IMG/VR virus record: IMGVR_UViG_3300036846_000162 | Span: 1 to 54,904 of that record | DNA from: a virus | Lineage: Duplodnaviria > Caudoviricetes | Strand: one strand, 5' to 3' | Length of the DNA: 54,904 nt | In this document: positions 1 through 54,904 of the stretch, piece after piece | Layout: each line of letters begins with the position of its first letter | Numbering within the stretch: position 1 is the first letter of the stretch | The notes under the pieces: model-generated | The model's input: the letters and a program-made list of their open reading frames with translations, nothing else | The model's database searches: none | What the model was told of the DNA's origin: nothing | Made by a program: the position numbers and the translations under genes

Positions 1-3000
1 GCTAGACAAACCTTTGACCAAACAAAGGAAGAGTTAGCAGGTCTTGTTAATCCTGATGGTACTAGGAAATATACTGACCAGCAGGTAGATCAGTTCTCAA
101 GAGCAGGAGCAGAGAAGGATTTCCATTACAATATGGCTATGCTACCTCTAGATATATTATCCTATTCAGCTATGACCTTTAACCCTATCTCTGGAGAGGC
201 AGAAGGTATGATGGAGAGAGGACTTGAGAAGCTAGCAGGTCTTTATGGTGAGTCTAAGCTAGGTAAGGCAGCAGGATGGTTAACTACTAAGTCTCTTGCA
301 CTGCAATCAGAAGGTATAGAAGAAGGTTTTCAGGACTTTGCACAGAAGGAAGGACAGCACTATGCAGAAGTATTAGGAGGTATGGATGATGGTAAGAGCT
401 TTAGTCAAAGACTAGGAGCAGAGGTATCAGGTTCAGACTTCTGGAATAACTATTTAGGAGGTGTAATAGGAGAACCTCTTGTAGGTGGTATAATGGAGGC
501 AGTCAATAGGACAGAGAGAGGACTAAAACAGAAAGCTATTAACTCAGTATATCAAAAGTTTACTTCCAATGTAGGCAAGTTAGACAATGATACAGCCGTT
601 AAGATTAAACAGCTACAGGCAGCAGGTAATGATATACAGGCAGCTAATATGAGGATGAACTTTAATGTTAACAAGACATTAAAGGCTCTTATGATGGACT
701 CTGTTTCTAATAGGGATGAAGCATACAATGCTCACATGGCTAACAGACAGGGATTACTTGCTGAGTTAGAAAATGGTAAGACTGATGGTCTAATAGACCT
801 AGGACATCCTGATTCTACTGAAGCTAGTAGAGACATTATTAAGAGTGAGCTTAAGCAGCAGATAGCAGACAGTGCTACAATAAAGAACATCTATGATGAT
901 GTTAAGAGTAAGTACAATAGGAACTTTGTAATGAAAGTAACATCACAGAAGTTCTACCTTCAGAGGATGCTTGAGGAGATGCCTGATATAGATAAGTCTA
1001 TTAGGGATGCCTACTCTAATGATGCCAATTACAATAGTCTATCTGCTCATGGCAAACAGTTAGCTGATACACAATATCAACTTGCAGCTCTCAAGAACTA
1101 CAAGAATAACCTATCAGAAAATATAAAGTACACTACAGATGTAGATGAGAAGCAGCATAGGGAGGATATGTTGGATAACATTAACAAGAGGATAGATGAT
1201 CTAGTTAATACACATGAACAGATACAGGAAGATGAGAACTATAATGATAAGGATAAGGAAAGTGACAATGCTGCCTTAACAGAGATGCATATAAACCCTA
1301 ATAAGGATCTATTCTGGGGGTTATCTAACAAGGTAGAAGGAGATGGAGAAATACAACTGGGAAGGAAAGACTTAGCTCTATGGGGTAAGGATGAGTATGT
1401 AGAAAGGGCTAGAAACAAAGTATTTGATAATGCTCTAGTAGAGTCTGAGATAACTGATGCTATGCAGGAGATTAAATCTTCTAAGATTAGTATGTTTGAG
1501 AAGATAGGACAGAAGGGCAAGGTAGCAGTAAGAGCTGTCACCAGTAAGATTACTAGTGGACAGAGAGCAAGAGCAGAGGCAAGAGCAGAACAGATAAAGG
1601 TAGAGCAAGCTGAGACAGCTAAGAAGAATCAGATAGTTACAGATACAGCAGATGAACTCAAAGATAAAGAGAATAATCCAGTAGAAGAAAGTGAGTATAC
1701 TGCTAACCTAGTTCAGTTAGCTGACATGTTAGGCTCAGTAGATATGGCTCATGTAGATACAGCATCTGCACCACCACCATTATCAGACGTACTGAATGCT
1801 CCAGGAGCAGTAATGACATTCTCTTTATCACCCTCTGTAAAGGATGCAGATGGAAAGGAAGCAACTCAAGAACAGAAGAATAGTATAAGAGATCAGGTAG
1901 CAGGACTAATAAATAGGATGGGTAATCCTACAGGCAACTTTGAAGACCTAGCAAGAGATGTATTAAAGAAGGATGGAGAGGCTACTACTAAACATGTTTG
2001 GAACTTACTTGCCTATGGTTGGGAGGCTAATGGTAAAGCACCTGCTGACTACAACGCTATATACAACTCTATCTTTAGTAACCATGTAGCAGAACTAGTA
2101 AGGATACAAAAGGAATTGACAGAACAAGGCTCTAAAGCACAGGAATTAGTAGATCAAAATCAATGGGAGGAATCGGGGATAGTAAATAGTTTTAATCCAC
2201 CAGGAGAAGGAGGTACTACAGGACAGTCACATACATATAATACAGGAGTAACTAGTAGATCAGATCCTAAAGGACAGTTTTCTACTTTCATGGTTCATAC
2301 TAAGGTAACAGAGACACAGGATGGTAAGGAAGTACTAGTAGATAGACACTTTACTGGAGCTGAGGGTATGAATAACAAGTGGATTAATAGTGCAGTATTA
2401 CTAGGGGATAAGTCCAGACCAGGAATGAAAACTATTATTAAAGTACCAAAGGATTACAACTCAGTTCCAGTAGCGGTATTTGGTACTGATGGAAACTATG
2501 TTACCTTTATACCATTTGGACAGTATATAAGTGAGAGATTTCCTGTCGATAGAAATACATGGACTGCAGAACAAGAGCAGGAGTATAGAGATAAGCTACC
2601 TATGATACACTATCCTGTAGGATTTGATAATGGTGGTAAGGGTATAATGCAGGTACATGATACAGGATGGTACCATAAAGTTAGATTTGATGAGGGTAGT
2701 CCAGAGGAGATGCAGAAAGCTATAGAAAATGTAAGAGCCATAAGAGAAGAAGTTATAGCTAGTTGGGATAATGATAAAGGTAAGAATGAAGTACCAGCTA
2801 CAGTGACTAATGTTATACAGACTACATTTGATCCTCTTAAGATAGTTGTAGGAGGTGGGGTACAAGGTATGACTTTAATGGAAGCTAATCCTGAGACTAC
2901 TCTAGGACTAGTAATGGATAGTTTAGACTCTAAGGACATAATCATAAAACCAGGAGAGAAGTTTCATAGTAGTGATAGGATACTTCTAAACTCTAAGCCA

Positions 3001-6000
3001 CAGGATGCTATAGGTAGGATAGTAGATATAAGAAAGTTTGGGATGAAGGATGGAGTACCTACGTATGTAGCATTCAAGGTTACTAGACCTAAGCTAGGTA
3101 AGGAGGCAAAGACTACAGTACAACAGCTATTACAGTACTGGGCTACAAGAAAGAGTGGTAACAAAGATGTAAGAGATAAGAATAATAAGATAAAACAAGC
3201 AGTAGAAGGATTATCAGGCTTCGATTTGAGTGTATTAAACACAGGATTTGACTTTAATTCTTACCTATCACATTTCGTCTATGTAGATACTTTAAGTAAG
3301 AAGGTTAAAGGGGCAGTAAGAGAGACACAAGATGTAGCCAAAGCTATACACAAAATAGCTACAGATACATTACCAGTGGGAACTCCTTACATGCAGTCAG
3401 AAAAGTATAGGATAATAATAGGACAGGCAGGTATAGGAGAGACAGGTACAGAGTTATGGTCTAAGGAGAATGATGCTGCTCAAGAGGCAGAGATGATGAA
3501 GAACCTTGACAAGCTAAAGAATACTCCAGTAACTATACCTGAAAAGAGAAGAAGCCCAGATGGAACAGAAGGAGTAGTTCAAACCAAGTACAACTCTATC
3601 TTTGATTGGTATGAACAGAACCTTAACATGAAGAATATAGCTAAGAATAGGGCTATAGTACATATCAATGAGGAAGGTAAGGCAAGTCAGGCACCAGGAG
3701 GAGCCACATATACAGACTACCTTAAGAATAATCTTAGGACTAATGTTAAGTCACTAAACATAGGTACAGCAGAGAAACCTGAGTGGGTCACTAATGCACA
3801 GCCTACTGTTACATACGAGACAGACTCAAGATTGAAGAAGATGGCTGATAGAAGTAAGTCTGATGCTCAGGTAAAAAAGGATATAGTAGATTCAGAAGAA
3901 AAGAAACCAACAAGAGGAACTAAGTTGGATGATGCCTTAGCAACAGCTAGAACTAAAGCACTAAACGAACAACTATCTGATCTGGAAGCTAGATATTATG
4001 ACTTACCAGAGGGATTATCAGAAAATGAAAAGGCAGACATAAATGATAGGATTGAAAATGGTGATAAAGAAGCTATTAAAAAGTATACTAAAAGGATACT
4101 TAATAGTGAGGACTTAAAAAAAGCTCAGGAAGCCTATGATAAAGGCAACTTTGTAATGGATGAAGATGGTGAAACATCACCTAAAGACTTGGAAGCAGCA
4201 GCACTTAGGAATGCATCTATGGTAACTGTAGGTAATACTGATATGGAGTATGACTCACCAGAAGATTTATTCAAGGAGTATAGGAATGGTGATGTAGAGC
4301 CAGACTTTATGGAAGCAGCAGAGGAAAGATTGAAGGAGTATGGACTATTACATTTAGTAAACTATAATCCTAATCAGCTAGAACTCTTTGGAGAAGAAGA
4401 AGGTCAAGCTAAGCCTACAACAGAGACAGAAGTAAAGAAAGAAGAAGAAGAGGAAAGTCCAGAGGATTTCCTCAAAAGGATGAATGACTTCACTAAGAAT
4501 GATGGAGGTATAAATGGAGCATTACTATCACCTACAGTAATGACTGATGCTCAGGCAAAGGTAGTAGAAAATAGTCTTACTAAGATAGCAGGACTAAGCC
4601 CTCAAGAACAGTTTGAAACTCTTGATTTCCTATCCAATGAGATAATACCTACAATAGAAGCTAATGGAGGTGACATAAGTAAAGCTGAGGTAGATAAGAT
4701 AGTGCAGGATAGGTTCAATGAGTTGTTAGGAGAAAGAGCAAAGGTAGCAGAGGCAGAAATAAAGAAGGCAATAGCCTATGCTGAAAAGTATCCTGATAAA
4801 GCTCAAGCTTTTAATCAGATGATAGCTAGGTTACAGAATACTATTACTAAGATTAGTGATGTAGGTGCTTCTATGGATAAGCTGATGGAGTTAGCTTATA
4901 GAGAAGCAAAGAAGAGTAGTAATATAAAGATGACTAAGGAGAGATTACAGGATAGTATAGAAGATGATGAGGATAGAGATGAGTCAGGAACAGATGATGG
5001 TGAAAGTGAAGAAAAAAGGGAAAGAGCTTTTGGTAGTGAGATACTTTCAGAGAATCCAGAAAACAAGGTTACAAAGAAGATGAGAAGATTCTTTGCAAGG
5101 GTTATTGATACAGAGGCTGATGGTACTAAGAAGCAGGGTGTATTTAATCTTCCTGTCTATGTTAACAAGGATGTCATAGTTAGTTTCCTTCAGAAGATGC
5201 TAGCTGATACACCACCATCATTTGATGCTAAGATGGGTAAGTTGGCTACTCTAGTAGAGACAGTACCATGGATACAAGAGATTATAGATAGGCTTAAGAA
5301 TACTAGTGAGGCTAACAAGAAGGTATTCACAGTATGTATGGACAATAGTACCACGCATATGAGCTTTGCCCTAGTAGGTTTCAATAAGAAGACAAAGAGA
5401 TGGTACTCAAAAGTAAAGAGTACTATATCAGCAGGAGCAGTAGAGAGTTTACGAGATGGATGGAGACAAAATTTTATGTCTGACTCCAGCCTAGTACAGA
5501 ATGATGCAGAGGGAGACCCAAGGATAGTAACAGATAAGGCTAATCAGCTAATACAGAAGTATAGGGATTGGAAGGGATACGATTTACCTACCATGAACGC
5601 TAGCTATGAGGACTTCTGGAAGAAGGGTATTGAAACACTCAAGAAACCTAATGAGAGTCTCAACATAGTACCTAAAGGAGCTATGCTAGACGAGTTAAAG
5701 TCTAAGCTAAAGGAAGGTGAGAAGGGTAAGGTAAGTATCAAGGCTGGTAGCTATATCATTAAGGATATGGGAAAGGGTATGTACAATATAAGAAGAGAGT
5801 CAGAGATGATAGGAGATACCAAAGGAGAGACTATGACTAGGATGGATGAGTTCCTTAGAGCTTTCGGTATCACAGTCAAGCCACAGACATTAGCTACTTT
5901 GTATGACAATGGACTATACCATAACACTAGGAGAATAAGCCCAGGTGGACTGTTCTATTCAGGAGGTGCTGATAAGGCAGGTAAAACTAATGGTCTATTT

Positions 6001-9000
6001 GGTGTGCTTTATAACAACCTTATTAGTCTAGCTAAGAACCCTGATACAATTCTCGATGAGGACAGCCAATCACCTTTAGATGATACAGTAATAGAGTCTC
6101 TTGCCAACCTAGATGCAAGGTACAGGTCTGATGTAGGACCAAAGGCTTTTAGAGATGGTGGAGAGAACTACTACACGGTAACAGCTAGAAAGTATATCAC
6201 TGATAGGGCTATTGATCTAGTAGGAGAAGACTCAGAAATGAGAGATACATTGGCTAAAATGTCATTCTCACAACACTCTTTTCTTTTGAGTTTACTTTCT
6301 GACGATGCAGACACTAAGGCTAAGATAGATAAGATAAGAGCTAAGTTACAGACAGAACAAACAGCAGAGAATAGAAAGCAGTTAGAAGCTGACCTTGAAA
6401 ATGCTATTAAGAATACCTTTAGAGGTAAGTTCAAGATAGCTCACTTAGGTAAGACTGCAATTAAACAGCAGGGTAAAAAAAGAATGGGGGATAACTCTAT
6501 ATCAGCAATATCAGAAGTAAGTCATGAGATGGCTAAGATGGGATTCTTCTCTGATATGACTCAGGGTAGTGTGAAGAACAACATGGGATTAAATAACTAT
6601 CCAGATTCTACCATACCTATACGAGTAGGTACTATGTTTAGTCCTACTATGTCTGATAAGACCATGATGACTCTCTTAACTACAGCCTTACTAGACCTAG
6701 GTAGAGAGCATTTGATGGGAGACAATGGACAAATGTCTCAACAACTTGTAAACATTATTTACAGTCAGGTAGTCAAGCCAGAGATAGCTAGGATGTTAGG
6801 AAGAGCATCAGCTAAGGCTAGCAATGTAGAGAACTATGATGAAGGAGCATTCAAGTTCTACTTCCTCACTAACCTTAATGACCTTACCTATGGAGAAGCT
6901 AAACTAACAAACCTACTTAGGACTAGTGATACATTCACCACTCTAGAGTCAGTAGAGAATGATAGTACCATAATGAATGCAATACATCAGTCTATAAGAG
7001 ACTACGTAGAGAAGCTATCTAATGATAAGGTAGCTAAGTGGGATAAGATGGATAACTTAACCAAGTACTTTGATGCTGACTATGTAAACAATGAAAAGTT
7101 TGAGGGTACTGATGTTGAGAAGAAGAAACAGATGGCTATGGATTATGTTATCAATAGTATGATCTCTACTGCCAACTCCTTTATGCTATTTGGAGGAGAC
7201 CCTGCTATGTACTATAAGGATAACATAAACAAGAGTCTTATCAATATAGGTAAGAGGCTTGCTAATCAGATAGCACCAGGAGCAGCAATAGCTGAGTCAG
7301 TAGGAGATAGATACATACAGCTATTCCTTAAGGATAGGAAGTCAGTTGCAGGTAATATTGCCTATATCAATAAGCTATATGGTGAGGGTTCTTATGAGGC
7401 TAAACAGTATTCATCTATAGAAGCTAGTGATGCTCAGGAGTATACTACATGGAAGGAACACTTAGATGTGCTTTCAAGACTAGGTAAGACTAATGACTAC
7501 CTTCTCGATGTATCACAGGAGGATATAGATGAAGCAGGTAAGTTGTTTGCTGACCCAGATAAGTATCCAGAAGAAAGCTGGACAGAGAAACAGAGGGAGA
7601 TTGTTAATAAAGTAACACAACCCATGAAGCCTGTATATACATATCAGATACCAGATATGGAAGGAGACTTCATGAGGACAGTATACATTAAGTCAAGTTC
7701 ATTTCCACTTGTACCACAGCTTACTAAGGGAATGCACATAGATAAACTCAGAATAAAGATGGAGCAACTACAGGCTCCAGCAGAGAAGGGTGGGCTAGGT
7801 AAGAATGTAAGAGCTTCCTATGGTACTGCTAACAAGGTAGGTGCTATTACTAACCCTTCTACTATATGGAAGAAGGATGGTAGCATTGATGAGGATGCTT
7901 TAGATAAGATAGGAGAATCCTCTCTTGAGATGAGAAGGGAAGGCTTCAGAATACAGCAAGACATTCCATTCAAGACAGAAAAGAATAGAGAGGATAGAGT
8001 GACATTAGGAACTCAAATGATGAAGTTACTCTTTGGGGATGAGATTATAAATGCTACTGGTTTCAACTACAAGGGAGAGCCTATGGATGGTAGGGCTTTA
8101 CACCAACAGTACACAGACACTATTAGTAAGTTTGTTGACCTTAAGCAGAAGCAATTATTTGATGAGCTAGGTTTAGATAAGATAGGAGAGCCTATAGATA
8201 AAGTAAAGACATTCGGTAAGCTACAGAAGATGCTTCAGGAAGAAGCGGACAAGAGAGATTATCCTCTACAAGACATAGAGGGGTTAAAGCTAATACAGAA
8301 TCCTGATGGAACTCATAGCTTTAACCTACCTCTATGGATATCTACCAGTAGTAATAGGTATGAGTCTATGCTTAACTCCATCGTTACTAATAGGATGGTA
8401 AAGATTAAAATGCCAGGAGCAGGATATGTAGTAGGTAGTCCAGAGGGTTTTATAAGAGAAAAGGTAGCAGAGGAAGACATTGATAAAGTACTTACTCCAG
8501 AACAGAGGTCACAGATAATCTTTACTAGTGCTTGGAATAATAAAGAGTTACAAGGACAGACAGAGGAGATGAAAGATGGTAAGACTAAGATAAAGAAGGC
8601 ACAGATATTTGTAGCTTCTAAGTTAAGGACACCTGGAGGAGACTTAGTAGACCTATTCCAGAAGAAGGATGGCAAGTACGTGTATCTCAAGGAGACAAAC
8701 AGAGGCTTCGAACTAAATGAAGATATGTTTGATAAGGATGTATTATCTATGTTCACATTCCGTATCCCAAGTTCGGGCTTACAGTCAGGTACCAGTGTAG
8801 AGATAGCAGGGTTCTTACCTCATAGCGTAGGAGATCTAATGATAGTACCCTCTAATTTCACTAAGCAGAAAGGTCTAGACTTTGATGTAGATAAGGAGCA
8901 AGGTTATAGCTACTGGACTCACACTGATAAGGATGGTAAGATATTAAGACTTAGAGAAGAACATAGGAATAGGATACTAAAGGAAGTTGACGATGAACTT

Positions 9001-12000
9001 AAAAAAGGTAAGACAGGAGAGTTAATAGCTAAGTATAAGGAGGCTAAAGGAATAGAAAAAAATAGAGCTAAGAAGGTATTAGACCAGTATATAGCTTCAA
9101 GTAAGTTTATTAACTCATTATTCCCTGATGGTATTAAGTACACAGAAGAGGACTTTGAAAACAATAAGTTCTTAGCCAATATTAATGACCAGATAACAGA
9201 GAAGTTATTACAGAATGACATAATAGAAGTAATGCACTCTGTATACTCTAATGATAATCCTAACCTCCAAAGGAAGATGAATAAGGTTCTTAACACTAAG
9301 GAGGCAGAGGGTGAAGCAGACTATATACAGGGCTTACAAGGACAGACTCAAGCTAAAGGAGTGTCTTATGATACTATCCTTTCAGATGAATACCAGAAGG
9401 GTAAGTTAATGTCAGGTAGTAGTGGTAAAACAGGCACAGGAGCATACTCATTAGACCTAGTATTCCACTCACTATTACAGCAGGCATATGATAAGAGTAG
9501 TAAGGATAATGTAAGACTACAGAAGTATGGTAAAAATAAGACTGCCACAGCCTTTGCTATGAGATTTGGTAGAGTTAGTTCTGATGGTACATTTGGTAGG
9601 CATAGGACATTAGGTGTTGATGGTAGAGATGGAGATAGGAGTATTACAGAAGGGCTGAGTGAGAGACAGAATATGGCTGTTGATAATGAGAAGCTACAAA
9701 TTATGGGTTTACTAGGAGTAGATAAAGAAACCATGATAGTAGACAAGGTACTCAGCTTATTAGGGTTTGATAAAGGAGAAGATGGACATAATATATCATT
9801 CCTATTCCTATCACAGCCAGTAATAAAGAGGTTCAATGAGCTGTTAAGAAATGCCAATTCAGTAGTAGCTAAGTTTGACCCTAATGTAGAGCAGAAGATA
9901 CTCACAAAGATAATGGGTGAGTTTAACTTTAGGATGAGTGATATGGGTATTGATAAGTCAGCTCAAATGTCGACAGAGAATATGGGTAAGGCTATATCAG
10001 ATGGTGGTGTAGATGGTGGACTACAAGCAGCAGTACTTAAAAGGTTCATAGAGTTAAGAGCTTATGGCTATGCTATGATGAAAGCACAGTCTACTCTAAA
10101 CTTTAAGAACAATAGTCTAGGTAGATCATATTTTGAAGTACTCGATAAGAATGAAAACTTAGGTAACCTCTTAAATATAGAAGCAAAAGACCCTGGTACA
10201 AAGAGCAGTCTAGGTACTATCAGTAACCTAGATAGGTTGGTAGGGGAGTATAATACATCTGGAGGAGAAGGGTTTATAAAGGTAGGGGGAGACTCTTACA
10301 TTAAGCCTACTACCTATATAGGTAAGATGAATGTAATGTCTACTGTTACAGCTGTTAATCTATGGTCAGATTACTTCCCTTACAATAGCTTTAGTATGAG
10401 ACGTCTCTTTGATGAGATAATACCACAGGTAGGTAATGGAGATAACATGTCGGCTACTAAAAAGGTAGAGTTAAAGCAGGAGATATTCAGGCATTTAAAG
10501 AAGTATCTTAATACAGGTGATACAGGTATAGTAGGTAGTAGTGACAATGTTAATGCTGAAAGGTTTAGATTAATGATGGATAGTAATGGTAACACATCAC
10601 TATCTTCTTATGTTAAAGCATTAATGCAGTCAGAAGATCCTATTGTTAAACACTACATTAAAAGTAATAAGTTATTCGAGAGGTTAACGTTCACTAAGGG
10701 AGATACTACTAAGCCCTCTACCATAATGTATAATAATGCAGCAGGTGAAGAGTATGATGAAGAGTATCTGTACCAGACCTTTAGCTCTATGTTAGCAGCT
10801 AGGGATAAAGATGGCAATAGAATAAAGCTACCACCTATAGGTAATAAAGAGTACACAGTGGATACTCTAGCACAAGATATGGTAGCATACTCTATGTTAG
10901 CAGCATCTACACAGCAAGCTACAGAGTTTGTGAAGTATGTACCAATGGCATACCTTGAAGCCATAGGATATACTCAAAAGATGAGAGATCTTAATGATAG
11001 CTTTGATAATATGGATACTGGACAGATATTAGTAGGAGAGCAAGGACCTAATGGAGAGAAGAATGCAGTATCAGCATTTACTATGCAGTATCTACAACAT
11101 AATCCAAATAGGGTTAAGTACAAAGTAGACATTGATGATGTAGGTACAGAGTTAGAAGGGATAAAACTTAATAAAGATAGTCAGGAGATAGAGAGTTTTA
11201 CTGCTCTTTCATCACAGGATACACCTGACTTTGTATCTATCTATAATCCTAACATAAGAGGTGAGAAGAAGTTTATGCTCTTCTATAATGATGGTAATAA
11301 GTATGTAAGGATATCAGTATTGGGTACCTATAACATGGATGAATATGATGCTAGGAATAATGGTATAGGTAATACTATAATGAGCTTACAAACCAATAAT
11401 GTAGCACAGTTCTATCCTGCTAGAAGAACACAGACTCAGACTTTCCAAGAAACAGGAGATAGATTTGGTGTGAGTTCAAATGATGTAAGCACAGTAGTAG
11501 GTAATATTGTTAACAGTGAGCTAGGTAATATGTCTGCATTAGCAGCAGAGTTATCACCACATATAAGTAGTATCAATGGCATACAGTATGCTGATACCTA
11601 TACAGATCATACAGGAAAGGTGATAACAAACTTTGATGGTGTGTATGATTACATTGATAACAAGATATATATATCATCAAAGACTAGTCCTAAGATGACT
11701 GTAGATGTCTTAGCAAGTAAGGTAATGCATGAGGTAGTACATGGAGTTACCATGAATCAGTTCCAGAAGTATATAGAAAGGAAGGAAGCTAATGGTGAGG
11801 TTAAGTTAACAGCAGATGCTCCTATTTATGTACAGAATATAGCCAGGATATACAACCAGCTAAGAGCTGAAGAGGGAGATGCTAAGTTAGCAGCCGTAAG
11901 AGCTAAAGTAGGTAAGCAAGACCTTACTGGTGATGAGTACAACACCTATGGACTCACAGATATTAATGAGTTTATGACTATGGCTCTTACACATAAGGAC

Positions 12001-12675
12001 TTCCAGAAGTTCTTAGCTAGTAAGAAGATGCCTGATGGAAAGAATATGTTAGATAGGTTTGTAGAACTTATTAAGCAGACTCTACAGGCTATAGGAGTAA
12101 ACTTTGAAACTAATACAGCGGCAGCACAAGCTATGGACTCCATACTTACTTTCATAAAGGAAGAGAACCAAGCAACAGAACAAGGACCAGCAGGAGATGA
12201 TCTAACAGCAGCCTTCAATCAACAGGCATGGGAAGAAGGTGGCTTTGGAGACCCTGATGAAAATGGTGTAATAGGGTATGATGATGAGGGTAATCCTCTA
12301 TATAAGGACTTCAGCCTATCTCCTAGCATAGAAGGACTATCAGTAGGTAATCCATTCACAGGTAAGTATACTAAAGGAACTATAAATGATAAGGAGAAGG
12401 TAGTAAATGAAGCTCTTACTAATGGTGAGATAGAAAGAGTAAGTGATGATGAGTATAAGTATAAAGGAGTTAGCTATACAAGCCTTGAGGATGTAGGTAA
12501 AGTACTCCTAAAGGATAAGCTACATAACCTTGAGTTTAATGGAGTACCAGTAGATAGTAAACCAGAGGGTAATAGCAGGGAAGAGATAGCAAAGTATAAC
12601 GAAGATATTCCAAAAGTCCAGGAAGGAGAGTTCCCTGGAAAGAAATTAGAAATAAGAGAAGAAAACTGTAGATAA
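1..12675 (+). CDS. Giant virion-associated RNA polymerase polyprotein (crAss-like vRNAP) with C-terminal zincin-like domain; 5'-truncated
   Basis: Frame is open from base 1, so the 133 ATG is probably internal. Catalytic DxDxD motif GLDFDVDK (DFDVDK at 8878-8895) is preceded by FRIPSSG. DAQEY and YIKSS-type motifs are typical of crAss-like RNAPs. HEVVH (11728-11742) plus a later 'INEFMT' give a zincin signature. Confidence 0.9.
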   Translation, partial: ARQTFDQTKEELAGLVNPDGTRKYTDQQVDQFSRAGAEKDFHYNMAMLPLDILSYSAMTFNPISGEAEGMMERGLEKLAGLYGESKLGKAAGWLTTKSLALQSEGIEEGFQDFAQKEGQHYAEVLGGMDDGKSFSQRLGAEVSGSDFWNNYLGGVIGEPLVGGIMEAVNRTERGLKQKAINSVYQKFTSNVGKLDNDTAVKIKQLQAAGNDIQAANMRMNFNVNKTLKALMMDSVSNRDEAYNAHMANRQGLLAELENGKTDGLIDLGHPDSTEASRDIIKSELKQQIADSATIKNIYDDVKSKYNRNFVMKVTSQKFYLQRMLEEMPDIDKSIRDAYSNDANYNSLSAHGKQLADTQYQLAALKNYKNNLSENIKYTTDVDEKQHREDMLDNINKRIDDLVNTHEQIQEDENYNDKDKESDNAALTEMHINPNKDLFWGLSNKVEGDGEIQLGRKDLALWGKDEYVERARNKVFDNALVESEITDAMQEIKSSKISMFEKIGQKGKVAVRAVTSKITSGQRARAEARAEQIKVEQAETAKKNQIVTDTADELKDKENNPVEESEYTANLVQLADMLGSVDMAHVDTASAPPPLSDVLNAPGAVMTFSLSPSVKDADGKEATQEQKNSIRDQVAGLINRMGNPTGNFEDLARDVLKKDGEATTKHVWNLLAYGWEANGKAPADYNAIYNSIFSNHVAELVRIQKELTEQGSKAQELVDQNQWEESGIVNSFNPPGEGGTTGQSHTYNTGVTSRSDPKGQFSTFMVHTKVTETQDGKEVLVDRHFTGAEGMNNKWINSAVLLGDKSRPGMKTIIKVPKDYNSVPVAVFGTDGNYVTFIPFGQYISERFPVDRNTWTAEQEQEYRDKLPMIHYPVGFDNGGKGIMQVHDTGWYHKVRFDEGSPEEMQKAIENVRAIREEVIASWDNDKGKNEVPATVTNVIQTTFDPLKIVVGGGVQGMTLMEANPETTLGLVMDSLDSKDIIIKPGEKFHSSDRILLNSKPQDAIGRIVDIRKFGMKDGVPTYVAFKVTRPKLGKEAKTTVQQLLQYWATRKSGNKDVRDKNNKIKQAVEGLSGFDLSVLNTGFDFNSYLSHFVYVDTLSKKVKGAVRETQDVAKAIHKIATDTLPVGTPYMQSEKYRIIIGQAGIGETGTELWSKENDAAQEAEMMKNLDKLKNTPVTIPEKRRSPDGTEGVVQTKYNSIFDWYEQNLNMKNIAKNRAIVHINEEGKASQAPGGATYTDYLKNNLRTNVKSLNIGTAEKPEWVTNAQPTVTYETDSRLKKMADRSKSDAQVKKDIVDSEEKKPTRGTKLDDALATARTKALNEQLSDLEARYYDLPEGLSENEKADINDRIENGDKEAIKKYTKRILNSEDLKKAQEAYDKGNFVMDEDGETSPKDLEAAALRNASMVTVGNTDMEYDSPEDLFKEYRNGDVEPDFMEAAEERLKEYGLLHLVNYNPNQLELFGEEEGQAKPTTETEVKKEEEEESPEDFLKRMNDFTKNDGGINGALLSPTVMTDAQAKVVENSLTKIAGLSPQEQFETLDFLSNEIIPTIEANGGDISKAEVDKIVQDRFNELLGERAKVAEAEIKKAIAYAEKYPDKAQAFNQMIARLQNTITKISDVGASMDKLMELAYREAKKSSNIKMTKERLQDSIEDDEDRDESGTDDGESEEKRERAFGSEILSENPENKVTKKMRRFFARVIDTEADGTKKQGVFNLPVYVNKDVIVSFLQKMLADTPPSFDAKMGKLATLVETVPWIQEIIDRLKNTSEANKKVFTVCMDNSTTHMSFALVGFNKKTKRWYSKVKSTISAGAVESLRDGWRQNFMSDSSLVQNDAEGDPRIVTDKANQLIQKYRDWKGYDLPTMNASYEDFWKKGIETLKKPNESLNIVPKGAMLDELKSKLKEGEKGKVSIKAGSYIIKDMGKGMYNIRRESEMIGDTKGETMTRMDEFLRAFGITVKPQTLATLYDNGLYHNTRRISPGGLFYSGGADKAGKTNGLFGVLYNNLISLAKNPDTILDEDSQSPLDDTVIESLANLDARYRSDVGPKAFRDGGENYYTVTARKYITDRAIDLVGEDSEMRDTLAKMSFSQHSFLLSLLSDDADTKAKIDKIRAKLQTEQTAENRKQLEADLENAIKNTFRGKFKIAHLGKTAIKQQGKKRMGDNSISAISEVSHEMAKMGFFSDMTQGSVKNNMGLNNYPDSTIPIRVGTMFSPTMSDKTMMTLLTTALLDLGREHLMGDNGQMSQQLVNIIYSQVVKPEIARMLGRASAKASNVENYDEGAFKFYFLTNLNDLTYGEAKLTNLLRTSDTFTTLESVENDSTIMNAIHQSIRDYVEKLSNDKVAKWDKMDNLTKYFDADYVNNEKFEGTDVEKKKQMAMDYVINSMISTANSFMLFGGDPAMYYKDNINKSLINIGKRLANQIAPGAAIAESVGDRYIQLFLKDRKSVAGNIAYINKLYGEGSYEAKQYSSIEASDAQEYTTWKEHLDVLSRLGKTNDYLLDVSQEDIDEAGKLFADPDKYPEESWTEKQREIVNKVTQPMKPVYTYQIPDMEGDFMRTVYIKSSSFPLVPQLTKGMHIDKLRIKMEQLQAPAEKGGLGKNVRASYGTANKVGAITNPSTIWKKDGSIDEDALDKIGESSLEMRREGFRIQQDIPFKTEKNREDRVTLGTQMMKLLFGDEIINATGFNYKGEPMDGRALHQQYTDTISKFVDLKQKQLFDELGLDKIGEPIDKVKTFGKLQKMLQEEADKRDYPLQDIEGLKLIQNPDGTHSFNLPLWISTSSNRYESMLNSIVTNRMVKIKMPGAGYVVGSPEGFIREKVAEEDIDKVLTPEQRSQIIFTSAWNNKELQGQTEEMKDGKTKIKKAQIFVASKLRTPGGDLVDLFQKKDGKYVYLKETNRGFELNEDMFDKDVLSMFTFRIPSSGLQSGTSVEIAGFLPHSVGDLMIVPSNFTKQKGLDFDVDKEQGYSYWTHTDKDGKILRLREEHRNRILKEVDDELKKGKTGELIAKYKEAKGIEKNRAKKVLDQYIASSKFINSLFPDGIKYTEEDFENNKFLANINDQITEKLLQNDIIEVMHSVYSNDNPNLQRKMNKVLNTKEAEGEADYIQGLQGQTQAKGVSYDTILSDEYQKGKLMSGSSGKTGTGAYSLDLVFHSLLQQAYDKSSKDNVRLQKYGKNKTATAFAMRFGRVSSDGTFGRHRTLGVDGRDGDRSITEGLSERQNMAVDNEKLQIMGLLGVDKETMIVDKVLSLLGFDKGEDGHNISFLFLSQPVIKRFNELLRNANSVVAKFDPNVEQKILTKIMGEFNFRMSDMGIDKSAQMSTENMGKAISDGGVDGGLQAAVLKRFIELRAYGYAMMKAQSTLNFKNNSLGRSYFEVLDKNENLGNLLNIEAKDPGTKSSLGTISNLDRLVGEYNTSGGEGFIKVGGDSYIKPTTYIGKMNVMSTVTAVNLWSDYFPYNSFSMRRLFDEIIPQVGNGDNMSATKKVELKQEIFRHLKKYLNTGDTGIVGSSDNVNAERFRLMMDSNGNTSLSSYVKALMQSEDPIVKHYIKSNKLFERLTFTKGDTTKPSTIMYNNAAGEEYDEEYLYQTFSSMLAARDKDGNRIKLPPIGNKEYTVDTLAQDMVAYSMLAASTQQATEFVKYVPMAYLEAIGYTQKMRDLNDSFDNMDTGQILVGEQGPNGEKNAVSAFTMQYLQHNPNRVKYKVDIDDVGTELEGIKLNKDSQEIESFTALSSQDTPDFVSIYNPNIRGEKKFMLFYNDGNKYVRISVLGTYNMDEYDARNNGIGNTIMSLQTNNVAQFYPARRTQTQTFQETGDRFGVSSNDVSTVVGNIVNSELGNMSALAAELSPHISSINGIQYADTYTDHTGKVITNFDGVYDYIDNKIYISSKTSPKMTVDVLASKVMHEVVHGVTMNQFQKYIERKEANGEVKLTADAPIYVQNIARIYNQLRAEEGDAKLAAVRAKVGKQDLTGDEYNTYGLTDINEFMTMALTHKDFQKFLASKKMPDGKNMLDRFVELIKQTLQAIGVNFETNTAAAQAMDSILTFIKEENQATEQGPAGDDLTAAFNQQAWEEGGFGDPDENGVIGYDDEGNPLYKDFSLSPSIEGLSVGNPFTGKYTKGTINDKEKVVNEALTNGEIERVSDDEYKYKGVSYTSLEDVGKVLLKDKLHNLEFNGVPVDSKPEGNSREEIAKYNEDIPKVQEGEFPGKKLEIREENCR

Positions 12676-15600
12676 TGACATGTAAACTAGATGCAAGGAA
12701 GTCTATACTCGATAGAGTAATGGATGAACTAAGAGATGGTCAACATGAGTTCTTAAGAACTGACACAGATACTATCAGGGTTATAGGTGCTAAGAATAAT
12801 GAGACTGCATTCAGGTTAGCAAGGGATATGGTACTACAAGCTAACAGATCTTTCAATGGACACGTTACTGGCTTCATAGACCAGATCAGTAAGTATGACC
12901 CAGTGACTATTACCTTTAAGCCTAGTGATAGGTATGTAGACCATGTATATGATGGAGTAAAGGTACAACAGAAGTATCCTAATCCTGTGCAGGCAGACAT
13001 ACAGGAGACCTATGATGCTAATGAGACTGGACCTAATACCAATGGTATACTGTTATCACCTACCATAGTTAATCAGGGAATAACTAAGAACTTCTATGAT
13101 ACTAGAGTAGCATTATTGAACAGTTACTTTGATAGACTAAGTGTAGTAAAGAATCAGAAGGAGTCAGTAAGTAGAAGGACAGACTTGACTCAGGTAAGAA
13201 AGCAGGAGATGCTAACAGAGCTAGGTAAGAAGCAGAGGTATATTAACAAGCTTATCTATGGTGACAGTACTAAGAATATAAAGGGATTAAAAGAAGATCT
13301 TCAAGACTTAGCATCAGTAGCTGATGTAGCTGCGGTATCTCCATATGTGGAAGCAGAGCTAGCTAGGATAGAGCAGCTAGTGAACTCAAATGATATAGAT
13401 GATTTGAGGGAGGCTGATGGGCTGATAGACTTCTATCGTAGGGCAGGTATATTTGATTGGAACCAACCTGATATAAACCCTATGCTTAGTAGAGCACAGA
13501 TATTTAAGACAGACCCCAATACAGGAGAGCTTACTCCAGAGATAGCAAATCCTATCGTAGAAGCACAGTTTAAAGAGTGGGCTAGTAGAGCTTCTAACAA
13601 TAGGAATAGGCTTAATAAGAAGTATGATGAGTACCTTGTAGAGACAGTCAACTCTAATCCATTAGTACAAAAGGCATTTGGTACTAAGCTATCGTTAAAC
13701 GAGATAACGAGTGCATTAGAAGGACTACCAGATACGGATGTTATATCTATGTGGGTTACTGATGTTACTAGTGGTATCTTCTCACACAATGGAGTACTAC
13801 CACAGGTAATGTTTGCTGAACTACAGAGAGCAATGGAAGAGAAGCAGCAAATATCAAGGAGGATAGCTAGGGAGATAGATGATATAATTCCTGAAGTAGA
13901 GAAGTCTTTAAGTACTCTTGATGGAGGTAAGCACACACTAAGGGGTGCAGGTATCCTAGGGCAAAAGGGGGTAGTATATACTATCTTTAAAGACAAAACT
14001 AAAGATGGTAATGAAACTGGTGGTCTTATAAGAAGGTTTAGCAGTGAGTATAACTCTGATGAGGTTGATAAAGTAAGAGAGTTTGATAAGGCTATGAGGT
14101 CTGGTAGTAGTACAGGAAATAGGAGAAGAGGTATAGATAATTATAGTGAGTGGAGAAGGCAGCATAGTCTTATCCTAGACCTTACTAAGATACCAGAGAT
14201 AGCTAGTGATAGTGCCTATGATGAGTTCAATGCCGCAGGAGATACTGCTTATGTCTCTCAACTCAAGTCAGTATTAGGAGAGAAGGGATACAATGAAGAG
14301 GTAGATAAGATGAAGAACCTTCTTAATAAGTATCTAGCAGCAAAGGAAGGAATTATTGATGGGTTATTAGACGAAGAGAACGTACAAGATGTACAAGACC
14401 TTTCCAATCATTCATTAGATAAGCTACAAAAGTGGGAGAACTGGAATAATCCTGTAAGAGGAGTAGAACATTACAACAGTGCTGGTGGTAGGATAGTTAA
14501 CAAGAAGATAGAGCAGCATGGTATGACATATAATAGCTTCATACCTAGGCAGGATAATGTAAACATACAGTATAGTTCTAAGAATAATAACTGGACTGCC
14601 ACACCTACAGGTGCATCTACAGGGTATTACAATGAGGATTTTAAAAAGATAGAGAAGGATGATGCACTGTACAAGTTCTATAATTTAGCAAAGGAATCTT
14701 GTGAACTGATAAGAGATAACACTCCTTATGAGATACAGCAAGAGATGCCTGCATACACCTTAATGTCTTTACGTAAGACATCAGCAGAGATGCTGCTTGA
14801 TAAGAACCTAGCAGGTATGTCTATGTTATCAGAGGCTCATCAGAACATGATGGATAACATAAGGGGTGCTTTTGGTGTTATGGAACAGTCAGGAATATCT
14901 AATGCTAACTTAGATATAAATGGTAGACCTAATTATACAGTAGAAGATAGTTTCCTACGCTCACATCTAGGAGCAATAAATAGAGAGAAGCTTATACAGA
15001 ATACTAACTTCTCTAATGCTTGGAACAATAATCTTATAGGTAATAACCAGGCTATGGATGTTAATCAAAGGACAGAGATAGCCTTAAGAGACCCACAAAC
15101 AGGGCAGCTTAACTTCAATACAGAGACTCTAAGATTGCTAGCAGAGTTTACCCATACAGATATATCAGATGCAGACATAATTGCAGGAAGGATAGCAGTC
15201 CTTGAGAATAAGATAGGTCAGATGGTAAAGGTAGGTAAGATTATAGGTGACTATGCACAGCATACAATAGTACAGTCACAGTCCTTTGACTTACCTAAGA
15301 TACTAAAGCTCTTCACACATCTTACCATGGAGTATGCTGCAAGGCAGGAAGTACTACCAAAGGTAGAGTTGATGAAGAAGTACTATGATGGTATCAGACA
15401 GCCAGAGACTAACAATATATCTAAACCTATACTCAACAAGGTAAATGGTACATTCCAAAAGGATACCCTAAGACCTAGAGCTATGCTACAGATGGCTAGT
15501 CAGTTTGATAGAACATTTCTAGGAAAAGTAGGAGAGAAGCACTTAGGAGAATGGGGTAAGGAGACTAAGACATTAACACCGGCAGCAGAGACTAAGATTA

Positions 15601-17597
15601 ATACCAAGATAGCAGAGTTAGACAGGAAGATAGAGAATCTACCTGCTAATTCACCTGAAGCAGCAAGGTTAAAGAGGGATAAGCACAAGCTATATGCTAG
15701 TAAACTAATACCTAGGTTTGGTACTAAGATATACTCATCAGAAGAGAAGGTTAAGTTGGGAGAGTTACAAGAACTCAAAGAAAAGAATCCTACTGCTCCC
15801 ATAGTGGAGGATTTAGAAAAGCAGATGAAGGGGTTAGGAAAAACTAGGACAGGATCAGCTTTCCTTAATAACTTCTTGAGCTTTATTAATGTACTGAAGT
15901 TAGGTTACAATGTAGGTTCAGGTGTTACCAACTACCTTGAAGGGCTAGTAAGTAACATGACATTAGCTAGTCAGTATGGTATGAATGAGGAGATATTCCC
16001 TGCCTATAAGATAATGAGAGCTAGTAGGATGAAGAACATATCTACTAAACTTATAAGCAAGGACAGTGTAGCATATAAGACTAGGGCATTAGCAGATATG
16101 TTCAATGTAGTAGTAGATAGTAGGAGTGACCTGCAGAAATCCTCACGTAAGAGCTTCAGTAATAAGCTAGAGTGGTTAAGATGGTCAGCACTCAATCAGA
16201 GGGTAGAGTATGTTAATCAAGGAGTTCTCATGATAGCATCACTACGCTCTACAAAGATAAAAGGTATAGATGCTAGTGGCAATGAGGTAGAGAGTAGTGT
16301 ATGGGATGCTTACAACAATGATGGTAGTCTTAAGGATGAGTTCAGGGTTAAACCAGGACAGACTTATACACAAGACCAAGAGGATATGCTTAAGGGTAAT
16401 GTACATAACTGGGAGAACCTATCAGGAGACCAGTACAATATCTTTAAGTCTACCCTAGACAACATGATAATAAGAGGTCATGGTAATTACTCACAGATGA
16501 GAGGTATGTTAGCTAAGACTGGTTGGCAGAAGATATTCCTTATGTTTAAGACATACTTACCAGAAGCATTAGCATGGAGGTTTGCTAAGGAGAGACCAGA
16601 TATATTGTCAGGAGAAAAAAGTGTCAAGGGAAGATATAGAAGCTACACCCCAGGAGCAGCTGCATTGCATGGTGCAGTTCTTGGGGCAGCTTCCTTTGGT
16701 TTTGTAGGTCTAGGAGTAGGAGCAGCAGCAGGGTACATAGCAGCAAGGATAGGTAACAGAGGAATAAGTACAGGTACTTCTGCTATCAAAGATATGTTAC
16801 AAACAGGTAAAGCTTTAGCTCTTAAGGCAATAGGTATGCCGATAAATATGACAGCAGGAAGAGAGATAGTAAAGGATACTAACTATTATGATAGCTTGGT
16901 AAATGGTACTAGCTTTACTACACAGGATGCACAGAATTTAAAGGCTAATGTAGCAGACATAGCAATGCAACTTACATGGTTGCTAGGGATACTAGTACTC
17001 AAAGGATTACTATGGGATGATGATGATAAGCCAGATGATACAGAGAGAATAGCACATAACATAGCCGTCAACAAGTTGATGCAGTTAAGCACACAGGCAG
17101 CAGCATATACCTCTCTGTCTGGTATTTACAACTCTACGATAGGTAGTATAGGACTTGTGAAGTTCTATGATGATTGTACTAAGGAGATAACGGCTACTGA
17201 GAAGATATTTCAGGGTGATGATGTGATAACGACAGGAAAGAATGCAGGAGAAAGCAGAGTATGGAATGGTGCTAAGAGGTTACTACTACCTGGTATCTTT
17301 AAGGATAGGTTAGGAGGATTTGCTCAAGATGCAGCAAAGGTATACACAGAGAGTCCTTTCCAACCTTACTTTAGGGGTGAGGCATACAAGGATGAGAAAA
17401 GAAATAAGGGTTTAAGAGCAGAGAGAAGAAAGGAATTAGAAGATGATCCAGGAATAAAGGCAATAGAAGACGATCATGAAAGGGATAAGGAAATTAAGAA
17501 GACACTGGACTATGAGCTACCTTCACCTACTCGTCTAAAGAAGATGGGTTACACTCGCGACCAGTACGAACAGCAAGTCTTACCAAATGAGGATTAG
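12675..17597 (+). CDS. Large virion cargo/ejection protein with membrane-spanning segments
   Basis: 1640 aa, translationally coupled (TAATG) to the vRNAP gene. Hydrophobic/Gly-rich stretches GAVLGAASFGFVGLGVGAAAGYIAA and WLLGILVLKGLLW. Position next to vRNAP is typical of crAss-like cargo genes. Confidence 0.7.
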   Translation: MTCKLDARKSILDRVMDELRDGQHEFLRTDTDTIRVIGAKNNETAFRLARDMVLQANRSFNGHVTGFIDQISKYDPVTITFKPSDRYVDHVYDGVKVQQKYPNPVQADIQETYDANETGPNTNGILLSPTIVNQGITKNFYDTRVALLNSYFDRLSVVKNQKESVSRRTDLTQVRKQEMLTELGKKQRYINKLIYGDSTKNIKGLKEDLQDLASVADVAAVSPYVEAELARIEQLVNSNDIDDLREADGLIDFYRRAGIFDWNQPDINPMLSRAQIFKTDPNTGELTPEIANPIVEAQFKEWASRASNNRNRLNKKYDEYLVETVNSNPLVQKAFGTKLSLNEITSALEGLPDTDVISMWVTDVTSGIFSHNGVLPQVMFAELQRAMEEKQQISRRIAREIDDIIPEVEKSLSTLDGGKHTLRGAGILGQKGVVYTIFKDKTKDGNETGGLIRRFSSEYNSDEVDKVREFDKAMRSGSSTGNRRRGIDNYSEWRRQHSLILDLTKIPEIASDSAYDEFNAAGDTAYVSQLKSVLGEKGYNEEVDKMKNLLNKYLAAKEGIIDGLLDEENVQDVQDLSNHSLDKLQKWENWNNPVRGVEHYNSAGGRIVNKKIEQHGMTYNSFIPRQDNVNIQYSSKNNNWTATPTGASTGYYNEDFKKIEKDDALYKFYNLAKESCELIRDNTPYEIQQEMPAYTLMSLRKTSAEMLLDKNLAGMSMLSEAHQNMMDNIRGAFGVMEQSGISNANLDINGRPNYTVEDSFLRSHLGAINREKLIQNTNFSNAWNNNLIGNNQAMDVNQRTEIALRDPQTGQLNFNTETLRLLAEFTHTDISDADIIAGRIAVLENKIGQMVKVGKIIGDYAQHTIVQSQSFDLPKILKLFTHLTMEYAARQEVLPKVELMKKYYDGIRQPETNNISKPILNKVNGTFQKDTLRPRAMLQMASQFDRTFLGKVGEKHLGEWGKETKTLTPAAETKINTKIAELDRKIENLPANSPEAARLKRDKHKLYASKLIPRFGTKIYSSEEKVKLGELQELKEKNPTAPIVEDLEKQMKGLGKTRTGSAFLNNFLSFINVLKLGYNVGSGVTNYLEGLVSNMTLASQYGMNEEIFPAYKIMRASRMKNISTKLISKDSVAYKTRALADMFNVVVDSRSDLQKSSRKSFSNKLEWLRWSALNQRVEYVNQGVLMIASLRSTKIKGIDASGNEVESSVWDAYNNDGSLKDEFRVKPGQTYTQDQEDMLKGNVHNWENLSGDQYNIFKSTLDNMIIRGHGNYSQMRGMLAKTGWQKIFLMFKTYLPEALAWRFAKERPDILSGEKSVKGRYRSYTPGAAALHGAVLGAASFGFVGLGVGAAAGYIAARIGNRGISTGTSAIKDMLQTGKALALKAIGMPINMTAGREIVKDTNYYDSLVNGTSFTTQDAQNLKANVADIAMQLTWLLGILVLKGLLWDDDDKPDDTERIAHNIAVNKLMQLSTQAAAYTSLSGIYNSTIGSIGLVKFYDDCTKEITATEKIFQGDDVITTGKNAGESRVWNGAKRLLLPGIFKDRLGGFAQDAAKVYTESPFQPYFRGEAYKDEKRNKGLRAERRKELEDDPGIKAIEDDHERDKEIKKTLDYELPSPTRLKKMGYTRDQYEQQVLPNED

Positions 17598-18186
17598 CAA
17601 GAGCAGCAGTACAGTAGTCTATATTCCTATTAATCATTGCTACTGCATTTAAAGCCTTCCTTGCATAGTCTTTCTCTGGTTCATATCTCTTGTTATATGT
17701 GTACCCTGCCTCAACCAGCTTCTCTATGAATAGTCTTGTATGTGAGCATACATGCATAGCATTAGCATACGCATAGTTATTCATTATACCCTCAAAATGT
17801 TCCATGATATTATCTATGGGCTTCTCATACTTCCTAAACCATTCCTTAACTATATACTTAAACTGTCCATCCTCTAATGGCATCACCTCTATGATCTCAG
17901 GGTAGCCTTTATACCCAGGACTATCATGTAGCCTTCTCCTCAACAGTAACTGTCTCTCCTTTATAGGTACAGTCTCATTTACTGGCTTCTCAAAGTACAT
18001 GTTGCCCCTCATATCCTCACCCCATCTACTTTCTACTGCTGCCATAGCCATTATAGCCATGTAAGATACACTATACCCTTTAGTTTTGAGTTTACCCTCA
18101 GCTTCCTGGGCTATAGGATACATAGTCATTATAAACTCTCTCTTATCCTTGGGTTCCTTAAAGTGATTCTTAGTTGTGTAACTCAT
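17527..18186 (-). CDS. GH73/FlgJ-like glucosaminidase-domain protein (putative peptidoglycan hydrolase)
   Basis: AMAAVESRWG...GNMYF and KLVEAGY...YARK resemble GH73 motifs (AQAALESGWG, NLFG, AGYATD). Confidence 0.6.
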   Translation of the reverse strand: MSYTTKNHFKEPKDKREFIMTMYPIAQEAEGKLKTKGYSVSYMAIMAMAAVESRWGEDMRGNMYFEKPVNETVPIKERQLLLRRRLHDSPGYKGYPEIIEVMPLEDGQFKYIVKEWFRKYEKPIDNIMEHFEGIMNNYAYANAMHVCSHTRLFIEKLVEAGYTYNKRYEPEKDYARKALNAVAMINRNIDYCTAALANPHLVRLAVRTGRECNPSSLDE

Positions 18187-18225
18187 ATATTAATTGCTTT
18201 TATCTTTTATCATATTAGCTGCCAT

Positions 18226-18483
18226 CTATCTTGCCATCATCAGTAGGTAGTATGTTTCTTTATCATTATCATACACACCTTGTAACTCTTCAGTAGTCAT
18301 CTTCCTTAACTGCCAATCATCTGTGACTACATTAATAGCTCCACAATAGAAGCATACTGCTAGGTTACCTGGAGATAGTGTATTCCTACCATTCTGTTCA
18401 CCTACACTAGTAAGACAGTCCTGCTTCTGTTTACAAGTAGGACATATCATGTCGTGATCTAGTCTAATTATTTGTTTATGCAT
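18226..18483 (-). CDS. Small zinc-finger-like protein
   Basis: CPTC...CFYC pairs; A-rich initiation region. Confidence 0.6.
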   Translation of the reverse strand: MHKQIIRLDHDMICPTCKQKQDCLTSVGEQNGRNTLSPGNLAVCFYCGAINVVTDDWQLRKMTTEELQGVYDNDKETYYLLMMAR

Positions 18484-18490
18484 ATAGTTG

Positions 18491-18667
18491 TTATTTAATG
18501 TTGTATCCTTTAGTTAATTCATGCATCTTCTTGAGACATATTTCTCTTGTCTCTTTAAGTGCACCTTCTAATAGCTCTATCTTCTTCTTATAGTAATTTC
18601 TCATACTAAATATTATATAAGTAAGAGATGCTATTGCTGTCAATAGGGTAAAAATTATCACCCTCAT
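18491..18667 (-). CDS. Small membrane-anchored hypothetical protein (58 aa, not in ORF track)
   Basis: AAGGAGG-N5-ATG; MRVIIFTLLTAIASLTYIIFSMRNYYKKK...; fills the intergenic gap. Confidence 0.6.
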   Translation of the reverse strand: MRVIIFTLLTAIASLTYIIFSMRNYYKKKIELLEGALKETREICLKKMHELTKGYNIK

Positions 18668-18801
18668 AAATTCCTCCTTTTTTACTTACACCCCCCACCC
18701 CCTTTTTATACCTGCTGCAATTTTTCATTTAAAGGTCAAGTGCTGCTTGCTATAAAATAGGGGGTTTGTAGTAACATATTATAAAATTCAATATCTGTTT
18801 T

Positions 18802-19041
18802 CTACGTACTTTCTTCTCCTTTCTCTTTATTATAGTTATAGTTGTTAAGACAAATGCAGAGATACTCCATTATCTTGTTATTTTCCTTTATCCACTCTTC
18901 ATGCCCTTTTTCAGGCATCATTTCTATCTCTTCTTCTGAAGGCATCATAGATTCTAGCCTTTTTTCATAGTATCCCTTTTCTATCTCCCAACCTATACCA
19001 GTAGCTACTCCTGATATGTAGATTACCTTGTACTTTTTCAT
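18802..19041 (-). CDS. Hypothetical protein
   Basis: ATGA-coupled to upstream gene in tightly packed - strand array. Confidence 0.6.
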   Translation of the reverse strand: MKKYKVIYISGVATGIGWEIEKGYYEKRLESMMPSEEEIEMMPEKGHEEWIKENNKIMEYLCICLNNYNYNKEKGEEST

Positions 19042-19502
19042 GGTTTTTTCTTGTTTTGTGTTACAAATTGTTTAAATCGTGTCCATAATTCTAGGTTTTC
19101 CTTGTTCTTACTAAAGGATGCTGTAAATTCCTTCCTATACTCTGCTGGTTCTCCAGCTCTTTTAGCTAGTGTCTCCTCCCTTAAGTCTTTACCACTTATA
19201 CCCATCTCCAATCCATACTTATAGAACAAATACTTAGTAATCTTCTTATCTCCTCTCACTATCTTCTTAGTTAGACTACCACCTGTAAATTCCTTTACTA
19301 GTCTCCTCAATTCCCATAATCTAGCCCTTCTTTTCTCTAATCTCTTAATGGCTCTTTTCCAGATCTTTATTTTTCTAGTTAATGTCCTTGTTCTAAGGTA
19401 ATACTCTGTTTTTAGTATGTTCTTCCTTTTAGTATAGATATGGATATGGGTTATGTAGACTCTTTTGAGGTCAGCTAGGCTCCTCCCCTTCCTTCTTATC
19501 AT
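19038..19502 (-). CDS. Basic hypothetical protein, possibly nucleic-acid binding
   Basis: Very Lys/Arg-rich 154-aa ORF in operon-like packing. Confidence 0.6.
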   Translation of the reverse strand: MIRRKGRSLADLKRVYITHIHIYTKRKNILKTEYYLRTRTLTRKIKIWKRAIKRLEKRRARLWELRRLVKEFTGGSLTKKIVRGDKKITKYLFYKYGLEMGISGKDLREETLAKRAGEPAEYRKEFTASFSKNKENLELWTRFKQFVTQNKKKP

Positions 19503-19815
19503 TCTCCCTCCTTATTGGGTCCATACCCACTTTATAATCGAAAAGGCATCTCCATTCCTCACCTGTATCTGCCATAAACACATGTTTACAGCTCATTCTA
19601 GGACATTCATACAAGGTTACTGTTCCTATCTGATGTACATTCACAGCACTGAACTTAACCTTGTTTTCCTCACTATATCCAAGAGTACCTGCTATCTTTT
19701 TCATTGCTCCAGGTGTAGCATGTTCAAATACTGACATTTTGTTGAGATTCTGGAGTGCATCTCCATCATCCCAATTCCGCCCACAATTAGGGCATGTTCC
19801 TAATCTATTTATCAT
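19471..19815 (-). CDS. Zinc-ribbon hypothetical protein
   Basis: CPNC...CPRMSC; AAGGAGG upstream. Confidence 0.6.
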   Translation of the reverse strand: MINRLGTCPNCGRNWDDGDALQNLNKMSVFEHATPGAMKKIAGTLGYSEENKVKFSAVNVHQIGTVTLYECPRMSCKHVFMADTGEEWRCLFDYKVGMDPIRRENDKKEGEEPS

Positions 19816-20113
19816 TGTTTTCCTCCTTTTTTATTAATTCTAACTGTCCTTCGTCAAACCATGCTAACTTCCCTGTAGGTTTACTTAGGCTGTAGGTTGG
19901 TATATTCTGTACCATAGATACTTGGTTAACTATACCTAGCTTTCCTACCTCACTAGGAGATATGTCAATACATCTCCATATATCTCCCTCGCTTACTATA
20001 GGGTAATTATCACTCTTCTCCCAGTCTTTAGGCTCCCATATAAGATGCCCATACTTAACTACTTTTACTGCATCTCCTATCTTAAATTTAGGTACTACTT
20101 GTTGTTCTTCCAT
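19805..20113 (-). CDS. Small SH3/KOW-like hypothetical protein (paralog of next gene)
   Basis: KFKIGDAVKVVKYG...DISPSEVGKLGIV...WFDEGQLE. Confidence 0.6.
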   Translation of the reverse strand: MEEQQVVPKFKIGDAVKVVKYGHLIWEPKDWEKSDNYPIVSEGDIWRCIDISPSEVGKLGIVNQVSMVQNIPTYSLSKPTGKLAWFDEGQLELIKKEENNDK

Positions 20114-20115
20114 AG

Positions 20116-20355
20116 TTATATTTTTTGTAGTTGTTCTTCATTATATGGACCATACTTATTGCCTATTCCACTTACATAGTATTTAGGGAAGTTCTTACCT
20201 ATTATCATATCTACCACTCCCTCCTGACCTACTAGCCCAGGCTTTATATCTCTAGGTTCTAATGCGCCTTCATCATTAGGTTCTAGTTCCATTTGTCCAT
20301 ATAGAACTATCTTAACTTTATCACCTACTTTCAGGGTTGTGTTCATTGTTTCCAT
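20116..20355 (-). CDS. Small SH3/KOW-like hypothetical protein
   Basis: LKVGDKVKIVLYG...DIKPGLVGQEGVV...YNEEQLQ. Confidence 0.6.
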   Translation of the reverse strand: METMNTTLKVGDKVKIVLYGQMELEPNDEGALEPRDIKPGLVGQEGVVDMIIGKNFPKYYVSGIGNKYGPYNEEQLQKI

Positions 20356-20605
20356 AACTGTTTATTCTTAATAGTTTATAATACTTACCTAATACTGACT
20401 TCTTAATGATAGCTTTAGAGTGTAACCTTACTATCCTAGATACCTTTCTACCTATATAGAGCCTGACATATCCACTATAGTTCTCTACTTTCTCTAGGTA
20501 CATATCATATCCATATACTCCAGTGTATACTTTTAATCTTTTTTCTGTAGGTCTATTGAATATATCATTAAGTGCTTCCTCCACTATGGTCTTAGTCAGT
20601 TCCAT
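20321..20605 (-). CDS. Hypothetical protein
   Basis: Packed - strand ORF overlapping neighbours. Confidence 0.55.
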   Translation of the reverse strand: MELTKTIVEEALNDIFNRPTEKRLKVYTGVYGYDMYLEKVENYSGYVRLYIGRKVSRIVRLHSKAIIKKSVLGKYYKLLRINSYGNNEHNPESR

Positions 20606-20912
20606 TTGTAATTTGTTTAGTTACTTCTTTATAATCAGTATCATATACATTCTCAAGATCATCCATACTCCCTTTACAGGTCTCAAAATGCCTTATTACA
20701 TTAAGTATACCCCTCTCTACTAGCTTACCACACTTCTTACAAAGAAAACATGATGCCCATATCTCCTTCTTTGTAGTTTTTGAGGTTATAGTAGGTTCAC
20801 CTAATCTTTCTTTAGGTATTCCTATGATCTGCTTTATCTCATCTTGCATGGCTGCTAATGTATCTAAGTACTCAAGTATTCTAGGACTTAATTTTGAGTC
20901 TATCTCTTCCAT
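20592..20912 (-). CDS. Hypothetical protein with zinc-finger-like motif
   Basis: CKKC...H...C motif; packed ORF. Confidence 0.55.
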   Translation of the reverse strand: MEEIDSKLSPRILEYLDTLAAMQDEIKQIIGIPKERLGEPTITSKTTKKEIWASCFLCKKCGKLVERGILNVIRHFETCKGSMDDLENVYDTDYKEVTKQITNGTD

Positions 20913-21124
20913 AGTTTACTTTTTAGTTCTGCATCTGGATAACCCTCACCTAACATCTTTAGTGCTTTACCTGCTGATTTAAAATTAGGTTCAGGGTATC
21001 CTAATTCCTTCAAGAACCTGATAATGTCTTTTTCTCTATACACTATTTCATCCTTCTTGCACAGCTCCCCATGTGTGTGTATCTTCATTAGCATTAGAGC
21101 TAATTGGTGTCCTGTTTTTTCCAT
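20900..21124 (-). CDS. Hypothetical protein
   Basis: Packed - strand ORF. Confidence 0.55.
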   Translation of the reverse strand: MEKTGHQLALMLMKIHTHGELCKKDEIVYREKDIIRFLKELGYPEPNFKSAGKALKMLGEGYPDAELKSKLWKR

Positions 21125-21128
21125 AGCT

Positions 21129-21284
21129 TTAATACTCCCATCCTTTGTGTTTAATGTTAGGTACTATACCTATAGGTACTCTACGTATCTTCCTATTACG
21201 TTGATTCTTTAGCCATTTCCTTGAGTAAGACCTTCTTCCTAAAAATCTTTCAAGGTGTTCTATCTTCTGTAAACATAAGCTCAT
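21129..21284 (-). CDS. Small basic hypothetical protein (51 aa, not in ORF track)
   Basis: GGAGGTTAAT-ATG; MSLCLQKIEHLERFLGRRSYSRKWLKNQRNRKIRR...; exactly fills the gap. Confidence 0.55.
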   Translation of the reverse strand: MSLCLQKIEHLERFLGRRSYSRKWLKNQRNRKIRRVPIGIVPNIKHKGWEY

Positions 21285-21294
21285 ATTAACCTCC

Positions 21295-21534
21295 TTACTT
21301 TTTAGTTATTGCTACTCCATCAGCACTATACACTAGTATGTACTTGTTACTATCTACTGTTAACTCATAGACACTAATCAGTGGTGCAGCTACTATCTTC
21401 TTCATGTCTACCCCATCTACTGCTGTAGCTCTATCTAACTGAGTATGTCCATGACTATTTAGATAGTATAATGCCCCTGCTACTATCATTGATAGAGTTA
21501 TAATTGCTATTACTATTTCCAGATTACGTTTCAT
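21295..21534 (-). CDS. Membrane-anchored hypothetical protein
   Basis: N-terminal hydrophobic helix IVIAIITLSMIVAGALYYL. Confidence 0.6.
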   Translation of the reverse strand: MKRNLEIVIAIITLSMIVAGALYYLNSHGHTQLDRATAVDGVDMKKIVAAPLISVYELTVDSNKYILVYSADGVAITKK

Positions 21535-21799
21535 CTAATAGATTTTCAATGTGATTACTGTTGTAGAAAGGACTATTGATGTAGAACTGTATTAGTAGCT
21601 CCTTTGGTAAGTCCTCTGCTTTCTCTATTACTACCCCTGGCTCCAGACTCAAAGCTAAAGTACCATCATTAGCCTGTATCCTAGTGTTTACTCCTCTGAA
21701 TGTATGTGATTCCTCCTTTATCACAGAAAAGAGTTGGGTATTTTCTACCCACTCTTTAAATTGTTTAGCTTGGCTCTCTGTTAGTTGTATTTGATTCAT
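21524..21799 (-). CDS. Hypothetical protein
   Basis: AAAGGAGG upstream of ATG. Confidence 0.6.
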   Translation of the reverse strand: MNQIQLTESQAKQFKEWVENTQLFSVIKEESHTFRGVNTRIQANDGTLALSLEPGVVIEKAEDLPKELLIQFYINSPFYNSNHIENLLDET

Positions 21800-21818
21800 T
21801 GGTGTCCTCCTTTGTACT

Positions 21819-22040
21819 CTATCTACTTTCTTTAATAGATTTCTTTAATTCTTCTGGTAAGTTATCAAAGTTGTGCAGTTTAAAAGTATTACCTCCTACA
21901 TGCTCAAACCAGTAAGGTATATAGTACCATTTAGGCGTACTATCTTCAAACATAATATGAGAGCAATCTGCTAAGAACTTCTTCTGCTCATCTGTAACTT
22001 TCATTGTAATACCATTATTCGGTATCATGCTAATTTCCAT
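21819..22040 (-). CDS. Hypothetical protein
   Basis: AAGGAGG upstream; packed ORF. Confidence 0.55.
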   Translation of the reverse strand: MEISMIPNNGITMKVTDEQKKFLADCSHIMFEDSTPKWYYIPYWFEHVGGNTFKLHNFDNLPEELKKSIKESR

Positions 22041-22347
22041 TTTTATCCTCCTTTTTTATTATTAGTTTAAGTAATTCTATCTGGTCTTTGGTTAACTCTA
22101 TCTTCTTGCTGAACCTTCTTTGAGGATGACCATAAAGATAGTTCTTAAGATAGTCTCCCAATGTTATCAGACCTACCCCTATAATACCATTACCATCTAT
22201 ACTAGCATCTATAACTTTTTCAATAGTCAAATTCCTTCTTATCATTAGATCTAGTACTTCCTCTTGTGTTATAGGAGTCTCTATCTTCTGTGCTGGTGGA
22301 GTAGCTCTCCTATAACCTATCTTATCACCTTTCTTAATCTTTGCCAT
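22030..22347 (-). CDS. Hypothetical protein
   Basis: Packed - strand ORF. Confidence 0.55.
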   Translation of the reverse strand: MAKIKKGDKIGYRRATPPAQKIETPITQEEVLDLMIRRNLTIEKVIDASIDGNGIIGVGLITLGDYLKNYLYGHPQRRFSKKIELTKDQIELLKLIIKKEDKNGN

Positions 22348-22573
22348 TACTACCTTTTTTTTGATTTGACATAGAGCTTAGAATAAATTGTTGTACAGCT
22401 ATCTCTAAGTCCTTCTTTAATGCAGCTTTCTTACTCTTTAACTCACTAACATTAATTGTAAGCTTAATCCACATATCATCTGACTTAGCTTGGCTCCTTA
22501 TCCACTTAGCTTCAGTAATATCCCTCTGTACCTGCTGTATTTCATTAGCTATCTTTACTATGTGATTTGACAT
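22334..22573 (-). CDS. Coiled-coil hypothetical protein
   Basis: Heptad-like pattern; AGGAGG upstream. Confidence 0.55.
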   Translation of the reverse strand: MSNHIVKIANEIQQVQRDITEAKWIRSQAKSDDMWIKLTINVSELKSKKAALKKDLEIAVQQFILSSMSNQKKGSNGKD

Positions 22574-22668
22574 TGTTTCCTCCTATTTTCTTTTTCTAAT
22601 TGATAATCCTACAAAATAGCCCAGTGTAAAACCAACTAAAATAGCTACTATACCAATCCAATCTATAG

Positions 22669-22884
22669 TCATACTATCCTCCTTTTAATTTGTGTTGAAC
22701 TAACCCATCTTTTCTCTGATGCTGAGGTCTTTCCTGCTATCAGTACTTCAAATTCTACCCTTGGATTACTAATGTACTGTATCATCCTTATATCTTCTAT
22801 GATATAAAGACCAGGACTACTCTCTAGTTCAATAGTATCTCCTGGTTCATAGGGTAGGAAACCCTTTGCTACTTGCATTTTCAT
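22669..22884 (-). CDS. Small hypothetical protein
   Basis: PYEPGDTIEL beta-barrel-like start; packed ORF. Confidence 0.55.
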   Translation of the reverse strand: MKMQVAKGFLPYEPGDTIELESSPGLYIIEDIRMIQYISNPRVEFEVLIAGKTSASEKRWVSSTQIKRRIV

Positions 22885-22964
22885 CTTCCTTATTTCCTCC
22901 TTTGTTTTGTCGTTTAAATATTGACCAATAATAGAACACTATAGCTAGTACCGCTATAGCTAGA

Positions 22965-23240
22965 TTAGACCATATCCATACTTCGAGTATCAGTAGCATC
23001 ATTAGCCTCCTTCTTTTCCCAGTTATCTAATACTAGCTTTAATATATCAGCTGCTTCCAGAAGATATCCCTTCTCTATCTCCGTAAGAGAAGAGAAGTCA
23101 CTACGTGGCATATTTCTTGCTTGTGCATATAGACCACTTATCTTAAACTTAGTCCAGTTTCTTTTATGTGCTTCTTGTTGTTTATCTGTCATACTCACTA
23201 TTTTAGTGGTTAAAAAGGGCAGGCTCGTTTGCCCTAACAT
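22965..23240 (-). CDS. Hypothetical protein (start uncertain)
   Basis: ORF in - strand array; an internal Met (MTDKQQ) may be the real start. Confidence 0.5.
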   Translation of the reverse strand: MLGQTSLPFLTTKIVSMTDKQQEAHKRNWTKFKISGLYAQARNMPRSDFSSLTEIEKGYLLEAADILKLVLDNWEKKEANDATDTRSMDMV

Positions 23241-23264
23241 CTCCTGCCCAGTACAAGAACGAAT

Positions 23265-23594
23265 TTAAACTGTACTGACTTGTGGTGGTAAGTTCTGTAT
23301 AACTTCTTTCAGGTTATCTGGTAGTACTGCTAACTCATCTTCCCTCAATGACATAATACCATCATCAGGAGCTACTCCAAAGAATACTTCCCATTCTCCT
23401 ACCGATGTATCATCAAGAAAAGACTTCTTTAGCCTACCCTGAATAGCCCTACATGAATAATTTACCTGTGTGCCAGCCATACAGGTATGTGTCTTTACAT
23501 CAAGTACTTCTACGGCTGAAATGTGTCCTGTTGTATCCCTACTATATTTATGTTTGAGTAGGTCACCAATGTTGAACTTTGTTTCTACTGTCAT
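23265..23594 (-). CDS. Hypothetical protein
   Basis: ETKFNIGDL N-terminus common in small phage proteins; ATGA coupling. Confidence 0.6.
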   Translation of the reverse strand: MTVETKFNIGDLLKHKYSRDTTGHISAVEVLDVKTHTCMAGTQVNYSCRAIQGRLKKSFLDDTSVGEWEVFFGVAPDDGIMSLREDELAVLPDNLKEVIQNLPPQVSTV

Positions 23595-24034
23595 GTTGTG
23601 TCTCCTTTTTGTTTTAAATTTCTGTCTATTTCTTCTAATAGCTTATCTCCCTTTTCCTCTGTGTGTATATCCACATAGCTGTCTACGAACTCTACAAAAG
23701 CTTCTCCTCCTTTATCTCCATATATCTTTAAAGCCTGTGAGAATAGACTCGCATAAAGTATATGTCTATACTTAAAGAATAAGTCTATCTTATGATTAAT
23801 TTCATCACTCCTTTGCTCTTGCTCTGCTATCCCCTCTGGAGTATTATGCTCATGTGCCATAGTACCCATTATTCCTTTAAACATAGGATGTGACTCATGC
23901 ATAGTATACATACCTACTGTAGCAAATAGGTGTCCATCTACCCTAAAGTAGAGCCTATCATCTTTATATTCTACATTAGTAATGACAGACTCTGGTTTTA
24001 GTACACTTTGTAGCTCTAGCCATTCCCTCCTCAT
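23591..24034 (-). CDS. Hypothetical protein
   Basis: ATGA-coupled on both sides. Confidence 0.6.
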   Translation of the reverse strand: MRREWLELQSVLKPESVITNVEYKDDRLYFRVDGHLFATVGMYTMHESHPMFKGIMGTMAHEHNTPEGIAEQEQRSDEINHKIDLFFKYRHILYASLFSQALKIYGDKGGEAFVEFVDSYVDIHTEEKGDKLLEEIDRNLKQKGDTT

Positions 24035-24654
24035 GTTTTTGGTTTTAAATGGTGATTAAATACTTCGCTTTCTTCTGTTGGTGGAAAGTCTAACTCTCCT
24101 GTCATATCTTCTGCCTTTAAGGTAGTACCATAGAACTCATTCAACTGCTTGGCAAATTTGATCTTATACCTATTATCTTTTACTAGTATCCGTCTATAGA
24201 TTGGATGTACATTAAAATAGTTGTCAATGTCCTCCTGACTGTACATCTTACTATAGCTACCCATCTTAAAGGTCTCAAAAGCCTTGAAGTACTTGACTGG
24301 CAGTTTAACTATTATCATGTGTAGAGTCGTCTTCTGTATGTTACCGTATACATAATCGTTATCATAACTGTCATGGTTCCTGATGAAATCCAGAAAGGCT
24401 GTAAAATAGGTTGTAGCGATGTCGCTGTCCAGTAATATGAATATGTGCTTCTCATGCTTATACCCCCTGTTTGATACTATGATATCTCCTATACCTACTG
24501 CTACCTTATATGCATTGTTCAGTCTCTTAGTGAACTCATGCCCATAGGATTTAAGGCATGGTAATAAATACTTCCTAGTCTTGTTGGGAAATATACCCCA
24601 GTCCCTCTGGTTAGTGACTTTATCTAAGAATATATCTCCCACTTGTATTTTCAT
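24031..24654 (-). CDS. Hypothetical protein of the replication module
   Basis: 207-aa ORF directly downstream of the RecE-like nuclease. Confidence 0.65.
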   Translation of the reverse strand: MKIQVGDIFLDKVTNQRDWGIFPNKTRKYLLPCLKSYGHEFTKRLNNAYKVAVGIGDIIVSNRGYKHEKHIFILLDSDIATTYFTAFLDFIRNHDSYDNDYVYGNIQKTTLHMIIVKLPVKYFKAFETFKMGSYSKMYSQEDIDNYFNVHPIYRRILVKDNRYKIKFAKQLNEFYGTTLKAEDMTGELDFPPTEESEVFNHHLKPKT

Positions 24655-24668
24655 AGTCAGCTTGTTTA

Positions 24669-25910
24669 TTAGATTGGTAAATCTGTTTTAAACTCTCCAT
24701 CTACCCATACTATACCTCTCTTCTCTTCTAATAGCTTCTCCACACTAAAATCATAAGCCTTATAGGTAGCATATTTCTGTAAGGCAGCATACCATCCATC
24801 CACCTCATCATCACCATTAACTCCTCTTAGCATTGCTTCCATCTTCATAGGGAATATTAAAGGTATACCTGCACTACTAGTACTTTCTACTATGAAAGCA
24901 AACTGATCTATATGATAGTCTCTAACATCCTTTCCTACTATCTTACAGATGGTCTCTAAACACTGCTTTATTCCCCTTGTATAGAAAGCTGCTTGAACAT
25001 CTCCTCTTCTCTTCTCTATTACAGTATTAAACTTAGTTACCGGCTGTCCAGTAGTCTTAACATCCATTGGAGTTATCTTCTTTAGCTTATGACTGATTCT
25101 TGTAGTATCTAGCATACACTTACAGAATACTGTAGCCTGAACTACTTCCTTACCTACCATTATGGTTACTTCCTCTTCCCATTCCAGTATAAGCTGATAG
25201 ATAATATCTGTCTCACTTGTACCATTGTAATTAGCAGGATCAAATAACCCTTTAGTAAACTTATGTGTAAGTAAGCTATTAGCTACTGCTCTTGATACCT
25301 CATACTGTACCTGTGAAAGAACCTGTTTACCACTCGACTTTAATAAGTCTTGCCAATAGCTCTCACAAGTACCATCTGCTAACAGCATCTTATCAGCTCT
25401 GGTATCTTCCATCCAACTCCTTTCATCAACCTCACCCTTCTTGAGCTTCTCACTTGGTACCTTGAGATTCATATAATATCCTACAGTTCCATCAGCACTC
25501 ACTATAGTATTCATAGCATCATACAATTCCTTCCTAAATGAACCTAACCTATCTCCTGGTACTACCTGATGGTATGGAAGATCTATCGAAGGCTCTCCTT
25601 TGACTACCAACTTGTCATAGATCTTCCTGACGACAAGTATTGCCTTATCTGAGGGCTTCTTAGCTAATCCCTCATAATAATATCTCTCCTTAAATACTTC
25701 CTCTCCTTCAGTGATAAGACAATCTACTGCCTTACCAATAATGAAGTGTTCGGCATCTTCAGCATAGAACTCCTCTTCTTTCTTGAGTTCTTCCTGCTTG
25801 TTAATATAAGCCTGCATTCCACTAAATAATATAGCCTTGATTGCAGACTGATTCATTGCGGTACTTTGGTAGTACTCGTCTATCTGTTCTTTTGGTGTGC
25901 GGTATATCAT
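24669..25910 (-). CDS. PD-(D/E)XK exonuclease, exonuclease VIII/RecE-like
   Basis: N-terminal MNQSAIK and IGKAVDCL; KCMLD...PMDVKTTG...QAAFY catalytic motifs. Confidence 0.75.
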   Translation of the reverse strand: MIYRTPKEQIDEYYQSTAMNQSAIKAILFSGMQAYINKQEELKKEEEFYAEDAEHFIIGKAVDCLITEGEEVFKERYYYEGLAKKPSDKAILVVRKIYDKLVVKGEPSIDLPYHQVVPGDRLGSFRKELYDAMNTIVSADGTVGYYMNLKVPSEKLKKGEVDERSWMEDTRADKMLLADGTCESYWQDLLKSSGKQVLSQVQYEVSRAVANSLLTHKFTKGLFDPANYNGTSETDIIYQLILEWEEEVTIMVGKEVVQATVFCKCMLDTTRISHKLKKITPMDVKTTGQPVTKFNTVIEKRRGDVQAAFYTRGIKQCLETICKIVGKDVRDYHIDQFAFIVESTSSAGIPLIFPMKMEAMLRGVNGDDEVDGWYAALQKYATYKAYDFSVEKLLEEKRGIVWVDGEFKTDLPI

Positions 25911-25932
25911 AGTACTTTGTTTTATTCGATTA

Positions 25933-25950
25933 TTAGGGGGGGTTGATAGG
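25933..25950 (-). promoter_or_regulatory. Conserved 18-bp motif, copy 1 (putative phage RNAP promoter)
   Basis: + strand TTAGGGGGGGTTGATAGG, about 23 nt upstream of the nuclease start. Confidence 0.7.
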
Positions 25951-25965
25951 CTTTACTTCGGTGAC

Positions 25966-26160
25966 CTACAATGGTAGCATACGATTCTCATTTATCCAGT
26001 CTATCATTTTTTGTGCCTCTCTTAATATCCCATCTACAGTATCACAATTACGTGTCTTACTTACTATCTGTATTATCTTCCATCTAAAGTCAGCTCCTCC
26101 TACTTCTACTTTCAGAGGAGTCTTATGAAATTCTTCTAGCATCTTATCAAGAGCATCCAT
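25966..26160 (-). CDS. Hypothetical protein
   Basis: Packed - strand ORF. Confidence 0.55.
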   Translation of the reverse strand: MDALDKMLEEFHKTPLKVEVGGADFRWKIIQIVSKTRNCDTVDGILREAQKMIDWINENRMLPL

Positions 26161-26164
26161 AGCT

Positions 26165-26437
26165 TTAAGTTGTTATGTTTAATGTATCTAACATTTGCAG
26201 TAATCTGTTTCTCCTTTTTATTGCTTCCTCTTTTAACCTCTCTACTGTTGATGTCATTAATACTACCTGATTGTTATATGTATCAATCTTATCTTGTAAC
26301 CTTTGATTCTCTATCCTAAGACGTGTTGCTTCTACTTGTTGTTCCTTTAACTTGTTACGCATATTTTGAAGCGTAAATATAGCAGCTATAATGCTTACTG
26401 AATATAAGCATAATACTATTATTTGTCCTATTGTCAT
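26165..26437 (-). CDS. Membrane-anchored coiled-coil protein
   Basis: N-terminal TM helix followed by coiled coil; AAGGAGGT upstream. Confidence 0.6.
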   Translation of the reverse strand: MTIGQIIVLCLYSVSIIAAIFTLQNMRNKLKEQQVEATRLRIENQRLQDKIDTYNNQVVLMTSTVERLKEEAIKRRNRLLQMLDTLNITT

Positions 26438-26439
26438 AA

Positions 26440-26982
26440 TTAACCTCCTTCTTTAATACTGTTTAATCTTGCGAACTCTCCAAAAAATTCCTTAGCCTTA
26501 TCATTGTAAGCTATTGCTGCATCCTCCTCACTAGTGAATCTTCCTAAATTATAATTCTTGCCTTTATGCCTTACTTGAGCCTTCCATTTACTGTTTATGG
26601 TATCCCAACTTACACCCTTATACATAGAACTACCATCAGAATGTTTACTTGTATTAGCGTTATTTTGTAAGATTGTAGCTATTCTAAGATTTTCCCTTCT
26701 ATTATCCAATCCATCACAGTTTTTATGGTCTACTCTTATAGTGGGTTCTAGTAGTAGTCTTAATATCTGCCTATGCATCTTAACAATAGTAGGGTATCTG
26801 TTGGCTCTTTCTTCTTTAGTTGATCTTCTATGGGCATATAGCAAATTTGAGTTTGGATTACATATACACCATCTATACTTAGATAGCTCCTCATAGTCTT
26901 CATCATCTACTAGTATGCCTATCCTGTCTCTGTTTTTTATTGCTATTATCTCTTTCATACTACATAGTTTATAGATAATCAA
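26440..26982 (-). CDS. HNH endonuclease with AP2 DNA-binding domain (free-standing homing endonuclease)
   Basis: VDDEDY...MHRQI...VDHKNCDGLDNRRENLR (HNH); SMYKGVSW...KWKAQV...LGRF.SEEDAAIAYN...GEFARLN (AP2). Real start is probably MKEII. Confidence 0.9.
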   Translation of the reverse strand: MIIYKLCSMKEIIAIKNRDRIGILVDDEDYEELSKYRWCICNPNSNLLYAHRRSTKEERANRYPTIVKMHRQILRLLLEPTIRVDHKNCDGLDNRRENLRIATILQNNANTSKHSDGSSMYKGVSWDTINSKWKAQVRHKGKNYNLGRFTSEEDAAIAYNDKAKEFFGEFARLNSIKEGG

Positions 26983-27361
26983 AAATAGGCGGAGTCTTTA
27001 GTACTTTAATTATAGTACCAGGTTCTAACCTATTAATACGTGGTTTTCCAAAACAGGGGATGAACTCATATATACAGTCATCATTTAGCCAACCTTGCTT
27101 GACCATCTCATCAGCTATAGTTTCTGTGGGAGCTGTAATATCCCAGTAGTTGTCTATGTTTCTGATGAATGTAAAATGGATAAAGTATGGTCTTGGTAAG
27201 TCCTTTACTGCTTCTCTAAAAGAGTCTCTATGCTCAGCCCATGCCATCATACTAGCCCTCTGCCATTTCTTAATGGATGGTGAGGAAACTAAGTTCCTCC
27301 CAGTCCATACTTTACCATTCTTTAGAGAGGGTACATTCCCTGGTATAAACCATTGTCTCAT
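26969..27361 (-). CDS. RusA-like Holliday junction resolvase
   Basis: IPGNVPSLKN...WD...IAD...WLNDD pattern of the RusA family. Confidence 0.65.
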   Translation of the reverse strand: MRQWFIPGNVPSLKNGKVWTGRNLVSSPSIKKWQRASMMAWAEHRDSFREAVKDLPRPYFIHFTFIRNIDNYWDITAPTETIADEMVKQGWLNDDCIYEFIPCFGKPRINRLEPGTIIKVLKTPPIFDYL

Positions 27362-28137
27362 ATGATATGTTTTCTGTTACGTACAGTTATTTGTTCTTCT
27401 GCTGGTTTCTCATTAAGTTTCTCCATCTTCTGATGTATATCTGCTAACTTCCTACTTAGTCCATCTTTACTGTAAGATGCTAACGAATAGGGTAACTTCA
27501 AGTACCTAGTTACTACTCCAAAATCACATACCTCATATATAGGCTTCTTACAGTTGTGCAACTGTTCCTTTACATATCTAGTTATTGCATTGACATGCAT
27601 TATTCTATTAAGTAGTAGGCTATAGTCATAGGTCATTTCTCCTATTCTAAACTCAAATGTCTTTAGACCATTGAATTTGAGCCAACAATTAGTAGTTCCT
27701 ACAGTCCTATGATTATAGCTTCTTGTATATCCCCAGTTTTCTAATTCACTTAGTATATAGCTTTTCTCTCTTAAAGCCTCAACACATACCTGCTCAAAGC
27801 TAACATCAGTACAGTCTACATGATAATGTATTCCTGAACCCATATTCAGCTTGCAATTAACTCTTAACTGTCTAGATATAAGATATAAACATATGATTCC
27901 TCTTATTCCATTTGGTATTCTAAATCTCTGTTCATAGGCATCACATTGTACATCCATGATAAAAGGTATGCTAGTGAAGTTCTTTACATCATACATATCA
28001 CTTAGATGAGACTCTATCTCGAAACCAGTTGAATAGGGTATTAATCCATTGAGTAGGTCAAGTACCTCTCTTCTTTTTACTGTGGCTATAAGCAGGGGAT
28101 TCTCTAAGAACCCCTCTGCTTCTTTGTTAATCTCCAT
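27358..28137 (-). CDS. Putative amidoligase (COOH-NH2 ligase family)
   Basis: TGFEIE, GSGIHYHV and TFEFR motifs. Confidence 0.7.
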   Translation of the reverse strand: MEINKEAEGFLENPLLIATVKRREVLDLLNGLIPYSTGFEIESHLSDMYDVKNFTSIPFIMDVQCDAYEQRFRIPNGIRGIICLYLISRQLRVNCKLNMGSGIHYHVDCTDVSFEQVCVEALREKSYILSELENWGYTRSYNHRTVGTTNCWLKFNGLKTFEFRIGEMTYDYSLLLNRIMHVNAITRYVKEQLHNCKKPIYEVCDFGVVTRYLKLPYSLASYSKDGLSRKLADIHQKMEKLNEKPAEEQITVRNRKHII

Positions 28138-28148
28138 GGGCTTACATT

Positions 28149-28634
28149 TTAATGTTCTCCAGGTCTGCTGTAACCACTACTAACCGGCACTGCTCTTTGT
28201 TCCTTTTCTTCCACTCCTTTAAGCTTCTTAAGTAGAGCTTCTACTTCTGCTACTGTAAGATCCTCTGCTTTGATAGCTGCTTCAATATCACTGGCAACCA
28301 TCTTCCTTTCTTCTGCTGCTTTGGGTTCTTCTTTCTCTTTCTTCTTGGCGAGCTTCTTTAAACCTTTCTCCTGCATTTGGAGCTTGTCTTTCTCTTCTGC
28401 TTTCTTGGCAGCCTTAGGCGTTAGGATTTTGATAATCTGTTTCTTGGTAGCTTCGGAGTTCTTTAGATTGTAGGCAGCTACCTTCTGTTTAAGAGTTTCT
28501 ACAATCGTTTCATCTGTGATAGATGCTGATAGTGTTTCACCATCAATCTTCCCTATGAAGTTCTTCCCTACTTTCTTCAGGGAGATGCTGAATGGCTGTT
28601 TCGTAGCAGCCTTCTTCTGTGGCTTCTTGTCCAT
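28149..28634 (-). CDS. Lys/Glu-rich hypothetical protein
   Basis: Start reassigned to MDKKPQKK (A-rich leader) to reduce overlap with the upstream gene. Confidence 0.55.
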   Translation of the reverse strand: MDKKPQKKAATKQPFSISLKKVGKNFIGKIDGETLSASITDETIVETLKQKVAAYNLKNSEATKKQIIKILTPKAAKKAEEKDKLQMQEKGLKKLAKKKEKEEPKAAEERKMVASDIEAAIKAEDLTVAEVEALLKKLKGVEEKEQRAVPVSSGYSRPGEH

Positions 28635-31008
28635 CTTGTGTTGTTTTAATTTGTGATTTATTAAACTGTCCAATATTCCTAGTAATGCGGATAGTCCTTC
28701 TTTTCCTTTCATATGCTAGTCTTTTAGATGTTTTCAAATAATACTGATTAAGGAGCCTTATTCCTGACTCCTTTACAAGCCTTAGTATGAGTAACCAATC
28801 ATCACTGTTCTCTATCCCAGGATACTGATGTAGTATTGGTATCTTGATATTATACTTTTCTTTGAAAGCTTCAACATCATCCATTAGTCTTGGTATCTTT
28901 GGTATCTTATCCATCCTCTCTTTGCTCATCCATTCATTCAATCTTCTAAAGTTAAGTTTGCCATACCATTTATCTTTGAGTCTGTCATGATCTTCTTTGT
29001 AACCCTTAAGAAACCTAGCCTTAATAGCATCATATACTCCATCTATAGCAATAGTCCTTGTAAATCTAGCTTTGAGATTAATCATAAACTTATGATTGTA
29101 GAAGTCAGACCAGTATATGATATTAGGATTCTGATGCTGAATACCTTTAAGAGCACTTTGAGCTACCTGTATTATCATAGGATTACCTACCTTACCATTC
29201 CTTCTAGCTCTTTTCTGTTCAGCTCTATTTGTATCATAGTAATATCTAATAGACCAACTCAACTTTATCAACTCTTCTTTGTCCTCTCTATAACCAAAGA
29301 TAATAAACTCCTTTGACTTTAACAATTTTAACTTCTTAATATCCTTACCAAATCCCGCACCTATATCTCTTACAAAGATCTGCTCATTAATCATCCTCTG
29401 ATAGCTTGCTGTCCTTTCATACTCTCTCCTCTTATACTCTGATACCCACTCTTTACTAGGCTTATAGCTTTCATAAGTACCCATTGATTTAAGCTTTACT
29501 TGCCTATCTATCTCTTTGATATACTGATATGCTATCCTAGCCTTATTATCTGAACCTTTTCCTTCTGTAAATCTTCCTGTCCTCAATCCTAGCATCCTAA
29601 ATATATCCCCCTTCAACTCAAAAGAAAACTTATCTGCCTTCTTGTCTCTACTAACCAAGTATATAGTAGCACTATAAGGATACCTTTCATTGATATACTG
29701 GTTAGTATACTGTGATAGATGACTAATGTCCTCTACTACCATGAAATTACCTCTAATAAAATCCTCTTCACTAAACTGTATTACATTCTTAGCCTTAGTA
29801 TTCCTTATTGCTCCATATGATAACATACCTACTATCTTCCACATGAAGAATAGATTCTCTGGATACTTTATTGGTAAATCTGCTAATGGGGCATATTTCA
29901 CACTCTTAGAAAATGCACTACCAGACCATAGATGTAACTGATGTCCTTTACTCTCATCAAATGCTATCTTTATAGTCTGAGTCTTATTTCTAAGAAAATG
30001 ATTTATGTTATCTATTATAGGATTCTGTAGGTCAAACTTCTCTTCTAACTCCTGCCTTAATAAGCCTATCCTTTCTTGTATCTTTTTAACATCTTCCTCT
30101 GTGTATCTCAAAGACTCTCTACTTGGAGTTACCTTAAGCTCACCTACCTCAAACTTTACTGCTATTGGTATACTAAGCATCTCAGTAGGTATCTTTACAA
30201 ACTTAGGATCTATGGTATACTTAACATTGCCTAAAGACACATGAATGTTGTTGTTGTACTGGTCTATATCAGACCTAAACTTAAAGTACTTTCCTTCATA
30301 TATGTCATAGTCATTATTAATACTACATCCAGAAAAGTACACATCATCGAAGTATGTTAACTGCTTTCTTAGCTCGTCCTTAAACTTGCTTATATCACTA
30401 GTATAGTTAATAATATTACCATCTTTAAACGTGTCCTTAATCTGTATCCTTATTATAGTACCATTATGCTCTTCTGTTGGCTCTCCTATTGGATATCTCT
30501 CATCATTAACATAATCATAGCCTTTGAGAGACTCTAGAGTAGGCTTTGTTTCTCCTTTATGATATAGATACTCATACTTCATACCGTCAAATACAGTATC
30601 AATGTAGAAGTAATCCTGATATGCAAGTGGAGTCTTGCTACCTAATCCAAATCCTCCTATCTGTTTATTATCTCCTCTCTTAGTAGAACTGAAATAGTTC
30701 ATATAGATGTTCAGCATCCTCTCTGGAGATATACCTACACCCTTATCAATGAACTCTATAAACCATCCTTCATCTGGCTTACTGAACATCTTTACTATCA
30801 CTGGGTCTGTGACACCTGCCTCTACATGTGAATCATGGCAGTTGCTTGTGATCTCCCTTATTAGAGAACCTATAGGATTAGAATAGAGCTGTGTAGAAAC
30901 AAACTCAAAGACAAAGGGCATACTGTCCTCTGCTATGCCTGCTTCTATGCCCTCTTCTGTATCTCCTATGTTCTCTATATCTAATGTCTTTAGTTTCTCT
31001 AGTATCAT
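28543..31008 (-). CDS. rIIA-like protein with N-terminal GHKL (HATPase_c) domain
   Basis: LYSNPIGSLIREITSNCHDSH, DKGVGIS, FSSTK, IGGFGLGSK, NGT, and LKVTPSRESL, typical of T4 rIIA-like proteins. Confidence 0.8.
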   Translation of the reverse strand: MILEKLKTLDIENIGDTEEGIEAGIAEDSMPFVFEFVSTQLYSNPIGSLIREITSNCHDSHVEAGVTDPVIVKMFSKPDEGWFIEFIDKGVGISPERMLNIYMNYFSSTKRGDNKQIGGFGLGSKTPLAYQDYFYIDTVFDGMKYEYLYHKGETKPTLESLKGYDYVNDERYPIGEPTEEHNGTIIRIQIKDTFKDGNIINYTSDISKFKDELRKQLTYFDDVYFSGCSINNDYDIYEGKYFKFRSDIDQYNNNIHVSLGNVKYTIDPKFVKIPTEMLSIPIAVKFEVGELKVTPSRESLRYTEEDVKKIQERIGLLRQELEEKFDLQNPIIDNINHFLRNKTQTIKIAFDESKGHQLHLWSGSAFSKSVKYAPLADLPIKYPENLFFMWKIVGMLSYGAIRNTKAKNVIQFSEEDFIRGNFMVVEDISHLSQYTNQYINERYPYSATIYLVSRDKKADKFSFELKGDIFRMLGLRTGRFTEGKGSDNKARIAYQYIKEIDRQVKLKSMGTYESYKPSKEWVSEYKRREYERTASYQRMINEQIFVRDIGAGFGKDIKKLKLLKSKEFIIFGYREDKEELIKLSWSIRYYYDTNRAEQKRARRNGKVGNPMIIQVAQSALKGIQHQNPNIIYWSDFYNHKFMINLKARFTRTIAIDGVYDAIKARFLKGYKEDHDRLKDKWYGKLNFRRLNEWMSKERMDKIPKIPRLMDDVEAFKEKYNIKIPILHQYPGIENSDDWLLILRLVKESGIRLLNQYYLKTSKRLAYERKRRTIRITRNIGQFNKSQIKTTQDGQEATEEGCYETAIQHLPEESREELHRED

Positions 31009-31295
31009 TTGTCCTCCTTCTTGTAATTATTGAATACATAAGTTAGTGCTACTACCAAATCAGTCTTTGGAAAGTCTCTTTCGTATCTCTTCTCTATCTC
31101 CCTAGCCATCTTAATTCTACCAGTACGCATACACTTACAGTATACTCTTAGTGCCTTTACACCTATTCTATGTCTTTCTACTGTATCTGCATACTCCATC
31201 ATCTCTACTAGTAGGCTTGTGTCTATTATCTTTCCTCTGTTTTCTGCTTGACTGAGCCACTCTCTAATAGCCTTTTCAAATGCATTCATTACCAC
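31005..31295 (-). CDS. Hypothetical protein
   Basis: Coupled between ung and the rIIA-like gene. Confidence 0.55.
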   Translation of the reverse strand: MVMNAFEKAIREWLSQAENRGKIIDTSLLVEMMEYADTVERHRIGVKALRVYCKCMRTGRIKMAREIEKRYERDFPKTDLVVALTYVFNNYKKEDK

Positions 31296-32035
31296 TCAAT
31301 TTTAGATTGTTTTTTAAATCCTAGTATGTCGTTGGCTATATTGAAGTGATTGCAGCCTGTGAATTTATACTCACTTCCTGGTCTTGTCTCAGCAGCAGGA
31401 TGATTGGCTTCAAGGATATAGTTATACTCTAGTCCTTTGTAGTCTCTGTTCCATTTGTAATAAGCATTGATATAACCTATAAATCCCTTAGCCTTACCAC
31501 CCCACATCATCCATATAGGCTTTGGTCCTATAGATATAGACTTCACTACAATCCTTGTAAAGAATCTCCACATATCTGCATGTGAATTAGCCTCTCCTGC
31601 CTTTACAGTTAAGGCAGCATTTAGGAGGAATACTCCCTGGTCTGCCCAATGCTGTAACGTTCTCCAGTTATAATCTGGATACTTCTCCCTAAAATTTGTA
31701 ATATACTTATTGAGATCTGCATTGTCCATTCCTTTGAATACTTCCTTCTTAATTATCTTTAGGGATGGTGGCTCGGCTATCTCCTTATTGACTGCAAATG
31801 AAAACCCATTAGCCTGACCATGATTACTATACGGGTCTTGCCCTAATATTACTACTTTAATATCCTCCATAGGCATAGAGAATGCTCTAAAGACATTATT
31901 AGCCTCTGGATAATACCTTATGAATGGTAGTACCTTAGTCTTTAGTAGCTCCATCTTTGGGTCTACAAATGCAGACTCTAGGCTATCATACCAAGACGAG
32001 TGTATCGCTTTTGGAAACTTCACTGTTGTTATCAT
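31289..32035 (-). CDS. ung: Uracil-DNA glycosylase, family 1
   Basis: VVILGQDPY, PPSL, WADQGVFLLN..LTV, SH..W, NHP..., GCNHF motifs. Confidence 0.95.
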   Translation of the reverse strand: MITTVKFPKAIHSSWYDSLESAFVDPKMELLKTKVLPFIRYYPEANNVFRAFSMPMEDIKVVILGQDPYSNHGQANGFSFAVNKEIAEPPSLKIIKKEVFKGMDNADLNKYITNFREKYPDYNWRTLQHWADQGVFLLNAALTVKAGEANSHADMWRFFTRIVVKSISIGPKPIWMMWGGKAKGFIGYINAYYKWNRDYKGLEYNYILEANHPAAETRPGSEYKFTGCNHFNIANDILGFKKQSKIEW

Positions 32036-32495
32036 TGTTACCTCCTTGTTTACGTAATTGAACTAATGGTATTGTAGTTGTCATACACTTACAATGCTTA
32101 CACCAGACTGACTGATCGTCATACTCTACAGTCTGGTCTGTCTTACCTGTGTTTATACCTACCCACTCAAGCATAAATACTTCATCAGTAAGGCACTTAG
32201 TACATACTACCCAATTCTTGAACTCTGATAGTAGATGCCATCCATCAGGTGTGAGTACATGGAAAGTACCTGTATTATCAATCCCAAAATCACCTTCTTC
32301 CTGCTCGACTTCAGGTAGTACTTTATCCCACTTATCGAGGAGTTCTTTAAACTCCTCTTCTGTTAGTAATTTCTTCTCAGAGAAAGGTACAGGTATCATA
32401 CTTATTACTGCTACCACACCTTCTCTAATCTTACTAAGGTCTGCTGCTCTAGCTATTGAAGCTATCATTTGTATTGGTCTCATTTCGATATTCAT
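31986..32495 (-). CDS. Hypothetical protein with zinc ribbon
   Basis: CTKC...WCKHC. Confidence 0.6.
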   Translation of the reverse strand: MNIEMRPIQMIASIARAADLSKIREGVVAVISMIPVPFSEKKLLTEEEFKELLDKWDKVLPEVEQEEGDFGIDNTGTFHVLTPDGWHLLSEFKNWVVCTKCLTDEVFMLEWVGINTGKTDQTVEYDDQSVWCKHCKCMTTTIPLVQLRKQGGNNDNNSEVSKSDTLVLV

Positions 32496-33490
32496 ATCTC
32501 TAACTGATTTAAAAGTTTTAAAGTATCTTGTCTTCCCTCTTTTGGTAAGAAATCTCCTAAGTCTTTTAACCTATATTTGATTGGTATGTTTACTATCCTA
32601 GCTTTACCCCACTCTATATCGTCTAGCACCTTCATTAACTTGACAGCCAACTTTATCCCCATTTCATCATTATCAAAGAATATCACTATCTCCTTAAACC
32701 TAACACATAGGTCTACAAGTATCGCTTTCGAGGGTATTATGTTCTCTGATGGTAGCCATATTGTATTAGGTCTCTCTAGATTACGAAGTATCCTATGATC
32801 TTTGTATGCCTTAGCAATTATCAATCTATCTCCACTACTGATATTATTAATATTACCTACATGGTCCACTGTACAGTTAGTAATAAACTTATACTGTGCA
32901 TTATATGGTTGATATAGCTTTACAGCATTACCAAAGTCTATTGCATAACATATTGTTTGAGGTCTAAATGAAGATACCTTACTTGTCTTATAGTTATGGA
33001 TTATCACTCTACTGGCTGGTGCTACCCTATCCTCTTTTAGCTGTTCCTCTGTTATACTGCATAGATTCCAAAATCTCTTATCCTTAACTCCGAACTTCCT
33101 AGTTTGGTAATATATCTCTGTCCTCTTTACTGGCTCACCAGTGAACTCAAAAGAAATAGGTATTGGGGAATAGTCATTTCCATTCTTAGATAACCCGAAT
33201 GCATCACATATCATTGTAAGTACTGATTGTAGACTGGCTCCGTGAGTATCCATAGCCAACTTAAAGCATGACCTATGTGTTGGCGTATCTCCAAAGTCTA
33301 CAAATAACATATCTCCATTGGCTAGCGTATCTATTCTGCATCCTGGCTGTCTGTCCTTTCTTATTGGTGACCTATATCTTCTACCTTCTTCTATCTTCTC
33401 TCCTAGTATCCATTCAAATATCTGTTGTTGACTTACTTTCTGTAGAACTTGTTGAGGGGTTAGTTCTACATATTCGTAATATCCATACAT
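32492..33490 (-). CDS. DNA primase (TOPRIM, crAss-type)
   Basis: SPIRKD..PGC N-terminus; FFDNDEMG TOPRIM motif; KDLGD. Confidence 0.8.
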   Translation of the reverse strand: MYGYYEYVELTPQQVLQKVSQQQIFEWILGEKIEEGRRYRSPIRKDRQPGCRIDTLANGDMLFVDFGDTPTHRSCFKLAMDTHGASLQSVLTMICDAFGLSKNGNDYSPIPISFEFTGEPVKRTEIYYQTRKFGVKDKRFWNLCSITEEQLKEDRVAPASRVIIHNYKTSKVSSFRPQTICYAIDFGNAVKLYQPYNAQYKFITNCTVDHVGNINNISSGDRLIIAKAYKDHRILRNLERPNTIWLPSENIIPSKAILVDLCVRFKEIVIFFDNDEMGIKLAVKLMKVLDDIEWGKARIVNIPIKYRLKDLGDFLPKEGRQDTLKLLNQLEI

Positions 33491-33503
33491 TGCTGATTAA
33501 TTT

Positions 33504-33538
33504 AAAAAAATAGGGGTAGCACGCTGAAATGCTACCCC
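33504..33538 (-). terminator. Intrinsic terminator after the SSB-like gene
   Basis: GGGGTAGCA/TGCTACCCC stem with adjacent A-run (U-tail on the - strand). Confidence 0.75.
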
Positions 33539-33574
33539 CTAAGCCAACCTATTTAACTAAAACAAAAAACTATA

Positions 33575-34456
33575 TTACCATGCTGATGATTCAGGCTCTG
33601 CTGTGGGTGTAGCTGTACCTTCTGCTACTGTACCATTACCTGCTGCCTTATTCATAGCCTCTGCTCCAGCTTCATCTGTATCATCTTCAGGAGTTTCCGG
33701 CTTAACTTCCTGACCTTCAGCATTAGTTCTCCTTGCAAATGCACTGGACATAAACCATCCACTCCTTGCAAATGGATGCTCAATCTCCTTGCCTTCTGCT
33801 GTCATTACTGGATGTTCTTCATCCCCTTCTCCTTCTACCTTAATATACCATAGAGCCTTTGTTACACTCTCTGATGGATCTGCTACTCTCTGTTCTTTCC
33901 ATGTTCCTTCCTGGTGCTTACATAACCATCTTGCATGTTTCATACTTCTTGGTATTTCAAGATAGGTAATGTTCTTACCTGTACTTGGTTGCCATTGATA
34001 CTGAAGAAATATGTCCAACTCAACCTTACTGGAATTTGCCGGTAGTAAACTCTTTGCTGCTACTATATACTGCTTAAAGTTAGCAAAAGGTCTTGAGAGT
34101 GCAGCCTTGATACCCTCAATATCCTCGCTATAACAATGTAACACATGAGTTATCATTGCTCCTATTGCCTTTATCCCTTCATTATAGCCTTTAACATACT
34201 CGGCACTGGCTGTATCTGTGATCTCCTTCCTGTTCTTATCGAATACTTTATTAACAGGATATATACGCAGGTTCCTTTCTGTACCTGCAATGTTAAACTT
34301 TAAGTCTAATGCTTCTCCTTCTGAATTATCCTTACCTGCATTTGGATTAAACTCGAACCCTACCAGATAGGTATTGCTGTTGAGTCCAAAATGTAGATTA
34401 AATGGTCTTACATCATCTGATGCATAACCATAGCCCATCTTTGCTTCGTCTGCCAT
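33575..34456 (-). CDS. Putative single-stranded DNA-binding protein
   Basis: Lies between the AAA ATPase and primase genes; acidic disordered tail ending in Trp. Inferred from synteny. Confidence 0.5.
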   Translation of the reverse strand: MADEAKMGYGYASDDVRPFNLHFGLNSNTYLVGFEFNPNAGKDNSEGEALDLKFNIAGTERNLRIYPVNKVFDKNRKEITDTASAEYVKGYNEGIKAIGAMITHVLHCYSEDIEGIKAALSRPFANFKQYIVAAKSLLPANSSKVELDIFLQYQWQPSTGKNITYLEIPRSMKHARWLCKHQEGTWKEQRVADPSESVTKALWYIKVEGEGDEEHPVMTAEGKEIEHPFARSGWFMSSAFARRTNAEGQEVKPETPEDDTDEAGAEAMNKAAGNGTVAEGTATPTAEPESSAW

Positions 34457-34508
34457 AGATTACTAGTTTTAATTGGTTTTTAATGATTGTTGTTTATGTA
34501 TATACAAT

Positions 34509-34544
34509 AAAAAAGAGTAGTGCTATTAAATATATACTACTCTT
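34509..34544 (-). terminator. Intrinsic terminator
   Basis: AAGAGTAGT/ACTACTCTT stem with A-run. Confidence 0.6.
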
Positions 34545-34562
34545 CCTTACGAATTAATTCAA

Positions 34563-34994
34563 CTATTCCCAAACTGTTGAAACAGGTTGTGGTTCCGCGT
34601 GAGCTGCTTGAGCCTCAACTACACTACCGTTGGTAGCTGGTGCTTCAGACTGATTAACAGCCCCATGTGAGCCTTCTGCTTCAGCATTATCTTTCTTCTC
34701 CTTCTTCACAGGAGGTACGTAGGTTGGTATATCATCACCACCCTCGTCAACAATGTTAAAGGCGTTAGATGCCTGTTTGGTAGTCTTTTTACCCTTCAAT
34801 TTGGGATGGTCAAACAATGCCTTTGTTTGTGGCTGATTTAGACCATAATGATCTCCTATCTGCTTCCTGGTCTTACCTTCCTCCATCATGACGAGTATAT
34901 CAGGTATGCTTACAGGTACGCTTTCCTTCGGTCCGTAATTTCTTTTTACTTTGGTAGTGCCTTCTGCTACTCCTTTATTTGTTTGTTCTGACAT
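34563..34994 (-). CDS. Hypothetical protein with possible HTH and disordered tail
   Basis: EGKTRKQIGDHYGL HTH-like segment; has its own promoter and terminator. Confidence 0.6.
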   Translation of the reverse strand: MSEQTNKGVAEGTTKVKRNYGPKESVPVSIPDILVMMEEGKTRKQIGDHYGLNQPQTKALFDHPKLKGKKTTKQASNAFNIVDEGGDDIPTYVPPVKKEKKDNAEAEGSHGAVNQSEAPATNGSVVEAQAAHAEPQPVSTVWE

Positions 34995-35035
34995 AAAAAC
35001 TATTTTTTGTGGTTATTGAATAAAAATTTACATTG

Positions 35036-35067
35036 CAAATATAGCATAATCTATGCCTAATTCCAAA
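35036..35067 (-). promoter_or_regulatory. Bacteroidota primary sigma promoter
   Basis: - strand TTTG-N20-TATATTTG matches the -33 TTTG / -7 TAnnTTTG consensus. Confidence 0.75.
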
Positions 35068-35069
35068 TT

Positions 35070-35840
35070 TTATTGTGAATTTGTTTCACTTTTTTCTTCT
35101 ATACCCAAACCGAGATAATACTTATCCACTTTGCGGATTACAAACCCCATATCATTTGGGATATAAAGCTCCTCAAAAATGTCATAAGACTTCGCAGTAC
35201 TGTAAACCCCATCATCATTTGTAACGAACTGTTTAACGGCTCTTTTTTGCACATGGTCGTACTCGCTTTTGCCAACTAAGACAACATCAAATTTACCTTC
35301 TGGTGTTATATAATTGTTAACCATAGTACCTGTTGTTTTAAACCTATATCCCTTCCTTCCATCTGCCTTATCATACTCTTCTCCGTGAGCCATCATTATG
35401 AAGTTCTTCTCCTTTGGCATCCTTGCTATACCTTCAAATATCTTCCCCATATCATAGCCTATCTTCTTTGGTGCATCCCACCCCGCTGATAGAGCTTTGG
35501 ACATATAATAATCCTGCATGATATAGTTAGTATCATCTAGTACTATATTATGAATCATCTTAACGGTTGCTAACAGACTTATTGCATGTACTATTAACTT
35601 AGGATCATTGGTCATTATCCTTCTATAGTCCTTTAACTCCTTTGCTGTTGTACTGCCTGAAAATGTTGTCATGGTATTGAATATCTTATCGCTTTCAAGA
35701 CCACCTGGTAGATTCTTTGCAGTTGCGCTTATCAAGTACGTGTTAGTCGGGTCTAACCCTTCTATTTTTAGCTTCTCACTCTTGATAATACTACTGGTCT
35801 TACCAAAACCACTCTCTGCTACTACTAATATTGATGCCAT
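35070..35840 (-). CDS. AAA ATPase (AAA_24/Sak4-like)
   Basis: Walker A AESGFGKTS, Walker B IVLDD; ITPEGKFDVVL. Confidence 0.8.
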   Translation of the reverse strand: MASILVVAESGFGKTSSIIKSEKLKIEGLDPTNTYLISATAKNLPGGLESDKIFNTMTTFSGSTTAKELKDYRRIMTNDPKLIVHAISLLATVKMIHNIVLDDTNYIMQDYYMSKALSAGWDAPKKIGYDMGKIFEGIARMPKEKNFIMMAHGEEYDKADGRKGYRFKTTGTMVNNYITPEGKFDVVLVGKSEYDHVQKRAVKQFVTNDDGVYSTAKSYDIFEELYIPNDMGFVIRKVDKYYLGLGIEEKSETNSQ

Positions 35841-36982
35841 TATCTTGGTTTAATTTTAAATGGTTCAAAATAATTGATTTGTCCATGCATGTTCAGCTTC
35901 ATATGCACAGGACTGTCTACCCACCTCGCATCTGCTACATGTAATGACCTGTAATTAGGATGCTGATTGTTCGTTAGGTCAATACCGAAATGTTTATCTA
36001 AGTTATACTTCTCATCATTAGGATTAAACATCGTGAGTAATATATGAGACTCTTCTGCTAGATTACCTGTATCCTTTACATCATCAGCAGTTGGAAATAT
36101 AGTATCTCCTGCAAACTTTATCCTATCTACATTGCTTACTCCTCTATTACTATGAGCTATGTTTATCATTGTAGCATTATATCCATTCACAAACTCTGTA
36201 CTATACTCTAACCATTTATCCAGATTATCCTTCATACTAATTCCTTTCTCTCTTATCATCTTCCTATAATGGTCTGTAATTACTACTGTCATTAAGTCTG
36301 GATTGTGCTCATTGAATGATACTACAACTTCCTTAGTAATCTCTTTACCCTTTTCATCTTGAGTCTTGAACTTCTCTGTTACCTCTGTACCATGCTGCTT
36401 GAAATAATGCTTAATAAAATTCCTTACTCCTGTTGGTGTACTTGATTTCTCTACAAATGTAACCTTTCCTGGTGACTTCAACTGTCCATTCTTATAGTAT
36501 TCTCCAAATATAGGTATTATCCTATCATTGTAAATACCTCTTAACATCTCCTTATGCTCATCATTCATCTTTACTATGCCTATGGTCTTTCCAAACTTGT
36601 CGAAGTGTAACTGTCTACCTGATAGATAATTATGAGACATTTGATACTCTACACCATCATACTCAAACTTAAATATCCCACAGTCTTTGAACATGAATAA
36701 TGCTGCTATCTTAAACTCCTTGCTTACTCTATCTATCTCATAGCTATTATATATCCAGTGTATGTTCTCCAGATTACCCTTGTCTTTCATGTACATATAC
36801 GGAGCTACTAGAAAGCAAAAATCTGCAAGAGCTGTCTTTCCTACCTTCTGTGCTGCTGCTAATCCTATGCTTGTCTTCTTCTGTAACCCATTGATTGCTC
36901 TGTTTAAATTTGGTAAGCCTGTGGATAATCCCATATTCTTACCTTCCTGACCTGCTTTGAATACCTCTACGAAATTACTCAT
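35840..36982 (-). CDS. DnaB-like replicative helicase
   Basis: GLSTGLPNLNRAINGL, AAQKVGKT, VITDH, D.KDTGNLAEES motifs. Confidence 0.8.
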   Translation of the reverse strand: MSNFVEVFKAGQEGKNMGLSTGLPNLNRAINGLQKKTSIGLAAAQKVGKTALADFCFLVAPYMYMKDKGNLENIHWIYNSYEIDRVSKEFKIAALFMFKDCGIFKFEYDGVEYQMSHNYLSGRQLHFDKFGKTIGIVKMNDEHKEMLRGIYNDRIIPIFGEYYKNGQLKSPGKVTFVEKSSTPTGVRNFIKHYFKQHGTEVTEKFKTQDEKGKEITKEVVVSFNEHNPDLMTVVITDHYRKMIREKGISMKDNLDKWLEYSTEFVNGYNATMINIAHSNRGVSNVDRIKFAGDTIFPTADDVKDTGNLAEESHILLTMFNPNDEKYNLDKHFGIDLTNNQHPNYRSLHVADARWVDSPVHMKLNMHGQINYFEPFKIKPR

Positions 36983-36994
36983 ATAGTGTTTGTT

Positions 36995-37531
36995 TTAATC
37001 TATTACTTTTCCCCTAATATCTGTACCTCCTTTTTGTGTTTTCTTTTTCACCTTTTCACAATACTCTAATAAAGTGCTCTTCTCCATCTTTCCTACTCCA
37101 TCGAAGATGAACTTATGTGACTTCATTATGTACCCTCTGTCTGTGAACCTAAAATATAAATCCCTTGCAGCAAATATATCTTCTTTTGAGTACTCTGGAT
37201 ACTTGTAAAAGAACTTTTGCATACGTGAGATAGCATCTCTCCAACTACCCTCTCTTTCTATGTTTACTTTGCCAAACCCTTCTACCCAACCTTTTACCCA
37301 CATGAAATCTCCTTTCTCTGGTATGGTAAAAAGATCTACAGTCCAGGTATTTACACCTAGACCGTAGTCCTTTATAATAATCTTAGTTAGATTTATGGCA
37401 GAGATTACTTCCTCCGGTATAACCTTCTCAACATCCAGCCCAAAATACACTCCTAAGAGCATCAATAGACCTGCATCAACATCTATGTTGTGTTCCTTGA
37501 GTGTAGCTATTACCATCGGATTGATTTTCAT
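36995..37531 (-). CDS. Hypothetical protein of the replication module
   Basis: 178-aa ORF upstream of the helicase. Confidence 0.65.
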   Translation of the reverse strand: MKINPMVIATLKEHNIDVDAGLLMLLGVYFGLDVEKVIPEEVISAINLTKIIIKDYGLGVNTWTVDLFTIPEKGDFMWVKGWVEGFGKVNIEREGSWRDAISRMQKFFYKYPEYSKEDIFAARDLYFRFTDRGYIMKSHKFIFDGVGKMEKSTLLEYCEKVKKKTQKGGTDIRGKVID

Positions 37532-37833
37532 ACTACGATTTGTTTCTTTAAACTAATAAGATTGTTTACAGCCTTCCTTAATTCCTTTTGAACACCTGTA
37601 CCTTTGAGGCAAGCTTCAATCACCTTTAAGTTCTTGTCAAATGCCTCTACAAATTTCTCTTCGTTTACATCTAAGTCAACTTCCTCATCTCCGATGACTA
37701 TCCCATCTTGACAGTCATCGGCTTCTTTAAATGCTTCTTGTAAATCATCAAATACCTTTATTGCACCAGCCTCTGTGGTACATATCGCAGCATGTTCCCA
37801 TCCTCCATGCTTTTCAATCACAATAAATGACAA
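37528..37833 (-). CDS. Hypothetical protein (TTG start)
   Basis: AAGGAGGT-N5-TTG. Confidence 0.6.
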   Translation of the reverse strand: MSFIVIEKHGGWEHAAICTTEAGAIKVFDDLQEAFKEADDCQDGIVIGDEEVDLDVNEEKFVEAFDKNLKVIEACLKGTGVQKELRKAVNNLISLKKQIVV

Positions 37834-37867
37834 CTTTTACCTCCTTTTTATTTTAATTGTTAATTAA

Positions 37868-39244
37868 TTACCATCCTGCTGACTCTGCCACTACTTCTTC
37901 CTGATCTTGTAACAACTTAGCCTTCCCTTCCATTACATCCTGGTACCTGATATATCTTATCCTCTTGAGATTAAGACCTCTTATAGCCCTATTAGCCCAT
38001 TCCAAATCTACAGTATCTTCATATGCTAGTACTACAATCTCACCTGTATGACCTCTATAATACCGCAATATCCTACCTATCCTTTGAATGAAATGCAACT
38101 TCTTACTGTTAAGCTGCACTATAAAGGCTATGTCAATCTTTCCCAAATTCACGCCCTCATTAAGAGCTTCTACACATGACATCTGTCCTCTATCCTTTTC
38201 TACCCATTCAGCTATATCCACACTACCATTATATCCTGACATGATAAACTCATACTCTGCTACCTTCTCTGGATTGGTCTTATCTTTTGGCAGTATTGTA
38301 GGCTTTGAGAAGAACCTCTTACCACAAGTCTCTATAGCCTGCCTCTTATTAGCACAGAATATAAGAGTCTTTAAATGTTCAGGAACCTTAGCCGTCAACA
38401 TGTTTATTGCTGCTCTGGTCTTAGACTTAGCCTTATAGATAAACTGCATCCTCTGTATCCTGGCAAATGGCTTATTACTTGTCTGTGTTACCCTTGTAAG
38501 ATATAGATACTTACTAAGCTCTGTCTGATAGAAATAAGCTCCTGCCTTACCACTCTTAATATACTTTTCAGTATCATTGAGAGGCAATGTCACGATAGTG
38601 ATATTATAAGGAGATGCAATACCCATCATTACAGCTTGATCTAAATCTAGAGTATATACTGTCTTTATTCCTAAAGACCTTAATAGGTCTCTCTTCTCAT
38701 AGTTTTCAGGCTCTGTTGCAGTTAATACCAGTATATCATGTACAGGATTCTTATGAAAGTACTCCATATGTGTAGGAGTAATATTATGAGCTTCATCCAG
38801 TATTGTAAGAGCCGGATTAGTACCTACTAGATTGTTGATACTGTCATAGCACTCTGCTGCCATATAGCTCCATGCTTCTTCTTTATTCCATTGCCTAAAC
38901 TCATCTCTCCAGCCTATATCTCTTAGCCTAATAGTAGGCACAATGATATTTACTTTTGATTCTACTGAATAGCCTGTTGCTATATCAATACCAATCTTAG
39001 TCTTACCAACTCCTGTAGCAATATATACTGCTCCTTTTCTTCCTGCTAATACCCATGCTTCTATTGCTTCCTGTTGAATCTTATTCTTAATCCTACTGGT
39101 TATAGTCAATTCTTCTTCATCCGTAGTTAGGTCATAGAGTTCTTCTCTGATCTTTCCTATCTTCTCCGTATGATATTTGATTGTCTCCCTTCCTTGTAGT
39201 ATTATAGATAGTTCCAACAGCAGCTTTTCTTTACTGCTCTTCAT
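37868..39244 (-). CDS. Superfamily 2 DEAH helicase (UvsW/SSL2-like)
   Basis: ATGVGKT, LDEAH, LTAT, LNEGVN, QRIGRILR. Confidence 0.9.
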   Translation of the reverse strand: MKSSKEKLLLELSIILQGRETIKYHTEKIGKIREELYDLTTDEEELTITSRIKNKIQQEAIEAWVLAGRKGAVYIATGVGKTKIGIDIATGYSVESKVNIIVPTIRLRDIGWRDEFRQWNKEEAWSYMAAECYDSINNLVGTNPALTILDEAHNITPTHMEYFHKNPVHDILVLTATEPENYEKRDLLRSLGIKTVYTLDLDQAVMMGIASPYNITIVTLPLNDTEKYIKSGKAGAYFYQTELSKYLYLTRVTQTSNKPFARIQRMQFIYKAKSKTRAAINMLTAKVPEHLKTLIFCANKRQAIETCGKRFFSKPTILPKDKTNPEKVAEYEFIMSGYNGSVDIAEWVEKDRGQMSCVEALNEGVNLGKIDIAFIVQLNSKKLHFIQRIGRILRYYRGHTGEIVVLAYEDTVDLEWANRAIRGLNLKRIRYIRYQDVMEGKAKLLQDQEEVVAESAGW

Positions 39245-39461
39245 CCTGACCTCCTTCTGTTAATTGCTCTGGTTCATCTGCCTTCCATTCTTCAATCTTT
39301 CCTTCATAGATTGAATCATCAGGATTTAACTTGTAAGTAATACCGTTGGCTGCTGCATCTTCTTCAATGCTGCCTAGCAGTTGGTCCAATATCTGCTTAT
39401 ATGTATTACCTATGGCTACAATTTGTTCGCCTTCCTCTGTGACCTTTGTTAATGTAATCAT
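39231..39461 (-). CDS. Small acidic hypothetical protein
   Basis: Directly downstream of motif copy 2; AAGGAG upstream. Confidence 0.6.
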   Translation of the reverse strand: MITLTKVTEEGEQIVAIGNTYKQILDQLLGSIEEDAAANGITYKLNPDDSIYEGKIEEWKADEPEQLTEGGQDEEQ

Positions 39462-39501
39462 TATTTCTCCTTTTATTTTATATGTTATTCTTACTCGTTA
39501 A

Positions 39502-39519
39502 TTAGGGGGGGTTGATAGG
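39502..39519 (-). promoter_or_regulatory. Conserved 18-bp motif, copy 2
   Basis: + strand TTAGGGGGGGTTGATAGG. Confidence 0.7.
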
Positions 39520-39520
39520 A

Positions 39521-39811
39521 TTAGCCTTCGGACTCCACAGGCTGTAACTCCTCTTTAGCTTTAATGAGTTTTATAAGTAGTCCGTTAGCTAAAGAAACAT
39601 CATTACGATATTTATCTCTTGTATCTTCAAAACCAGACTTCATTTTAAGATACTGTTCATCATCAGCTAATTTATCTTTTCCTACCATCCTTTCAAGACC
39701 TCCTATTATGAAGTCTAACATATGAGCTTTCTCATCCATCTCTGATGTAGCTCTTTTAAATATTCCGATAATCCTGATTAAGAACTCTGTTTCTTGTTCA
39801 TTTAGTTCCAT
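39521..39811 (-). CDS. Hypothetical protein
   Basis: AAGGAG upstream; helical composition. Confidence 0.6.
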   Translation of the reverse strand: MELNEQETEFLIRIIGIFKRATSEMDEKAHMLDFIIGGLERMVGKDKLADDEQYLKMKSGFEDTRDKYRNDVSLANGLLIKLIKAKEELQPVESEG

Positions 39812-40008
39812 TGTTTTCTCCTTATTTTTATTTTGTTATTTAAAATTACCTAACCAAAGGTAGTTCCCTCCCATCTGGAAGCAGTATTAGTAGGAATTAC
39901 CTGAAATTCATCAGAACCAAACTACCTTGTACGGTTAGGTTTTGCATAATGAATCTACCTGTAGAAACAGGTGGACTCCACCCGAAACTCTAAAACAACT
40001 AAAAAGAT

Positions 40009-40182
40009 TTACTTATCTCTGTGGTCTACATACGTAAACATACTAATAAGTCTTTCTGCCTCAAAGTCTGGTATCCATACAAGTCCACCAAACTTAGTTA
40101 AGAAATACTTACCATCCTCTGTATAGTACAGTAGGGTTAAACCTTCAGTTGTTAGTACAATGTACTGTTTCTTGACTCACAT
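40009..40182 (-). pseudogene. Small ORF with TGA at codon 2 (M*VKKQYIVLTT...)
   Basis: ATG TGA followed by 55 open codons filling the intergenic gap. Confidence 0.35.
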
Positions 40183-40199
40183 AGGTGTATATTTATTGA

Positions 40200-40607
40200 T
40201 TAATAATCTCCTGTTGCTCCTCCGCCTCCAGAGCTACCACCACCAAAGTCATCAAAGCCACCACTACTACTGCCTCCACTATCAAAGCCACCAAAGTTAC
40301 CACTATCACCACTATCATTTATAGCACTGTTCCAGATAGTAGTATCATTCCTTCTTCTTTCTTCCTCTTCGTCATCTTCTCTCTGCCTTCTCCTACGATC
40401 TTCTTCCTCCTGTTCTGCCTTCTTCATCCTGTCCTCTTCTTCCCTCCTTCGGTTAGCAAGTACCATATCACTGTACTTCTCAAAGAAAAACTTCTCATGT
40501 ACAAGTAATTTATCATACTCACTTGGGAGTATCTTTTCACTAATGTGATAGTGCTTGTTGGTAGCCACTGATTTAAAAGGTGACACACAAACATAATGTT
40601 CATCCAT
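40200..40607 (-). CDS. Hypothetical protein with charged coil and Gly/Ser-rich tail
   Basis: E/R-rich middle; ends FGGGSSGGGGATGDY; AAGGAGGT upstream. Confidence 0.65.
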   Translation of the reverse strand: MDEHYVCVSPFKSVATNKHYHISEKILPSEYDKLLVHEKFFFEKYSDMVLANRRREEEDRMKKAEQEEEDRRRRQREDDEEEERRRNDTTIWNSAINDSGDSGNFGGFDSGGSSSGGFDDFGGGSSGGGGATGDY

Positions 40608-40622
40608 AGTTACCTCCTTGTT

Positions 40623-42545
40623 TTAATGTATTTCTGCATAATTGTTTCCGAAAGCGATACTGATAGCCAATGGTACATTGAGTTTAAGAGCAGCATTAGT
40701 CTTATTTATTGCTGTATTGAGTGCTGCGGTTACTGTCTCTCTACCTCCTGCTACTTTCCTTATAGGGAATATAACCTCATCATGAAATTGCCCACATAGC
40801 TTAGCTCCACTCTGCCTTACATATCTAACCCATGTATCAAAGCAATAAACTCCTGTACTTTGATTGAGTGTTGAAAACTTATCTTTCTCCTCTCTTAAAC
40901 TGAGCCAAAATTGACTGACGGGATTGTATAGCCACTTCTGCCCCATTACTGTCTTTACTTTACAACCATTAGCTACCTTCTTTACGGCATGGTTTCTCTT
41001 CCAATATACTGTATGGAATACACCTGCCTCTTTTAATGGTATATTTGCTGTTACTGATAACTTAGCTGGTCCTGCTCCGTATTTACAGGCATAATTTACC
41101 TTCTTTGCTTTGAGTCTTACCGGCTTCTGTGATACTCCCCTAGCTCCCTTAGTGCTATCATATAGCTTATGCTCCTCAACCTGCTTCTTTGTTAATAAGC
41201 CTGCTAATAGAGCTATATCTAAGTGTGGGTCAAATCCTGGGGTATTTAATTCCTCTACATACTTGGGATCGAAGAAGAATATGTAATGCCTTCCAGTTAA
41301 GTCTTCTAATCCTGACATATCAGAGCCACATAACTCATGGTCTTTAGTAGGAGCTATTAAACATTCCCTTATCTCCTGCCAATACTTCTTTGGTATCTGA
41401 GGCAGATTTACAATGGTCTTATGCTGAAATCTCAGTGTATTAGTAAAACCACGTATCTCTGCCTGTAGATAACCATCGGAGCTTGCATCTCTTATGAATC
41501 CCTTTAATAGTCCTATTCTATGCTTGAGTACACTATACTCTTCCAGATTGGCTAGATATGGATATGACTTAAACAGCTTCTTAATACTTGGACATACTCC
41601 ACTATCATCATCTGCCATTATCTGTGGTATAGGTCTCTGTACATACTTACCATGACCATCAGACTCCTTTACATACTTGAATGTCTCTGGTTTCCATCCT
41701 AGAGTATTTAACCACTCCTTTAACTGATCGGTAGAGTTAGGATTACCTGTAGACCTTGATGCCTCTATTCGTACATCCTGTATATGACATAATGGCAGAT
41801 TATTCCTGAGTAGTATTTCTTCCCACTTCTCACCTGCCTTTGATATTGTACCATCCTTCTTATAGTACCTACCATCTGGTTTGCTTACTGTCTTGTACTC
41901 TATCATTGTAGGCATTACTAGCTCTAGCTCAAATCTCTTTGCTTTGAGTTTCTCTTCAAGTGTTATTAGGTTTGTATGGCATTTTATCTCATCAAGTCTC
42001 CATCTCATTGCTTCTGCTTCTCTTGCACATTCCAGTTTATAGCTTAGGTACATCATTATCCTTAGCTTATCTGTACCATATAACTCTCTTAGATAGTTAC
42101 TCTGAGAATTGAATAGAGCTGTATTAATCCTTACATCTTCACTGCATCTAAATATGTAGGTCTCTATTGGTGAGTTTTCCCAATCTACTACTGGTGGCTT
42201 CTGTATATCAAAGTCCTTACCCCACTCTTCCAAACCATGTATTGTTCTCTTAGGATATAGATACCAGCTTAGCCCTAGAGTATCTATTAGCTTGGCTGTT
42301 ATCTTGATACCTAGTAACTTCTCTAGTAAAGGTATGTCATACCTAATGATGTTATGTCCTACTAATACTCCTTCTTCAATGAGGAAGTTAATCATCTCCT
42401 CTCTGCTAGTTATGTAACCTGTTCTTATCTCTATACCATTGTTGAACTTCTTGTAACACAGGCAATGTATCTTTGTTGCCTGCTTAGCTTTATGGGTTGC
42501 ATATAGCAACCCATCAGCTTCTATGTCTATTACTGAATAAATCAT
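40623..42545 (-). CDS. polA: DNA polymerase family A (T7-like) with 3'-5' exonuclease
   Basis: ExoI DIEAD, GHNIIRYD, motif A GSDMSGLE, motif B KAKKVNYACKYGAG, motif C FHDE. Confidence 0.93.
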   Translation of the reverse strand: MIYSVIDIEADGLLYATHKAKQATKIHCLCYKKFNNGIEIRTGYITSREEMINFLIEEGVLVGHNIIRYDIPLLEKLLGIKITAKLIDTLGLSWYLYPKRTIHGLEEWGKDFDIQKPPVVDWENSPIETYIFRCSEDVRINTALFNSQSNYLRELYGTDKLRIMMYLSYKLECAREAEAMRWRLDEIKCHTNLITLEEKLKAKRFELELVMPTMIEYKTVSKPDGRYYKKDGTISKAGEKWEEILLRNNLPLCHIQDVRIEASRSTGNPNSTDQLKEWLNTLGWKPETFKYVKESDGHGKYVQRPIPQIMADDDSGVCPSIKKLFKSYPYLANLEEYSVLKHRIGLLKGFIRDASSDGYLQAEIRGFTNTLRFQHKTIVNLPQIPKKYWQEIRECLIAPTKDHELCGSDMSGLEDLTGRHYIFFFDPKYVEELNTPGFDPHLDIALLAGLLTKKQVEEHKLYDSTKGARGVSQKPVRLKAKKVNYACKYGAGPAKLSVTANIPLKEAGVFHTVYWKRNHAVKKVANGCKVKTVMGQKWLYNPVSQFWLSLREEKDKFSTLNQSTGVYCFDTWVRYVRQSGAKLCGQFHDEVIFPIRKVAGGRETVTAALNTAINKTNAALKLNVPLAISIAFGNNYAEIH

Positions 42546-42563
42546 TAAGTAATATTTAATAGG

Positions 42564-42911
42564 TTAAGCATCTTGTAGCTCAAAGAACTGCATGTACCTT
42601 GCAAGTACATTATCAGGTATCTTTGTATGTCTTGATTTGAGGCTCTCCTTGAAGCCTACTACCTTGTCTATGAGTTCAACTCTTTTATGAGTCTCAATCT
42701 CTACCTGCCTTTTAAGCTGGTCAATCTGAGCCATCATCTGACCTGTTACTGAATTAGCATCTACCATGACTACATCAGATGCTACTTCTTGTGAGCTTGG
42801 CATAGCCAGTACTCTTTCTCTATACAAGTCCTCTGCTGCTATTGATATTAGAGCAGATATTGTACCGGCTATCATTTCCGTTGTGGTTTTAGTCTCATTT
42901 ACTCCTTCCAT
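42564..42911 (-). CDS. Hypothetical protein
   Basis: 115-aa - strand ORF with A-rich leader. Confidence 0.6.
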   Translation of the reverse strand: MEGVNETKTTTEMIAGTISALISIAAEDLYRERVLAMPSSQEVASDVVMVDANSVTGQMMAQIDQLKRQVEIETHKRVELIDKVVGFKESLKSRHTKIPDNVLARYMQFFELQDA

Positions 42912-43087
42912 TGTTATTTGTTTTATTTGTTAATAATAAGATTGATATGCTAGGTACACTTACTACCACCATATAGAGCTTATTTTCCCTACTTGCTCTT
43001 GACCTCATTGATAATATGAGTAATAGGGCAATAAATATACTGAAAAAAGACCTAAAAAGCAAATTTTTCATTGATATGTGCATAACT

Positions 43088-44413
43088 TTATTGTATGCCT
43101 TTTACGTTATTTAATATGACTAGGTCACTGGCTCTTGTTACTCCTGTGTACAGTAACCTCTGCTTATCACTCTCATCCCTACATAGGTTTATATCTCCTA
43201 TATTCATCACAGTAGACTTGTATGTACTACCCTGTGATTTATGTATGGTAATAGCGTGATTGTACTTAATGTCTGCAAACTGCTCTAAGAAGTAGTCTCT
43301 AGCATGATAATCCCAACCAAACTTAGCACAGTTCTCCTTTATGCTAGTAGATAGGTGCTTAAAGATAGCATCACTATGCTCATGTAATACCTTTACTGTA
43401 TCATTTATAACATAGTATTTCATCCTTATCCTATCTGTTGCCGTAATAGGCACACCGTCCTGAAAGATTGTATCATGTCTTGGAACATTGATATAACTTG
43501 TGATAATGGACAAATCTTCTACCTTAACTTCTTTGTTGGTATAATGTTCACCAAAAGGGGCATTAAATACGATAGTCTCCTCTTTCTCTATCCTCGCTGG
43601 TTTTCCATACCTCCTAGTTCTAACCGCTAGATTTATCTTGTCCACCACATTGTTAGTAAATGCAAGGTACTTTAGTGCATCAGTACCATTTACATCTGCA
43701 AGGTCGTCTATTATGACTGGCATATCATTGCTATACATATATCCTTTACCATCTATTAACCTTGGTGTGTTGAAGTATATCATATCTAAGTCATTAGACA
43801 AGTCTATTATAGGATTACCTGCCCCTTGTCTGATAATAGTCTTCAGCTTTACTTCAGGATAGTCCTTTACAAATACAGGACTGACCTTCTCCCCTACTGG
43901 TGGTAATTGCTTATCGTCACCTATGTAGAGTATAGGAAACTTCATTGCCTTGAGATAACCCTCTTGATACTCTTTTGCTTCAGGGTCTAACATATTACCT
44001 TCGATCTTACTCTCTAACATTGATGCCTCATCTATTACTGCAAACTTAGCTAAATCAAAGTCTTCTACCCTATCACCATAGAACTTGCCTCTTACGAAGC
44101 TATGCTGTCCACTCTGGCTATTGGTAATTCTCCTCATTCTGAGTGCACTGTGAATGGTCTTAAAAATGTAATTGCCATATACTTTAGACCTAAGTATAGC
44201 CAATGCTTTGTTTGTTGGTGCTGTAACAAATACCTGTCCATTATTATAATTGCGTAGTATTGCTGCTTCATGCTTAAAGTACTTTATAAGCTCATTAGAT
44301 AGATGAGTTTTACCAGTACCTGCAGAGCCTACTAATCTTACTCTTTTATGTCCTTCTTTGAATAGTCTTATGATTTCTCCATAAGCCCACTCTTGGTCAC
44401 CCATGAATGCCAT
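43088..44413 (-). CDS. Dda/RecD-like SF1B DNA helicase
   Basis: GSAGTGKT, TAPTNKA, IDEASM, GDDKQLPPV, HAITIHKSQGSTY, LYTGVTRAS. Confidence 0.92.
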   Translation of the reverse strand: MAFMGDQEWAYGEIIRLFKEGHKRVRLVGSAGTGKTHLSNELIKYFKHEAAILRNYNNGQVFVTAPTNKALAILRSKVYGNYIFKTIHSALRMRRITNSQSGQHSFVRGKFYGDRVEDFDLAKFAVIDEASMLESKIEGNMLDPEAKEYQEGYLKAMKFPILYIGDDKQLPPVGEKVSPVFVKDYPEVKLKTIIRQGAGNPIIDLSNDLDMIYFNTPRLIDGKGYMYSNDMPVIIDDLADVNGTDALKYLAFTNNVVDKINLAVRTRRYGKPARIEKEETIVFNAPFGEHYTNKEVKVEDLSIITSYINVPRHDTIFQDGVPITATDRIRMKYYVINDTVKVLHEHSDAIFKHLSTSIKENCAKFGWDYHARDYFLEQFADIKYNHAITIHKSQGSTYKSTVMNIGDINLCRDESDKQRLLYTGVTRASDLVILNNVKGIQ

Positions 44414-44433
44414 AGTTGTTGTATTTGTAGGTT

Positions 44434-44481
44434 AAAAAAAAAAAGAAGTAGCAAGCTATATTTCTATAACTTACTACTTCT
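44434..44481 (-). terminator. Intrinsic terminator
   Basis: AGAAGTAG/CTACTTCT stem with an A11 run. Confidence 0.7.
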
Positions 44482-44496
44482 ATTATAGACTACGGA

Positions 44497-45186
44497 TTAA
44501 ATAGTCTGTCCCATGAGCACACCTGCTCCTTCCATTTCCGCCTTGATCTTTGGTGTCTGATAGACATCACTCTTACCATAACGAAAATCTTCATCATTAC
44601 GGGCTACTCTGCTGAATCCGGTTCTTTTATACTGAGCATTCTTTTCTTTGTCCAGTATCAATTTACCTGCATTGCCGTTTGTATCACCGATACCATAACG
44701 TACTGCTTGTTTGTCAGCCAGTTCATCATATGTCTTAAGACCCCTGTTAATAGCATCCCACTGATTGTCATCAAATGTAGGGCTGTTACTGAGGATCTTA
44801 AAGATGATGCCAGTATTCTTGAATTTCTCGAATGCTGCCATTACCTCTGCATCTGGTGCACTTACCGGTACCAATATCCATGCAACTCTGGTCTCAACAC
44901 TTTCATACTTCCTCGGCTCTGCTGCTTTACCAAAATCTTCCAGCTCAAATATGCTGTCATTAAGGTTGCTTGTAATTCTAACACCTGAATATACAGCTAA
45001 AGTAGTTAACTTCTGCTTTACTTCCAAGGTCTTAGTTCCTGGTTTCTGATACTGATTGACGTAAATCCTGCTGAATATCAGTGGTGAACGTGTTACGGTA
45101 ACTTCTCTTGTTACCTGTGATTTTGCCTCTGTCTGAGTTTCCTGCTCGTCCAACAGAGTGTCTTGCGCTAATTTGGTAGTGTCCAT
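44497..45186 (-). CDS. Hypothetical protein
   Basis: 229-aa ORF, AAGGAG leader, own terminator. Confidence 0.7.
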   Translation of the reverse strand: MDTTKLAQDTLLDEQETQTEAKSQVTREVTVTRSPLIFSRIYVNQYQKPGTKTLEVKQKLTTLAVYSGVRITSNLNDSIFELEDFGKAAEPRKYESVETRVAWILVPVSAPDAEVMAAFEKFKNTGIIFKILSNSPTFDDNQWDAINRGLKTYDELADKQAVRYGIGDTNGNAGKLILDKEKNAQYKRTGFSRVARNDEDFRYGKSDVYQTPKIKAEMEGAGVLMGQTI

Positions 45187-45226
45187 TTTAGTTTTCTCCT
45201 TTGTTTATTGCTTTAATTAATATATA

Positions 45227-45538
45227 CTAGATGGGCTTTCTTTTATGCCCTATCCTAGTCTCTTCAATAGCCTTCTTTCTGGCTCGTAAAATAGCTTCTC
45301 TCTTGTGCTTTTTCTTTTGTGCTATTAACAGATGTTTAAATCTTCCTTTAGATGTATAGACTGCTAATCCTCTATCCACCTGTACCTGAGCTAACCCTTT
45401 TGGGACTCTTACGGCTAATCCTGCTTGTTGTAGAATAGCTCCGTTCTCATCCCTTACTTCCTTTGTGATGATGCTTACTAGCTTGTATCTATTCATAATT
45501 TTAGTGATTAAGCTGTCTCCCCAACGTAGCCTCTTCAT
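45227..45538 (-). CDS. Basic hypothetical protein
   Basis: AGGAGGTG upstream. Confidence 0.6.
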   Translation of the reverse strand: MKRLRWGDSLITKIMNRYKLVSIITKEVRDENGAILQQAGLAVRVPKGLAQVQVDRGLAVYTSKGRFKHLLIAQKKKHKREAILRARKKAIEETRIGHKRKPI

Positions 45539-45539
45539 G

Positions 45540-45698
45540 TTACACCTCCTCGCTCATTATCATCCCACTCAACTTTGACTGCATGTATCTTTCGTGCTTA
45601 TCTCTAAGCATCTTAATGTAGTCTGTTATCCACCTATTCTTCCTGATGATATTCAACATGTATAGATTATACATGATTGATGCTATTAGATTTTTCAT
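45540..45698 (-). CDS. Small hypothetical protein (52 aa, not in ORF track)
   Basis: MKNLIASIMYNLYMLNIIRKN...; starts about 29 nt after motif copy 3 and ends just before the next start. Confidence 0.55.
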   Translation of the reverse strand: MKNLIASIMYNLYMLNIIRKNRWITDYIKMLRDKHERYMQSKLSGMIMSEEV

Positions 45699-45726
45699 AT
45701 TGATGTATTTTAGATTTGCTCCTTAA

Positions 45727-45744
45727 TAAGGGGGGGTTGATAGG
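45727..45744 (-). promoter_or_regulatory. Conserved 18-bp motif, copy 3
   Basis: + strand TAAGGGGGGGTTGATAGG. Confidence 0.7.
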
Positions 45745-45832
45745 ATATGCCTCACTGACCCTCGTAAAACAGAATACCTGTATAGACATACAGGTATTTG
45801 GAATTGACTATTTCAATATAAACAGAAAGACA

Positions 45833-46129
45833 TCATTGCTTGTTGTTGTCCATGATAAGTTCTCTAGCCATTACCCATGGGAAGAATGCTCTAGTACAAT
45901 GCTCCACTGTATCACAACATGCCTCATGTTCGTAATGTCTTACTCCTTCACTGTCCTCTGGTACCCTGATATTCTTATTGGCTATCTTAATGATGTATGT
46001 TCTAATACTATTTAACAAAGCTCTCTCTGCTACTAGTTTAGTATACATTTCACCTGTAGTTATGATCTCTATTTCTGAGACCACTCTATGCTCTGCTCCT
46101 ACTGTCTTTTCTATTAGTATATAAGGCAT
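45833..46129 (-). CDS. Hypothetical protein
   Basis: 98-aa - strand ORF; a TACCTTTA -7-like element lies just upstream. Confidence 0.5.
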   Translation of the reverse strand: MPYILIEKTVGAEHRVVSEIEIITTGEMYTKLVAERALLNSIRTYIIKIANKNIRVPEDSEGVRHYEHEACCDTVEHCTRAFFPWVMARELIMDNNKQ

Positions 46130-46379
46130 GGTATTATTGTAAAGGTAAATAAATTTTTAAATAAAAACATGAAAGTGAGGATATTTCTATCCTCTCTCTT
46201 TCACTTGCCTTCCATCTATGTTCGTTGTGCCATGTAAGACGAGGCTACTTAACATAATGTAAATTATTCTTTCTTTCCTCGCCTTGAAATCCCAAAGTAG
46301 GGGATAGCCATAGTAACCCTCAATAGGTGTAGGCTATCCCTCTTTACTTTGAGTAGGTGTATGACAACACTAAGTTTAG

Positions 46380-46658
46380 TTAGAACGGTAGTTCATCACC
46401 AGTCCAGGTTGTAGTACCTGGAGTTTTAATAGGAGTCTCATCAGAATGATGTACAGGAGTCTCTACAAAGTCCTCTGGCATTTCAGTAAAGCCTACTTGT
46501 GGTAGGAATGGCTCTGTGTAGTCTATCCATTCAAGCATAGCTTTAGCACAGGCTTCCAGGTACAGTTGTTTGACTTCATCTTTAGTCCTATAGCTAGTAC
46601 CAGTTTCTAATGCTGCGAAGAAATGCTCTTTAATCTTGTTAAATAATGATTGGTTCAT
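46380..46658 (-). CDS. Small protein with SSB-like acidic C-terminal tail (GDELPF)
   Basis: 92-aa ORF downstream of motif copy 4. Confidence 0.6.
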   Translation of the reverse strand: MNQSLFNKIKEHFFAALETGTSYRTKDEVKQLYLEACAKAMLEWIDYTEPFLPQVGFTEMPEDFVETPVHHSDETPIKTPGTTTWTGDELPF

Positions 46659-46803
46659 AGTATATTGTTTTAGTATGGTTTATAAAGTGGGCATGAACTC
46701 AAGATAAAGAGATACGTTCCACTTCAAAGCGTACCTATATTTCTTTTGATTTTCTAACGAGAGGCTTTAAGCCTATTACCATGCATGATATGTTGCACCA
46801 TGA

Positions 46804-46821
46804 TTAGGGGGGGTTGATAGG
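46804..46821 (-). promoter_or_regulatory. Conserved 18-bp motif, copy 4
   Basis: + strand TTAGGGGGGGTTGATAGG. Confidence 0.7.
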
Positions 46822-46944
46822 AACCGCTAGTGATGGCTTTACGGTTTATTTAAACCGAGGGTTGTTTGTAGTAGATGTACATTGAAGGCTAAAATATACA
46901 TACAACATAAAGTTAGAACGTTTAAAAATATTTTTTGTTAAAGA

Positions 46945-46996
46945 TTTGGAAAAAGCTATTTCCTGAACTATCTTGCAATAGAAGTTCTTTGAAATA
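46945..46996 (+). promoter_or_regulatory. Bacteroidota-like sigma promoter followed by a boxA-like element
   Basis: TTTG-N20-TATCTTGC (imperfect TAnnTTTG), then GAAGTTCTTTGAAATA. Confidence 0.5.
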
Positions 46997-47727
46997 GACT
47001 AAACGTAGATATGGAGGTTCTAATATCCCTTTACATGAATATGTAGAGATGAACATATTAAAACCATAAAGATCAGTAATTACCAGTATATACTAGTAAA
47101 GACAGATGAACTCAAAAGAAATATATATCCGCTTTGATAGAACTAAACTATATCTCTTAGCTATTTTAGACATAAAGCACGACTCCTGCGCCCATCTTTA
47201 GCCCGAAAGGGGGTTTCTATGGATTGCGAGAGGAGAGAAAGCTGAATAAGTTTGCAACTGCTACCTAATACGGTAAGCTAAAGCAGTACTAATAACCTTC
47301 ATCGGTTGAGAGCCACTACCTAAGACTAGGACCTGGACTTATAGTCATACTTAGAGATGGTAGGTGAAGAAGCTGGCAGACAAATAGGCTGGAAAGCTTC
47401 ATTATAATAACCACCTTATCTGAAGGTAATAAGATAGGGTTAGGGTAGGGGAAACAAGGACACTGGATGAGAGGCTGCAAGGCAGCTTCTTAAGAAACCT
47501 TGATTTCCTTGTATCTCTTGTATAATCTCAATATGTATGCGGGTTCAGCGGGTTCTTTGCCTCAAATCCTCGCAAATAGCTTCTAATTGAAATACAGATA
47601 GTCAAATTCAGTGTTTTACGGCTTACCCTTCTCATTTTGGGTAATAGGTGAACTAAATAGGAGTAATAAGTTTTCTAACTGACCACTCTTTTAGCAATTA
47701 CAAGGACTATATCCATAGTCCTTTCTT
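46980..47727 (+). ncRNA. Candidate large structured non-coding RNA (family unassigned)
   Basis: No ORF >=60 aa; nested helices, GNRA-type loops and G-U pairs favouring + sense; promoter upstream and terminator-like hairpin AAGGACTAT/ATAGTCCTT at 47702-47723. Confidence 0.55.
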
Positions 47728-47808
47728 ATAAACTCATTTGTGGTATTCCTTTGTTCTCCTTCTTTTATTTGTCTTTTTTTGCTAGTAGTAGGGTACTAAA
47801 ACAGTACC

Positions 47809-48300
47809 CTATTTTATTGCATTTAATTGTGCATCACTTCCATGCAGTTCTAATGCTTTATTATTGTATGCTATTGCAGCTTCTACTTCTGAATTAAACA
47901 TACCTAGATAATGATACTTTTTATTAAAGTGTATTTGAGCTATCCATTTATTACCTGACTTATACACTCCTCTATAAATAGAGCTAGTTCCATCTCTTTT
48001 AGCTCTATTTATTTTATTCTGTGATGAAGTAGCTATTCTAAGATTACTCTTTTGATTGTTTAAGCCGTCTCTATCTATATGATCTACTTCTTCTGTAGAG
48101 TCAATAACTCTCATGATCTGTCTATGCATTCTAATCCTTGAAGGATAACCTATTTTTACTTCCTCTTCTGTAGCTACTCTTATTGCATATACATTATCAT
48201 TGAATCTTGTTAAGTACCATATGGACTGCTCTAGTTCTATATAATCCTCATCGTCTACTATCACTATTCCTCTTCTATTAGCTAATTCTATCTCTTTCAT
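47809..48300 (-). CDS. HNH endonuclease with AP2 domain (paralog of 26440-26982)
   Basis: VDDEDY, MHRQI, VDHIDRDGLNNQKSNLR, SIYRGVY..KWIAQI..LGMFNSEVEAAIAYN. Confidence 0.9.
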   Translation of the reverse strand: MKEIELANRRGIVIVDDEDYIELEQSIWYLTRFNDNVYAIRVATEEEVKIGYPSRIRMHRQIMRVIDSTEEVDHIDRDGLNNQKSNLRIATSSQNKINRAKRDGTSSIYRGVYKSGNKWIAQIHFNKKYHYLGMFNSEVEAAIAYNNKALELHGSDAQLNAIK

Positions 48301-48318
48301 AATTTTTACTTTAGTAAG

Positions 48319-48346
48319 AAAGGCACCCTTTAACAGGTGCCTTTTT
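48319..48346. terminator. Hairpin terminator, possibly bidirectional
   Basis: AAAGGCACC/GGTGCCTTT stem with flanking A/T runs. Confidence 0.6.
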
Positions 48347-48370
48347 GCTATGGATATATGACTGACAGAA

Positions 48371-48541
48371 CTACTTGTTCTTGCTGAAGGCTGCTAATAC
48401 TAATCCTCCTACTATCAATGCTAATCCTCCTACTACTATGAAAGCTATTGTCTTAGCCGCTTTCTCTGCTACTTCTGTGTTCCCTACTACTAATGATACT
48501 ATTACTACTACCACTAATACGAACATTGTCAATCTAATCAT
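48371..48541 (-). CDS. Small two-TM membrane protein (56 aa, not in ORF track)
   Basis: MIRLTMFVLVVVVIVSLVVGNTEVAEKAAKTIAFIVVGGLALIVGGLVLAAFSKNK. Confidence 0.6.
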   Translation of the reverse strand: MIRLTMFVLVVVVIVSLVVGNTEVAEKAAKTIAFIVVGGLALIVGGLVLAAFSKNK

Positions 48542-48557
48542 TACTGCTTATTTTTGG

Positions 48558-49241
48558 TTATAAATGAACTTGTGTCTTGAACTCCGGTCTTATTCGCATA
48601 TCAGGTGTAACCCAGTCTCTTAAACCTATCCTACCATCCACCTTTACTAATACACCACTCTTTTTTCCTTCCTCTGATGATTTACAGTTGGATGCCCAAC
48701 AGTTATTAATGATTCCCCATCTGATATAACCTGGTCGCCACTCTCTTCCTAACTCTTTAAACTTAGCCTCAACATCATAGGTATCTAGTACCTTTTCAAA
48801 TAGGTCTTCTGGCTTAATGAATTTCTTCTCGATATCCAATATCTCTGCTGCATGTTCTGTCCACTGTACTCTACCCTCAGCTTTAGGATTACCTCCATGA
48901 GTTAATTTCTTCTTCTCTCTCGGCTTCATATCATTATGTGACTCCGCTCTTAATATTCTCATACCCTTTTCCATAGGTATGCCATGCTTCACTTTGCTAT
49001 ACACTTCTAACATTAACTTATCTGCTGCTACTCTATCTACTAGCATATCGTGGTCTTTCTTAAGAGTTAAATATGCCTCATAATAGTCCTTTAATGTAGG
49101 AGCTAATTCTGAGATCTTTTTCATGTTATCGTTAATCCTTGTTTGAGCCTCTTCAATCAGATAGGCTGATTGAGAGTCTGTAAGAGTCTTTATTTTTGAC
49201 TCTTGTGGGGGTAATAATAACCCATTTGTTTTCTGTTGCAT
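48558..49241 (-). CDS. Hypothetical protein (coiled coil plus possible winged helix)
   Basis: 227-aa ORF. Confidence 0.6.
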   Translation of the reverse strand: MQQKTNGLLLPPQESKIKTLTDSQSAYLIEEAQTRINDNMKKISELAPTLKDYYEAYLTLKKDHDMLVDRVAADKLMLEVYSKVKHGIPMEKGMRILRAESHNDMKPREKKKLTHGGNPKAEGRVQWTEHAAEILDIEKKFIKPEDLFEKVLDTYDVEAKFKELGREWRPGYIRWGIINNCWASNCKSSEEGKKSGVLVKVDGRIGLRDWVTPDMRIRPEFKTQVHL

Positions 49242-49258
49242 ATAGTCCTTATTTTAAT

Positions 49259-49480
49259 TTACTTTGTAGGCTTACTATATATGAAGTATTTATCTGTGTG
49301 ATACAAATATACAGTATCATTCTGTCTTATTGCTATCATTTTGATAAATGAATCAGTAGGTGCTCTATCCAAATCTGCAGGATAGTCAATAAATATAGTA
49401 CGCTGCTTATTCCTAAAGCCTGCTGCTACTATTGTTACTGCTATTAGTCCTAATGCTATTACTAATGTTGTCTTTCTCAT
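49259..49480 (-). CDS. Small secreted/membrane protein
   Basis: Signal-like N-terminus; downstream of motif copy 5. Confidence 0.6.
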   Translation of the reverse strand: MRKTTLVIALGLIAVTIVAAGFRNKQRTIFIDYPADLDRAPTDSFIKMIAIRQNDTVYLYHTDKYFIYSKPTK

Positions 49481-49520
49481 TTTCTTTGTTTGTTGGTTTG
49501 TATGTTATTGTGTTCCTTGA

Positions 49521-49538
49521 TTAGGGGGGGTTGACAGG
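49521..49538 (-). promoter_or_regulatory. Conserved 18-bp motif, copy 5
   Basis: + strand TTAGGGGGGGTTGACAGG. Confidence 0.7.
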
Positions 49539-49643
49539 ATATGCTCTCAGGGTGGCAAATATTGAGGGGCAGAGAACTACCCCTCGTAATTGTGTCTAAG
49601 AATGGAATTTCCATCTTAACAGAATATGCCAACAAAAAAGAAC

Positions 49644-50198
49644 TTATGCTGCTATTTCTAATGGATTTATCCTTACTATCTCTTTGCCTATACTCTCTGC
49701 ATACCTTATACAGTTGGCTGTACCTCCGCCTGTACCATCCCATACTGCTATAAGCCTATCACAGTTATTGACCATCCACTCATTACGCTTTTGCATTTTA
49801 TGACCACTGAACTCTGTTCTAGGCTCTGATAAGAACTTACCTACATTGATATCCTCAAATACCTTGCCAGTATCTGTGCATACTATCTTACTTGCTAACT
49901 TTAACAAGCTGTAGTACTCATCTATACTGCTTTGTACCCATCTATTCTCCTGTCCTCTAAAAGGTACTGCTGCTATAAATGGTATGTGTAACTCTACAGC
50001 TATTCTTGCAAATAGTGTATCTATACCTAAAGCCATGCCGGTAATAAGACGTAGTTCTTCATTCTTTTCCATACATTCTACTGCATATATTTCCACTATG
50101 CTCTTTATCTCTTCCTTAATAGCTATTATTAATGGGCTAATTAGGTTATAGTCATTACCTAACTTATTAGGACGGTGTCCTGTGATTGCGATCTTCAT
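49644..50198 (-). CDS. SLOG superfamily protein, YspA/DUF1273-like
   Basis: MKIAITGHRP, ITGMALGID, AVPF, RNEWMV...AVWDG.GGGTANC. Confidence 0.85.
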   Translation of the reverse strand: MKIAITGHRPNKLGNDYNLISPLIIAIKEEIKSIVEIYAVECMEKNEELRLITGMALGIDTLFARIAVELHIPFIAAVPFRGQENRWVQSSIDEYYSLLKLASKIVCTDTGKVFEDINVGKFLSEPRTEFSGHKMQKRNEWMVNNCDRLIAVWDGTGGGTANCIRYAESIGKEIVRINPLEIAA

Positions 50199-50230
50199 AT
50201 ATCTGTTTATATTGGTTACAAAATAAATTT

Positions 50231-50857
50231 CAATGTATATAAGCGCATCTCCACTGCTTTGCTGTAAGGGTGTCTTACATCAGTCAGAGTATATACATCG
50301 GGAAATACTCGCCACTACCCTTAGCAGGAGGCGACAGTATCTATCCCATTAACATAGGGTGCTAACTGCCTGTTTATATAGTAACCCTAACCATATTTAT
50401 CAGGACTTGTTTGTGCTCTTTATTCCTTAGCATTAGTTGTAGCCACCTATTCAGTATGTTGACCTGACTAGTTAAGACTTCTTTGCAACAGCTACAACTT
50501 TATGCTTTGGAAACTATCTACCATGCCAGTACATGTTACAGAGGTTCTTTTAATCACTCTCAGAGTGCCCTCATATAGACAATAGTAAAAGGATGGGGTG
50601 CATTGCTCATAACCTAACCCCGTTATGTACTACCCCACCCTAATAAGTATAACCAGTAGATTGTTATATCATGTTTTCTTCCATACTCATGAGGTACAGA
50701 TTGTTTCTTGTTTTCTTCCACTGGTTAATGCGGTTAGTAACTGGTCTTGTGGTTAGCTAATGATGTTGCTATAGCCAAACGTGTGCATACGATAGTTCTC
50801 TCCTCAACATCTGGGTTTTCCTACCATGCGTTCATCTCCAGAGTTTCCAGTTACTAA
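50231..50857 (-). ncRNA. Candidate structured RNA / tandem hairpin array
   Basis: ORF-free tract tiled by about 8 consecutive long imperfect stem-loops; + strand A-C mismatches convert to G-U pairs on the - strand. Confidence 0.5.
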
Positions 50858-50862
50858 TAAGT

Positions 50863-51189
50863 TTAAGATACTCCTTCATCTTCTTCTGGTATACCTGGAA
50901 ATGGTGGTACGAGTGGGTCAATTCCTCCACCATACACATCATTGTACAGGCTTTGTATATCAGTGGTTAGCTGATTAGCTCTGTCTGTCATCTCTTTAGC
51001 ATAGTCATGACTGGCATCCTGAAACTTAAGGGCTGCTGCTTTTACTTCAGGATATACTTCAGCATAATCATTTGCTGCATCTACTACAGCACCTTTATAG
51101 GTATCTGTGTAAGTACCTGCATCTGTCCTGAATCCATCCATCAGATCTTTTAGTCCATCTGTGAACTTCTGTGCTTGGTCTAGTGACAT
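50863..51189 (-). CDS. Acidic helical hypothetical protein
   Basis: 108 aa, Asp/Glu-rich, Pro-rich tail. Confidence 0.65.
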   Translation of the reverse strand: MSLDQAQKFTDGLKDLMDGFRTDAGTYTDTYKGAVVDAANDYAEVYPEVKAAALKFQDASHDYAKEMTDRANQLTTDIQSLYNDVYGGGIDPLVPPFPGIPEEDEGVS

Positions 51190-51224
51190 ATAGTTAATTT
51201 TAAATTGTGAGCTACAAAGATAAG

Positions 51225-51515
51225 CTATCTTTGGCTTGCAACAAATTTATTTATAGTATCATTGTCAATGAGTATCCAATCTCCGTTTCTTATACCCCAG
51301 GTTATCTTCTCACCTGCTCTGGCTCTTTGTGCAAATCTGCTTGTCTTGGTCTTATTCTGCTCCATAAACTTGATTACTTCATCTCCATCCTTATAGAATG
51401 TAGACCTACAGCCATTAGCTCCTGTTGTTATGTTGAGCTGCTGCTTATTGACTGTGAGTGAAGTTACTGATGCATCATGTAATGCATTGTGGATTGTGAT
51501 ATATTCCTGTTTCAT
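51225..51515 (-). CDS. Hypothetical protein
   Basis: ATGA-coupled ORF. Confidence 0.6.
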   Translation of the reverse strand: MKQEYITIHNALHDASVTSLTVNKQQLNITTGANGCRSTFYKDGDEVIKFMEQNKTKTSRFAQRARAGEKITWGIRNGDWILIDNDTINKFVASQR

Positions 51516-51751
51516 ATTGTTGTTTTTAGTTTTATTACTCTGAATCCATATAAGTATCTACTATTAGGCTGTTTAATCAGTGCATCTATATAGCTACTTC
51601 TTCCTTTTTTATCTGTATAATCTAAGCCTATTTTTGCTACTTCTATATCTCCTCTCATTATGCCTAGCTTCCTCTTAACTCTAGCCCTTTTAACTGTTAT
51701 AGTATCACCTACTTTCATTGGTCTGGTAGTACTAGGTTTATAGTGAAACAT
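51512..51751 (-). CDS. Small basic hypothetical protein
   Basis: About 26 nt downstream of motif copy 6. Confidence 0.6.
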   Translation of the reverse strand: MFHYKPSTTRPMKVGDTITVKRARVKRKLGIMRGDIEVAKIGLDYTDKKGRSSYIDALIKQPNSRYLYGFRVIKLKTTI

Positions 51752-51776
51752 ATAAATACTTTTAATTGTTCCATAA

Positions 51777-51794
51777 TGAGGGGGGGTTGATAGG
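51777..51794 (-). promoter_or_regulatory. Conserved 18-bp motif, copy 6
   Basis: + strand TGAGGGGGGGTTGATAGG. Confidence 0.7.
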
Positions 51795-51842
51795 TATTGC
51801 TAGTTGTAATGCAATAGCAGTTTTACCTGCTATTGCTATTTA

Positions 51843-52139
51843 CTACTGCTCACCTACTCTCTTGGCTAATGCCTCACCTTCCTCTGCTACTTTATCAACA
51901 AACAATCTTGTTTCTACAAACTCCATAGATATATCTACAAGTTTGCCTATGGTATCGGCTCTTTCCAATTCATCTACTAACTGTTCTCTGATAGTACCTA
52001 AAGTGGCACTAGATAATGAATTAAGAGCTACCTTAATAAGCCTGTCATAGAAGTTCTGTTCAACCTCTACTATTTGGGTTCCTTTCTGTTGACCCATTGC
52101 TTCGCTTAATGCTGCATGTAATGTTGTGTTGCTGGACAT
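51843..52139 (-). CDS. Hypothetical protein
   Basis: 98-aa helical ORF. Confidence 0.6.
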   Translation of the reverse strand: MSSNTTLHAALSEAMGQQKGTQIVEVEQNFYDRLIKVALNSLSSATLGTIREQLVDELERADTIGKLVDISMEFVETRLFVDKVAEEGEALAKRVGEQ

Positions 52140-52168
52140 ACTGTTGTTTTATTTGTTTAAACGGTTAT

Positions 52169-52612
52169 TTAATTTTGTTTACTGCCATCACTACAGATAG
52201 CATCAAAGATATAGCTTCCAATGCTCTCAGGTATTACATCTGCATACACAACATAATCGCTGTAATCATCTGAATTGATTATATTACCCTTAGAATCTCT
52301 TACTGCCATAGCCCTAATGCCTATTGTTTGATCACTGCATTTAATTGAGTACTTTATTAGGTGTATTACATTGTAGTATATCCTACCTTTATGGACATAC
52401 TTAGATTCCAGTTCTTTAAACCAGCAGTCTTTGGTCTCTCCATTGTCTATGACTCCGCCATCCTGCATATAGTACTTATCTGCACCATCTAAAGTCTGTG
52501 TTACAGCAGTCCATCCATCACCTGGTTCTCTGTCGGCTGTCCTTGTTTGAGCCTGTATCGTAGTGCTATACGCTAATAGTACTGCTACTATTAAAATGAT
52601 TGCTCTTTTCAT
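52169..52612 (-). CDS. Secreted protein, surface-adhesin E-like fold
   Basis: Signal peptide; YSIKC...VIPESIG...AIC pattern. Confidence 0.55.
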   Translation of the reverse strand: MKRAIILIVAVLLAYSTTIQAQTRTADREPGDGWTAVTQTLDGADKYYMQDGGVIDNGETKDCWFKELESKYVHKGRIYYNVIHLIKYSIKCSDQTIGIRAMAVRDSKGNIINSDDYSDYVVYADVIPESIGSYIFDAICSDGSKQN

Positions 52613-52615
52613 TGT

Positions 52616-52801
52616 TTATATTTTATAGTGAATGTATACTGTGTACCTGTCCTCATCTACTGTGCTAATAGCGTGAGTATAAGAGATGCTGATAATCTCA
52701 AGGCTACGCATATGCTTTATTTGCATTGCATCTAACCAATCATTGATATATTCTTGCAACTCTCTTAAACTCACACTATTCATTAGTTCTACCTTGTTCA
52801 T
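52616..52801 (-). CDS. Small hypothetical protein
   Basis: ATGA-coupled; LQEYINDWL pattern. Confidence 0.55.
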   Translation of the reverse strand: MNKVELMNSVSLRELQEYINDWLDAMQIKHMRSLEIISISYTHAISTVDEDRYTVYIHYKI

Positions 52802-53091
52802 AGATTATCTCTTATTATTGCCTCTGTAATAGAGTCTTTAGAGAATGTTCCCTTCTTAGGCATAGGAAATACTTCTACAAGCCTTTCTTCTGTCCTAAGA
52901 TATAGACTGTCATTATCTACATCTATTTGATAGTCACCTAATAGGCTATCCCAATGGTTATCTACATCTTCAACCTTATCACCTTCACACTCCATAGTAT
53001 TGGTGAGCTTGTTAACTTGTACTGATAGTGTAGCTGATGTAATGGTTAATGCTACTACTAATACTGATAATACTACTAATACCGCTTTCAT
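52798..53091 (-). CDS. Membrane-anchored/secreted hypothetical protein
   Basis: Start reassigned to MKAVLVVLSVLVVALT (signal-like). Confidence 0.6.
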   Translation of the reverse strand: MKAVLVVLSVLVVALTITSATLSVQVNKLTNTMECEGDKVEDVDNHWDSLLGDYQIDVDNDSLYLRTEERLVEVFPMPKKGTFSKDSITEAIIRDNL

Positions 53092-53176
53092 TATGTTTAT
53101 TTTGTTGGTTACTGTGTAAACACCTACCAAAGCCCCTACTACCGAGAATACGGATAGTGAGGCTTGGTGATTAGTG

Positions 53177-53252
53177 TGCATTGTTGTTCACCTTATGCTA
53201 ATGAACACTGTTTCAGCCAGTGTCAGACTGCATTGTTGTTGCCCTTATGCTA
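53177..53252. repeat. 24-bp direct repeat pair, period 52
   Basis: TGCATTGTTGTTCACCTTATGCTA (53177-53200) vs TGCATTGTTGTTGCCCTTATGCTA (53229-53252), 22/24 identical. Confidence 0.8.
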
Positions 53253-53452
53253 TGCCCACTGTGATGATACATCGCATCACTCCGGCTCATACTCAGAGAT
53301 TGTGGTTGTTGCCTCTAGTATGCTGACTAACCTAAGTATTACAATACTCCACTTACCTACGATGAGAGGTGCACTTCATCTATAAGTTTTAAAACGCTTC
53401 TCTGCAAGTAATACATTAGGTCTTATTAGTCAGTTTTGGTTGCTGCCCAAAA

Positions 53453-53470
53453 TAAGGGGGGGTTGAAAGG
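53453..53470 (-). promoter_or_regulatory. Conserved 18-bp motif, copy 7
   Basis: + strand TAAGGGGGGGTTGAAAGG. Confidence 0.7.
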
Positions 53471-53529
53471 ATGTGCTAATATCAAATAGTAATATGATTG
53501 TTACATCATACTACTAAGCGATAGAACTA

Positions 53530-53793
53530 TTAATCAACCTTTAAATACTTTTTATAAGGTCTGTTAGTGGACTTGGAAACTGTCCATACATATAACTTAC
53601 CTTTTAAGGTCTTGTAAACAGGTAATGATTTACCGTTGATATCATTGAACTTGTAGGTCGTAGTTGAATCCCAAGTTGGTCTGTTTTCAACGATAGTATT
53701 ACCAACTAACTTATATTTGTTGCTTGTTGGTGTTTGTGCTGATGATATAATGGCTATTGTTAATGCCAATAATAATAAGATAGTTAATTTCAT
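53530..53793 (-). CDS. Small secreted protein
   Basis: Signal peptide MKLTILLLLALTIAIISSAQ. Confidence 0.65.
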   Translation of the reverse strand: MKLTILLLLALTIAIISSAQTPTSNKYKLVGNTIVENRPTWDSTTTYKFNDINGKSLPVYKTLKGKLYVWTVSKSTNRPYKKYLKVD

Positions 53794-53833
53794 GTTGTTT
53801 GTCGCTTTTATATATTGTGATAATAAAGATAGT

Positions 53834-53869
53834 AAAAAACACTGGTAGTAATCCCTTACTACCAGTGTT
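53834..53869 (-). terminator. Intrinsic terminator
   Basis: Perfect 14-bp stem AACACTGGTAGTAA/TTACTACCAGTGTT with A-run. Confidence 0.75.
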
Positions 53870-53912
53870 GAAGATCGTGCTGTAAACCAAGACTGTAAAC
53901 GTCTATAGTCCT

Positions 53913-54155
53913 CTACAAAGAGAACTTCACGTCCAGTGGTTTCACATTCACTATACAGCCGTCAGTGAACTTATCTTCTTCGTACATATACCTAACAGGT
54001 AATGCTGGATTGAGATCCTGCTGTACTTTAGAGGTTCCTTTAGCATGAATAGCAAATGTAGTACCCTTTGCAGGGTTACTTACAACGTCAATCTTATCTA
54101 TGCCTAACTCAGCTTTAAACTGGTCAAGCGTGATAAATTTCATCTGTTGTGTCAT
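53913..54155 (-). CDS. Small hypothetical protein (paralog of 54411-54656)
   Basis: Start reassigned to MTQQMKF by alignment with its paralog. Confidence 0.7.
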   Translation of the reverse strand: MTQQMKFITLDQFKAELGIDKIDVVSNPAKGTTFAIHAKGTSKVQQDLNPALPVRYMYEEDKFTDGCIVNVKPLDVKFSL

Positions 54156-54227
54156 ACATCTGATATTTATAAACCCATGATTCGCTACTCTGTATCTATA
54201 CACAGTAACTAGCAATATCGCTCTAAA

Positions 54228-54245
54228 TTAGGGGGGGTTGAAAGG
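54228..54245 (-). promoter_or_regulatory. Conserved 18-bp motif, copy 8
   Basis: + strand TTAGGGGGGGTTGAAAGG. Confidence 0.7.
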
Positions 54246-54371
54246 TGATGCCTTTTTGTATATGATATATCATAAAATAAGGGGTTGTTGATAGTATTTT
54301 AATGTACTCTTAAGGTGGGTTGCTAGGTAGGCAATGTATTAAGGGGATGTTGATGGGCAGGCTTAAAAGGT

Positions 54372-54404
54372 AAAAAAAAGAGTACTGACCGAAATCAGTA
54401 CTCT
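54372..54404 (-). terminator. Intrinsic terminator with UUCG-type loop
   Basis: AGAGTACTGA/TCAGTACTCT stem, loop TTTCGG on the - strand, A8 run. Confidence 0.8.
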
Positions 54405-54410
54405 AGCCGC

Positions 54411-54656
54411 TTACAAGCTGAACTTAACTTGCAGAGGCTTTACATTAACGAAGCACCCCTTCTCGAAGCCCTCGGTCTCGCTATACATGAAGCGTACCGG
54501 CTCGCTAACAGTTAGGGTAGCCTGAGCTTTATAGGTCTTGCCACCGCATATGGCAAATAACTTGGTAGGGTCTTTGAATGTGAAGTCAATAGCTTGCCCA
54601 ACAGTGTTGGTTACAGACTTGAATGCATCTACCGTAAGAAATGTGAACTGTGACAT
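54411..54656 (-). CDS. Small hypothetical protein
   Basis: 81 aa; ends GCFVNVKPLQVKFSL like its paralog. Confidence 0.7.
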   Translation of the reverse strand: MSQFTFLTVDAFKSVTNTVGQAIDFTFKDPTKLFAICGGKTYKAQATLTVSEPVRFMYSETEGFEKGCFVNVKPLQVKFSL

Positions 54657-54904
54657 GATTAATAGTTGATACTAGTTTTAGTTTGAAAGTATCAAGAGCT
54701 AAGGTGGGTTGCCAGGCACAGCAGCTAGCATTATTAAAGGCTGGCTAAAAAGGAGGGTGTCACACTCGCTGGCGGCGGGGTGTTTTGTTTCCGAAGTTTG
54801 GTCGTGCCCACTTTGGGTCTGGACTGTGCCTTTATCTCCTCCCAAAAATTTTAAAAAAATTATGTACACCTTCCTTCCTATGTTCATTTTAATTTGAACT
54901 TTCA

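Follow-up and report, generated by a model that had tools for sequence, protein, structure and literature searches.

A conserved, gene-oriented C-rich 18-mer as a candidate early promoter in a relative of Flavobacterium phage FpV4

The phages that are most abundant in the human gut belong to the Crassvirales. To our knowledge, all members of this group carry a giant RNA polymerase in the particle and the DNA start signal of this enzyme is undefined; we know of only one crAss-like phage, phi14:2, that has been studied for early transcription. Whether such a signal can be recognized is the question raised by a stretch of 54,904 nt (IMG/VR record IMGVR_UViG_3300036846_000162), here called the window, which is the entire record and covers only ~57 % of a genome. 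The window belongs to an uncultured crAss-like phage that is a relative of Flavobacterium phage FpV4, with which synteny is complete. An earlier note on this DNA had pointed out eight copies of an 18-mer in the arm of - strand genes and had interpreted them as promoters of the virion RNA polymerase.

The eight copies were found exactly as described: TDAGGGGGGGTTGAHAGG occurs on the + strand at positions 25933, 39502, 45727, 46804, 49521, 51777, 53453 and 54228, with no match in 100 dinucleotide-preserving shuffles. The single orientation that had been claimed also holds, the core AGGGGGGGTTGA being present eight times in forward and never in reverse orientation in the whole record. A weight matrix made from the copies separates the eight sites (34-40 bits) cleanly from the next best one (16.7 bits). 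The - strand arm measures 37,504 nt, 5,237 nt (14 %) of which are intergenic according to a simple gene call, and all eight copies are located within these 5,237 nt, in 8 of the 26 gaps, in agreement with their reported location between genes. The next ATG ORF follows the 18-mer after 23, 41, 29, 146, 41, 26, 272 and 73 nt, respectively. Five of the eight thus precede an ATG by 23-41 nt, as stated before, one of these five heading an ORF of 52 aa, and the rise in density towards the window end is real, six copies being present in the last 9.2 kb. The absence of the motif from the + strand cargo genes, which had been taken as a further argument, carries little weight because the window, itself an incomplete genome, has on its + strand part no more than two giant ORFs (133-12675 and 12675-17597). 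Apart from one paralogous pair, the genes that follow the copies are mutually unrelated, so that gene duplication did not carry the motif along.

Read in the direction of the genes, all copies belong to the - strand. Copy 1 (25933..25950; gene strand CCTATCAACCCCCCCTAA) lies 23 nt before the ATG of an exonuclease VIII-like gene (24669-25910) and occupies most of a 55-nt gap. Copy 2 (39502..39519) begins 1 nt past the stop codon of the ORF 39521-39811 and is found 41 nt before the 76-aa ORF 39231-39461, the first of the helicase block. Copy 3 (45727..45744), 29 nt before the 52-aa ORF 45540-45698, stands at the head of a unit of which a gp68-like gene (44497-45186) is the last. Copy 4 (46804..46821) precedes the 92-aa ORF 46380-46658 by 146 nt and falls in an ORF-free stretch of 1,150 nt, at its lower-coordinate end. 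Copy 5 (49521..49538; CCTGTCAACCCCCCCTAA) precedes the 73-aa ORF 49259-49480 by 41 nt; its sole overlap is with an 88-aa ORF, which itself overlaps the upstream 184-aa gene. Copy 6 (51777..51794) lies 26 nt before the 79-aa ORF 51512-51751. Copy 7 (53453..53470) is followed by a 272-nt ORF-free leader and then by the 127-aa ORF 52798-53181, and copy 8 (54228..54245) lies upstream of the 80-aa ORF 53913-54155, at 73 nt from its ATG. Directly upstream of copy 8, three weak, co-oriented look-alikes on the same strand are arranged in tandem (54271-54296, 54303-54328 and 54333-54358, with 16.7, 10.3 and 9.5 bits, respectively), so that 54221-54358 appears as a tandem cluster of copies and look-alikes. 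A fourth weak look-alike, GCCTGGCAACCCACCTTAGC (54692..54717, - strand; 11.1 bits), precedes the 81-aa ORF 54411-54656, a paralogue of 53913-54155. Many of the small early ORFs belong to no known family.

On the gene strand the element can be written as RGC-N5-CCTnTCAACCCCCCCTwAT-N3-GGA, its invariant part being a single contiguous block of 16 nt. The element is asymmetric without self-pairing, the C7 run has no pairing partner, and none of the eight copies folds better than shuffles (0 to -2.8 kcal/mol), which confirms that the motif is not a hairpin. The primary-sigma promoter consensus of Bacteroidota consists of a -33 TTTG and a -7 TAnnTTTG. This -7 box was found within 60 nt on either side of none of the eight copies, and the motif is indeed unlike the host consensus, as the earlier note had remarked. 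A strong terminator-like hairpin is present within 60 nt upstream of four of the eight copies (z -3.3 to -5.5), one of the four being a classical hairpin with a T tail. These - strand hairpins are located upstream of copy 3 (45773..45798, with a T-rich tail, at 28 nt; z -3.43), copy 5 (49564..49585; z -3.26), copy 6 (51811..51836; z -5.52) and copy 7 (53487..53516; z -4.33).

A sister motif, CAAAACCCTCACTwAT, is present in FpV4 and in 12 metagenomic relatives, and in 13 of the 23 related IMG/VR loci. A motif scan, which had been proposed as a check, yielded eight sites in the window and 38 sister sites, all co-oriented. All 38 sister sites are on the gene strand, intergenic and at the head of the same arm, and none lies inside an ORF of at least 100 aa; they are not independent, since several loci are near-identical strains, and represent 34 distinct 54-mers from ~7 lineages. 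These lineages share only 52-60 % identity with FpV4 in the neighbouring protein. FpV4 itself harbours five strong co-oriented copies of TCAAAACCCTCACTTATT (32-34 bits; next best 15.5), all at the start of the arm that corresponds to the motif-bearing arm of the window, with the first elements at 379, 262 and 3. The FpV4 copy at 3-20, before gp75, is the orthologue of window copy 8, forming one orthologous motif-gene pair, and an identical near-palindrome, AGCGATATTGCTA, follows both copies at 8 nt past the C-rich run (54210..54222 on the - strand of the window). Alignment of eight loci at one orthologous site revealed an invariant TCAAAACCCTCACT-n-ATTT (14 invariant columns, one A/T, then ATTT), with variable hairpins with T runs upstream and a conserved leader and ORF downstream. 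In the FpV4-like relatives no copy precedes the replication genes, the motif being restricted to the initial few kb of the arm, which counts against the explanation favoured below. Within each genome the motif changes in concert, as is expected if its reader is phage-encoded.

The position and orientation of the motif, the terminator-like hairpins upstream and, above all, its conservation indicate that the 18-mer is very probably a phage-specific promoter, and the promoter part of the earlier interpretation is upheld in this sense. The 18-mer would form the core of a promoter of ~33 nt that heads eight transcription units of the early/replication arm, the intrinsic-terminator-like hairpins directly upstream separating these units. 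A polymerase that does not use the host -33/-7 code would bind the asymmetric duplex element, the T/A-rich stretch directly past the C run would open, and transcription would start at purines 8-10 nt downstream, giving leaders of ~15-35 nt before most genes. The C7 run may be regarded as the version of CCCTCAC in the FpV4-like sister motif that is particular to the window lineage.

A candidate reader of the motif is encoded on the + strand. The ORF 133..12675 codes for a giant virion protein of 4,180 aa from its ATG, the frame being open from base 1 onwards. Homology to the crAss-like virion RNA polymerase is seen in the C-terminal third of this protein, where bases 8878-8892 encode the catalytic DFDVD. 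BLASTP aligned the protein with gp66 of phi14:2 (E 4e-25), DFDVD falling on DFDID 1361-1365, and tblastn also matched the 'putative RNAP catalytic subunit' of crAss002. Judged by these alignments the ORF encodes a crAss-type polymerase homologue. Among the 40 ORFs of the window that were scanned, no sigma factor or other polymerase was found. The most likely reader would be this giant virion RNA polymerase of the two-barrel crAss type, which is injected and is the only polymerase recognizable in these genomes; that it does read the motif, the second part of the earlier claim, we consider an even proposition.

The comparison with phi14:2 bears on this point from two sides. According to the phi14:2 preprint, gp66 is injected and transcribes the early class, the three temporal classes generally correspond to the replicative, gene-expression and capsid modules, and a common motif upstream of early transcripts was not detected (10.1101/2020.03.07.982082). 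The two phages share the homologous polymerase with its aligned catalytic DFDxD, the layout of a giant virion-protein block facing the replication arm and the gene class served, but they differ in that no common motif was found upstream of the phi14:2 early transcripts whereas the window clade has a sharply defined and conserved one. The sister motif is also absent from the phi14:2 genome (100,418 bp), where one match with 2 mismatches was found. An injected polymerase thus does not have to rely on a sequence promoter at all.

The motif might instead be a promoter of the host RNA polymerase, which would be redirected by a specificity factor that is either made by the phage or an alternative one of the host. 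An element of ~26-33 nt is compatible with a two-block sigma-type site, the small early ORFs without family could include a specificity factor, and the phi14:2 polymerase showed no sequence-specific start (10.1101/2020.03.07.982082). However, the invariant 16 nt are contiguous rather than two blocks with a free spacer, the -7 box accompanies no copy, and the 40 ORFs scanned include no sigma-like family. Furthermore, the FpV4 copies at 379, 262 and 3 are the very first elements of the arm, and a factor made from the arm could thus not serve them at the start of infection. Matches to the sister motif in bacterial genomes are single and scattered over many phyla, among the matches listed (at least 120). 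Redirection of the host polymerase is unlikely on this evidence.

It has also to be considered that the motif is not the promoter itself, but is bound by a phage regulator or acts at the RNA level, as a signal within the 5' leaders. Its proximity to start codons, which would place it in the leader if transcription began further upstream, and the near-palindrome behind the motif in the orthologous pair fit this explanation. Typical dimer operators, in contrast, are unlike this asymmetric element that does not pair with itself, and the motif comes after the terminator-like hairpins and not before them. Conservation begins at the motif while the sequence upstream is variable, which fits a transcript start better than an internal signal, and such a regulatory role is very unlikely.

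The sister motif shows a likeness to promoters of the T7 group (T3; gh-1-like Pseudomonas phages), and the reader could accordingly be an unrecognized T7-like single-subunit RNA polymerase, either hidden in one of the giant virion proteins or encoded in the 43 % of the genome that is missing here. With the consensus of 14 annotated T3 promoters the sister motif shares 12 contiguous bases, AACCCTCACTAA, a run reached in only 33 of 200,000 composition-preserving shuffles, and AAAACCCTCACT is common to the sister motif and promoters tabulated for the T7-like polymerases of the Pseudomonas phages Henninger and PPpW-4 (PMC11475235). The architecture is similar: A-rich sequence comes first, followed by a C-rich specificity part, CACT, A/T-rich sequence and a purine. 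In both systems the elements are ~20-25 nt long, asymmetric, nearly invariant within a genome, always gene-oriented and often placed directly after terminators. The C7 version of the window, however, resembles T3 poorly (11/18 ungapped identity, longest common run 5), and the first conserved G is located further from CACT than in T3. Moreover, a six-frame search with PF00940 at E ≤ 10 gave no match in any of five records (the window, which is incomplete, and FpV4 and three 99-100 % complete relatives, which are complete), while the positive controls T3 RNAP, N4 RNAPII and the very divergent N4 virion polymerase were recovered at 1.7e-110, 9.6e-15 and 0.0075, respectively. Tblastn with T3 RNAP yielded nothing below E 0.76. 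The presence of a single-subunit polymerase here is highly improbable; the likeness itself, however, also counts against the crAss-type reader, since promoters of this kind serve another enzyme class than the one that the window encodes. The likeness could be accommodated if the duplex promoter recognized by the injected two-barrel polymerase, alone or together with the giant 1,600-aa protein next to it, has an almost T3/gh-1-type core, either because two unrelated polymerase classes converged on one code or because a promoter-reading module moved between them, the C7 run being a lineage-specific retuning; this speculation we rate as quite unlikely.

Two systems with virion-carried polymerases offer further comparison with the promoter reading. 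The early promoters of phage N4 are DNA hairpins, read by an injected virion polymerase. As in the window, few to several copies head early genes, and tandem copies at the arm head are seen in FpV4 (379, 262 and 3), but the window copies cannot form a hairpin and the N4 enzyme, although also carried in the particle, is of a different polymerase class. The pre-early and early promoters of Thermus phage P23-45 have been mapped by experiment, and the promoters for these phage two-barrel polymerases, one of them virion-carried, are marked by conserved motifs, which are kept in relatives that have the polymerase (bioRxiv 10.1101/2022.12.01.518664). The sequences of these motifs, one AT-rich and one GC-rich, are nevertheless unrelated to that of the window, the phage family is another and the polymerases are only distantly related.

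The earlier note had offered a recombination site for cassette shuffling as an alternative, to which a strand-specific nick or replication site may be added; as the main role of the motif this is extremely improbable, given its fixed places before orthologous genes across lineages with 52-60 % protein identity and a strict tie to gene orientation and gene starts that is unexpected for nick or origin sites. What supports it is that two of the three joints in the run X2 variant contigs, at 51771 and 45758, are only 6 and 14 nt, respectively, away from a copy, the third (47782-48312) being merely the presence or absence of an HNH endonuclease gene, and that copies and look-alikes form the tandem cluster at 54221-54358. 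At the first joint, 6 nt from copy 6, the 79-aa ORF 51512-51751 is replaced by 27 nt, so that one variant has a small gene directly behind a copy and the other lacks it. Repeated promoters are known to turn into recombination points as a by-product, and recombination of this kind does not compete with the promoter reading. In T4-type phages, cassettes of a promoter and a stem-loop flank variable early genes, these promoters being read by the host polymerase. The window resembles this arrangement in its units of terminator hairpin and early promoter that border small variable genes, and in the small gene directly next to a copy that was gained or lost; we know of no sequence similarity between these cassettes and the window motif.

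If the motif is a promoter, the start signal of a crAss-like injected RNA polymerase becomes testable, and in vitro work would have a concrete template in a sharply defined, clade-conserved motif at the head of the early arm. The sister motif is carried by the FpV4-type phages, which are in culture and belong to Flavobacterium psychrophilum as their host, so that the question can be addressed directly. The motif may also serve as a practical marker of early transcription units in uncultured relatives. As a point against this reading, a host-type TAnnTTTG box is present in three other gaps of the - strand arm of the window, and the host polymerase may therefore also act there.

The earlier note had reported eight copies of the C7 motif, an 18-bp element with a run of seven C residues on the gene strand. 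TDAGGGGGGGTTGAHAGG was indeed found at 25933, 39502, 45727, 46804, 49521, 51777, 53453 and 54228 (copies 1 to 8), always on the + strand, while 100 shuffles yielded none. The single orientation also held: the core AGGGGGGGTTGA occurs eight times forward and not once in reverse in the whole record, which holds an estimated 57% of the genome. With a weight matrix derived from the copies, these eight sites scored 34-40 bits, against 16.7 bits for the runner-up. All eight copies lie between - strand genes, as the note had it, within the 5,237 intergenic nt of the 37,504 nt of the arm (the - strand early and replication genes) in a simple gene call. The spacing from motif to the next ORF starting with ATG is, in order of the copies, 23, 41, 29, 146, 41, 26, 272 and 73 nt. 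The motif had also been described as missing from the + strand genes; this absence stands, yet it is uninformative because no intergenic space exists on the + strand side of the window. Aligned on the gene strand, the copies read RGC-N5-CCTnTCAACCCCCCCTwAT-N3-GGA, with a contiguous 16-nt block in which 15 positions are invariant. None of the copies forms a hairpin (free energies of 0 to -2.8 kcal/mol, similar to shuffled sequences) and none of the eight has TAnnTTTG, the promoter consensus of Bacteroidota, within 60 nt, in agreement with what had been noted on both points. A strong hairpin is located at most 60 nt upstream of four of the eight copies (z -3.3 to -5.5); one of these four, ahead of copy 3 (45798-45773, gene strand), is of the classical type that ends in a T tail. 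The genes behind the copies are mutually unrelated with the sole exception of 53913-54155 and 54411-54656 (46% identity), which argues that the motif was not carried along by gene duplication. Three weak co-oriented look-alikes are situated directly upstream of copy 8 and a fourth one ahead of the paralogue at 54411-54656. Scanning IMG/VR for the exact C7 form gave 15 single matches and no contig with multiple copies. A metagenome scan gave at least 117 single matches, and none of the matches listed was similar to the window by blastn.

The genes of the window switch strand near 17.6 kb. Two giant ORFs are present on the + strand (133-12675, 4,180 aa, and 12675-17597, 1,640 aa), and the - strand has ~68 ORFs between 54.9 and 17.5 kb. 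This arm encodes rIIA-like, Sak4-like annealing and exonuclease VIII-like proteins, a family A DNA polymerase, helicases, a primase and HNH endonucleases. The 4,180-aa ORF shows similarity to a 'virion structural protein' family. Its residues ~2,425-2,920 are similar to gp66, the injected polymerase of phi14:2, a crAss-like phage (tblastn 2e-19, BLASTP 4e-25), and its DFDVD is aligned on the catalytic DFDID of gp66. No sigma factor or second polymerase was found among the 40 window ORFs scanned, leaving the giant virion protein as the sole recognisable polymerase. Neither giant ORF has a match in Pfam, and an Atlas look-up gave polyvalent-protein domain leads only. A phmmer search of PDB sequences with the giant ORF, whole and in two parts, returned nothing meaningful; it is insensitive here, since it also missed the phi14:2 polymerase although BLASTP finds it. 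The 1,640-aa ORF showed no similarity to part of phi14:2 gp65 (best E 0.84) and is a candidate 'polymerase partner' by position alone. The closest cultured phages are the FpV4-type phages of Flavobacterium psychrophilum, with ~30% identity over the polymerase region and the same gene order throughout. Megablast of the window DNA against isolated phages gave no match, and a search with the window DNA polymerase gave one distant locus only. This family A DNA polymerase (40623-42545) occupies the same slot in the gene order as that of FpV4 (75159-77270) but is a different gene. It is closest (~46%) to the enzymes of Pseudomonas phage PA11-type podoviruses, has no FpV4 tblastn match at 1e-4, and looks like a non-orthologous replacement.

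FpV4 and its relatives carry a counterpart of the C7 motif, the sister motif CAAAACCCTCACTwAT. The FpV4 form, TCAAAACCCTCACTTATT when read on the gene strand, has copies at 379, 262, 3, 87794 and 83696. All five are co-oriented and stand where the same arm begins; they score 32-34 bits in a weight matrix and the next best genome site 15.5 bits. Window copy 8 and FpV4 copy 3-20 have a common downstream gene, a small one (FpV4 gp75; tblastn 5e-8), and an identical AGCGATATTGCTA is located 8 nt past the C-rich run in both. In this register the C7 run falls on CCCTCAC and 13 of 20 bases are identical. With a neighbouring conserved protein as query 23 IMG/VR loci were retrieved, 13 of which have the sister motif. 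All 38 sites in these loci are on the gene strand and none is inside an ORF of at least 100 aa on either strand; these sites are not independent, several loci being strains of one phage (34 distinct 54-mers). In eight of the ten motif-free loci the sequence upstream of the marker gene is shorter than 2.4 kb. L049 (43% identity) and L036, the remaining two, have the upstream sequence and showed no sister-motif match at up to three changes; variants with 1-2 mismatches are present at the other end of the L036 genome. Marker-protein identity to FpV4 is 52-60% in the motif-bearing lineages and 38% in the window. Alignment of one orthologous site from eight loci showed that upstream hairpins and T runs vary between loci. 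TCAAAACCCTCACT-n-ATTT is invariant bar one A/T column and is followed by a conserved leader and ORF. Complete relatives have copies with 0-1 mismatch on a single strand, clustered at the early end, and none in the structural arm. A search of bacterial genomes for a host regulon found the sister motif as single matches only, spread over many phyla, among the at least 120 matches listed. Further motif versions, CAACACCCwCACT, AAAAGCCTCACT and CAATACCCTCACT, are found in two relatives (L037, 31-600; G003, 90611-91979) and could serve as material for a study of co-variation between motif and polymerase. The early protein family of ~80-90 aa to which FpV4 gp75 belongs (phrog_15744) has two tandem paralogues in the window (53913-54155 and 54411-54656) and four in another related locus (L034, 4223-5942), each of the latter 28-30 nt behind a motif copy.

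The C7 motif is probably a promoter, as judged from its sequence and setting. It is asymmetric, near-invariant per genome and co-oriented with genes, it has a terminator-like hairpin on one side and a gene start on the other, and it persists ahead of orthologous genes in deeply diverged lineages, with conservation beginning at the motif. A phage-made reader is suggested by its being off the host code and by its differing in concert, C7 in the window and CCCTCAC in other lineages. The giant virion protein is the only recognised polymerase and its phi14:2 homologue transcribes the early class, which points to the injected polymerase as this reader. The phi14:2 preprint describes the homologue as being injected and as transcribing early-class genes when rifampicin is present; by the same account, the phage's temporal classes match in general the replicative, gene-expression and capsid modules (10.1101/2020.03.07.982082). 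For the statement as a whole, an early promoter read by the injected polymerase, the chances appear about even. Transcription would start at purines 8-10 nt past the C run, judging from conserved G/A positions. Against this reading, the sister motif is absent from the phi14:2 genome and the preprint's account gives the early starts of this phage no common motif (10.1101/2020.03.07.982082). Also, in FpV4-type phages the motif is limited to the initial few kb of the arm, and TAnnTTTG boxes of the host type, read on the gene strand, occur in three motif-free gaps of the window (34995-35069, 39812-40199 and 51190-51224). One of them belongs to a full TTTG-N20-TAnnTTTG (35036-35067). These boxes are possible host-polymerase promoters of the same arm. 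A sigma-70 style promoter scan of the window found 55 sites, under the 68.7 expected from shuffles.

Promoters of phage polymerases are a known kind of element. The literature search returned neither a promoter for a crAss-type injected polymerase nor this motif; the supplementary promoter files for phi14:2 might list related ones. New are the C7 form, its origin in a motif that is shared across a clade and found in cultured phages, and a likeness to T3 and gh-1 promoters. The sister motif has a 12-nt run, AACCCTCACTAA, in common with the consensus of the 14 annotated T3 promoters (NC_003298.1), a length reached in only 33 of 200,000 composition-preserving shuffles. Its AAAACCCTCACT is also described in promoters of the T7-like polymerases of Pseudomonas phages Henninger and PPpW-4 (PMC11475235). 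The C7 form of the window is much less T3-like than the sister motif (11 of 18 identities, longest run 5). A six-frame search for the T7-type polymerase family at E<=10 found none in the window, FpV4 and three 99-100% complete relatives; its positive controls were recovered (T3 RNAP 1.7e-110, N4 RNAPII 9.6e-15, N4 virion polymerase 0.0075). The best E of tblastn with T3 RNAP was only 0.76. The likeness may be due to chance, convergence or a hidden reader.

Strain variation was followed in the end part of the window (44905-54904), which is covered by only three soil-metagenome DNA runs and by no RNA run listed. In the parts aligned, the contigs of these runs agree to at least 99%, so that the absence of differences inside the copies carries little power. 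Contigs of one run (X2) lack the HNH endonuclease gene 47809-48300 by a clean 529-nt skip (joint 47782-48312), and this gene acts like a mobile insertion; another HNH gene is located at 26440-26982. In the same run 27 nt take the place of the 79-aa ORF directly behind copy 6 (joint 51771, 6 nt from the copy), and in the hairpin upstream of copy 3 a 12-nt piece has given way to 61 nt (joint 45758, 14 nt from the copy). Two of the three joints between X2 and the window thus touch a motif copy. The pattern is consistent with exchangeable units being delimited by repeated promoters, as a side effect of their promoter role.

Two stretches of the early arm are free of ORFs, 46659-47808 (1,150 nt), with a GC skew unlike the remainder of the arm, and 50199-50862 (664 nt). 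Neither has an Rfam family; the window has no Rfam match at gathering score, and 44400-54904 gave only terminator-like chance matches at E<=1. Both stretches could be non-coding RNAs, because long intergenic regions are described as highly transcribed in the early arm of phi14:2 (10.1101/2020.03.07.982082). A 7.7-kb contig of another soil run (X1) shows 20 differences from the window within the last 120 nt (54781-54904) and extends ~6.6 kb beyond its end, which possibly marks a break in the assembly where strains meet and not the genome end.

What the first reader, a model, noticed from the sequence alone, without database searches (positions are those of the whole stretch)
46945..47727. Candidate novel ~700-nt structured ncRNA transcribed against the flow of the - strand region
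Seen: a host-type promoter, then boxA-like GTTCTTTGAAATA (boxA antitermination is typical of untranslated stable RNAs), an ORF-poor body and a terminator-like hairpin at 47702-47723. A ~350-nt multibranch domain is closed by long-range pairs TTGCGAG(47224)/CTCGCAA(47569), GAGGAGAGAA/TTCTTTGCCTC and GCTGAA(47241)/TTCAGC(47544). It encloses ACTGCT/AGCAGT, nested CTTCA/TGAAG-CTACC/GGTAG-GACTA/TAGTC, GAAGCT/AGCTTC, CCTTATCT/AGATAGGG, and GGAAACAAGG/CCTTGATTTCC around AGAGGCTGC/GCAGCTTCT. A CCC-GAAA-GGG tetraloop lies at 47202. G-U pairs favour the + strand. I cannot match it to tRNA, tmRNA, RNase P or intron cores. Alternatives: a new large phage ncRNA class, or an R-loop primer RNA for an origin (G-rich GGGTTAGGGTAGGGG at 47437-47451).
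Basis: partly seen in the sequence, partly recalled or inferred. Interest (0 to 1): 0.8.

Follow-up and report, generated by a model that had tools for sequence, protein, structure and literature searches.

The report
Orphan candidate structured RNA, soil phage
A 1.1-kb gene-free stretch of an uncultured soil phage contains a roughly 400-base segment that folds unusually well on one strand and matches no known RNA, but no relatives or expression data exist, so it remains an unproven candidate.

Summary
The sequence features are real. 46659-47808 has no credible ORF under code 11 or three recoded stops. The claimed helices sit at the stated coordinates. 47190-47590 folds better than shuffles on the + strand only (z -3.07 against -0.62). 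Nothing matches Rfam, tRNA, tmRNA or any protein family.

The "host promoter" matches 8 of 12 bases, the boxA resemblance is not testable, and the 5' and 3' flanks are not significantly folded. The left 170 nt belong to a minus-strand promoter-like motif and the leader of the next gene.

New support for a + strand unit:
- the strongest purine-skew reversal in the 37-kb minus-strand gene block;
- rank 2-3 of 270 for fold stability and 3 of 546 for strand asymmetry;
- a bidirectional terminator just to the right, once a mobile HNH cassette (absent in a sister strain) is discounted.

No homologue was found in about 2.4 Mb of related phage DNA or 151 Bacteroidota genomes, and both flanking genes are ORFans, so covariation cannot be tested. 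An origin or regulatory reading stays open: the lowest-GC segment of the contig lies here, flanked by a 29-nt inverted repeat.

Relatives, including phi14:2 and Fpv1, carry unannotated tmRNA genes nearby.

Verdict: plausible orphan ncRNA, probability about 0.4.

The parts
46659..47808 (.). ORF-free gap between minus-strand genes g92 (46380-46658) and the HNH gene (47809-48300). In the HNH-less strain the gap effectively runs on to the terminator at 48312-48350.
   Evidence: no ORF over 54 aa; no frame opened by recoded stops; six frames read with X at stops: 0 PHROG and 0 Pfam families at E<=1
46803..46822 (-). Copy of a repeated motif (minus strand CCTATCAACCCCCCCTAAT) found upstream of minus-strand genes. 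It is promoter-like and serves g92, so the left ~170 nt of the gap belong to the minus-strand unit.
   Evidence: 9 copies at up to 2 mismatches, all in one orientation, 0.67 expected; each lies 30-150 nt upstream of a minus-strand start codon
46724..46752 (.). Left arm of a 29-nt inverted repeat (86% complementary).
   Evidence: 2 matches to the pattern in the window, 0 in shuffles
47109..47137 (.). Right arm of the 29-nt inverted repeat. The two arms enclose the minus-strand promoter-like motif and the AT-rich segment.
46901..47100 (.). Lowest-GC 200-nt stretch of the whole 54.9-kb window (26.5% against a mean of 37.3%).
46946..46974 (+). It is a weak match (8 of 12).
   Evidence: read; not listed
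47106..47201 (+). 31-aa ATG ORF just before the folded domain. Nothing supports it as a gene.
47190..47600 (+). Core of the candidate RNA: a multibranched domain closed by a long imperfect helix and holding 5-6 hairpins.
   Evidence: (z -3.07, 0 of 100 shuffles) against (z -0.62; rank 10 of 1092; ranks 2-3 of 270; strand asymmetry rank 3 of 546; largest + strand purine excess in the minus-gene block)
47224..47246 (+). 5' strand of the closing helix.
47544..47575 (+). 3' strand of the closing helix.
47702..47723 (+). 9-bp hairpin (-10.2 kcal/mol) with a poor U-tract. A possible 3' end or weak terminator.
   Evidence: not listed
47783..48311 (-). Mobile HNH-AP2 endonuclease cassette (ORF 47809-48300), absent from a near-identical strain. 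It carries a hairpin at 47787-47813 that has a T-run only on the + strand side.
   Evidence: a contig of run X2 joins 47782 to 48312, skipping 529 nt; phrog_99 at 1.4e-33, PF13392
48312..48350 (.). Bidirectional intrinsic terminator after minus-strand gene 48371-48541. It has an A-run, a GC stem and a T-run, so it reads as a terminator on both strands. It lies about 30 nt right of 47782 in the HNH-less strain.
   Evidence: sequence; -18.4 kcal/mol on +, -16.3 on -; z about -4 on both

Best explanation
The gap holds an independent non-coding RNA gene on the + strand, convergent with the minus-strand early-type genes.

Its functional core is a ~400-nt multibranched domain (47190-47600). Transcription would start somewhere in the AT-rich 46.86-47.19 kb segment; the promoter is not identified. 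It would end at the 47702-23 hairpin or, in the ancestral HNH-less arrangement, at the bidirectional terminator 48312-48350.

By analogy with the abundant, stable intergenic RNAs of the crAss-like phage phi14:2, I infer that it accumulates during infection and acts in trans as a protein-binding scaffold or decoy.

Shown: absence of coding capacity, strand-specific fold stability, the compositional strand switch, and the terminator layout. Inferred: that it is transcribed at all, its ends, and its mode of action.
For: - No ORF under four codes, and no protein-family relic in six frames.
- The + strand fold has z -3.07 (0 of 100 shuffles) against -0.62 on the - strand.
- The full 783 nt give z -5.73 (+) against -2.86 (-), with only 20 shuffles each.
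- Genome-wide ranks are 2 and 3 of 270 window-strands. Composition-corrected strand asymmetry ranks 3 of 546.
- The + strand purine excess at 47201-47500 is +0.19 to +0.23. The block of minus-strand genes averages -0.19 +/- 0.10, so this is the largest reversal in 37 kb.
- The region lies between a terminator that also works on the + strand (48312-48350) and the next minus-strand promoter-like motif (46803-22). It is therefore not obviously part of a minus-strand unit.
- Precedent: relatives carry ncRNA genes (tmRNA) in the same neighbourhood. In phi14:2, long intergenic regions are reported as highly transcribed RNAs of unknown function (bioRxiv 10.1101/2020.03.07.982082, passages read).
Against: - No + strand promoter stands out. 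The one the scan lists (47030-59) is one of 3 sites where shuffles give 7.3. None of the 9 copies of the phage motif faces rightward.
- The fold signal is strong but not unique. Other intergenic-rich parts of the window (53.7-54.3 kb and 45.7-46.5 kb, minus strand) score as well or better.
- Only about 400 of the proposed 700 nt are significantly folded.
- No homologue was found anywhere searched, so there is no covariation evidence.
- The three soil runs that hold the locus are identical across it, so they give no variants either.
- In phi14:2 the intergenic RNAs run in the same direction as the early genes. Here the predicted RNA runs the opposite way.
Confidence: 0.4

Rival explanations
1. 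This is a DNA-level element: a replication origin or a regulatory region. An AT-rich unwinding segment (46.9-47.1 kb) is flanked by a 29-nt inverted repeat that would bind an initiator or regulator, next to an outward-facing promoter. Any + strand transcript would then be a primer or activator RNA rather than a trans-acting RNA.
For: - 46901-47100 is the lowest-GC 200 nt of the whole window (26.5%).
- The 29-nt inverted repeat 46724-52 / 47109-37 is far beyond chance. Further palindromes lie at 47072-47107 and 47112-47137.
- Helicase, primase and DNA polymerase A genes lie 2-15 kb away on the same contig.
- The + strand RNA would be purine- and G-rich (the run at 47437-51), which by general knowledge favours stable RNA-DNA hybrids.
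- The 783-nt window also folds better than shuffles on the minus strand (z -2.86), which suggests strand-symmetric (DNA-level) palindromy in the left part.
Against: - There are no iterons or other direct-repeat arrays.
- The left segment 46860-47195 is not significantly self-complementary on either strand (z -0.64 and -1.46).
- The strand-specific fold of 47190-47590 is not explained by a pure DNA element.
- No origin has been mapped in this phage group as far as I know (recalled, not searched).
Confidence: 0.2
2. This is non-functional spacer: a scar of rearrangement or a decayed, inverted piece of former coding sequence in a hypervariable region. Its fold stability would be a top-1% chance value.
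For: - Both flanking genes are ORFans among 5.8 billion clustered proteins, and a mobile HNH cassette has just inserted here, so the locus is in rapid flux.
- Purine excess on the + strand is what an inverted fragment of a former gene would show.
- With 1092 window-strands tested, about 10 are expected at this rank by definition.
- No homologue, promoter or expression evidence exists.
Against: - Phage genomes rarely keep ~0.9 kb of useless DNA; this is general knowledge, not tested here. In the window only one other gap of at least 450 nt is free of any 45-aa ORF.
- No protein-family relic appears in any frame, though most genes here are ORFans, so this check is weak.
- The strand-specific fold, the skew reversal and the bidirectional terminator coincide on the same ~1 kb.
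Confidence: 0.25
3. This is a highly divergent, rearranged or decayed tmRNA. Relatives carry a tmRNA gene in this neighbourhood, and the domain is tmRNA-sized with a long closing helix.
For: - tmRNA (RF00023) is present in 8 of the 16 related helicase loci scanned with Rfam, in 28 of 71 g229 loci by a group-specific profile, in Fpv1 (58.2 bits) and in phi14:2 (46.0 bits).
- These tmRNAs score close to Rfam's threshold, and ARAGORN misses several of them.
- The first ~20 nt of the domain (47210-47232) loosely resemble the 5' ends of the relatives' tmRNAs (by eye).
Against: - RF00023 and the other tmRNA models give no hit even at E<=10.
- ARAGORN finds nothing down to 85% of its thresholds. At 80% it calls a permuted gene (47436-48007) that runs into the HNH cassette, which is absent from the sister strain.
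- A profile of 8 relatives' tmRNAs finds nothing at 47190-47600 on the + strand (best hit in the window has E 4.1 and lies elsewhere).
- No T-arm-like motif exists in the gap.
- The orientation is opposite to that in all relatives.
Confidence: 0.03
4. The gap encodes one or more very small proteins (for example the 31-aa ORF 47106-47201 on +, or the 54/44/35-aa ORFs on -), or it is simply a long 3' untranslated tail of the minus-strand operon.
For: - Neighbouring genes are small (52, 56 and 73 aa), so tiny genes are normal here.
- The sigma-70-like site at 47030-59 sits 47 nt upstream of the 31-aa ORF.
Against: - The candidate ORFs have no matches and no shared features with real genes of the window.
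- The minus-strand ORFs lie downstream of a good terminator, and none follows a copy of the promoter-like motif.
- Together they would cover well under half of the gap.
Confidence: 0.1

Closest known systems
Long intergenic RNAs of the crAss-like Cellulophaga phage phi14:2 (g004-g005 and g005-g006 junctions; Drobysheva et al., bioRxiv 10.1101/2020.03.07.982082, passages read)
   Same: Both are long ORF-free stretches (0.7-1 kb) among small early-type genes near the replication module of a ~100-kb phage of a Bacteroidota-type host. In phi14:2 such stretches are transcribed above most genes, early and stably, with function unknown.
   Different: - No sequence or model similarity.
- The phi14:2 RNAs run with the early genes, whereas this one is predicted on the opposite strand.
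- One of the two phi14:2 regions contains a near-threshold tmRNA match, which this locus does not.
- The other (2905-3589) is not significantly folded (z -0.32).
- Expression here is unknown.
Phage-encoded tmRNA (Rfam RF00023) of the related phages
   Same: Similar size (350-435 nt), a long closing helix around several hairpins, and a place in the same genomic neighbourhood upstream of the g229-helicase-PolA block.
   Different: No tRNA-like domain, no T-arm, no model or profile match, and opposite orientation.
Large ornate bacterial and phage ncRNAs in Rfam (GOLLD, ROOL, OLE, HEARO, raiA)
   Same: Several hundred nucleotides, multibranched, phage-borne in the cases of GOLLD and ROOL (recalled), with no known protein product.
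   Different: None of the 4227 Rfam models matches, even at E<=10. Those families are defined by covariation across many members, and this candidate has no second member.
Primer RNA / R-loop origins (ColE1 RNA II, T4 and T7 transcription-primed origins; recalled)
   Same: An AT-rich segment next to a promoter-bearing region, and a structured, G- and purine-rich transcript that could form a stable hybrid.
   Different: No mapped origin, no identified promoter, and the AT-rich segment lies upstream rather than downstream of the folded domain. Nothing here tests hybrid formation.

Membership tests
tmRNA (RF00023 and the permuted forms) | Covariance-model score at or near the family threshold | tested here: not met
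   No tmRNA hit at gathering or at E<=10 in 46600-47900. The relatives score 46-66 bits.
tmRNA (RF00023 and the permuted forms) | tRNA-like domain: acceptor stem, T-arm and a 3' CCA-type end | tested here: not met
   ARAGORN finds none at default or down to 85% thresholds. The 80% call is spurious. The T-arm motif search gives 5 matches in the window against 12.7 expected, none in the gap.
tmRNA (RF00023 and the permuted forms) | Sequence similarity to the tmRNAs of related phages | tested here: not met
   nhmmer profile of 8 relatives' tmRNAs: best hit in the window has E 4.1 and lies elsewhere, with nothing on the + strand at 47190-47600. The same profile finds 28 of 71 related loci at E<=1e-11.
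Known large structured RNAs (GOLLD, ROOL, OLE, HEARO, raiA, RNase P, group I and II introns, 6S, SRP) | Match to the curated Rfam covariance model | tested here: not met
   0 of 4227 families at gathering over the whole window. There are four unrelated hits of 10-18 bits at E 0.9-6.7 in the region.
Group I or II intron | Interrupts a host gene whose exons flank it | tested here: not met
   The flanks are complete, separate ORFs with their own promoter-like motif and terminator. The adjacent HNH gene is a free-standing cassette that is absent from a strain which keeps the RNA region.
phi14:2-type intergenic long RNA | Long ORF-free interval among early-type genes | tested here: met
phi14:2-type intergenic long RNA | Abundant, early, stable transcript | not testable with these tools
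   No run on record as RNA holds the locus.
phi14:2-type intergenic long RNA | Sequence or structure homology to the phi14:2 regions | tested here: not met
   blastn and nhmmer find nothing. Model R1 with filters off reaches at most 5.8 bits on the phi14:2 locus.
Replication origin | AT-rich unwinding segment | tested here: met
   46901-47100 is the lowest-GC 200 nt of the window.
Replication origin | Arrays of initiator-binding repeats (iterons) | tested here: not met
   Only short two-copy direct repeats. Tandem Repeats Finder reports two trivial rows. One 29-nt inverted repeat is present.
Replication origin | Initiation of DNA synthesis at the site | not testable with these tools
   Needs an isolate or a cloned fragment.
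boxA-type antiterminated stable RNA operon | boxA element bound by NusB/NusE just downstream of the promoter | tested here: inconclusive
   A 13-nt resemblance lies at 46984-96, behind an 8-of-12 promoter that the scan does not list. No second example in the window and no relatives are available to test conservation.

The most novel reading that the evidence does not exclude
The 47190-47600 domain is the founding member of a new class of large structured phage RNA. It would be made from the strand opposite to the early genes. It would occupy, in this lineage, the ncRNA-rich neighbourhood where related ~90-100-kb phages of Bacteroidota carry a tmRNA. It would act in trans on a host or phage factor during takeover. 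A bolder variant is that the 29-nt inverted repeat is an invertible switch: it would flip the enclosed promoter-like motif between the leftward gene g92 and this rightward RNA.
Probability: 0.2. Interest if true: 0.65.

Novelty: new variant of a known kind. Interest (0 to 1): 0.4.

Why it matters
If the RNA is real, it adds an unrelated example to the very short list of large structured RNAs encoded by phages. It would also give a second lineage, after phi14:2, in which long intergenic RNAs sit among early genes of crAss-type or Fipvunavirus-type phages, whose takeover biology is largely unknown.

The side observations may be of more immediate use. tmRNA genes appear to be common and unannotated in this phage group. 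One of the two unexplained abundant RNAs of phi14:2 coincides with a near-threshold tmRNA match.

If the RNA is not real, the locus is still a clean example of a free-standing HNH cassette caught as a presence/absence polymorphism next to a terminator.

Tried and rejected
- **Alternative genetic codes** (TAG=Q, TGA=W, TAA=Q) open no gene.
- **Six-frame translations** with X at stops give 0 PHROG and 0 Pfam families at E<=1.
- **tmRNA hypothesis** rejected.
- **Similarity searches for the region** all came back empty or at chance level:
  - INPHARED phages, blastn: no match.
  - 80 IMG/VR helicase loci, blastn and nhmmer: nothing significant.
  - Five 92-100%-complete genomes of relatives, BLAST: best E 0.02 over 17-24 nt.
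  - 71 g229 loci, nhmmer: none at E<=1.
  - Regions upstream of 21 relatives' tmRNAs: none.
  - phi14:2 intergenic regions: none.
- **Single-sequence covariance model R1** (47296-47520) found only itself:
  - 92 sources, 1.49 Mb; the next best hit was 11.6 bits at E 0.71.
  - 71 loci, 0.95 Mb: best E 0.45.
  - Fpv1 and phi14:2 loci with filters off: best 10.1 bits, E 0.033, inside a polymerase gene.
  - 0 of 151 sampled Bacteroidota genomes. That tool itself warns that an empty answer shows little.
- **Searches for closer relatives failed:**
  - Single-protein scans of IMG/VR with g227, g92 and the helicase found none.
  - The closest helicase (70% identity, on a 103-kb contig) is known only as a protein.
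- **Sequencing runs:** no RNA holder listed.
- **Contigs of three soil DNA runs** are identical to the window over the parts of the gap they cover, so they give no variants.
- **GAAA-tetraloop/receptor idea** (UAUGG at 47219 and CCUAAG at 47319): the flanks cannot form the required helix, judged by eye, so I dropped it.
- **Bacteroidota-type promoter:** one exact TAnnTTTG (consensus recalled) with TTG 20 nt upstream lies at 47247-54, inside the domain. Such octamers occur 36-37 times per strand in the window, so it carries no weight.
- **Inversion of the repeat-flanked segment:** no contig shows the other orientation. The loose ends at 46793-46831 are cross-matches to other copies of the promoter-like motif.
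Full report
**Setting**

The window is a complete IMG/VR virus record of 54,904 bp, estimated 57% complete, and is held by three soil-metagenome DNA runs.

- It has two giant + strand genes (to 17.6 kb; the first matches the 4401-position virion-protein family phrog_16227).
- It then has a 37-kb block of minus-strand genes that includes RIIA, primase, a DnaB-like helicase, DNA polymerase A and a Dda-like helicase.
- The Dda-like helicase has hundreds of relatives on 90-105-kb contigs, the closest at 70% identity.
- The nearest cultured relatives are Flavobacterium psychrophilum phages of the genus Fipvunavirus at 37%.
- Most start codons lack a Shine-Dalgarno sequence. Together with these relatives, that suggests a Bacteroidota host; this is an inference.

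Yes, in its descriptive part.

- 46659-47808 is free of credible ORFs, also when TAG, TGA or TAA is read as sense.
- Six-frame translations with X at stops hit no PHROG or Pfam family at E<=1.
- The fold of 47190-47590 is -123.6 kcal/mol, z -3.07, with 0 of 100 dinucleotide shuffles as good. The complementary strand gives z -0.62.
- The flanks alone are not significant: 46860-47195 gives z -0.64 and -1.46, and 47576-47782 gives z -1.72. The structured unit is therefore about 400 nt, not 700.

**How unusual is it within this genome?**

- I folded every 400-nt window (step 100) on both strands and regressed the energy on base composition. 47201-47600(+) ranks 10th of 1092.
- With 783-nt windows, 47345(+) and 46945(+) rank 2nd and 3rd of 270.
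- Other intergenic-rich stretches (53.7-54.3 kb and 45.7-46.5 kb, minus strand) score as well. The value is high but not singular.
- The composition-corrected difference between strands ranks 3rd of 546.
- Independently of folding, the + strand is purine-rich at 47201-47500 (+0.19 to +0.23), while the minus-gene block averages -0.19 +/- 0.10. This is the largest reversal in the block.

**Known families**

- Rfam gives 0 of 4227 families at gathering over the window, and four unrelated chance-level hits at E<=10 in the region.
- ARAGORN finds nothing.

- The promoter TTGGAA-17-TATCTT (46946-74) matches 8 of 12 positions. It is not among the three sites the scan lists, and shuffles give 7.3 +/- 2.4 sites.
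- The boxA-like 13-mer cannot be evaluated.
- The 47702-23 hairpin is stable (-10.2 kcal/mol) but has a poor U-tract.

**What surrounds the domain**

1. A motif, CCTATCAACCCCCCCTAAT on the minus strand, occurs 9 times (0.67 expected). All copies share one orientation, and each lies 30-150 nt upstream of a minus-strand start codon. One copy is at 46803-22, so the left ~170 nt of the gap are the promoter-like region and leader of g92.
2. A contig of run X2 joins 47782 directly to 48312. The HNH-AP2 endonuclease gene is therefore a 529-nt cassette, present in one strain and absent in another.
3. Without the cassette, the gap abuts a hairpin at 48312-48350 with an A-run on one side and a T-run on the other. 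It reads as a terminator in both directions (-18.4 and -16.3 kcal/mol).
4. The ~0.9 kb from 46860 to 47782 thus lie between a terminator that ends the upstream minus-strand unit and the next minus-strand promoter-like motif. This layout, with the skew reversal and the strand-specific fold, is what a convergent + strand gene would produce. None of it shows transcription.
5. The cassette's own hairpin (47787-47813) has a T-run only on the + strand side. That would fit a need to stop rightward transcription, but it is a weak argument.

**DNA-level features**

- 46901-47100 is the lowest-GC 200 nt of the entire window (26.5% against 37.3%).
- It is enclosed, together with the promoter-like motif, by a 29-nt inverted repeat at 46724-52 / 47109-37. 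The repeat is 86% complementary, and the pattern has 2 matches against 0 in shuffles.
- There are no iterons.
- This keeps an origin or regulatory reading alive. It also allows the speculative idea of an invertible promoter, for which the contigs give no evidence.

**Search for relatives of the RNA**

Nothing was found.

- No blastn match in 50,697 phage records.
- No significant blastn or nhmmer match in 80 IMG/VR loci that carry the related helicase.
- No match in five 92-100%-complete genomes of relatives.
- No match in 71 loci carrying the neighbouring gene g229, nor in the regions upstream of 21 relatives' tmRNAs.
- Covariance model R1, built from 47296-47520 alone, finds only itself in 1.49 Mb. 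It finds nothing better than E 0.45 in 0.95 Mb. Its best hit in the Fpv1 and phi14:2 loci with filters off is 10.1 bits inside a coding region. It finds nothing in 151 sampled Bacteroidota genomes.
- The two flanking genes, g92 and g227, have no relative among 5.8 billion clustered proteins. The whole neighbourhood is therefore lineage-specific, and the lack of RNA homologues is neither for nor against function.
- The three soil runs are identical to the window over the parts of the gap they cover.

**The tmRNA lead**

Looking for ORF-free gaps in relatives led to an unexpected result.

- Rfam finds full-length tmRNA genes in 8 of the 16 related helicase loci I scanned: L012-L016, L018, L019 and L020. 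L021 was not scanned.
- ARAGORN sees only 3 of them.
- A profile of these tmRNAs finds one in 28 of 71 g229 loci, usually directly upstream of g229 and on its strand.
- Fpv1 has one (58.2 bits) inside a 2.3-kb stretch with no annotated feature.
- phi14:2 has a match just below threshold (46.0 bits against 47; E 9e-16) at 4031-4502, inside the g005-g006 interval.
[quoted passage not shown] - One of those RNAs is therefore probably a phage tmRNA.
- In the listings of two literature searches (18 papers holding 'tmRNA' and 'crAss-like', 10 listed; 9 papers holding 'Crassvirales' and 'tmRNA'), no title or abstract start reports this. I read passages of only the one paper.

**Is the candidate itself a tmRNA?**

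I tested this because of its size, its long closing helix and a loose 5' resemblance. The answer is no.

- No model hit even at E<=10.
- No ARAGORN call until thresholds are cut to 80%. The permuted gene then proposed runs into the dispensable HNH cassette.
- No T-arm motif in the gap, and no match to the group-specific profile.
- The orientation is opposite to that in the relatives.

**Conclusion**

- The best-supported reading is an orphan + strand non-coding RNA gene whose core is 47190-47600 (probability about 0.4).
- The main rivals are a DNA-level origin or regulatory element (0.2) and non-functional spacer or rearrangement scar (0.25).
- Small proteins or a UTR (0.1) and a decayed tmRNA (0.03) are minor.
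- The mechanism I commit to is a stable trans-acting scaffold or decoy RNA of the phi14:2 type. This is inference by analogy only.
It is still a legitimate candidate worth an RNA-seq look.

Noticed in passing
L012:7901-8280, L013:4247-4625, L014:8581-8999, L015:2339-2773, L016:8135-8522, L018:7885-8238, L019:1238-1657, L020:5828-6247; L327:3274-3688 (Flavobacterium phage Fpv1); 28 of 71 loci L256-L326: tmRNA genes are common in this group of ~90-100-kb phages. They usually lie directly upstream of the g229-helicase-PolA block, on the same strand, and have unusually long tags ending in VAA or MAA. They score near Rfam's threshold (52-66 bits), and ARAGORN misses most of them. The Fpv1 record shows no feature there. 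The window itself has none in its 57% of the genome.
   Followed up: partly
L255:4031-4502 (+), Cellulophaga phage phi14:2 NC_021806: A full-length tmRNA match just below Rfam's threshold (46.0 bits against 47, E 9e-16) lies in the g005-g006 intergenic region. This is one of the two regions reported as abundant long non-coding RNAs of unknown function. The other region (2905-3589) is not significantly folded (z -0.32).
   Followed up: partly
window 25938, 39507, 45732, 46809, 49526, 51782, 53458, 54233, 54315 (motif starts, + strand coordinates): The motif GGGGGGGTTGATAGG (minus strand CCTATCAACCCCCCCTAAT) is repeated 9 times against 0.67 expected. All copies share one orientation, and each lies 30-150 nt upstream of a minus-strand start codon, often just after a hairpin. 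It is probably a phage-specific promoter or another cis-signal of early-type genes.
   Followed up: partly
window 47783-48311: The HNH-AP2 homing-endonuclease cassette is a presence/absence polymorphism. A contig of soil run X2 joins 47782 to 48312, with 5 ambiguous letters at the joint. The insertion sits just downstream of the terminator of gene 48371-48541.
   Followed up: yes
window 46724-46752 and 47109-47137: A 29-nt inverted repeat (86% complementary) encloses the promoter-like motif at 46803-22 and the lowest-GC segment of the contig. It could be an operator pair, an origin element or an invertible switch. No contig shows the other orientation.
   Followed up: partly
window 50199-50825: This is the only other gap of at least 450 nt free of any 45-aa ORF. 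It folds modestly on the minus strand (z -1.56) and not on the + strand (z -0.29), and has no Rfam hit.
   Followed up: partly
window 53700-54300 (-) and 45745-46500 (-): These minus-strand stretches fold as well as or better than the candidate relative to composition: rank 1 of 1092 at 400 nt and ranks 1 and 4 of 270 at 783 nt. They are rich in promoter-like motifs and small genes. 54201-54650 also shows a + strand purine excess.
   Followed up: no
L023:682-750 (+): A RAGATH-1 hammerhead ribozyme (63.9 bits against a threshold of 56.3) lies in a related phage contig.
   Followed up: no
window 46281: All three soil runs read A where the window has G. This is the only substitution seen across 45800-48900.
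   Followed up: no

Follow-up and report, generated by a model that had tools for sequence, protein, structure and literature searches.

The locus described here is a 664-nt tract (50199-50862) that separates the stop codon of a gene for an acidic 108-aa orphan protein from the start codon of a SLOG/YpsA-like gene in a phage genome (Table 1). The window, that is, the whole stretch of DNA that was analysed, is the complete record IMGVR_UViG_3300036846_000162 of 54,904 bases, which originates from soil metagenomes and has a completeness estimate of 57%. Bases 1-17597 are occupied by two giant open reading frames (ORFs) on the plus strand (>4180 aa and 1640 aa), and the minus strand carries everything from 17.5 kb to the window end, including genes for DNA polymerase A, helicases, primase, an rIIA-like gene and Sak4, with a block of small orphan genes from ~45 kb onward. 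Two HNH endonuclease genes are present in the window, and the genome is tightly packed except for three gaps.

The giant ORF matches phrog_16227 (E 2.7e-203) and shares 30-31% identity (tblastn) with a "virion structural protein" of the Flavobacterium phages FpV4 and Fpv1-3; records of Cellulophaga and Bacteroides phages are also found among its 56 tblastn matches. The genome of FpV4 has the same layout as the window. Judged from the giant-ORF similarity and this common layout, the phage is an uncultivated soil virus distantly related to the FpV4/phi14:2 (crAss-like) group.

Several minor features of the minus strand may be recorded here. In the replication block (17.5-45 kb) many genes have AAGGAGG-type ribosome-binding sites, and the small genes of 45-54.9 kb mostly have A-rich leaders without a ribosome-binding site. 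Two neighbouring small genes (53913-54215 and 54411-54656) look paralogous, as they have in common a near-identical ...NVKPL.VKFSL tail. In addition, an HNH endonuclease gene (47809-48300) is immediately followed by a second ORF-free tract of ~1 kb (46822-47808), which shows no purine skew, no Rfam match, no codon periodicity and no tmRNA and for which the plus strand gives the more stable fold.

Table 1. Features of the tract, its neighbours and the 19-nt motif. Probabilities are those of the closing pairs, computed with 100-nt flanks on each side; the z values favour the units, which are delimited by their own stems.
Feature	Position	Strand	Properties
SLOG/YpsA-like gene, 184 aa, directly downstream of the tract	49644..50198	-	PF06908, E 1.1e-08; phrog_289
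ORF-free untranslated tract	50199..50862	-	every frame closed by stop codons; codon periodicity absent; no match to Rfam families, tRNA or tmRNA
U1, 9-bp A/T closing stem, context-dependent	50233..50298	-	z -1.77; pair probability 0.12
U2, 15-bp interrupted hairpin	50300..50347	-	z -2.56; outer pairs 0.76-0.89
U3, 6-bp closing stem, chance level	50355..50389	-	z -0.53; pair probability 0.0
U4, domain closed by 5+10 bp	50429..50506	-	z -2.29; pair probability 0.9-1.0
U5, weakly defined domain	50513..50586	-	z -1.00; pair probability 0.47-0.59
U6, G+C-rich stem-loop followed by UUUU	50591..50640	-	-22.2 kcal/mol; z -3.60; probability ~1.0
U7, closing stem of 8 exact bp (11 with one mismatch)	50650..50727	-	z -3.05; probability 0.74-0.9
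U8, 11-bp exact closing stem, context-dependent	50734..50857	-	z -1.62; probability 0.21 with flanks
Orphan gene for an acidic 108-aa protein, adjoining the tract upstream	50863..51189	-	no Pfam or PHROG family
Motif copy heading the tract's putative unit	51776..51794	-	CCTnTCAACCCCCCCTnAT, at most 3 mismatches; hairpin just upstream (51811-51836), z -6.84
Next motif copy, after the SLOG gene, putative unit end	49520..49538	-	CCTnTCAACCCCCCCTnAT, at most 3 mismatches; preceding hairpin 49564-49585, z -3.30
Further motif copies	25932-25950, 39501-39519, 45726-45744, 46803-46821	-	CCTnTCAACCCCCCCTnAT, at most 3 mismatches
Further motif copies	53452-53470, 54227-54245	-	CCTnTCAACCCCCCCTnAT, at most 3 mismatches

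Non-coding status of the tract

The preliminary description of this DNA had called the region non-coding, and every line of evidence agrees with it. No ORF in the tract exceeds 43 aa, and each of the six frames of 50150-50900 contains 12-23 stop codons of all three kinds, with at least four each of TAA, TAG and TGA in every minus-strand frame. The codon-phase chi-square of the tract ranges from 2.0 to 5.7, compared with a shuffle mean of 5.9 and with a median of 15.9 (10th percentile 10.5) in 48 coding windows. A hidden gene is therefore rejected on account of stops of every kind in every frame, and so is a protein gene read under another genetic code, as each minus-strand frame is closed by all three kinds of stop. 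Nor does the tract represent a recently decayed gene, because it bears no trace of codon periodicity.

Known structured RNAs were likewise searched for. ARAGORN reported no tRNA gene at the default, 90% or 75% threshold, which rules against a tRNA array or its decayed remnant, and no tmRNA even at 75%; there was also no match to the tmRNA model RF00023 at E up to 10, in searches that recovered both positive controls, phi14:2 and FpV4. The covariance models of Rfam 15 gave no match at the gathering score anywhere in the window, and at E up to 10 the region 50100-50960 returned only two chance matches to miRNA models (E 1.5 and 5.7), so that GOLLD, ROOL, group I and II introns, retrons and CRISPR RNAs are rejected at both thresholds. 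Direct repeats are irregularly spaced and occur in two copies only. The tract is not a CRISPR array, because no repeat family exceeds two copies, in keeping with the original remark that the units share no repeat.

A recurrent motif and the putative transcription unit

A 19-nt motif, CCTnTCAACCCCCCCTnAT, was found by reading the sequence upstream of minus-strand genes and occurs in eight copies at three mismatches or fewer, all on the minus strand, with none expected from 100 shuffles. The distance from the motif end to the start codon is 11-39 nt in five of the eight copies, and the other three are followed by long leaders of 144, 256 and 270 nt. Strong compact hairpins precede four copies (z -3.3, -4.1, -5.1 and -6.8), and the remaining four have no strong preceding hairpin (z +1.2 to -1.8). 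These punctuating hairpins have short loops, stems of 9-12 bp and z values down to -6.8, and are unlike the units of the tract, which are long-range closings around loosely paired interiors. The motif is probably a phage-specific promoter, and the hairpins before its copies would mark the ends of preceding transcription units. Outside this genome the motif gave three single matches in IMG/VR and ten scattered single matches in bacterial genomes, which form no cluster in either set and are taken as chance.

The tract lies between two copies of the motif and contains none itself, and for this reason it very probably shares a minus-strand transcript with the gene for the acidic 108-aa protein, as the preliminary description had suggested. 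A scan of the minus strand over 48300-52800 yielded no terminator-like site. The Bacteroidota -7 box has the form TAnnTTTG; a near match precedes the SLOG start. The 16-mer at this position has no second copy in the window, and TAnnTTTG occurs about as often on one strand as on the other (37 versus 36 occurrences). Furthermore, the 5' coding end of the SLOG gene (50129-50178) is complementary to several sites in the tract, of which the single 9-10-mers occur at about chance frequency; ACTTATTAG, for example, has four matches versus 1.55 expected, a count reached by 8 of 100 shuffles.

Hairpin units and tiling

The region 50231-50857 had been presented at the outset as fully tiled by back-to-back hairpins, and all eight closing stems listed for it (U1-U8) are indeed found in the sequence where they had been placed. 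The exact stems include two of 9 bp (50233/50298 and 50435/50499), one of 8 bp (50650/50727, extended to 11 bp with one mismatch) and one of 11 bp (50734/50857). In the context of the flanking sequence U2, U4, U6 and U7 are robust, with closing-pair probabilities of about 0.9 or more, and the closing stems of three of the eight units, U1, U3 and U8, dissolve, which makes "fully tiled" an overstatement. U6 is the best-defined unit. Its stable stem is followed by four U, but its loop of 32 nt is too long for the terminator scan, which did not flag it; U6 is possibly a partial terminator. U7 contains an exact 12-mer twice, 37 nt apart (50672-50683 and 50709-50720).

Tiling was quantified by dynamic programming over exact closing stems with a span of 30-130 nt in the region 50231-50857, and its coverage is 0.81 when the minimum stem length is 6 bp, 0.70 when it is 7 bp and 0.53 when it is 8 bp. 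Dinucleotide shuffles reach 0.64 +/- 0.11 at 6 bp, with 5 of 200 attaining 0.81, and the observed tiling is attained by 16 of 5000 shuffles at 7 bp and by 4 of 5000 at 8 bp. Native segments of the same genome tile equally well: the one beginning at 39501 reaches 0.69 with the 7-bp and the 8-bp minimum alike, and those beginning at 21201 and 11001 reach 0.68 with the 7-bp minimum. Exact inverted repeats of at least 8 bp number four in the tract and 124 in the window, and 26 of 543 segments have at least four. The hairpin tiling is therefore only partly above chance: closing stems of at least 7-8 bp surpass the shuffles, but two or three other places in the genome do equally well. The near-top rank of the region among ~87 segments is weak evidence, because the preliminary description could choose its region from the whole window.

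Exact inverted repeats cluster most densely elsewhere in the window, at 39300-39811, where six repeats of at least 8 bp (tiling 0.69) span a motif copy, its 256-nt leader and a 96-aa gene.

In the minimum free energy (MFE) structure of the minus strand, 619 of the 664 nt of the tract (93%) are enclosed in domains of at most 130 nt and only two pairs are longer, a modularity that is matched by none of 150 shuffles and by none of 164 native 664-nt segments. Moving the frame by 100-200 nt lowers this value to 75-80%, and part of the modularity therefore stems from the alignment of the frame to the unit boundaries.

Folding relative to the genome background

The tract is thermodynamically ordinary. 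Its minus strand has an MFE of -170.8 kcal/mol, which is matched by 9 of 150 shuffles (z -1.71); a separate set of 20 shuffles gives z -1.56, and the plus strand reaches -154.5 kcal/mol (z -0.29). When the complete window is scanned on both strands with RNALfold, the mean minimum z of the tract is -2.23, compared with -2.08 +/- 0.61 over all 664-nt segments, 43% of which are as low as the tract, and in a GC-corrected scan of 150-nt segments the tract ranks about tenth on the minus strand. The mean positional entropy is 0.99 in the tract versus 0.93 in the flanking coding sequence. Taken singly, and with values that are favoured by the delimitation of each unit by its own stem, U6 and U7 have the lowest z and U3 and U5 the highest. 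The structural case as first put forward is not supported: with z -1.7 for the whole tract and local z at background, the region comes close to folding no better than shuffled sequence.

The preliminary description had further argued that A-C mismatches on the plus strand become G-U pairs on the minus strand, in agreement with the direction of the flanking genes. This argument does not hold, since the minus-over-plus advantage of the tract, -16.3 kcal/mol, is average for the minus-coding block (-16.1 +/- 17.3 kcal/mol), in which 30 of 55 segments show an advantage as large, and the strand advantage changes sign in the plus-coding block. Because the asymmetry stands at the block mean, it is attributed to a genome-wide effect of composition (a purine-rich sense strand) and not to selection for pairing. 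A special RNA in the tract is no more than a possibility, because the folding of its hairpins does not surpass that found elsewhere in the genome, and the hairpin pattern alone is insufficient to carry a claim of structured RNA.

Search for relatives of the locus

Judging by the sequences retrieved, no relative found carries the tract. The 108-aa protein matched only itself among 5.8 billion proteins, blastn of the tract against 50,697 phage records gave no match, and IMG/VR yielded no relative through the neighbouring 108-aa and 227-aa proteins and, through the DNA polymerase, only one 6-kb contig with 37% identity. IMG/VR provided 19 loci that encode a SLOG homolog, and in none of them is the SLOG gene preceded by 400 nt or more free of ORFs; the upstream ORF ends within ~110 nt of the homolog in 18 of them, and the remaining one (L016) is unclear. 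A metagenome search with the SLOG protein returned 92 relatives, of which 80 were kept and one, L080, was inspected. The SLOG homolog of L080 is the closest (65% identity), has an ORF directly upstream and lies among unrelated, non-syntenic neighbours; its DNA likeness of 71-73% is confined to the gene and ends at the SLOG start codon.

Among public runs, contigs of X2, a second soil run, over 49914-50959 carry the tract without any difference, and the same run has 13 differences clustered at 51327-51462. Run X1 may be the source sample and is hence not independent, and run X3 contains a small share of the window, covering only 48500-48796. No RNA run is among the public runs listed as containing the stretch. 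In one contig of X2, which also carries the 13 differences at 51327-51462, the 264 bases 51507-51770, which encompass the 79-aa gene, are replaced by 27 other letters, and this contig looks like a strain variant that lacks the gene.

Precedents in other phages

The gaps of FpV4 and phi14:2 constitute the nearest precedent by position and kind, not by homology, because they have no sequence in common with the tract: blastn (word size 7) and nhmmer --max comparisons of the tract with both gaps gave nothing below E 0.17, and the likeness to the FpV4 gap is limited to short A/T-rich words. FpV4 (NC_041872.1), which belongs to the nearest cultured relatives, has at the same position of its small-gene block a 2.3-kb gap (record 81439-83767) with no ORF longer than 67 aa; like the tract, this gap is mostly unassigned non-coding sequence, but it differs in containing a tmRNA.

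In the Cellulophaga phage phi14:2, 1.7 kb between g004 and g006 are gene-free, earlier gene calls in this interval having been withdrawn. According to Drobysheva et al., both junctions, g004-g005 and g005-g006, give rise from the earliest time point onward to transcripts that run in the same direction as the genes, and the intergenic RNAs are among the most abundant early RNAs (bioRxiv 10.1101/2020.03.07.982082). The tract resembles these regions in being gene-free over at least 0.5 kb, in its place in a small-gene block and in lying on the gene strand, and the giant virion proteins of phi14:2 are convergent with the replication block, as they are in the window. There are also differences: sequence similarity is lacking, one of the two phi14:2 regions is a tmRNA gene whereas the window has none, and transcription is shown for phi14:2, whereas for the tract we infer it. 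Stretches of 0.5-2 kb without genes are present in the small-gene blocks of three distant members of the group, namely the soil phage, FpV4 and phi14:2.

Other systems are more remote. GOLLD and ROOL are large, ornate, phage-associated RNAs with many hairpins in a size class of ~600-800 nt; the tract resembles them in size class, in its multiple hairpins and in its occurrence in a phage, but differs in having no covariance-model match (E up to 10) and in folding that does not rise above background. The early transcript of T7 contains intercistronic RNase III hairpins, and the tRNA cluster of T4 encodes the stable RNAs C and D. These too are structured non-coding segments within early polycistronic phage transcripts, but they are single compact sites or adjacent to tRNAs, unlike the 664-nt tract, which contains no tRNA.

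Possible nature of the tract

The tract is tentatively interpreted, with somewhat less than even confidence, as a co-transcribed, untranslated and structured element, either a hairpin-chain spacer or a long non-coding RNA. On this reading, the soil phage would make an early or middle polycistronic transcript of which the tract is an untranslated part. Transcription would begin with the motif copy at 51794, proceed through the genes of 79, 96 and 108 aa, continue through the 664 nt of the tract and the SLOG/YpsA-like gene, and stop near the hairpin and the next motif copy at ~49585-49520. The minus-strand RNA of the tract may then fold into a chain of local stem-loops, of which U2, U4, U6 and U7 are predicted to be the robust ones. 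Such a segment would uncouple the SLOG gene from the upstream genes, and the G+C-rich U6 hairpin with its U-run might damp read-through. The tract could also persist as a stable RNA, comparable to the abundant early intergenic RNAs of phi14:2. Its transcription, stability and any regulatory effect are thus proposed from sequence features and from this precedent.

Nearly as likely, and equally to be held with reserve, is an inert spacer left over from gene loss or cassette shuffling beside a mobile SLOG gene, in which transcription would be passive or absent and the hairpins would be typical of the composition. The folding results are what such a spacer would give, with local z at the genome background, a compositional strand asymmetry, positional entropy no lower than in the flanks and equal tiling in the segments at 39501, 21201 and 11001. 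The gene content is also compatible with it, as the SLOG gene has the appearance of a travelling cassette, its likeness to the L080 homolog being restricted to the gene amid unrelated neighbours, as SLOG homologs elsewhere lack the tract, and as two HNH endonuclease genes are at hand. However, dense packing is the rule in phage genomes and applies to this one outside its three gaps; the absence of codon periodicity argues against a recently decayed gene as the origin; exact closing stems of at least 8 bp surpass all but a few shuffles; and the tract is identical in soil run X2, in contrast with the differences clustered nearby. If the tract is an inert spacer, it serves as a warning that a "wall of hairpins" and a G-U strand bias can arise from composition alone, an effect that is possible in a purine-skewed genome such as that of this phage.

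A bolder form of the structured reading, which we consider rather unlikely, sees in the tract a lineage-specific, multi-domain, early non-coding RNA of ~0.65 kb that would be the counterpart of the abundant early RNA of phi14:2 and whose stable units U2, U4, U6 and U7 would target factors of the host, for instance by serving as a decoy for proteins of defence or of RNA decay. If the tract were indeed an RNA of the phi14:2 type, such RNAs would appear to be general but fast-evolving in the early programmes of crAss-like phages, and the early intergenic RNAs of these phages would merit a directed search.

It had also been suggested that RNase III-style cleavage of a precursor from the tract yields several small RNAs, or that its RNA captures defence proteins of the host as a decoy or sponge, which appears improbable. 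The units are separate and four of them are stable, and the tract would belong to an early operon beside an acidic orphan protein, both of which would suit such a function; on the other hand, no unit is repeated, no small-RNA, CRISPR, retron or toxin-antitoxin family of Rfam is matched at E up to 10, and the stem interiors are large and weakly paired, whereas RNase III prefers long coaxial duplexes. For this precursor or decoy, as for a single large ornate RNA, the searches produced nothing in favour, with neither an Rfam match (E up to 10) nor a homolog. Least probable of all is a DNA-level element (a replication origin, a recombination site or a protein-binding control region acting through inverted repeats in duplex or cruciform DNA), for although the enrichment of exact inverted repeats is strand-symmetric and two exact 12-mers occur within U7, the tract is not A+T-rich (G+C 0.39 versus 0.37), has no iteron array beyond two copies, shows no turn in cumulative GC skew at 50 kb and bears no copy of the motif that marks the units.

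tmRNA genes in the gaps of phi14:2 and FpV4

The g005-g006 region of phi14:2, described as a "long non-coding RNA" region, is a tmRNA gene (NC_021806; L103 4031-4502, plus strand) with a canonical T-arm and acceptor end, for which ARAGORN gives the tag peptide GSSVQKLAMVA and RF00023 scores 46.0 bits (gathering score 47; E 7e-16). The annotation of NC_021806 lists no tmRNA feature within 1-9000, and the preprint mentions tmRNA only in its methods (bioRxiv 10.1101/2020.03.07.982082). In the accessible portion of the literature searched, no link between the g005-g006 RNA and tmRNA was found. The unannotated 2.3-kb gap of FpV4 likewise includes a tmRNA (L102 35948-36362, minus strand), which scores 58.2 bits with RF00023 (gathering score 47) and is missed by ARAGORN. 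Near this gap, a partial match to a group I intron is present at L102 34039-34197 on the minus strand, with 39 bits (gathering score 50).
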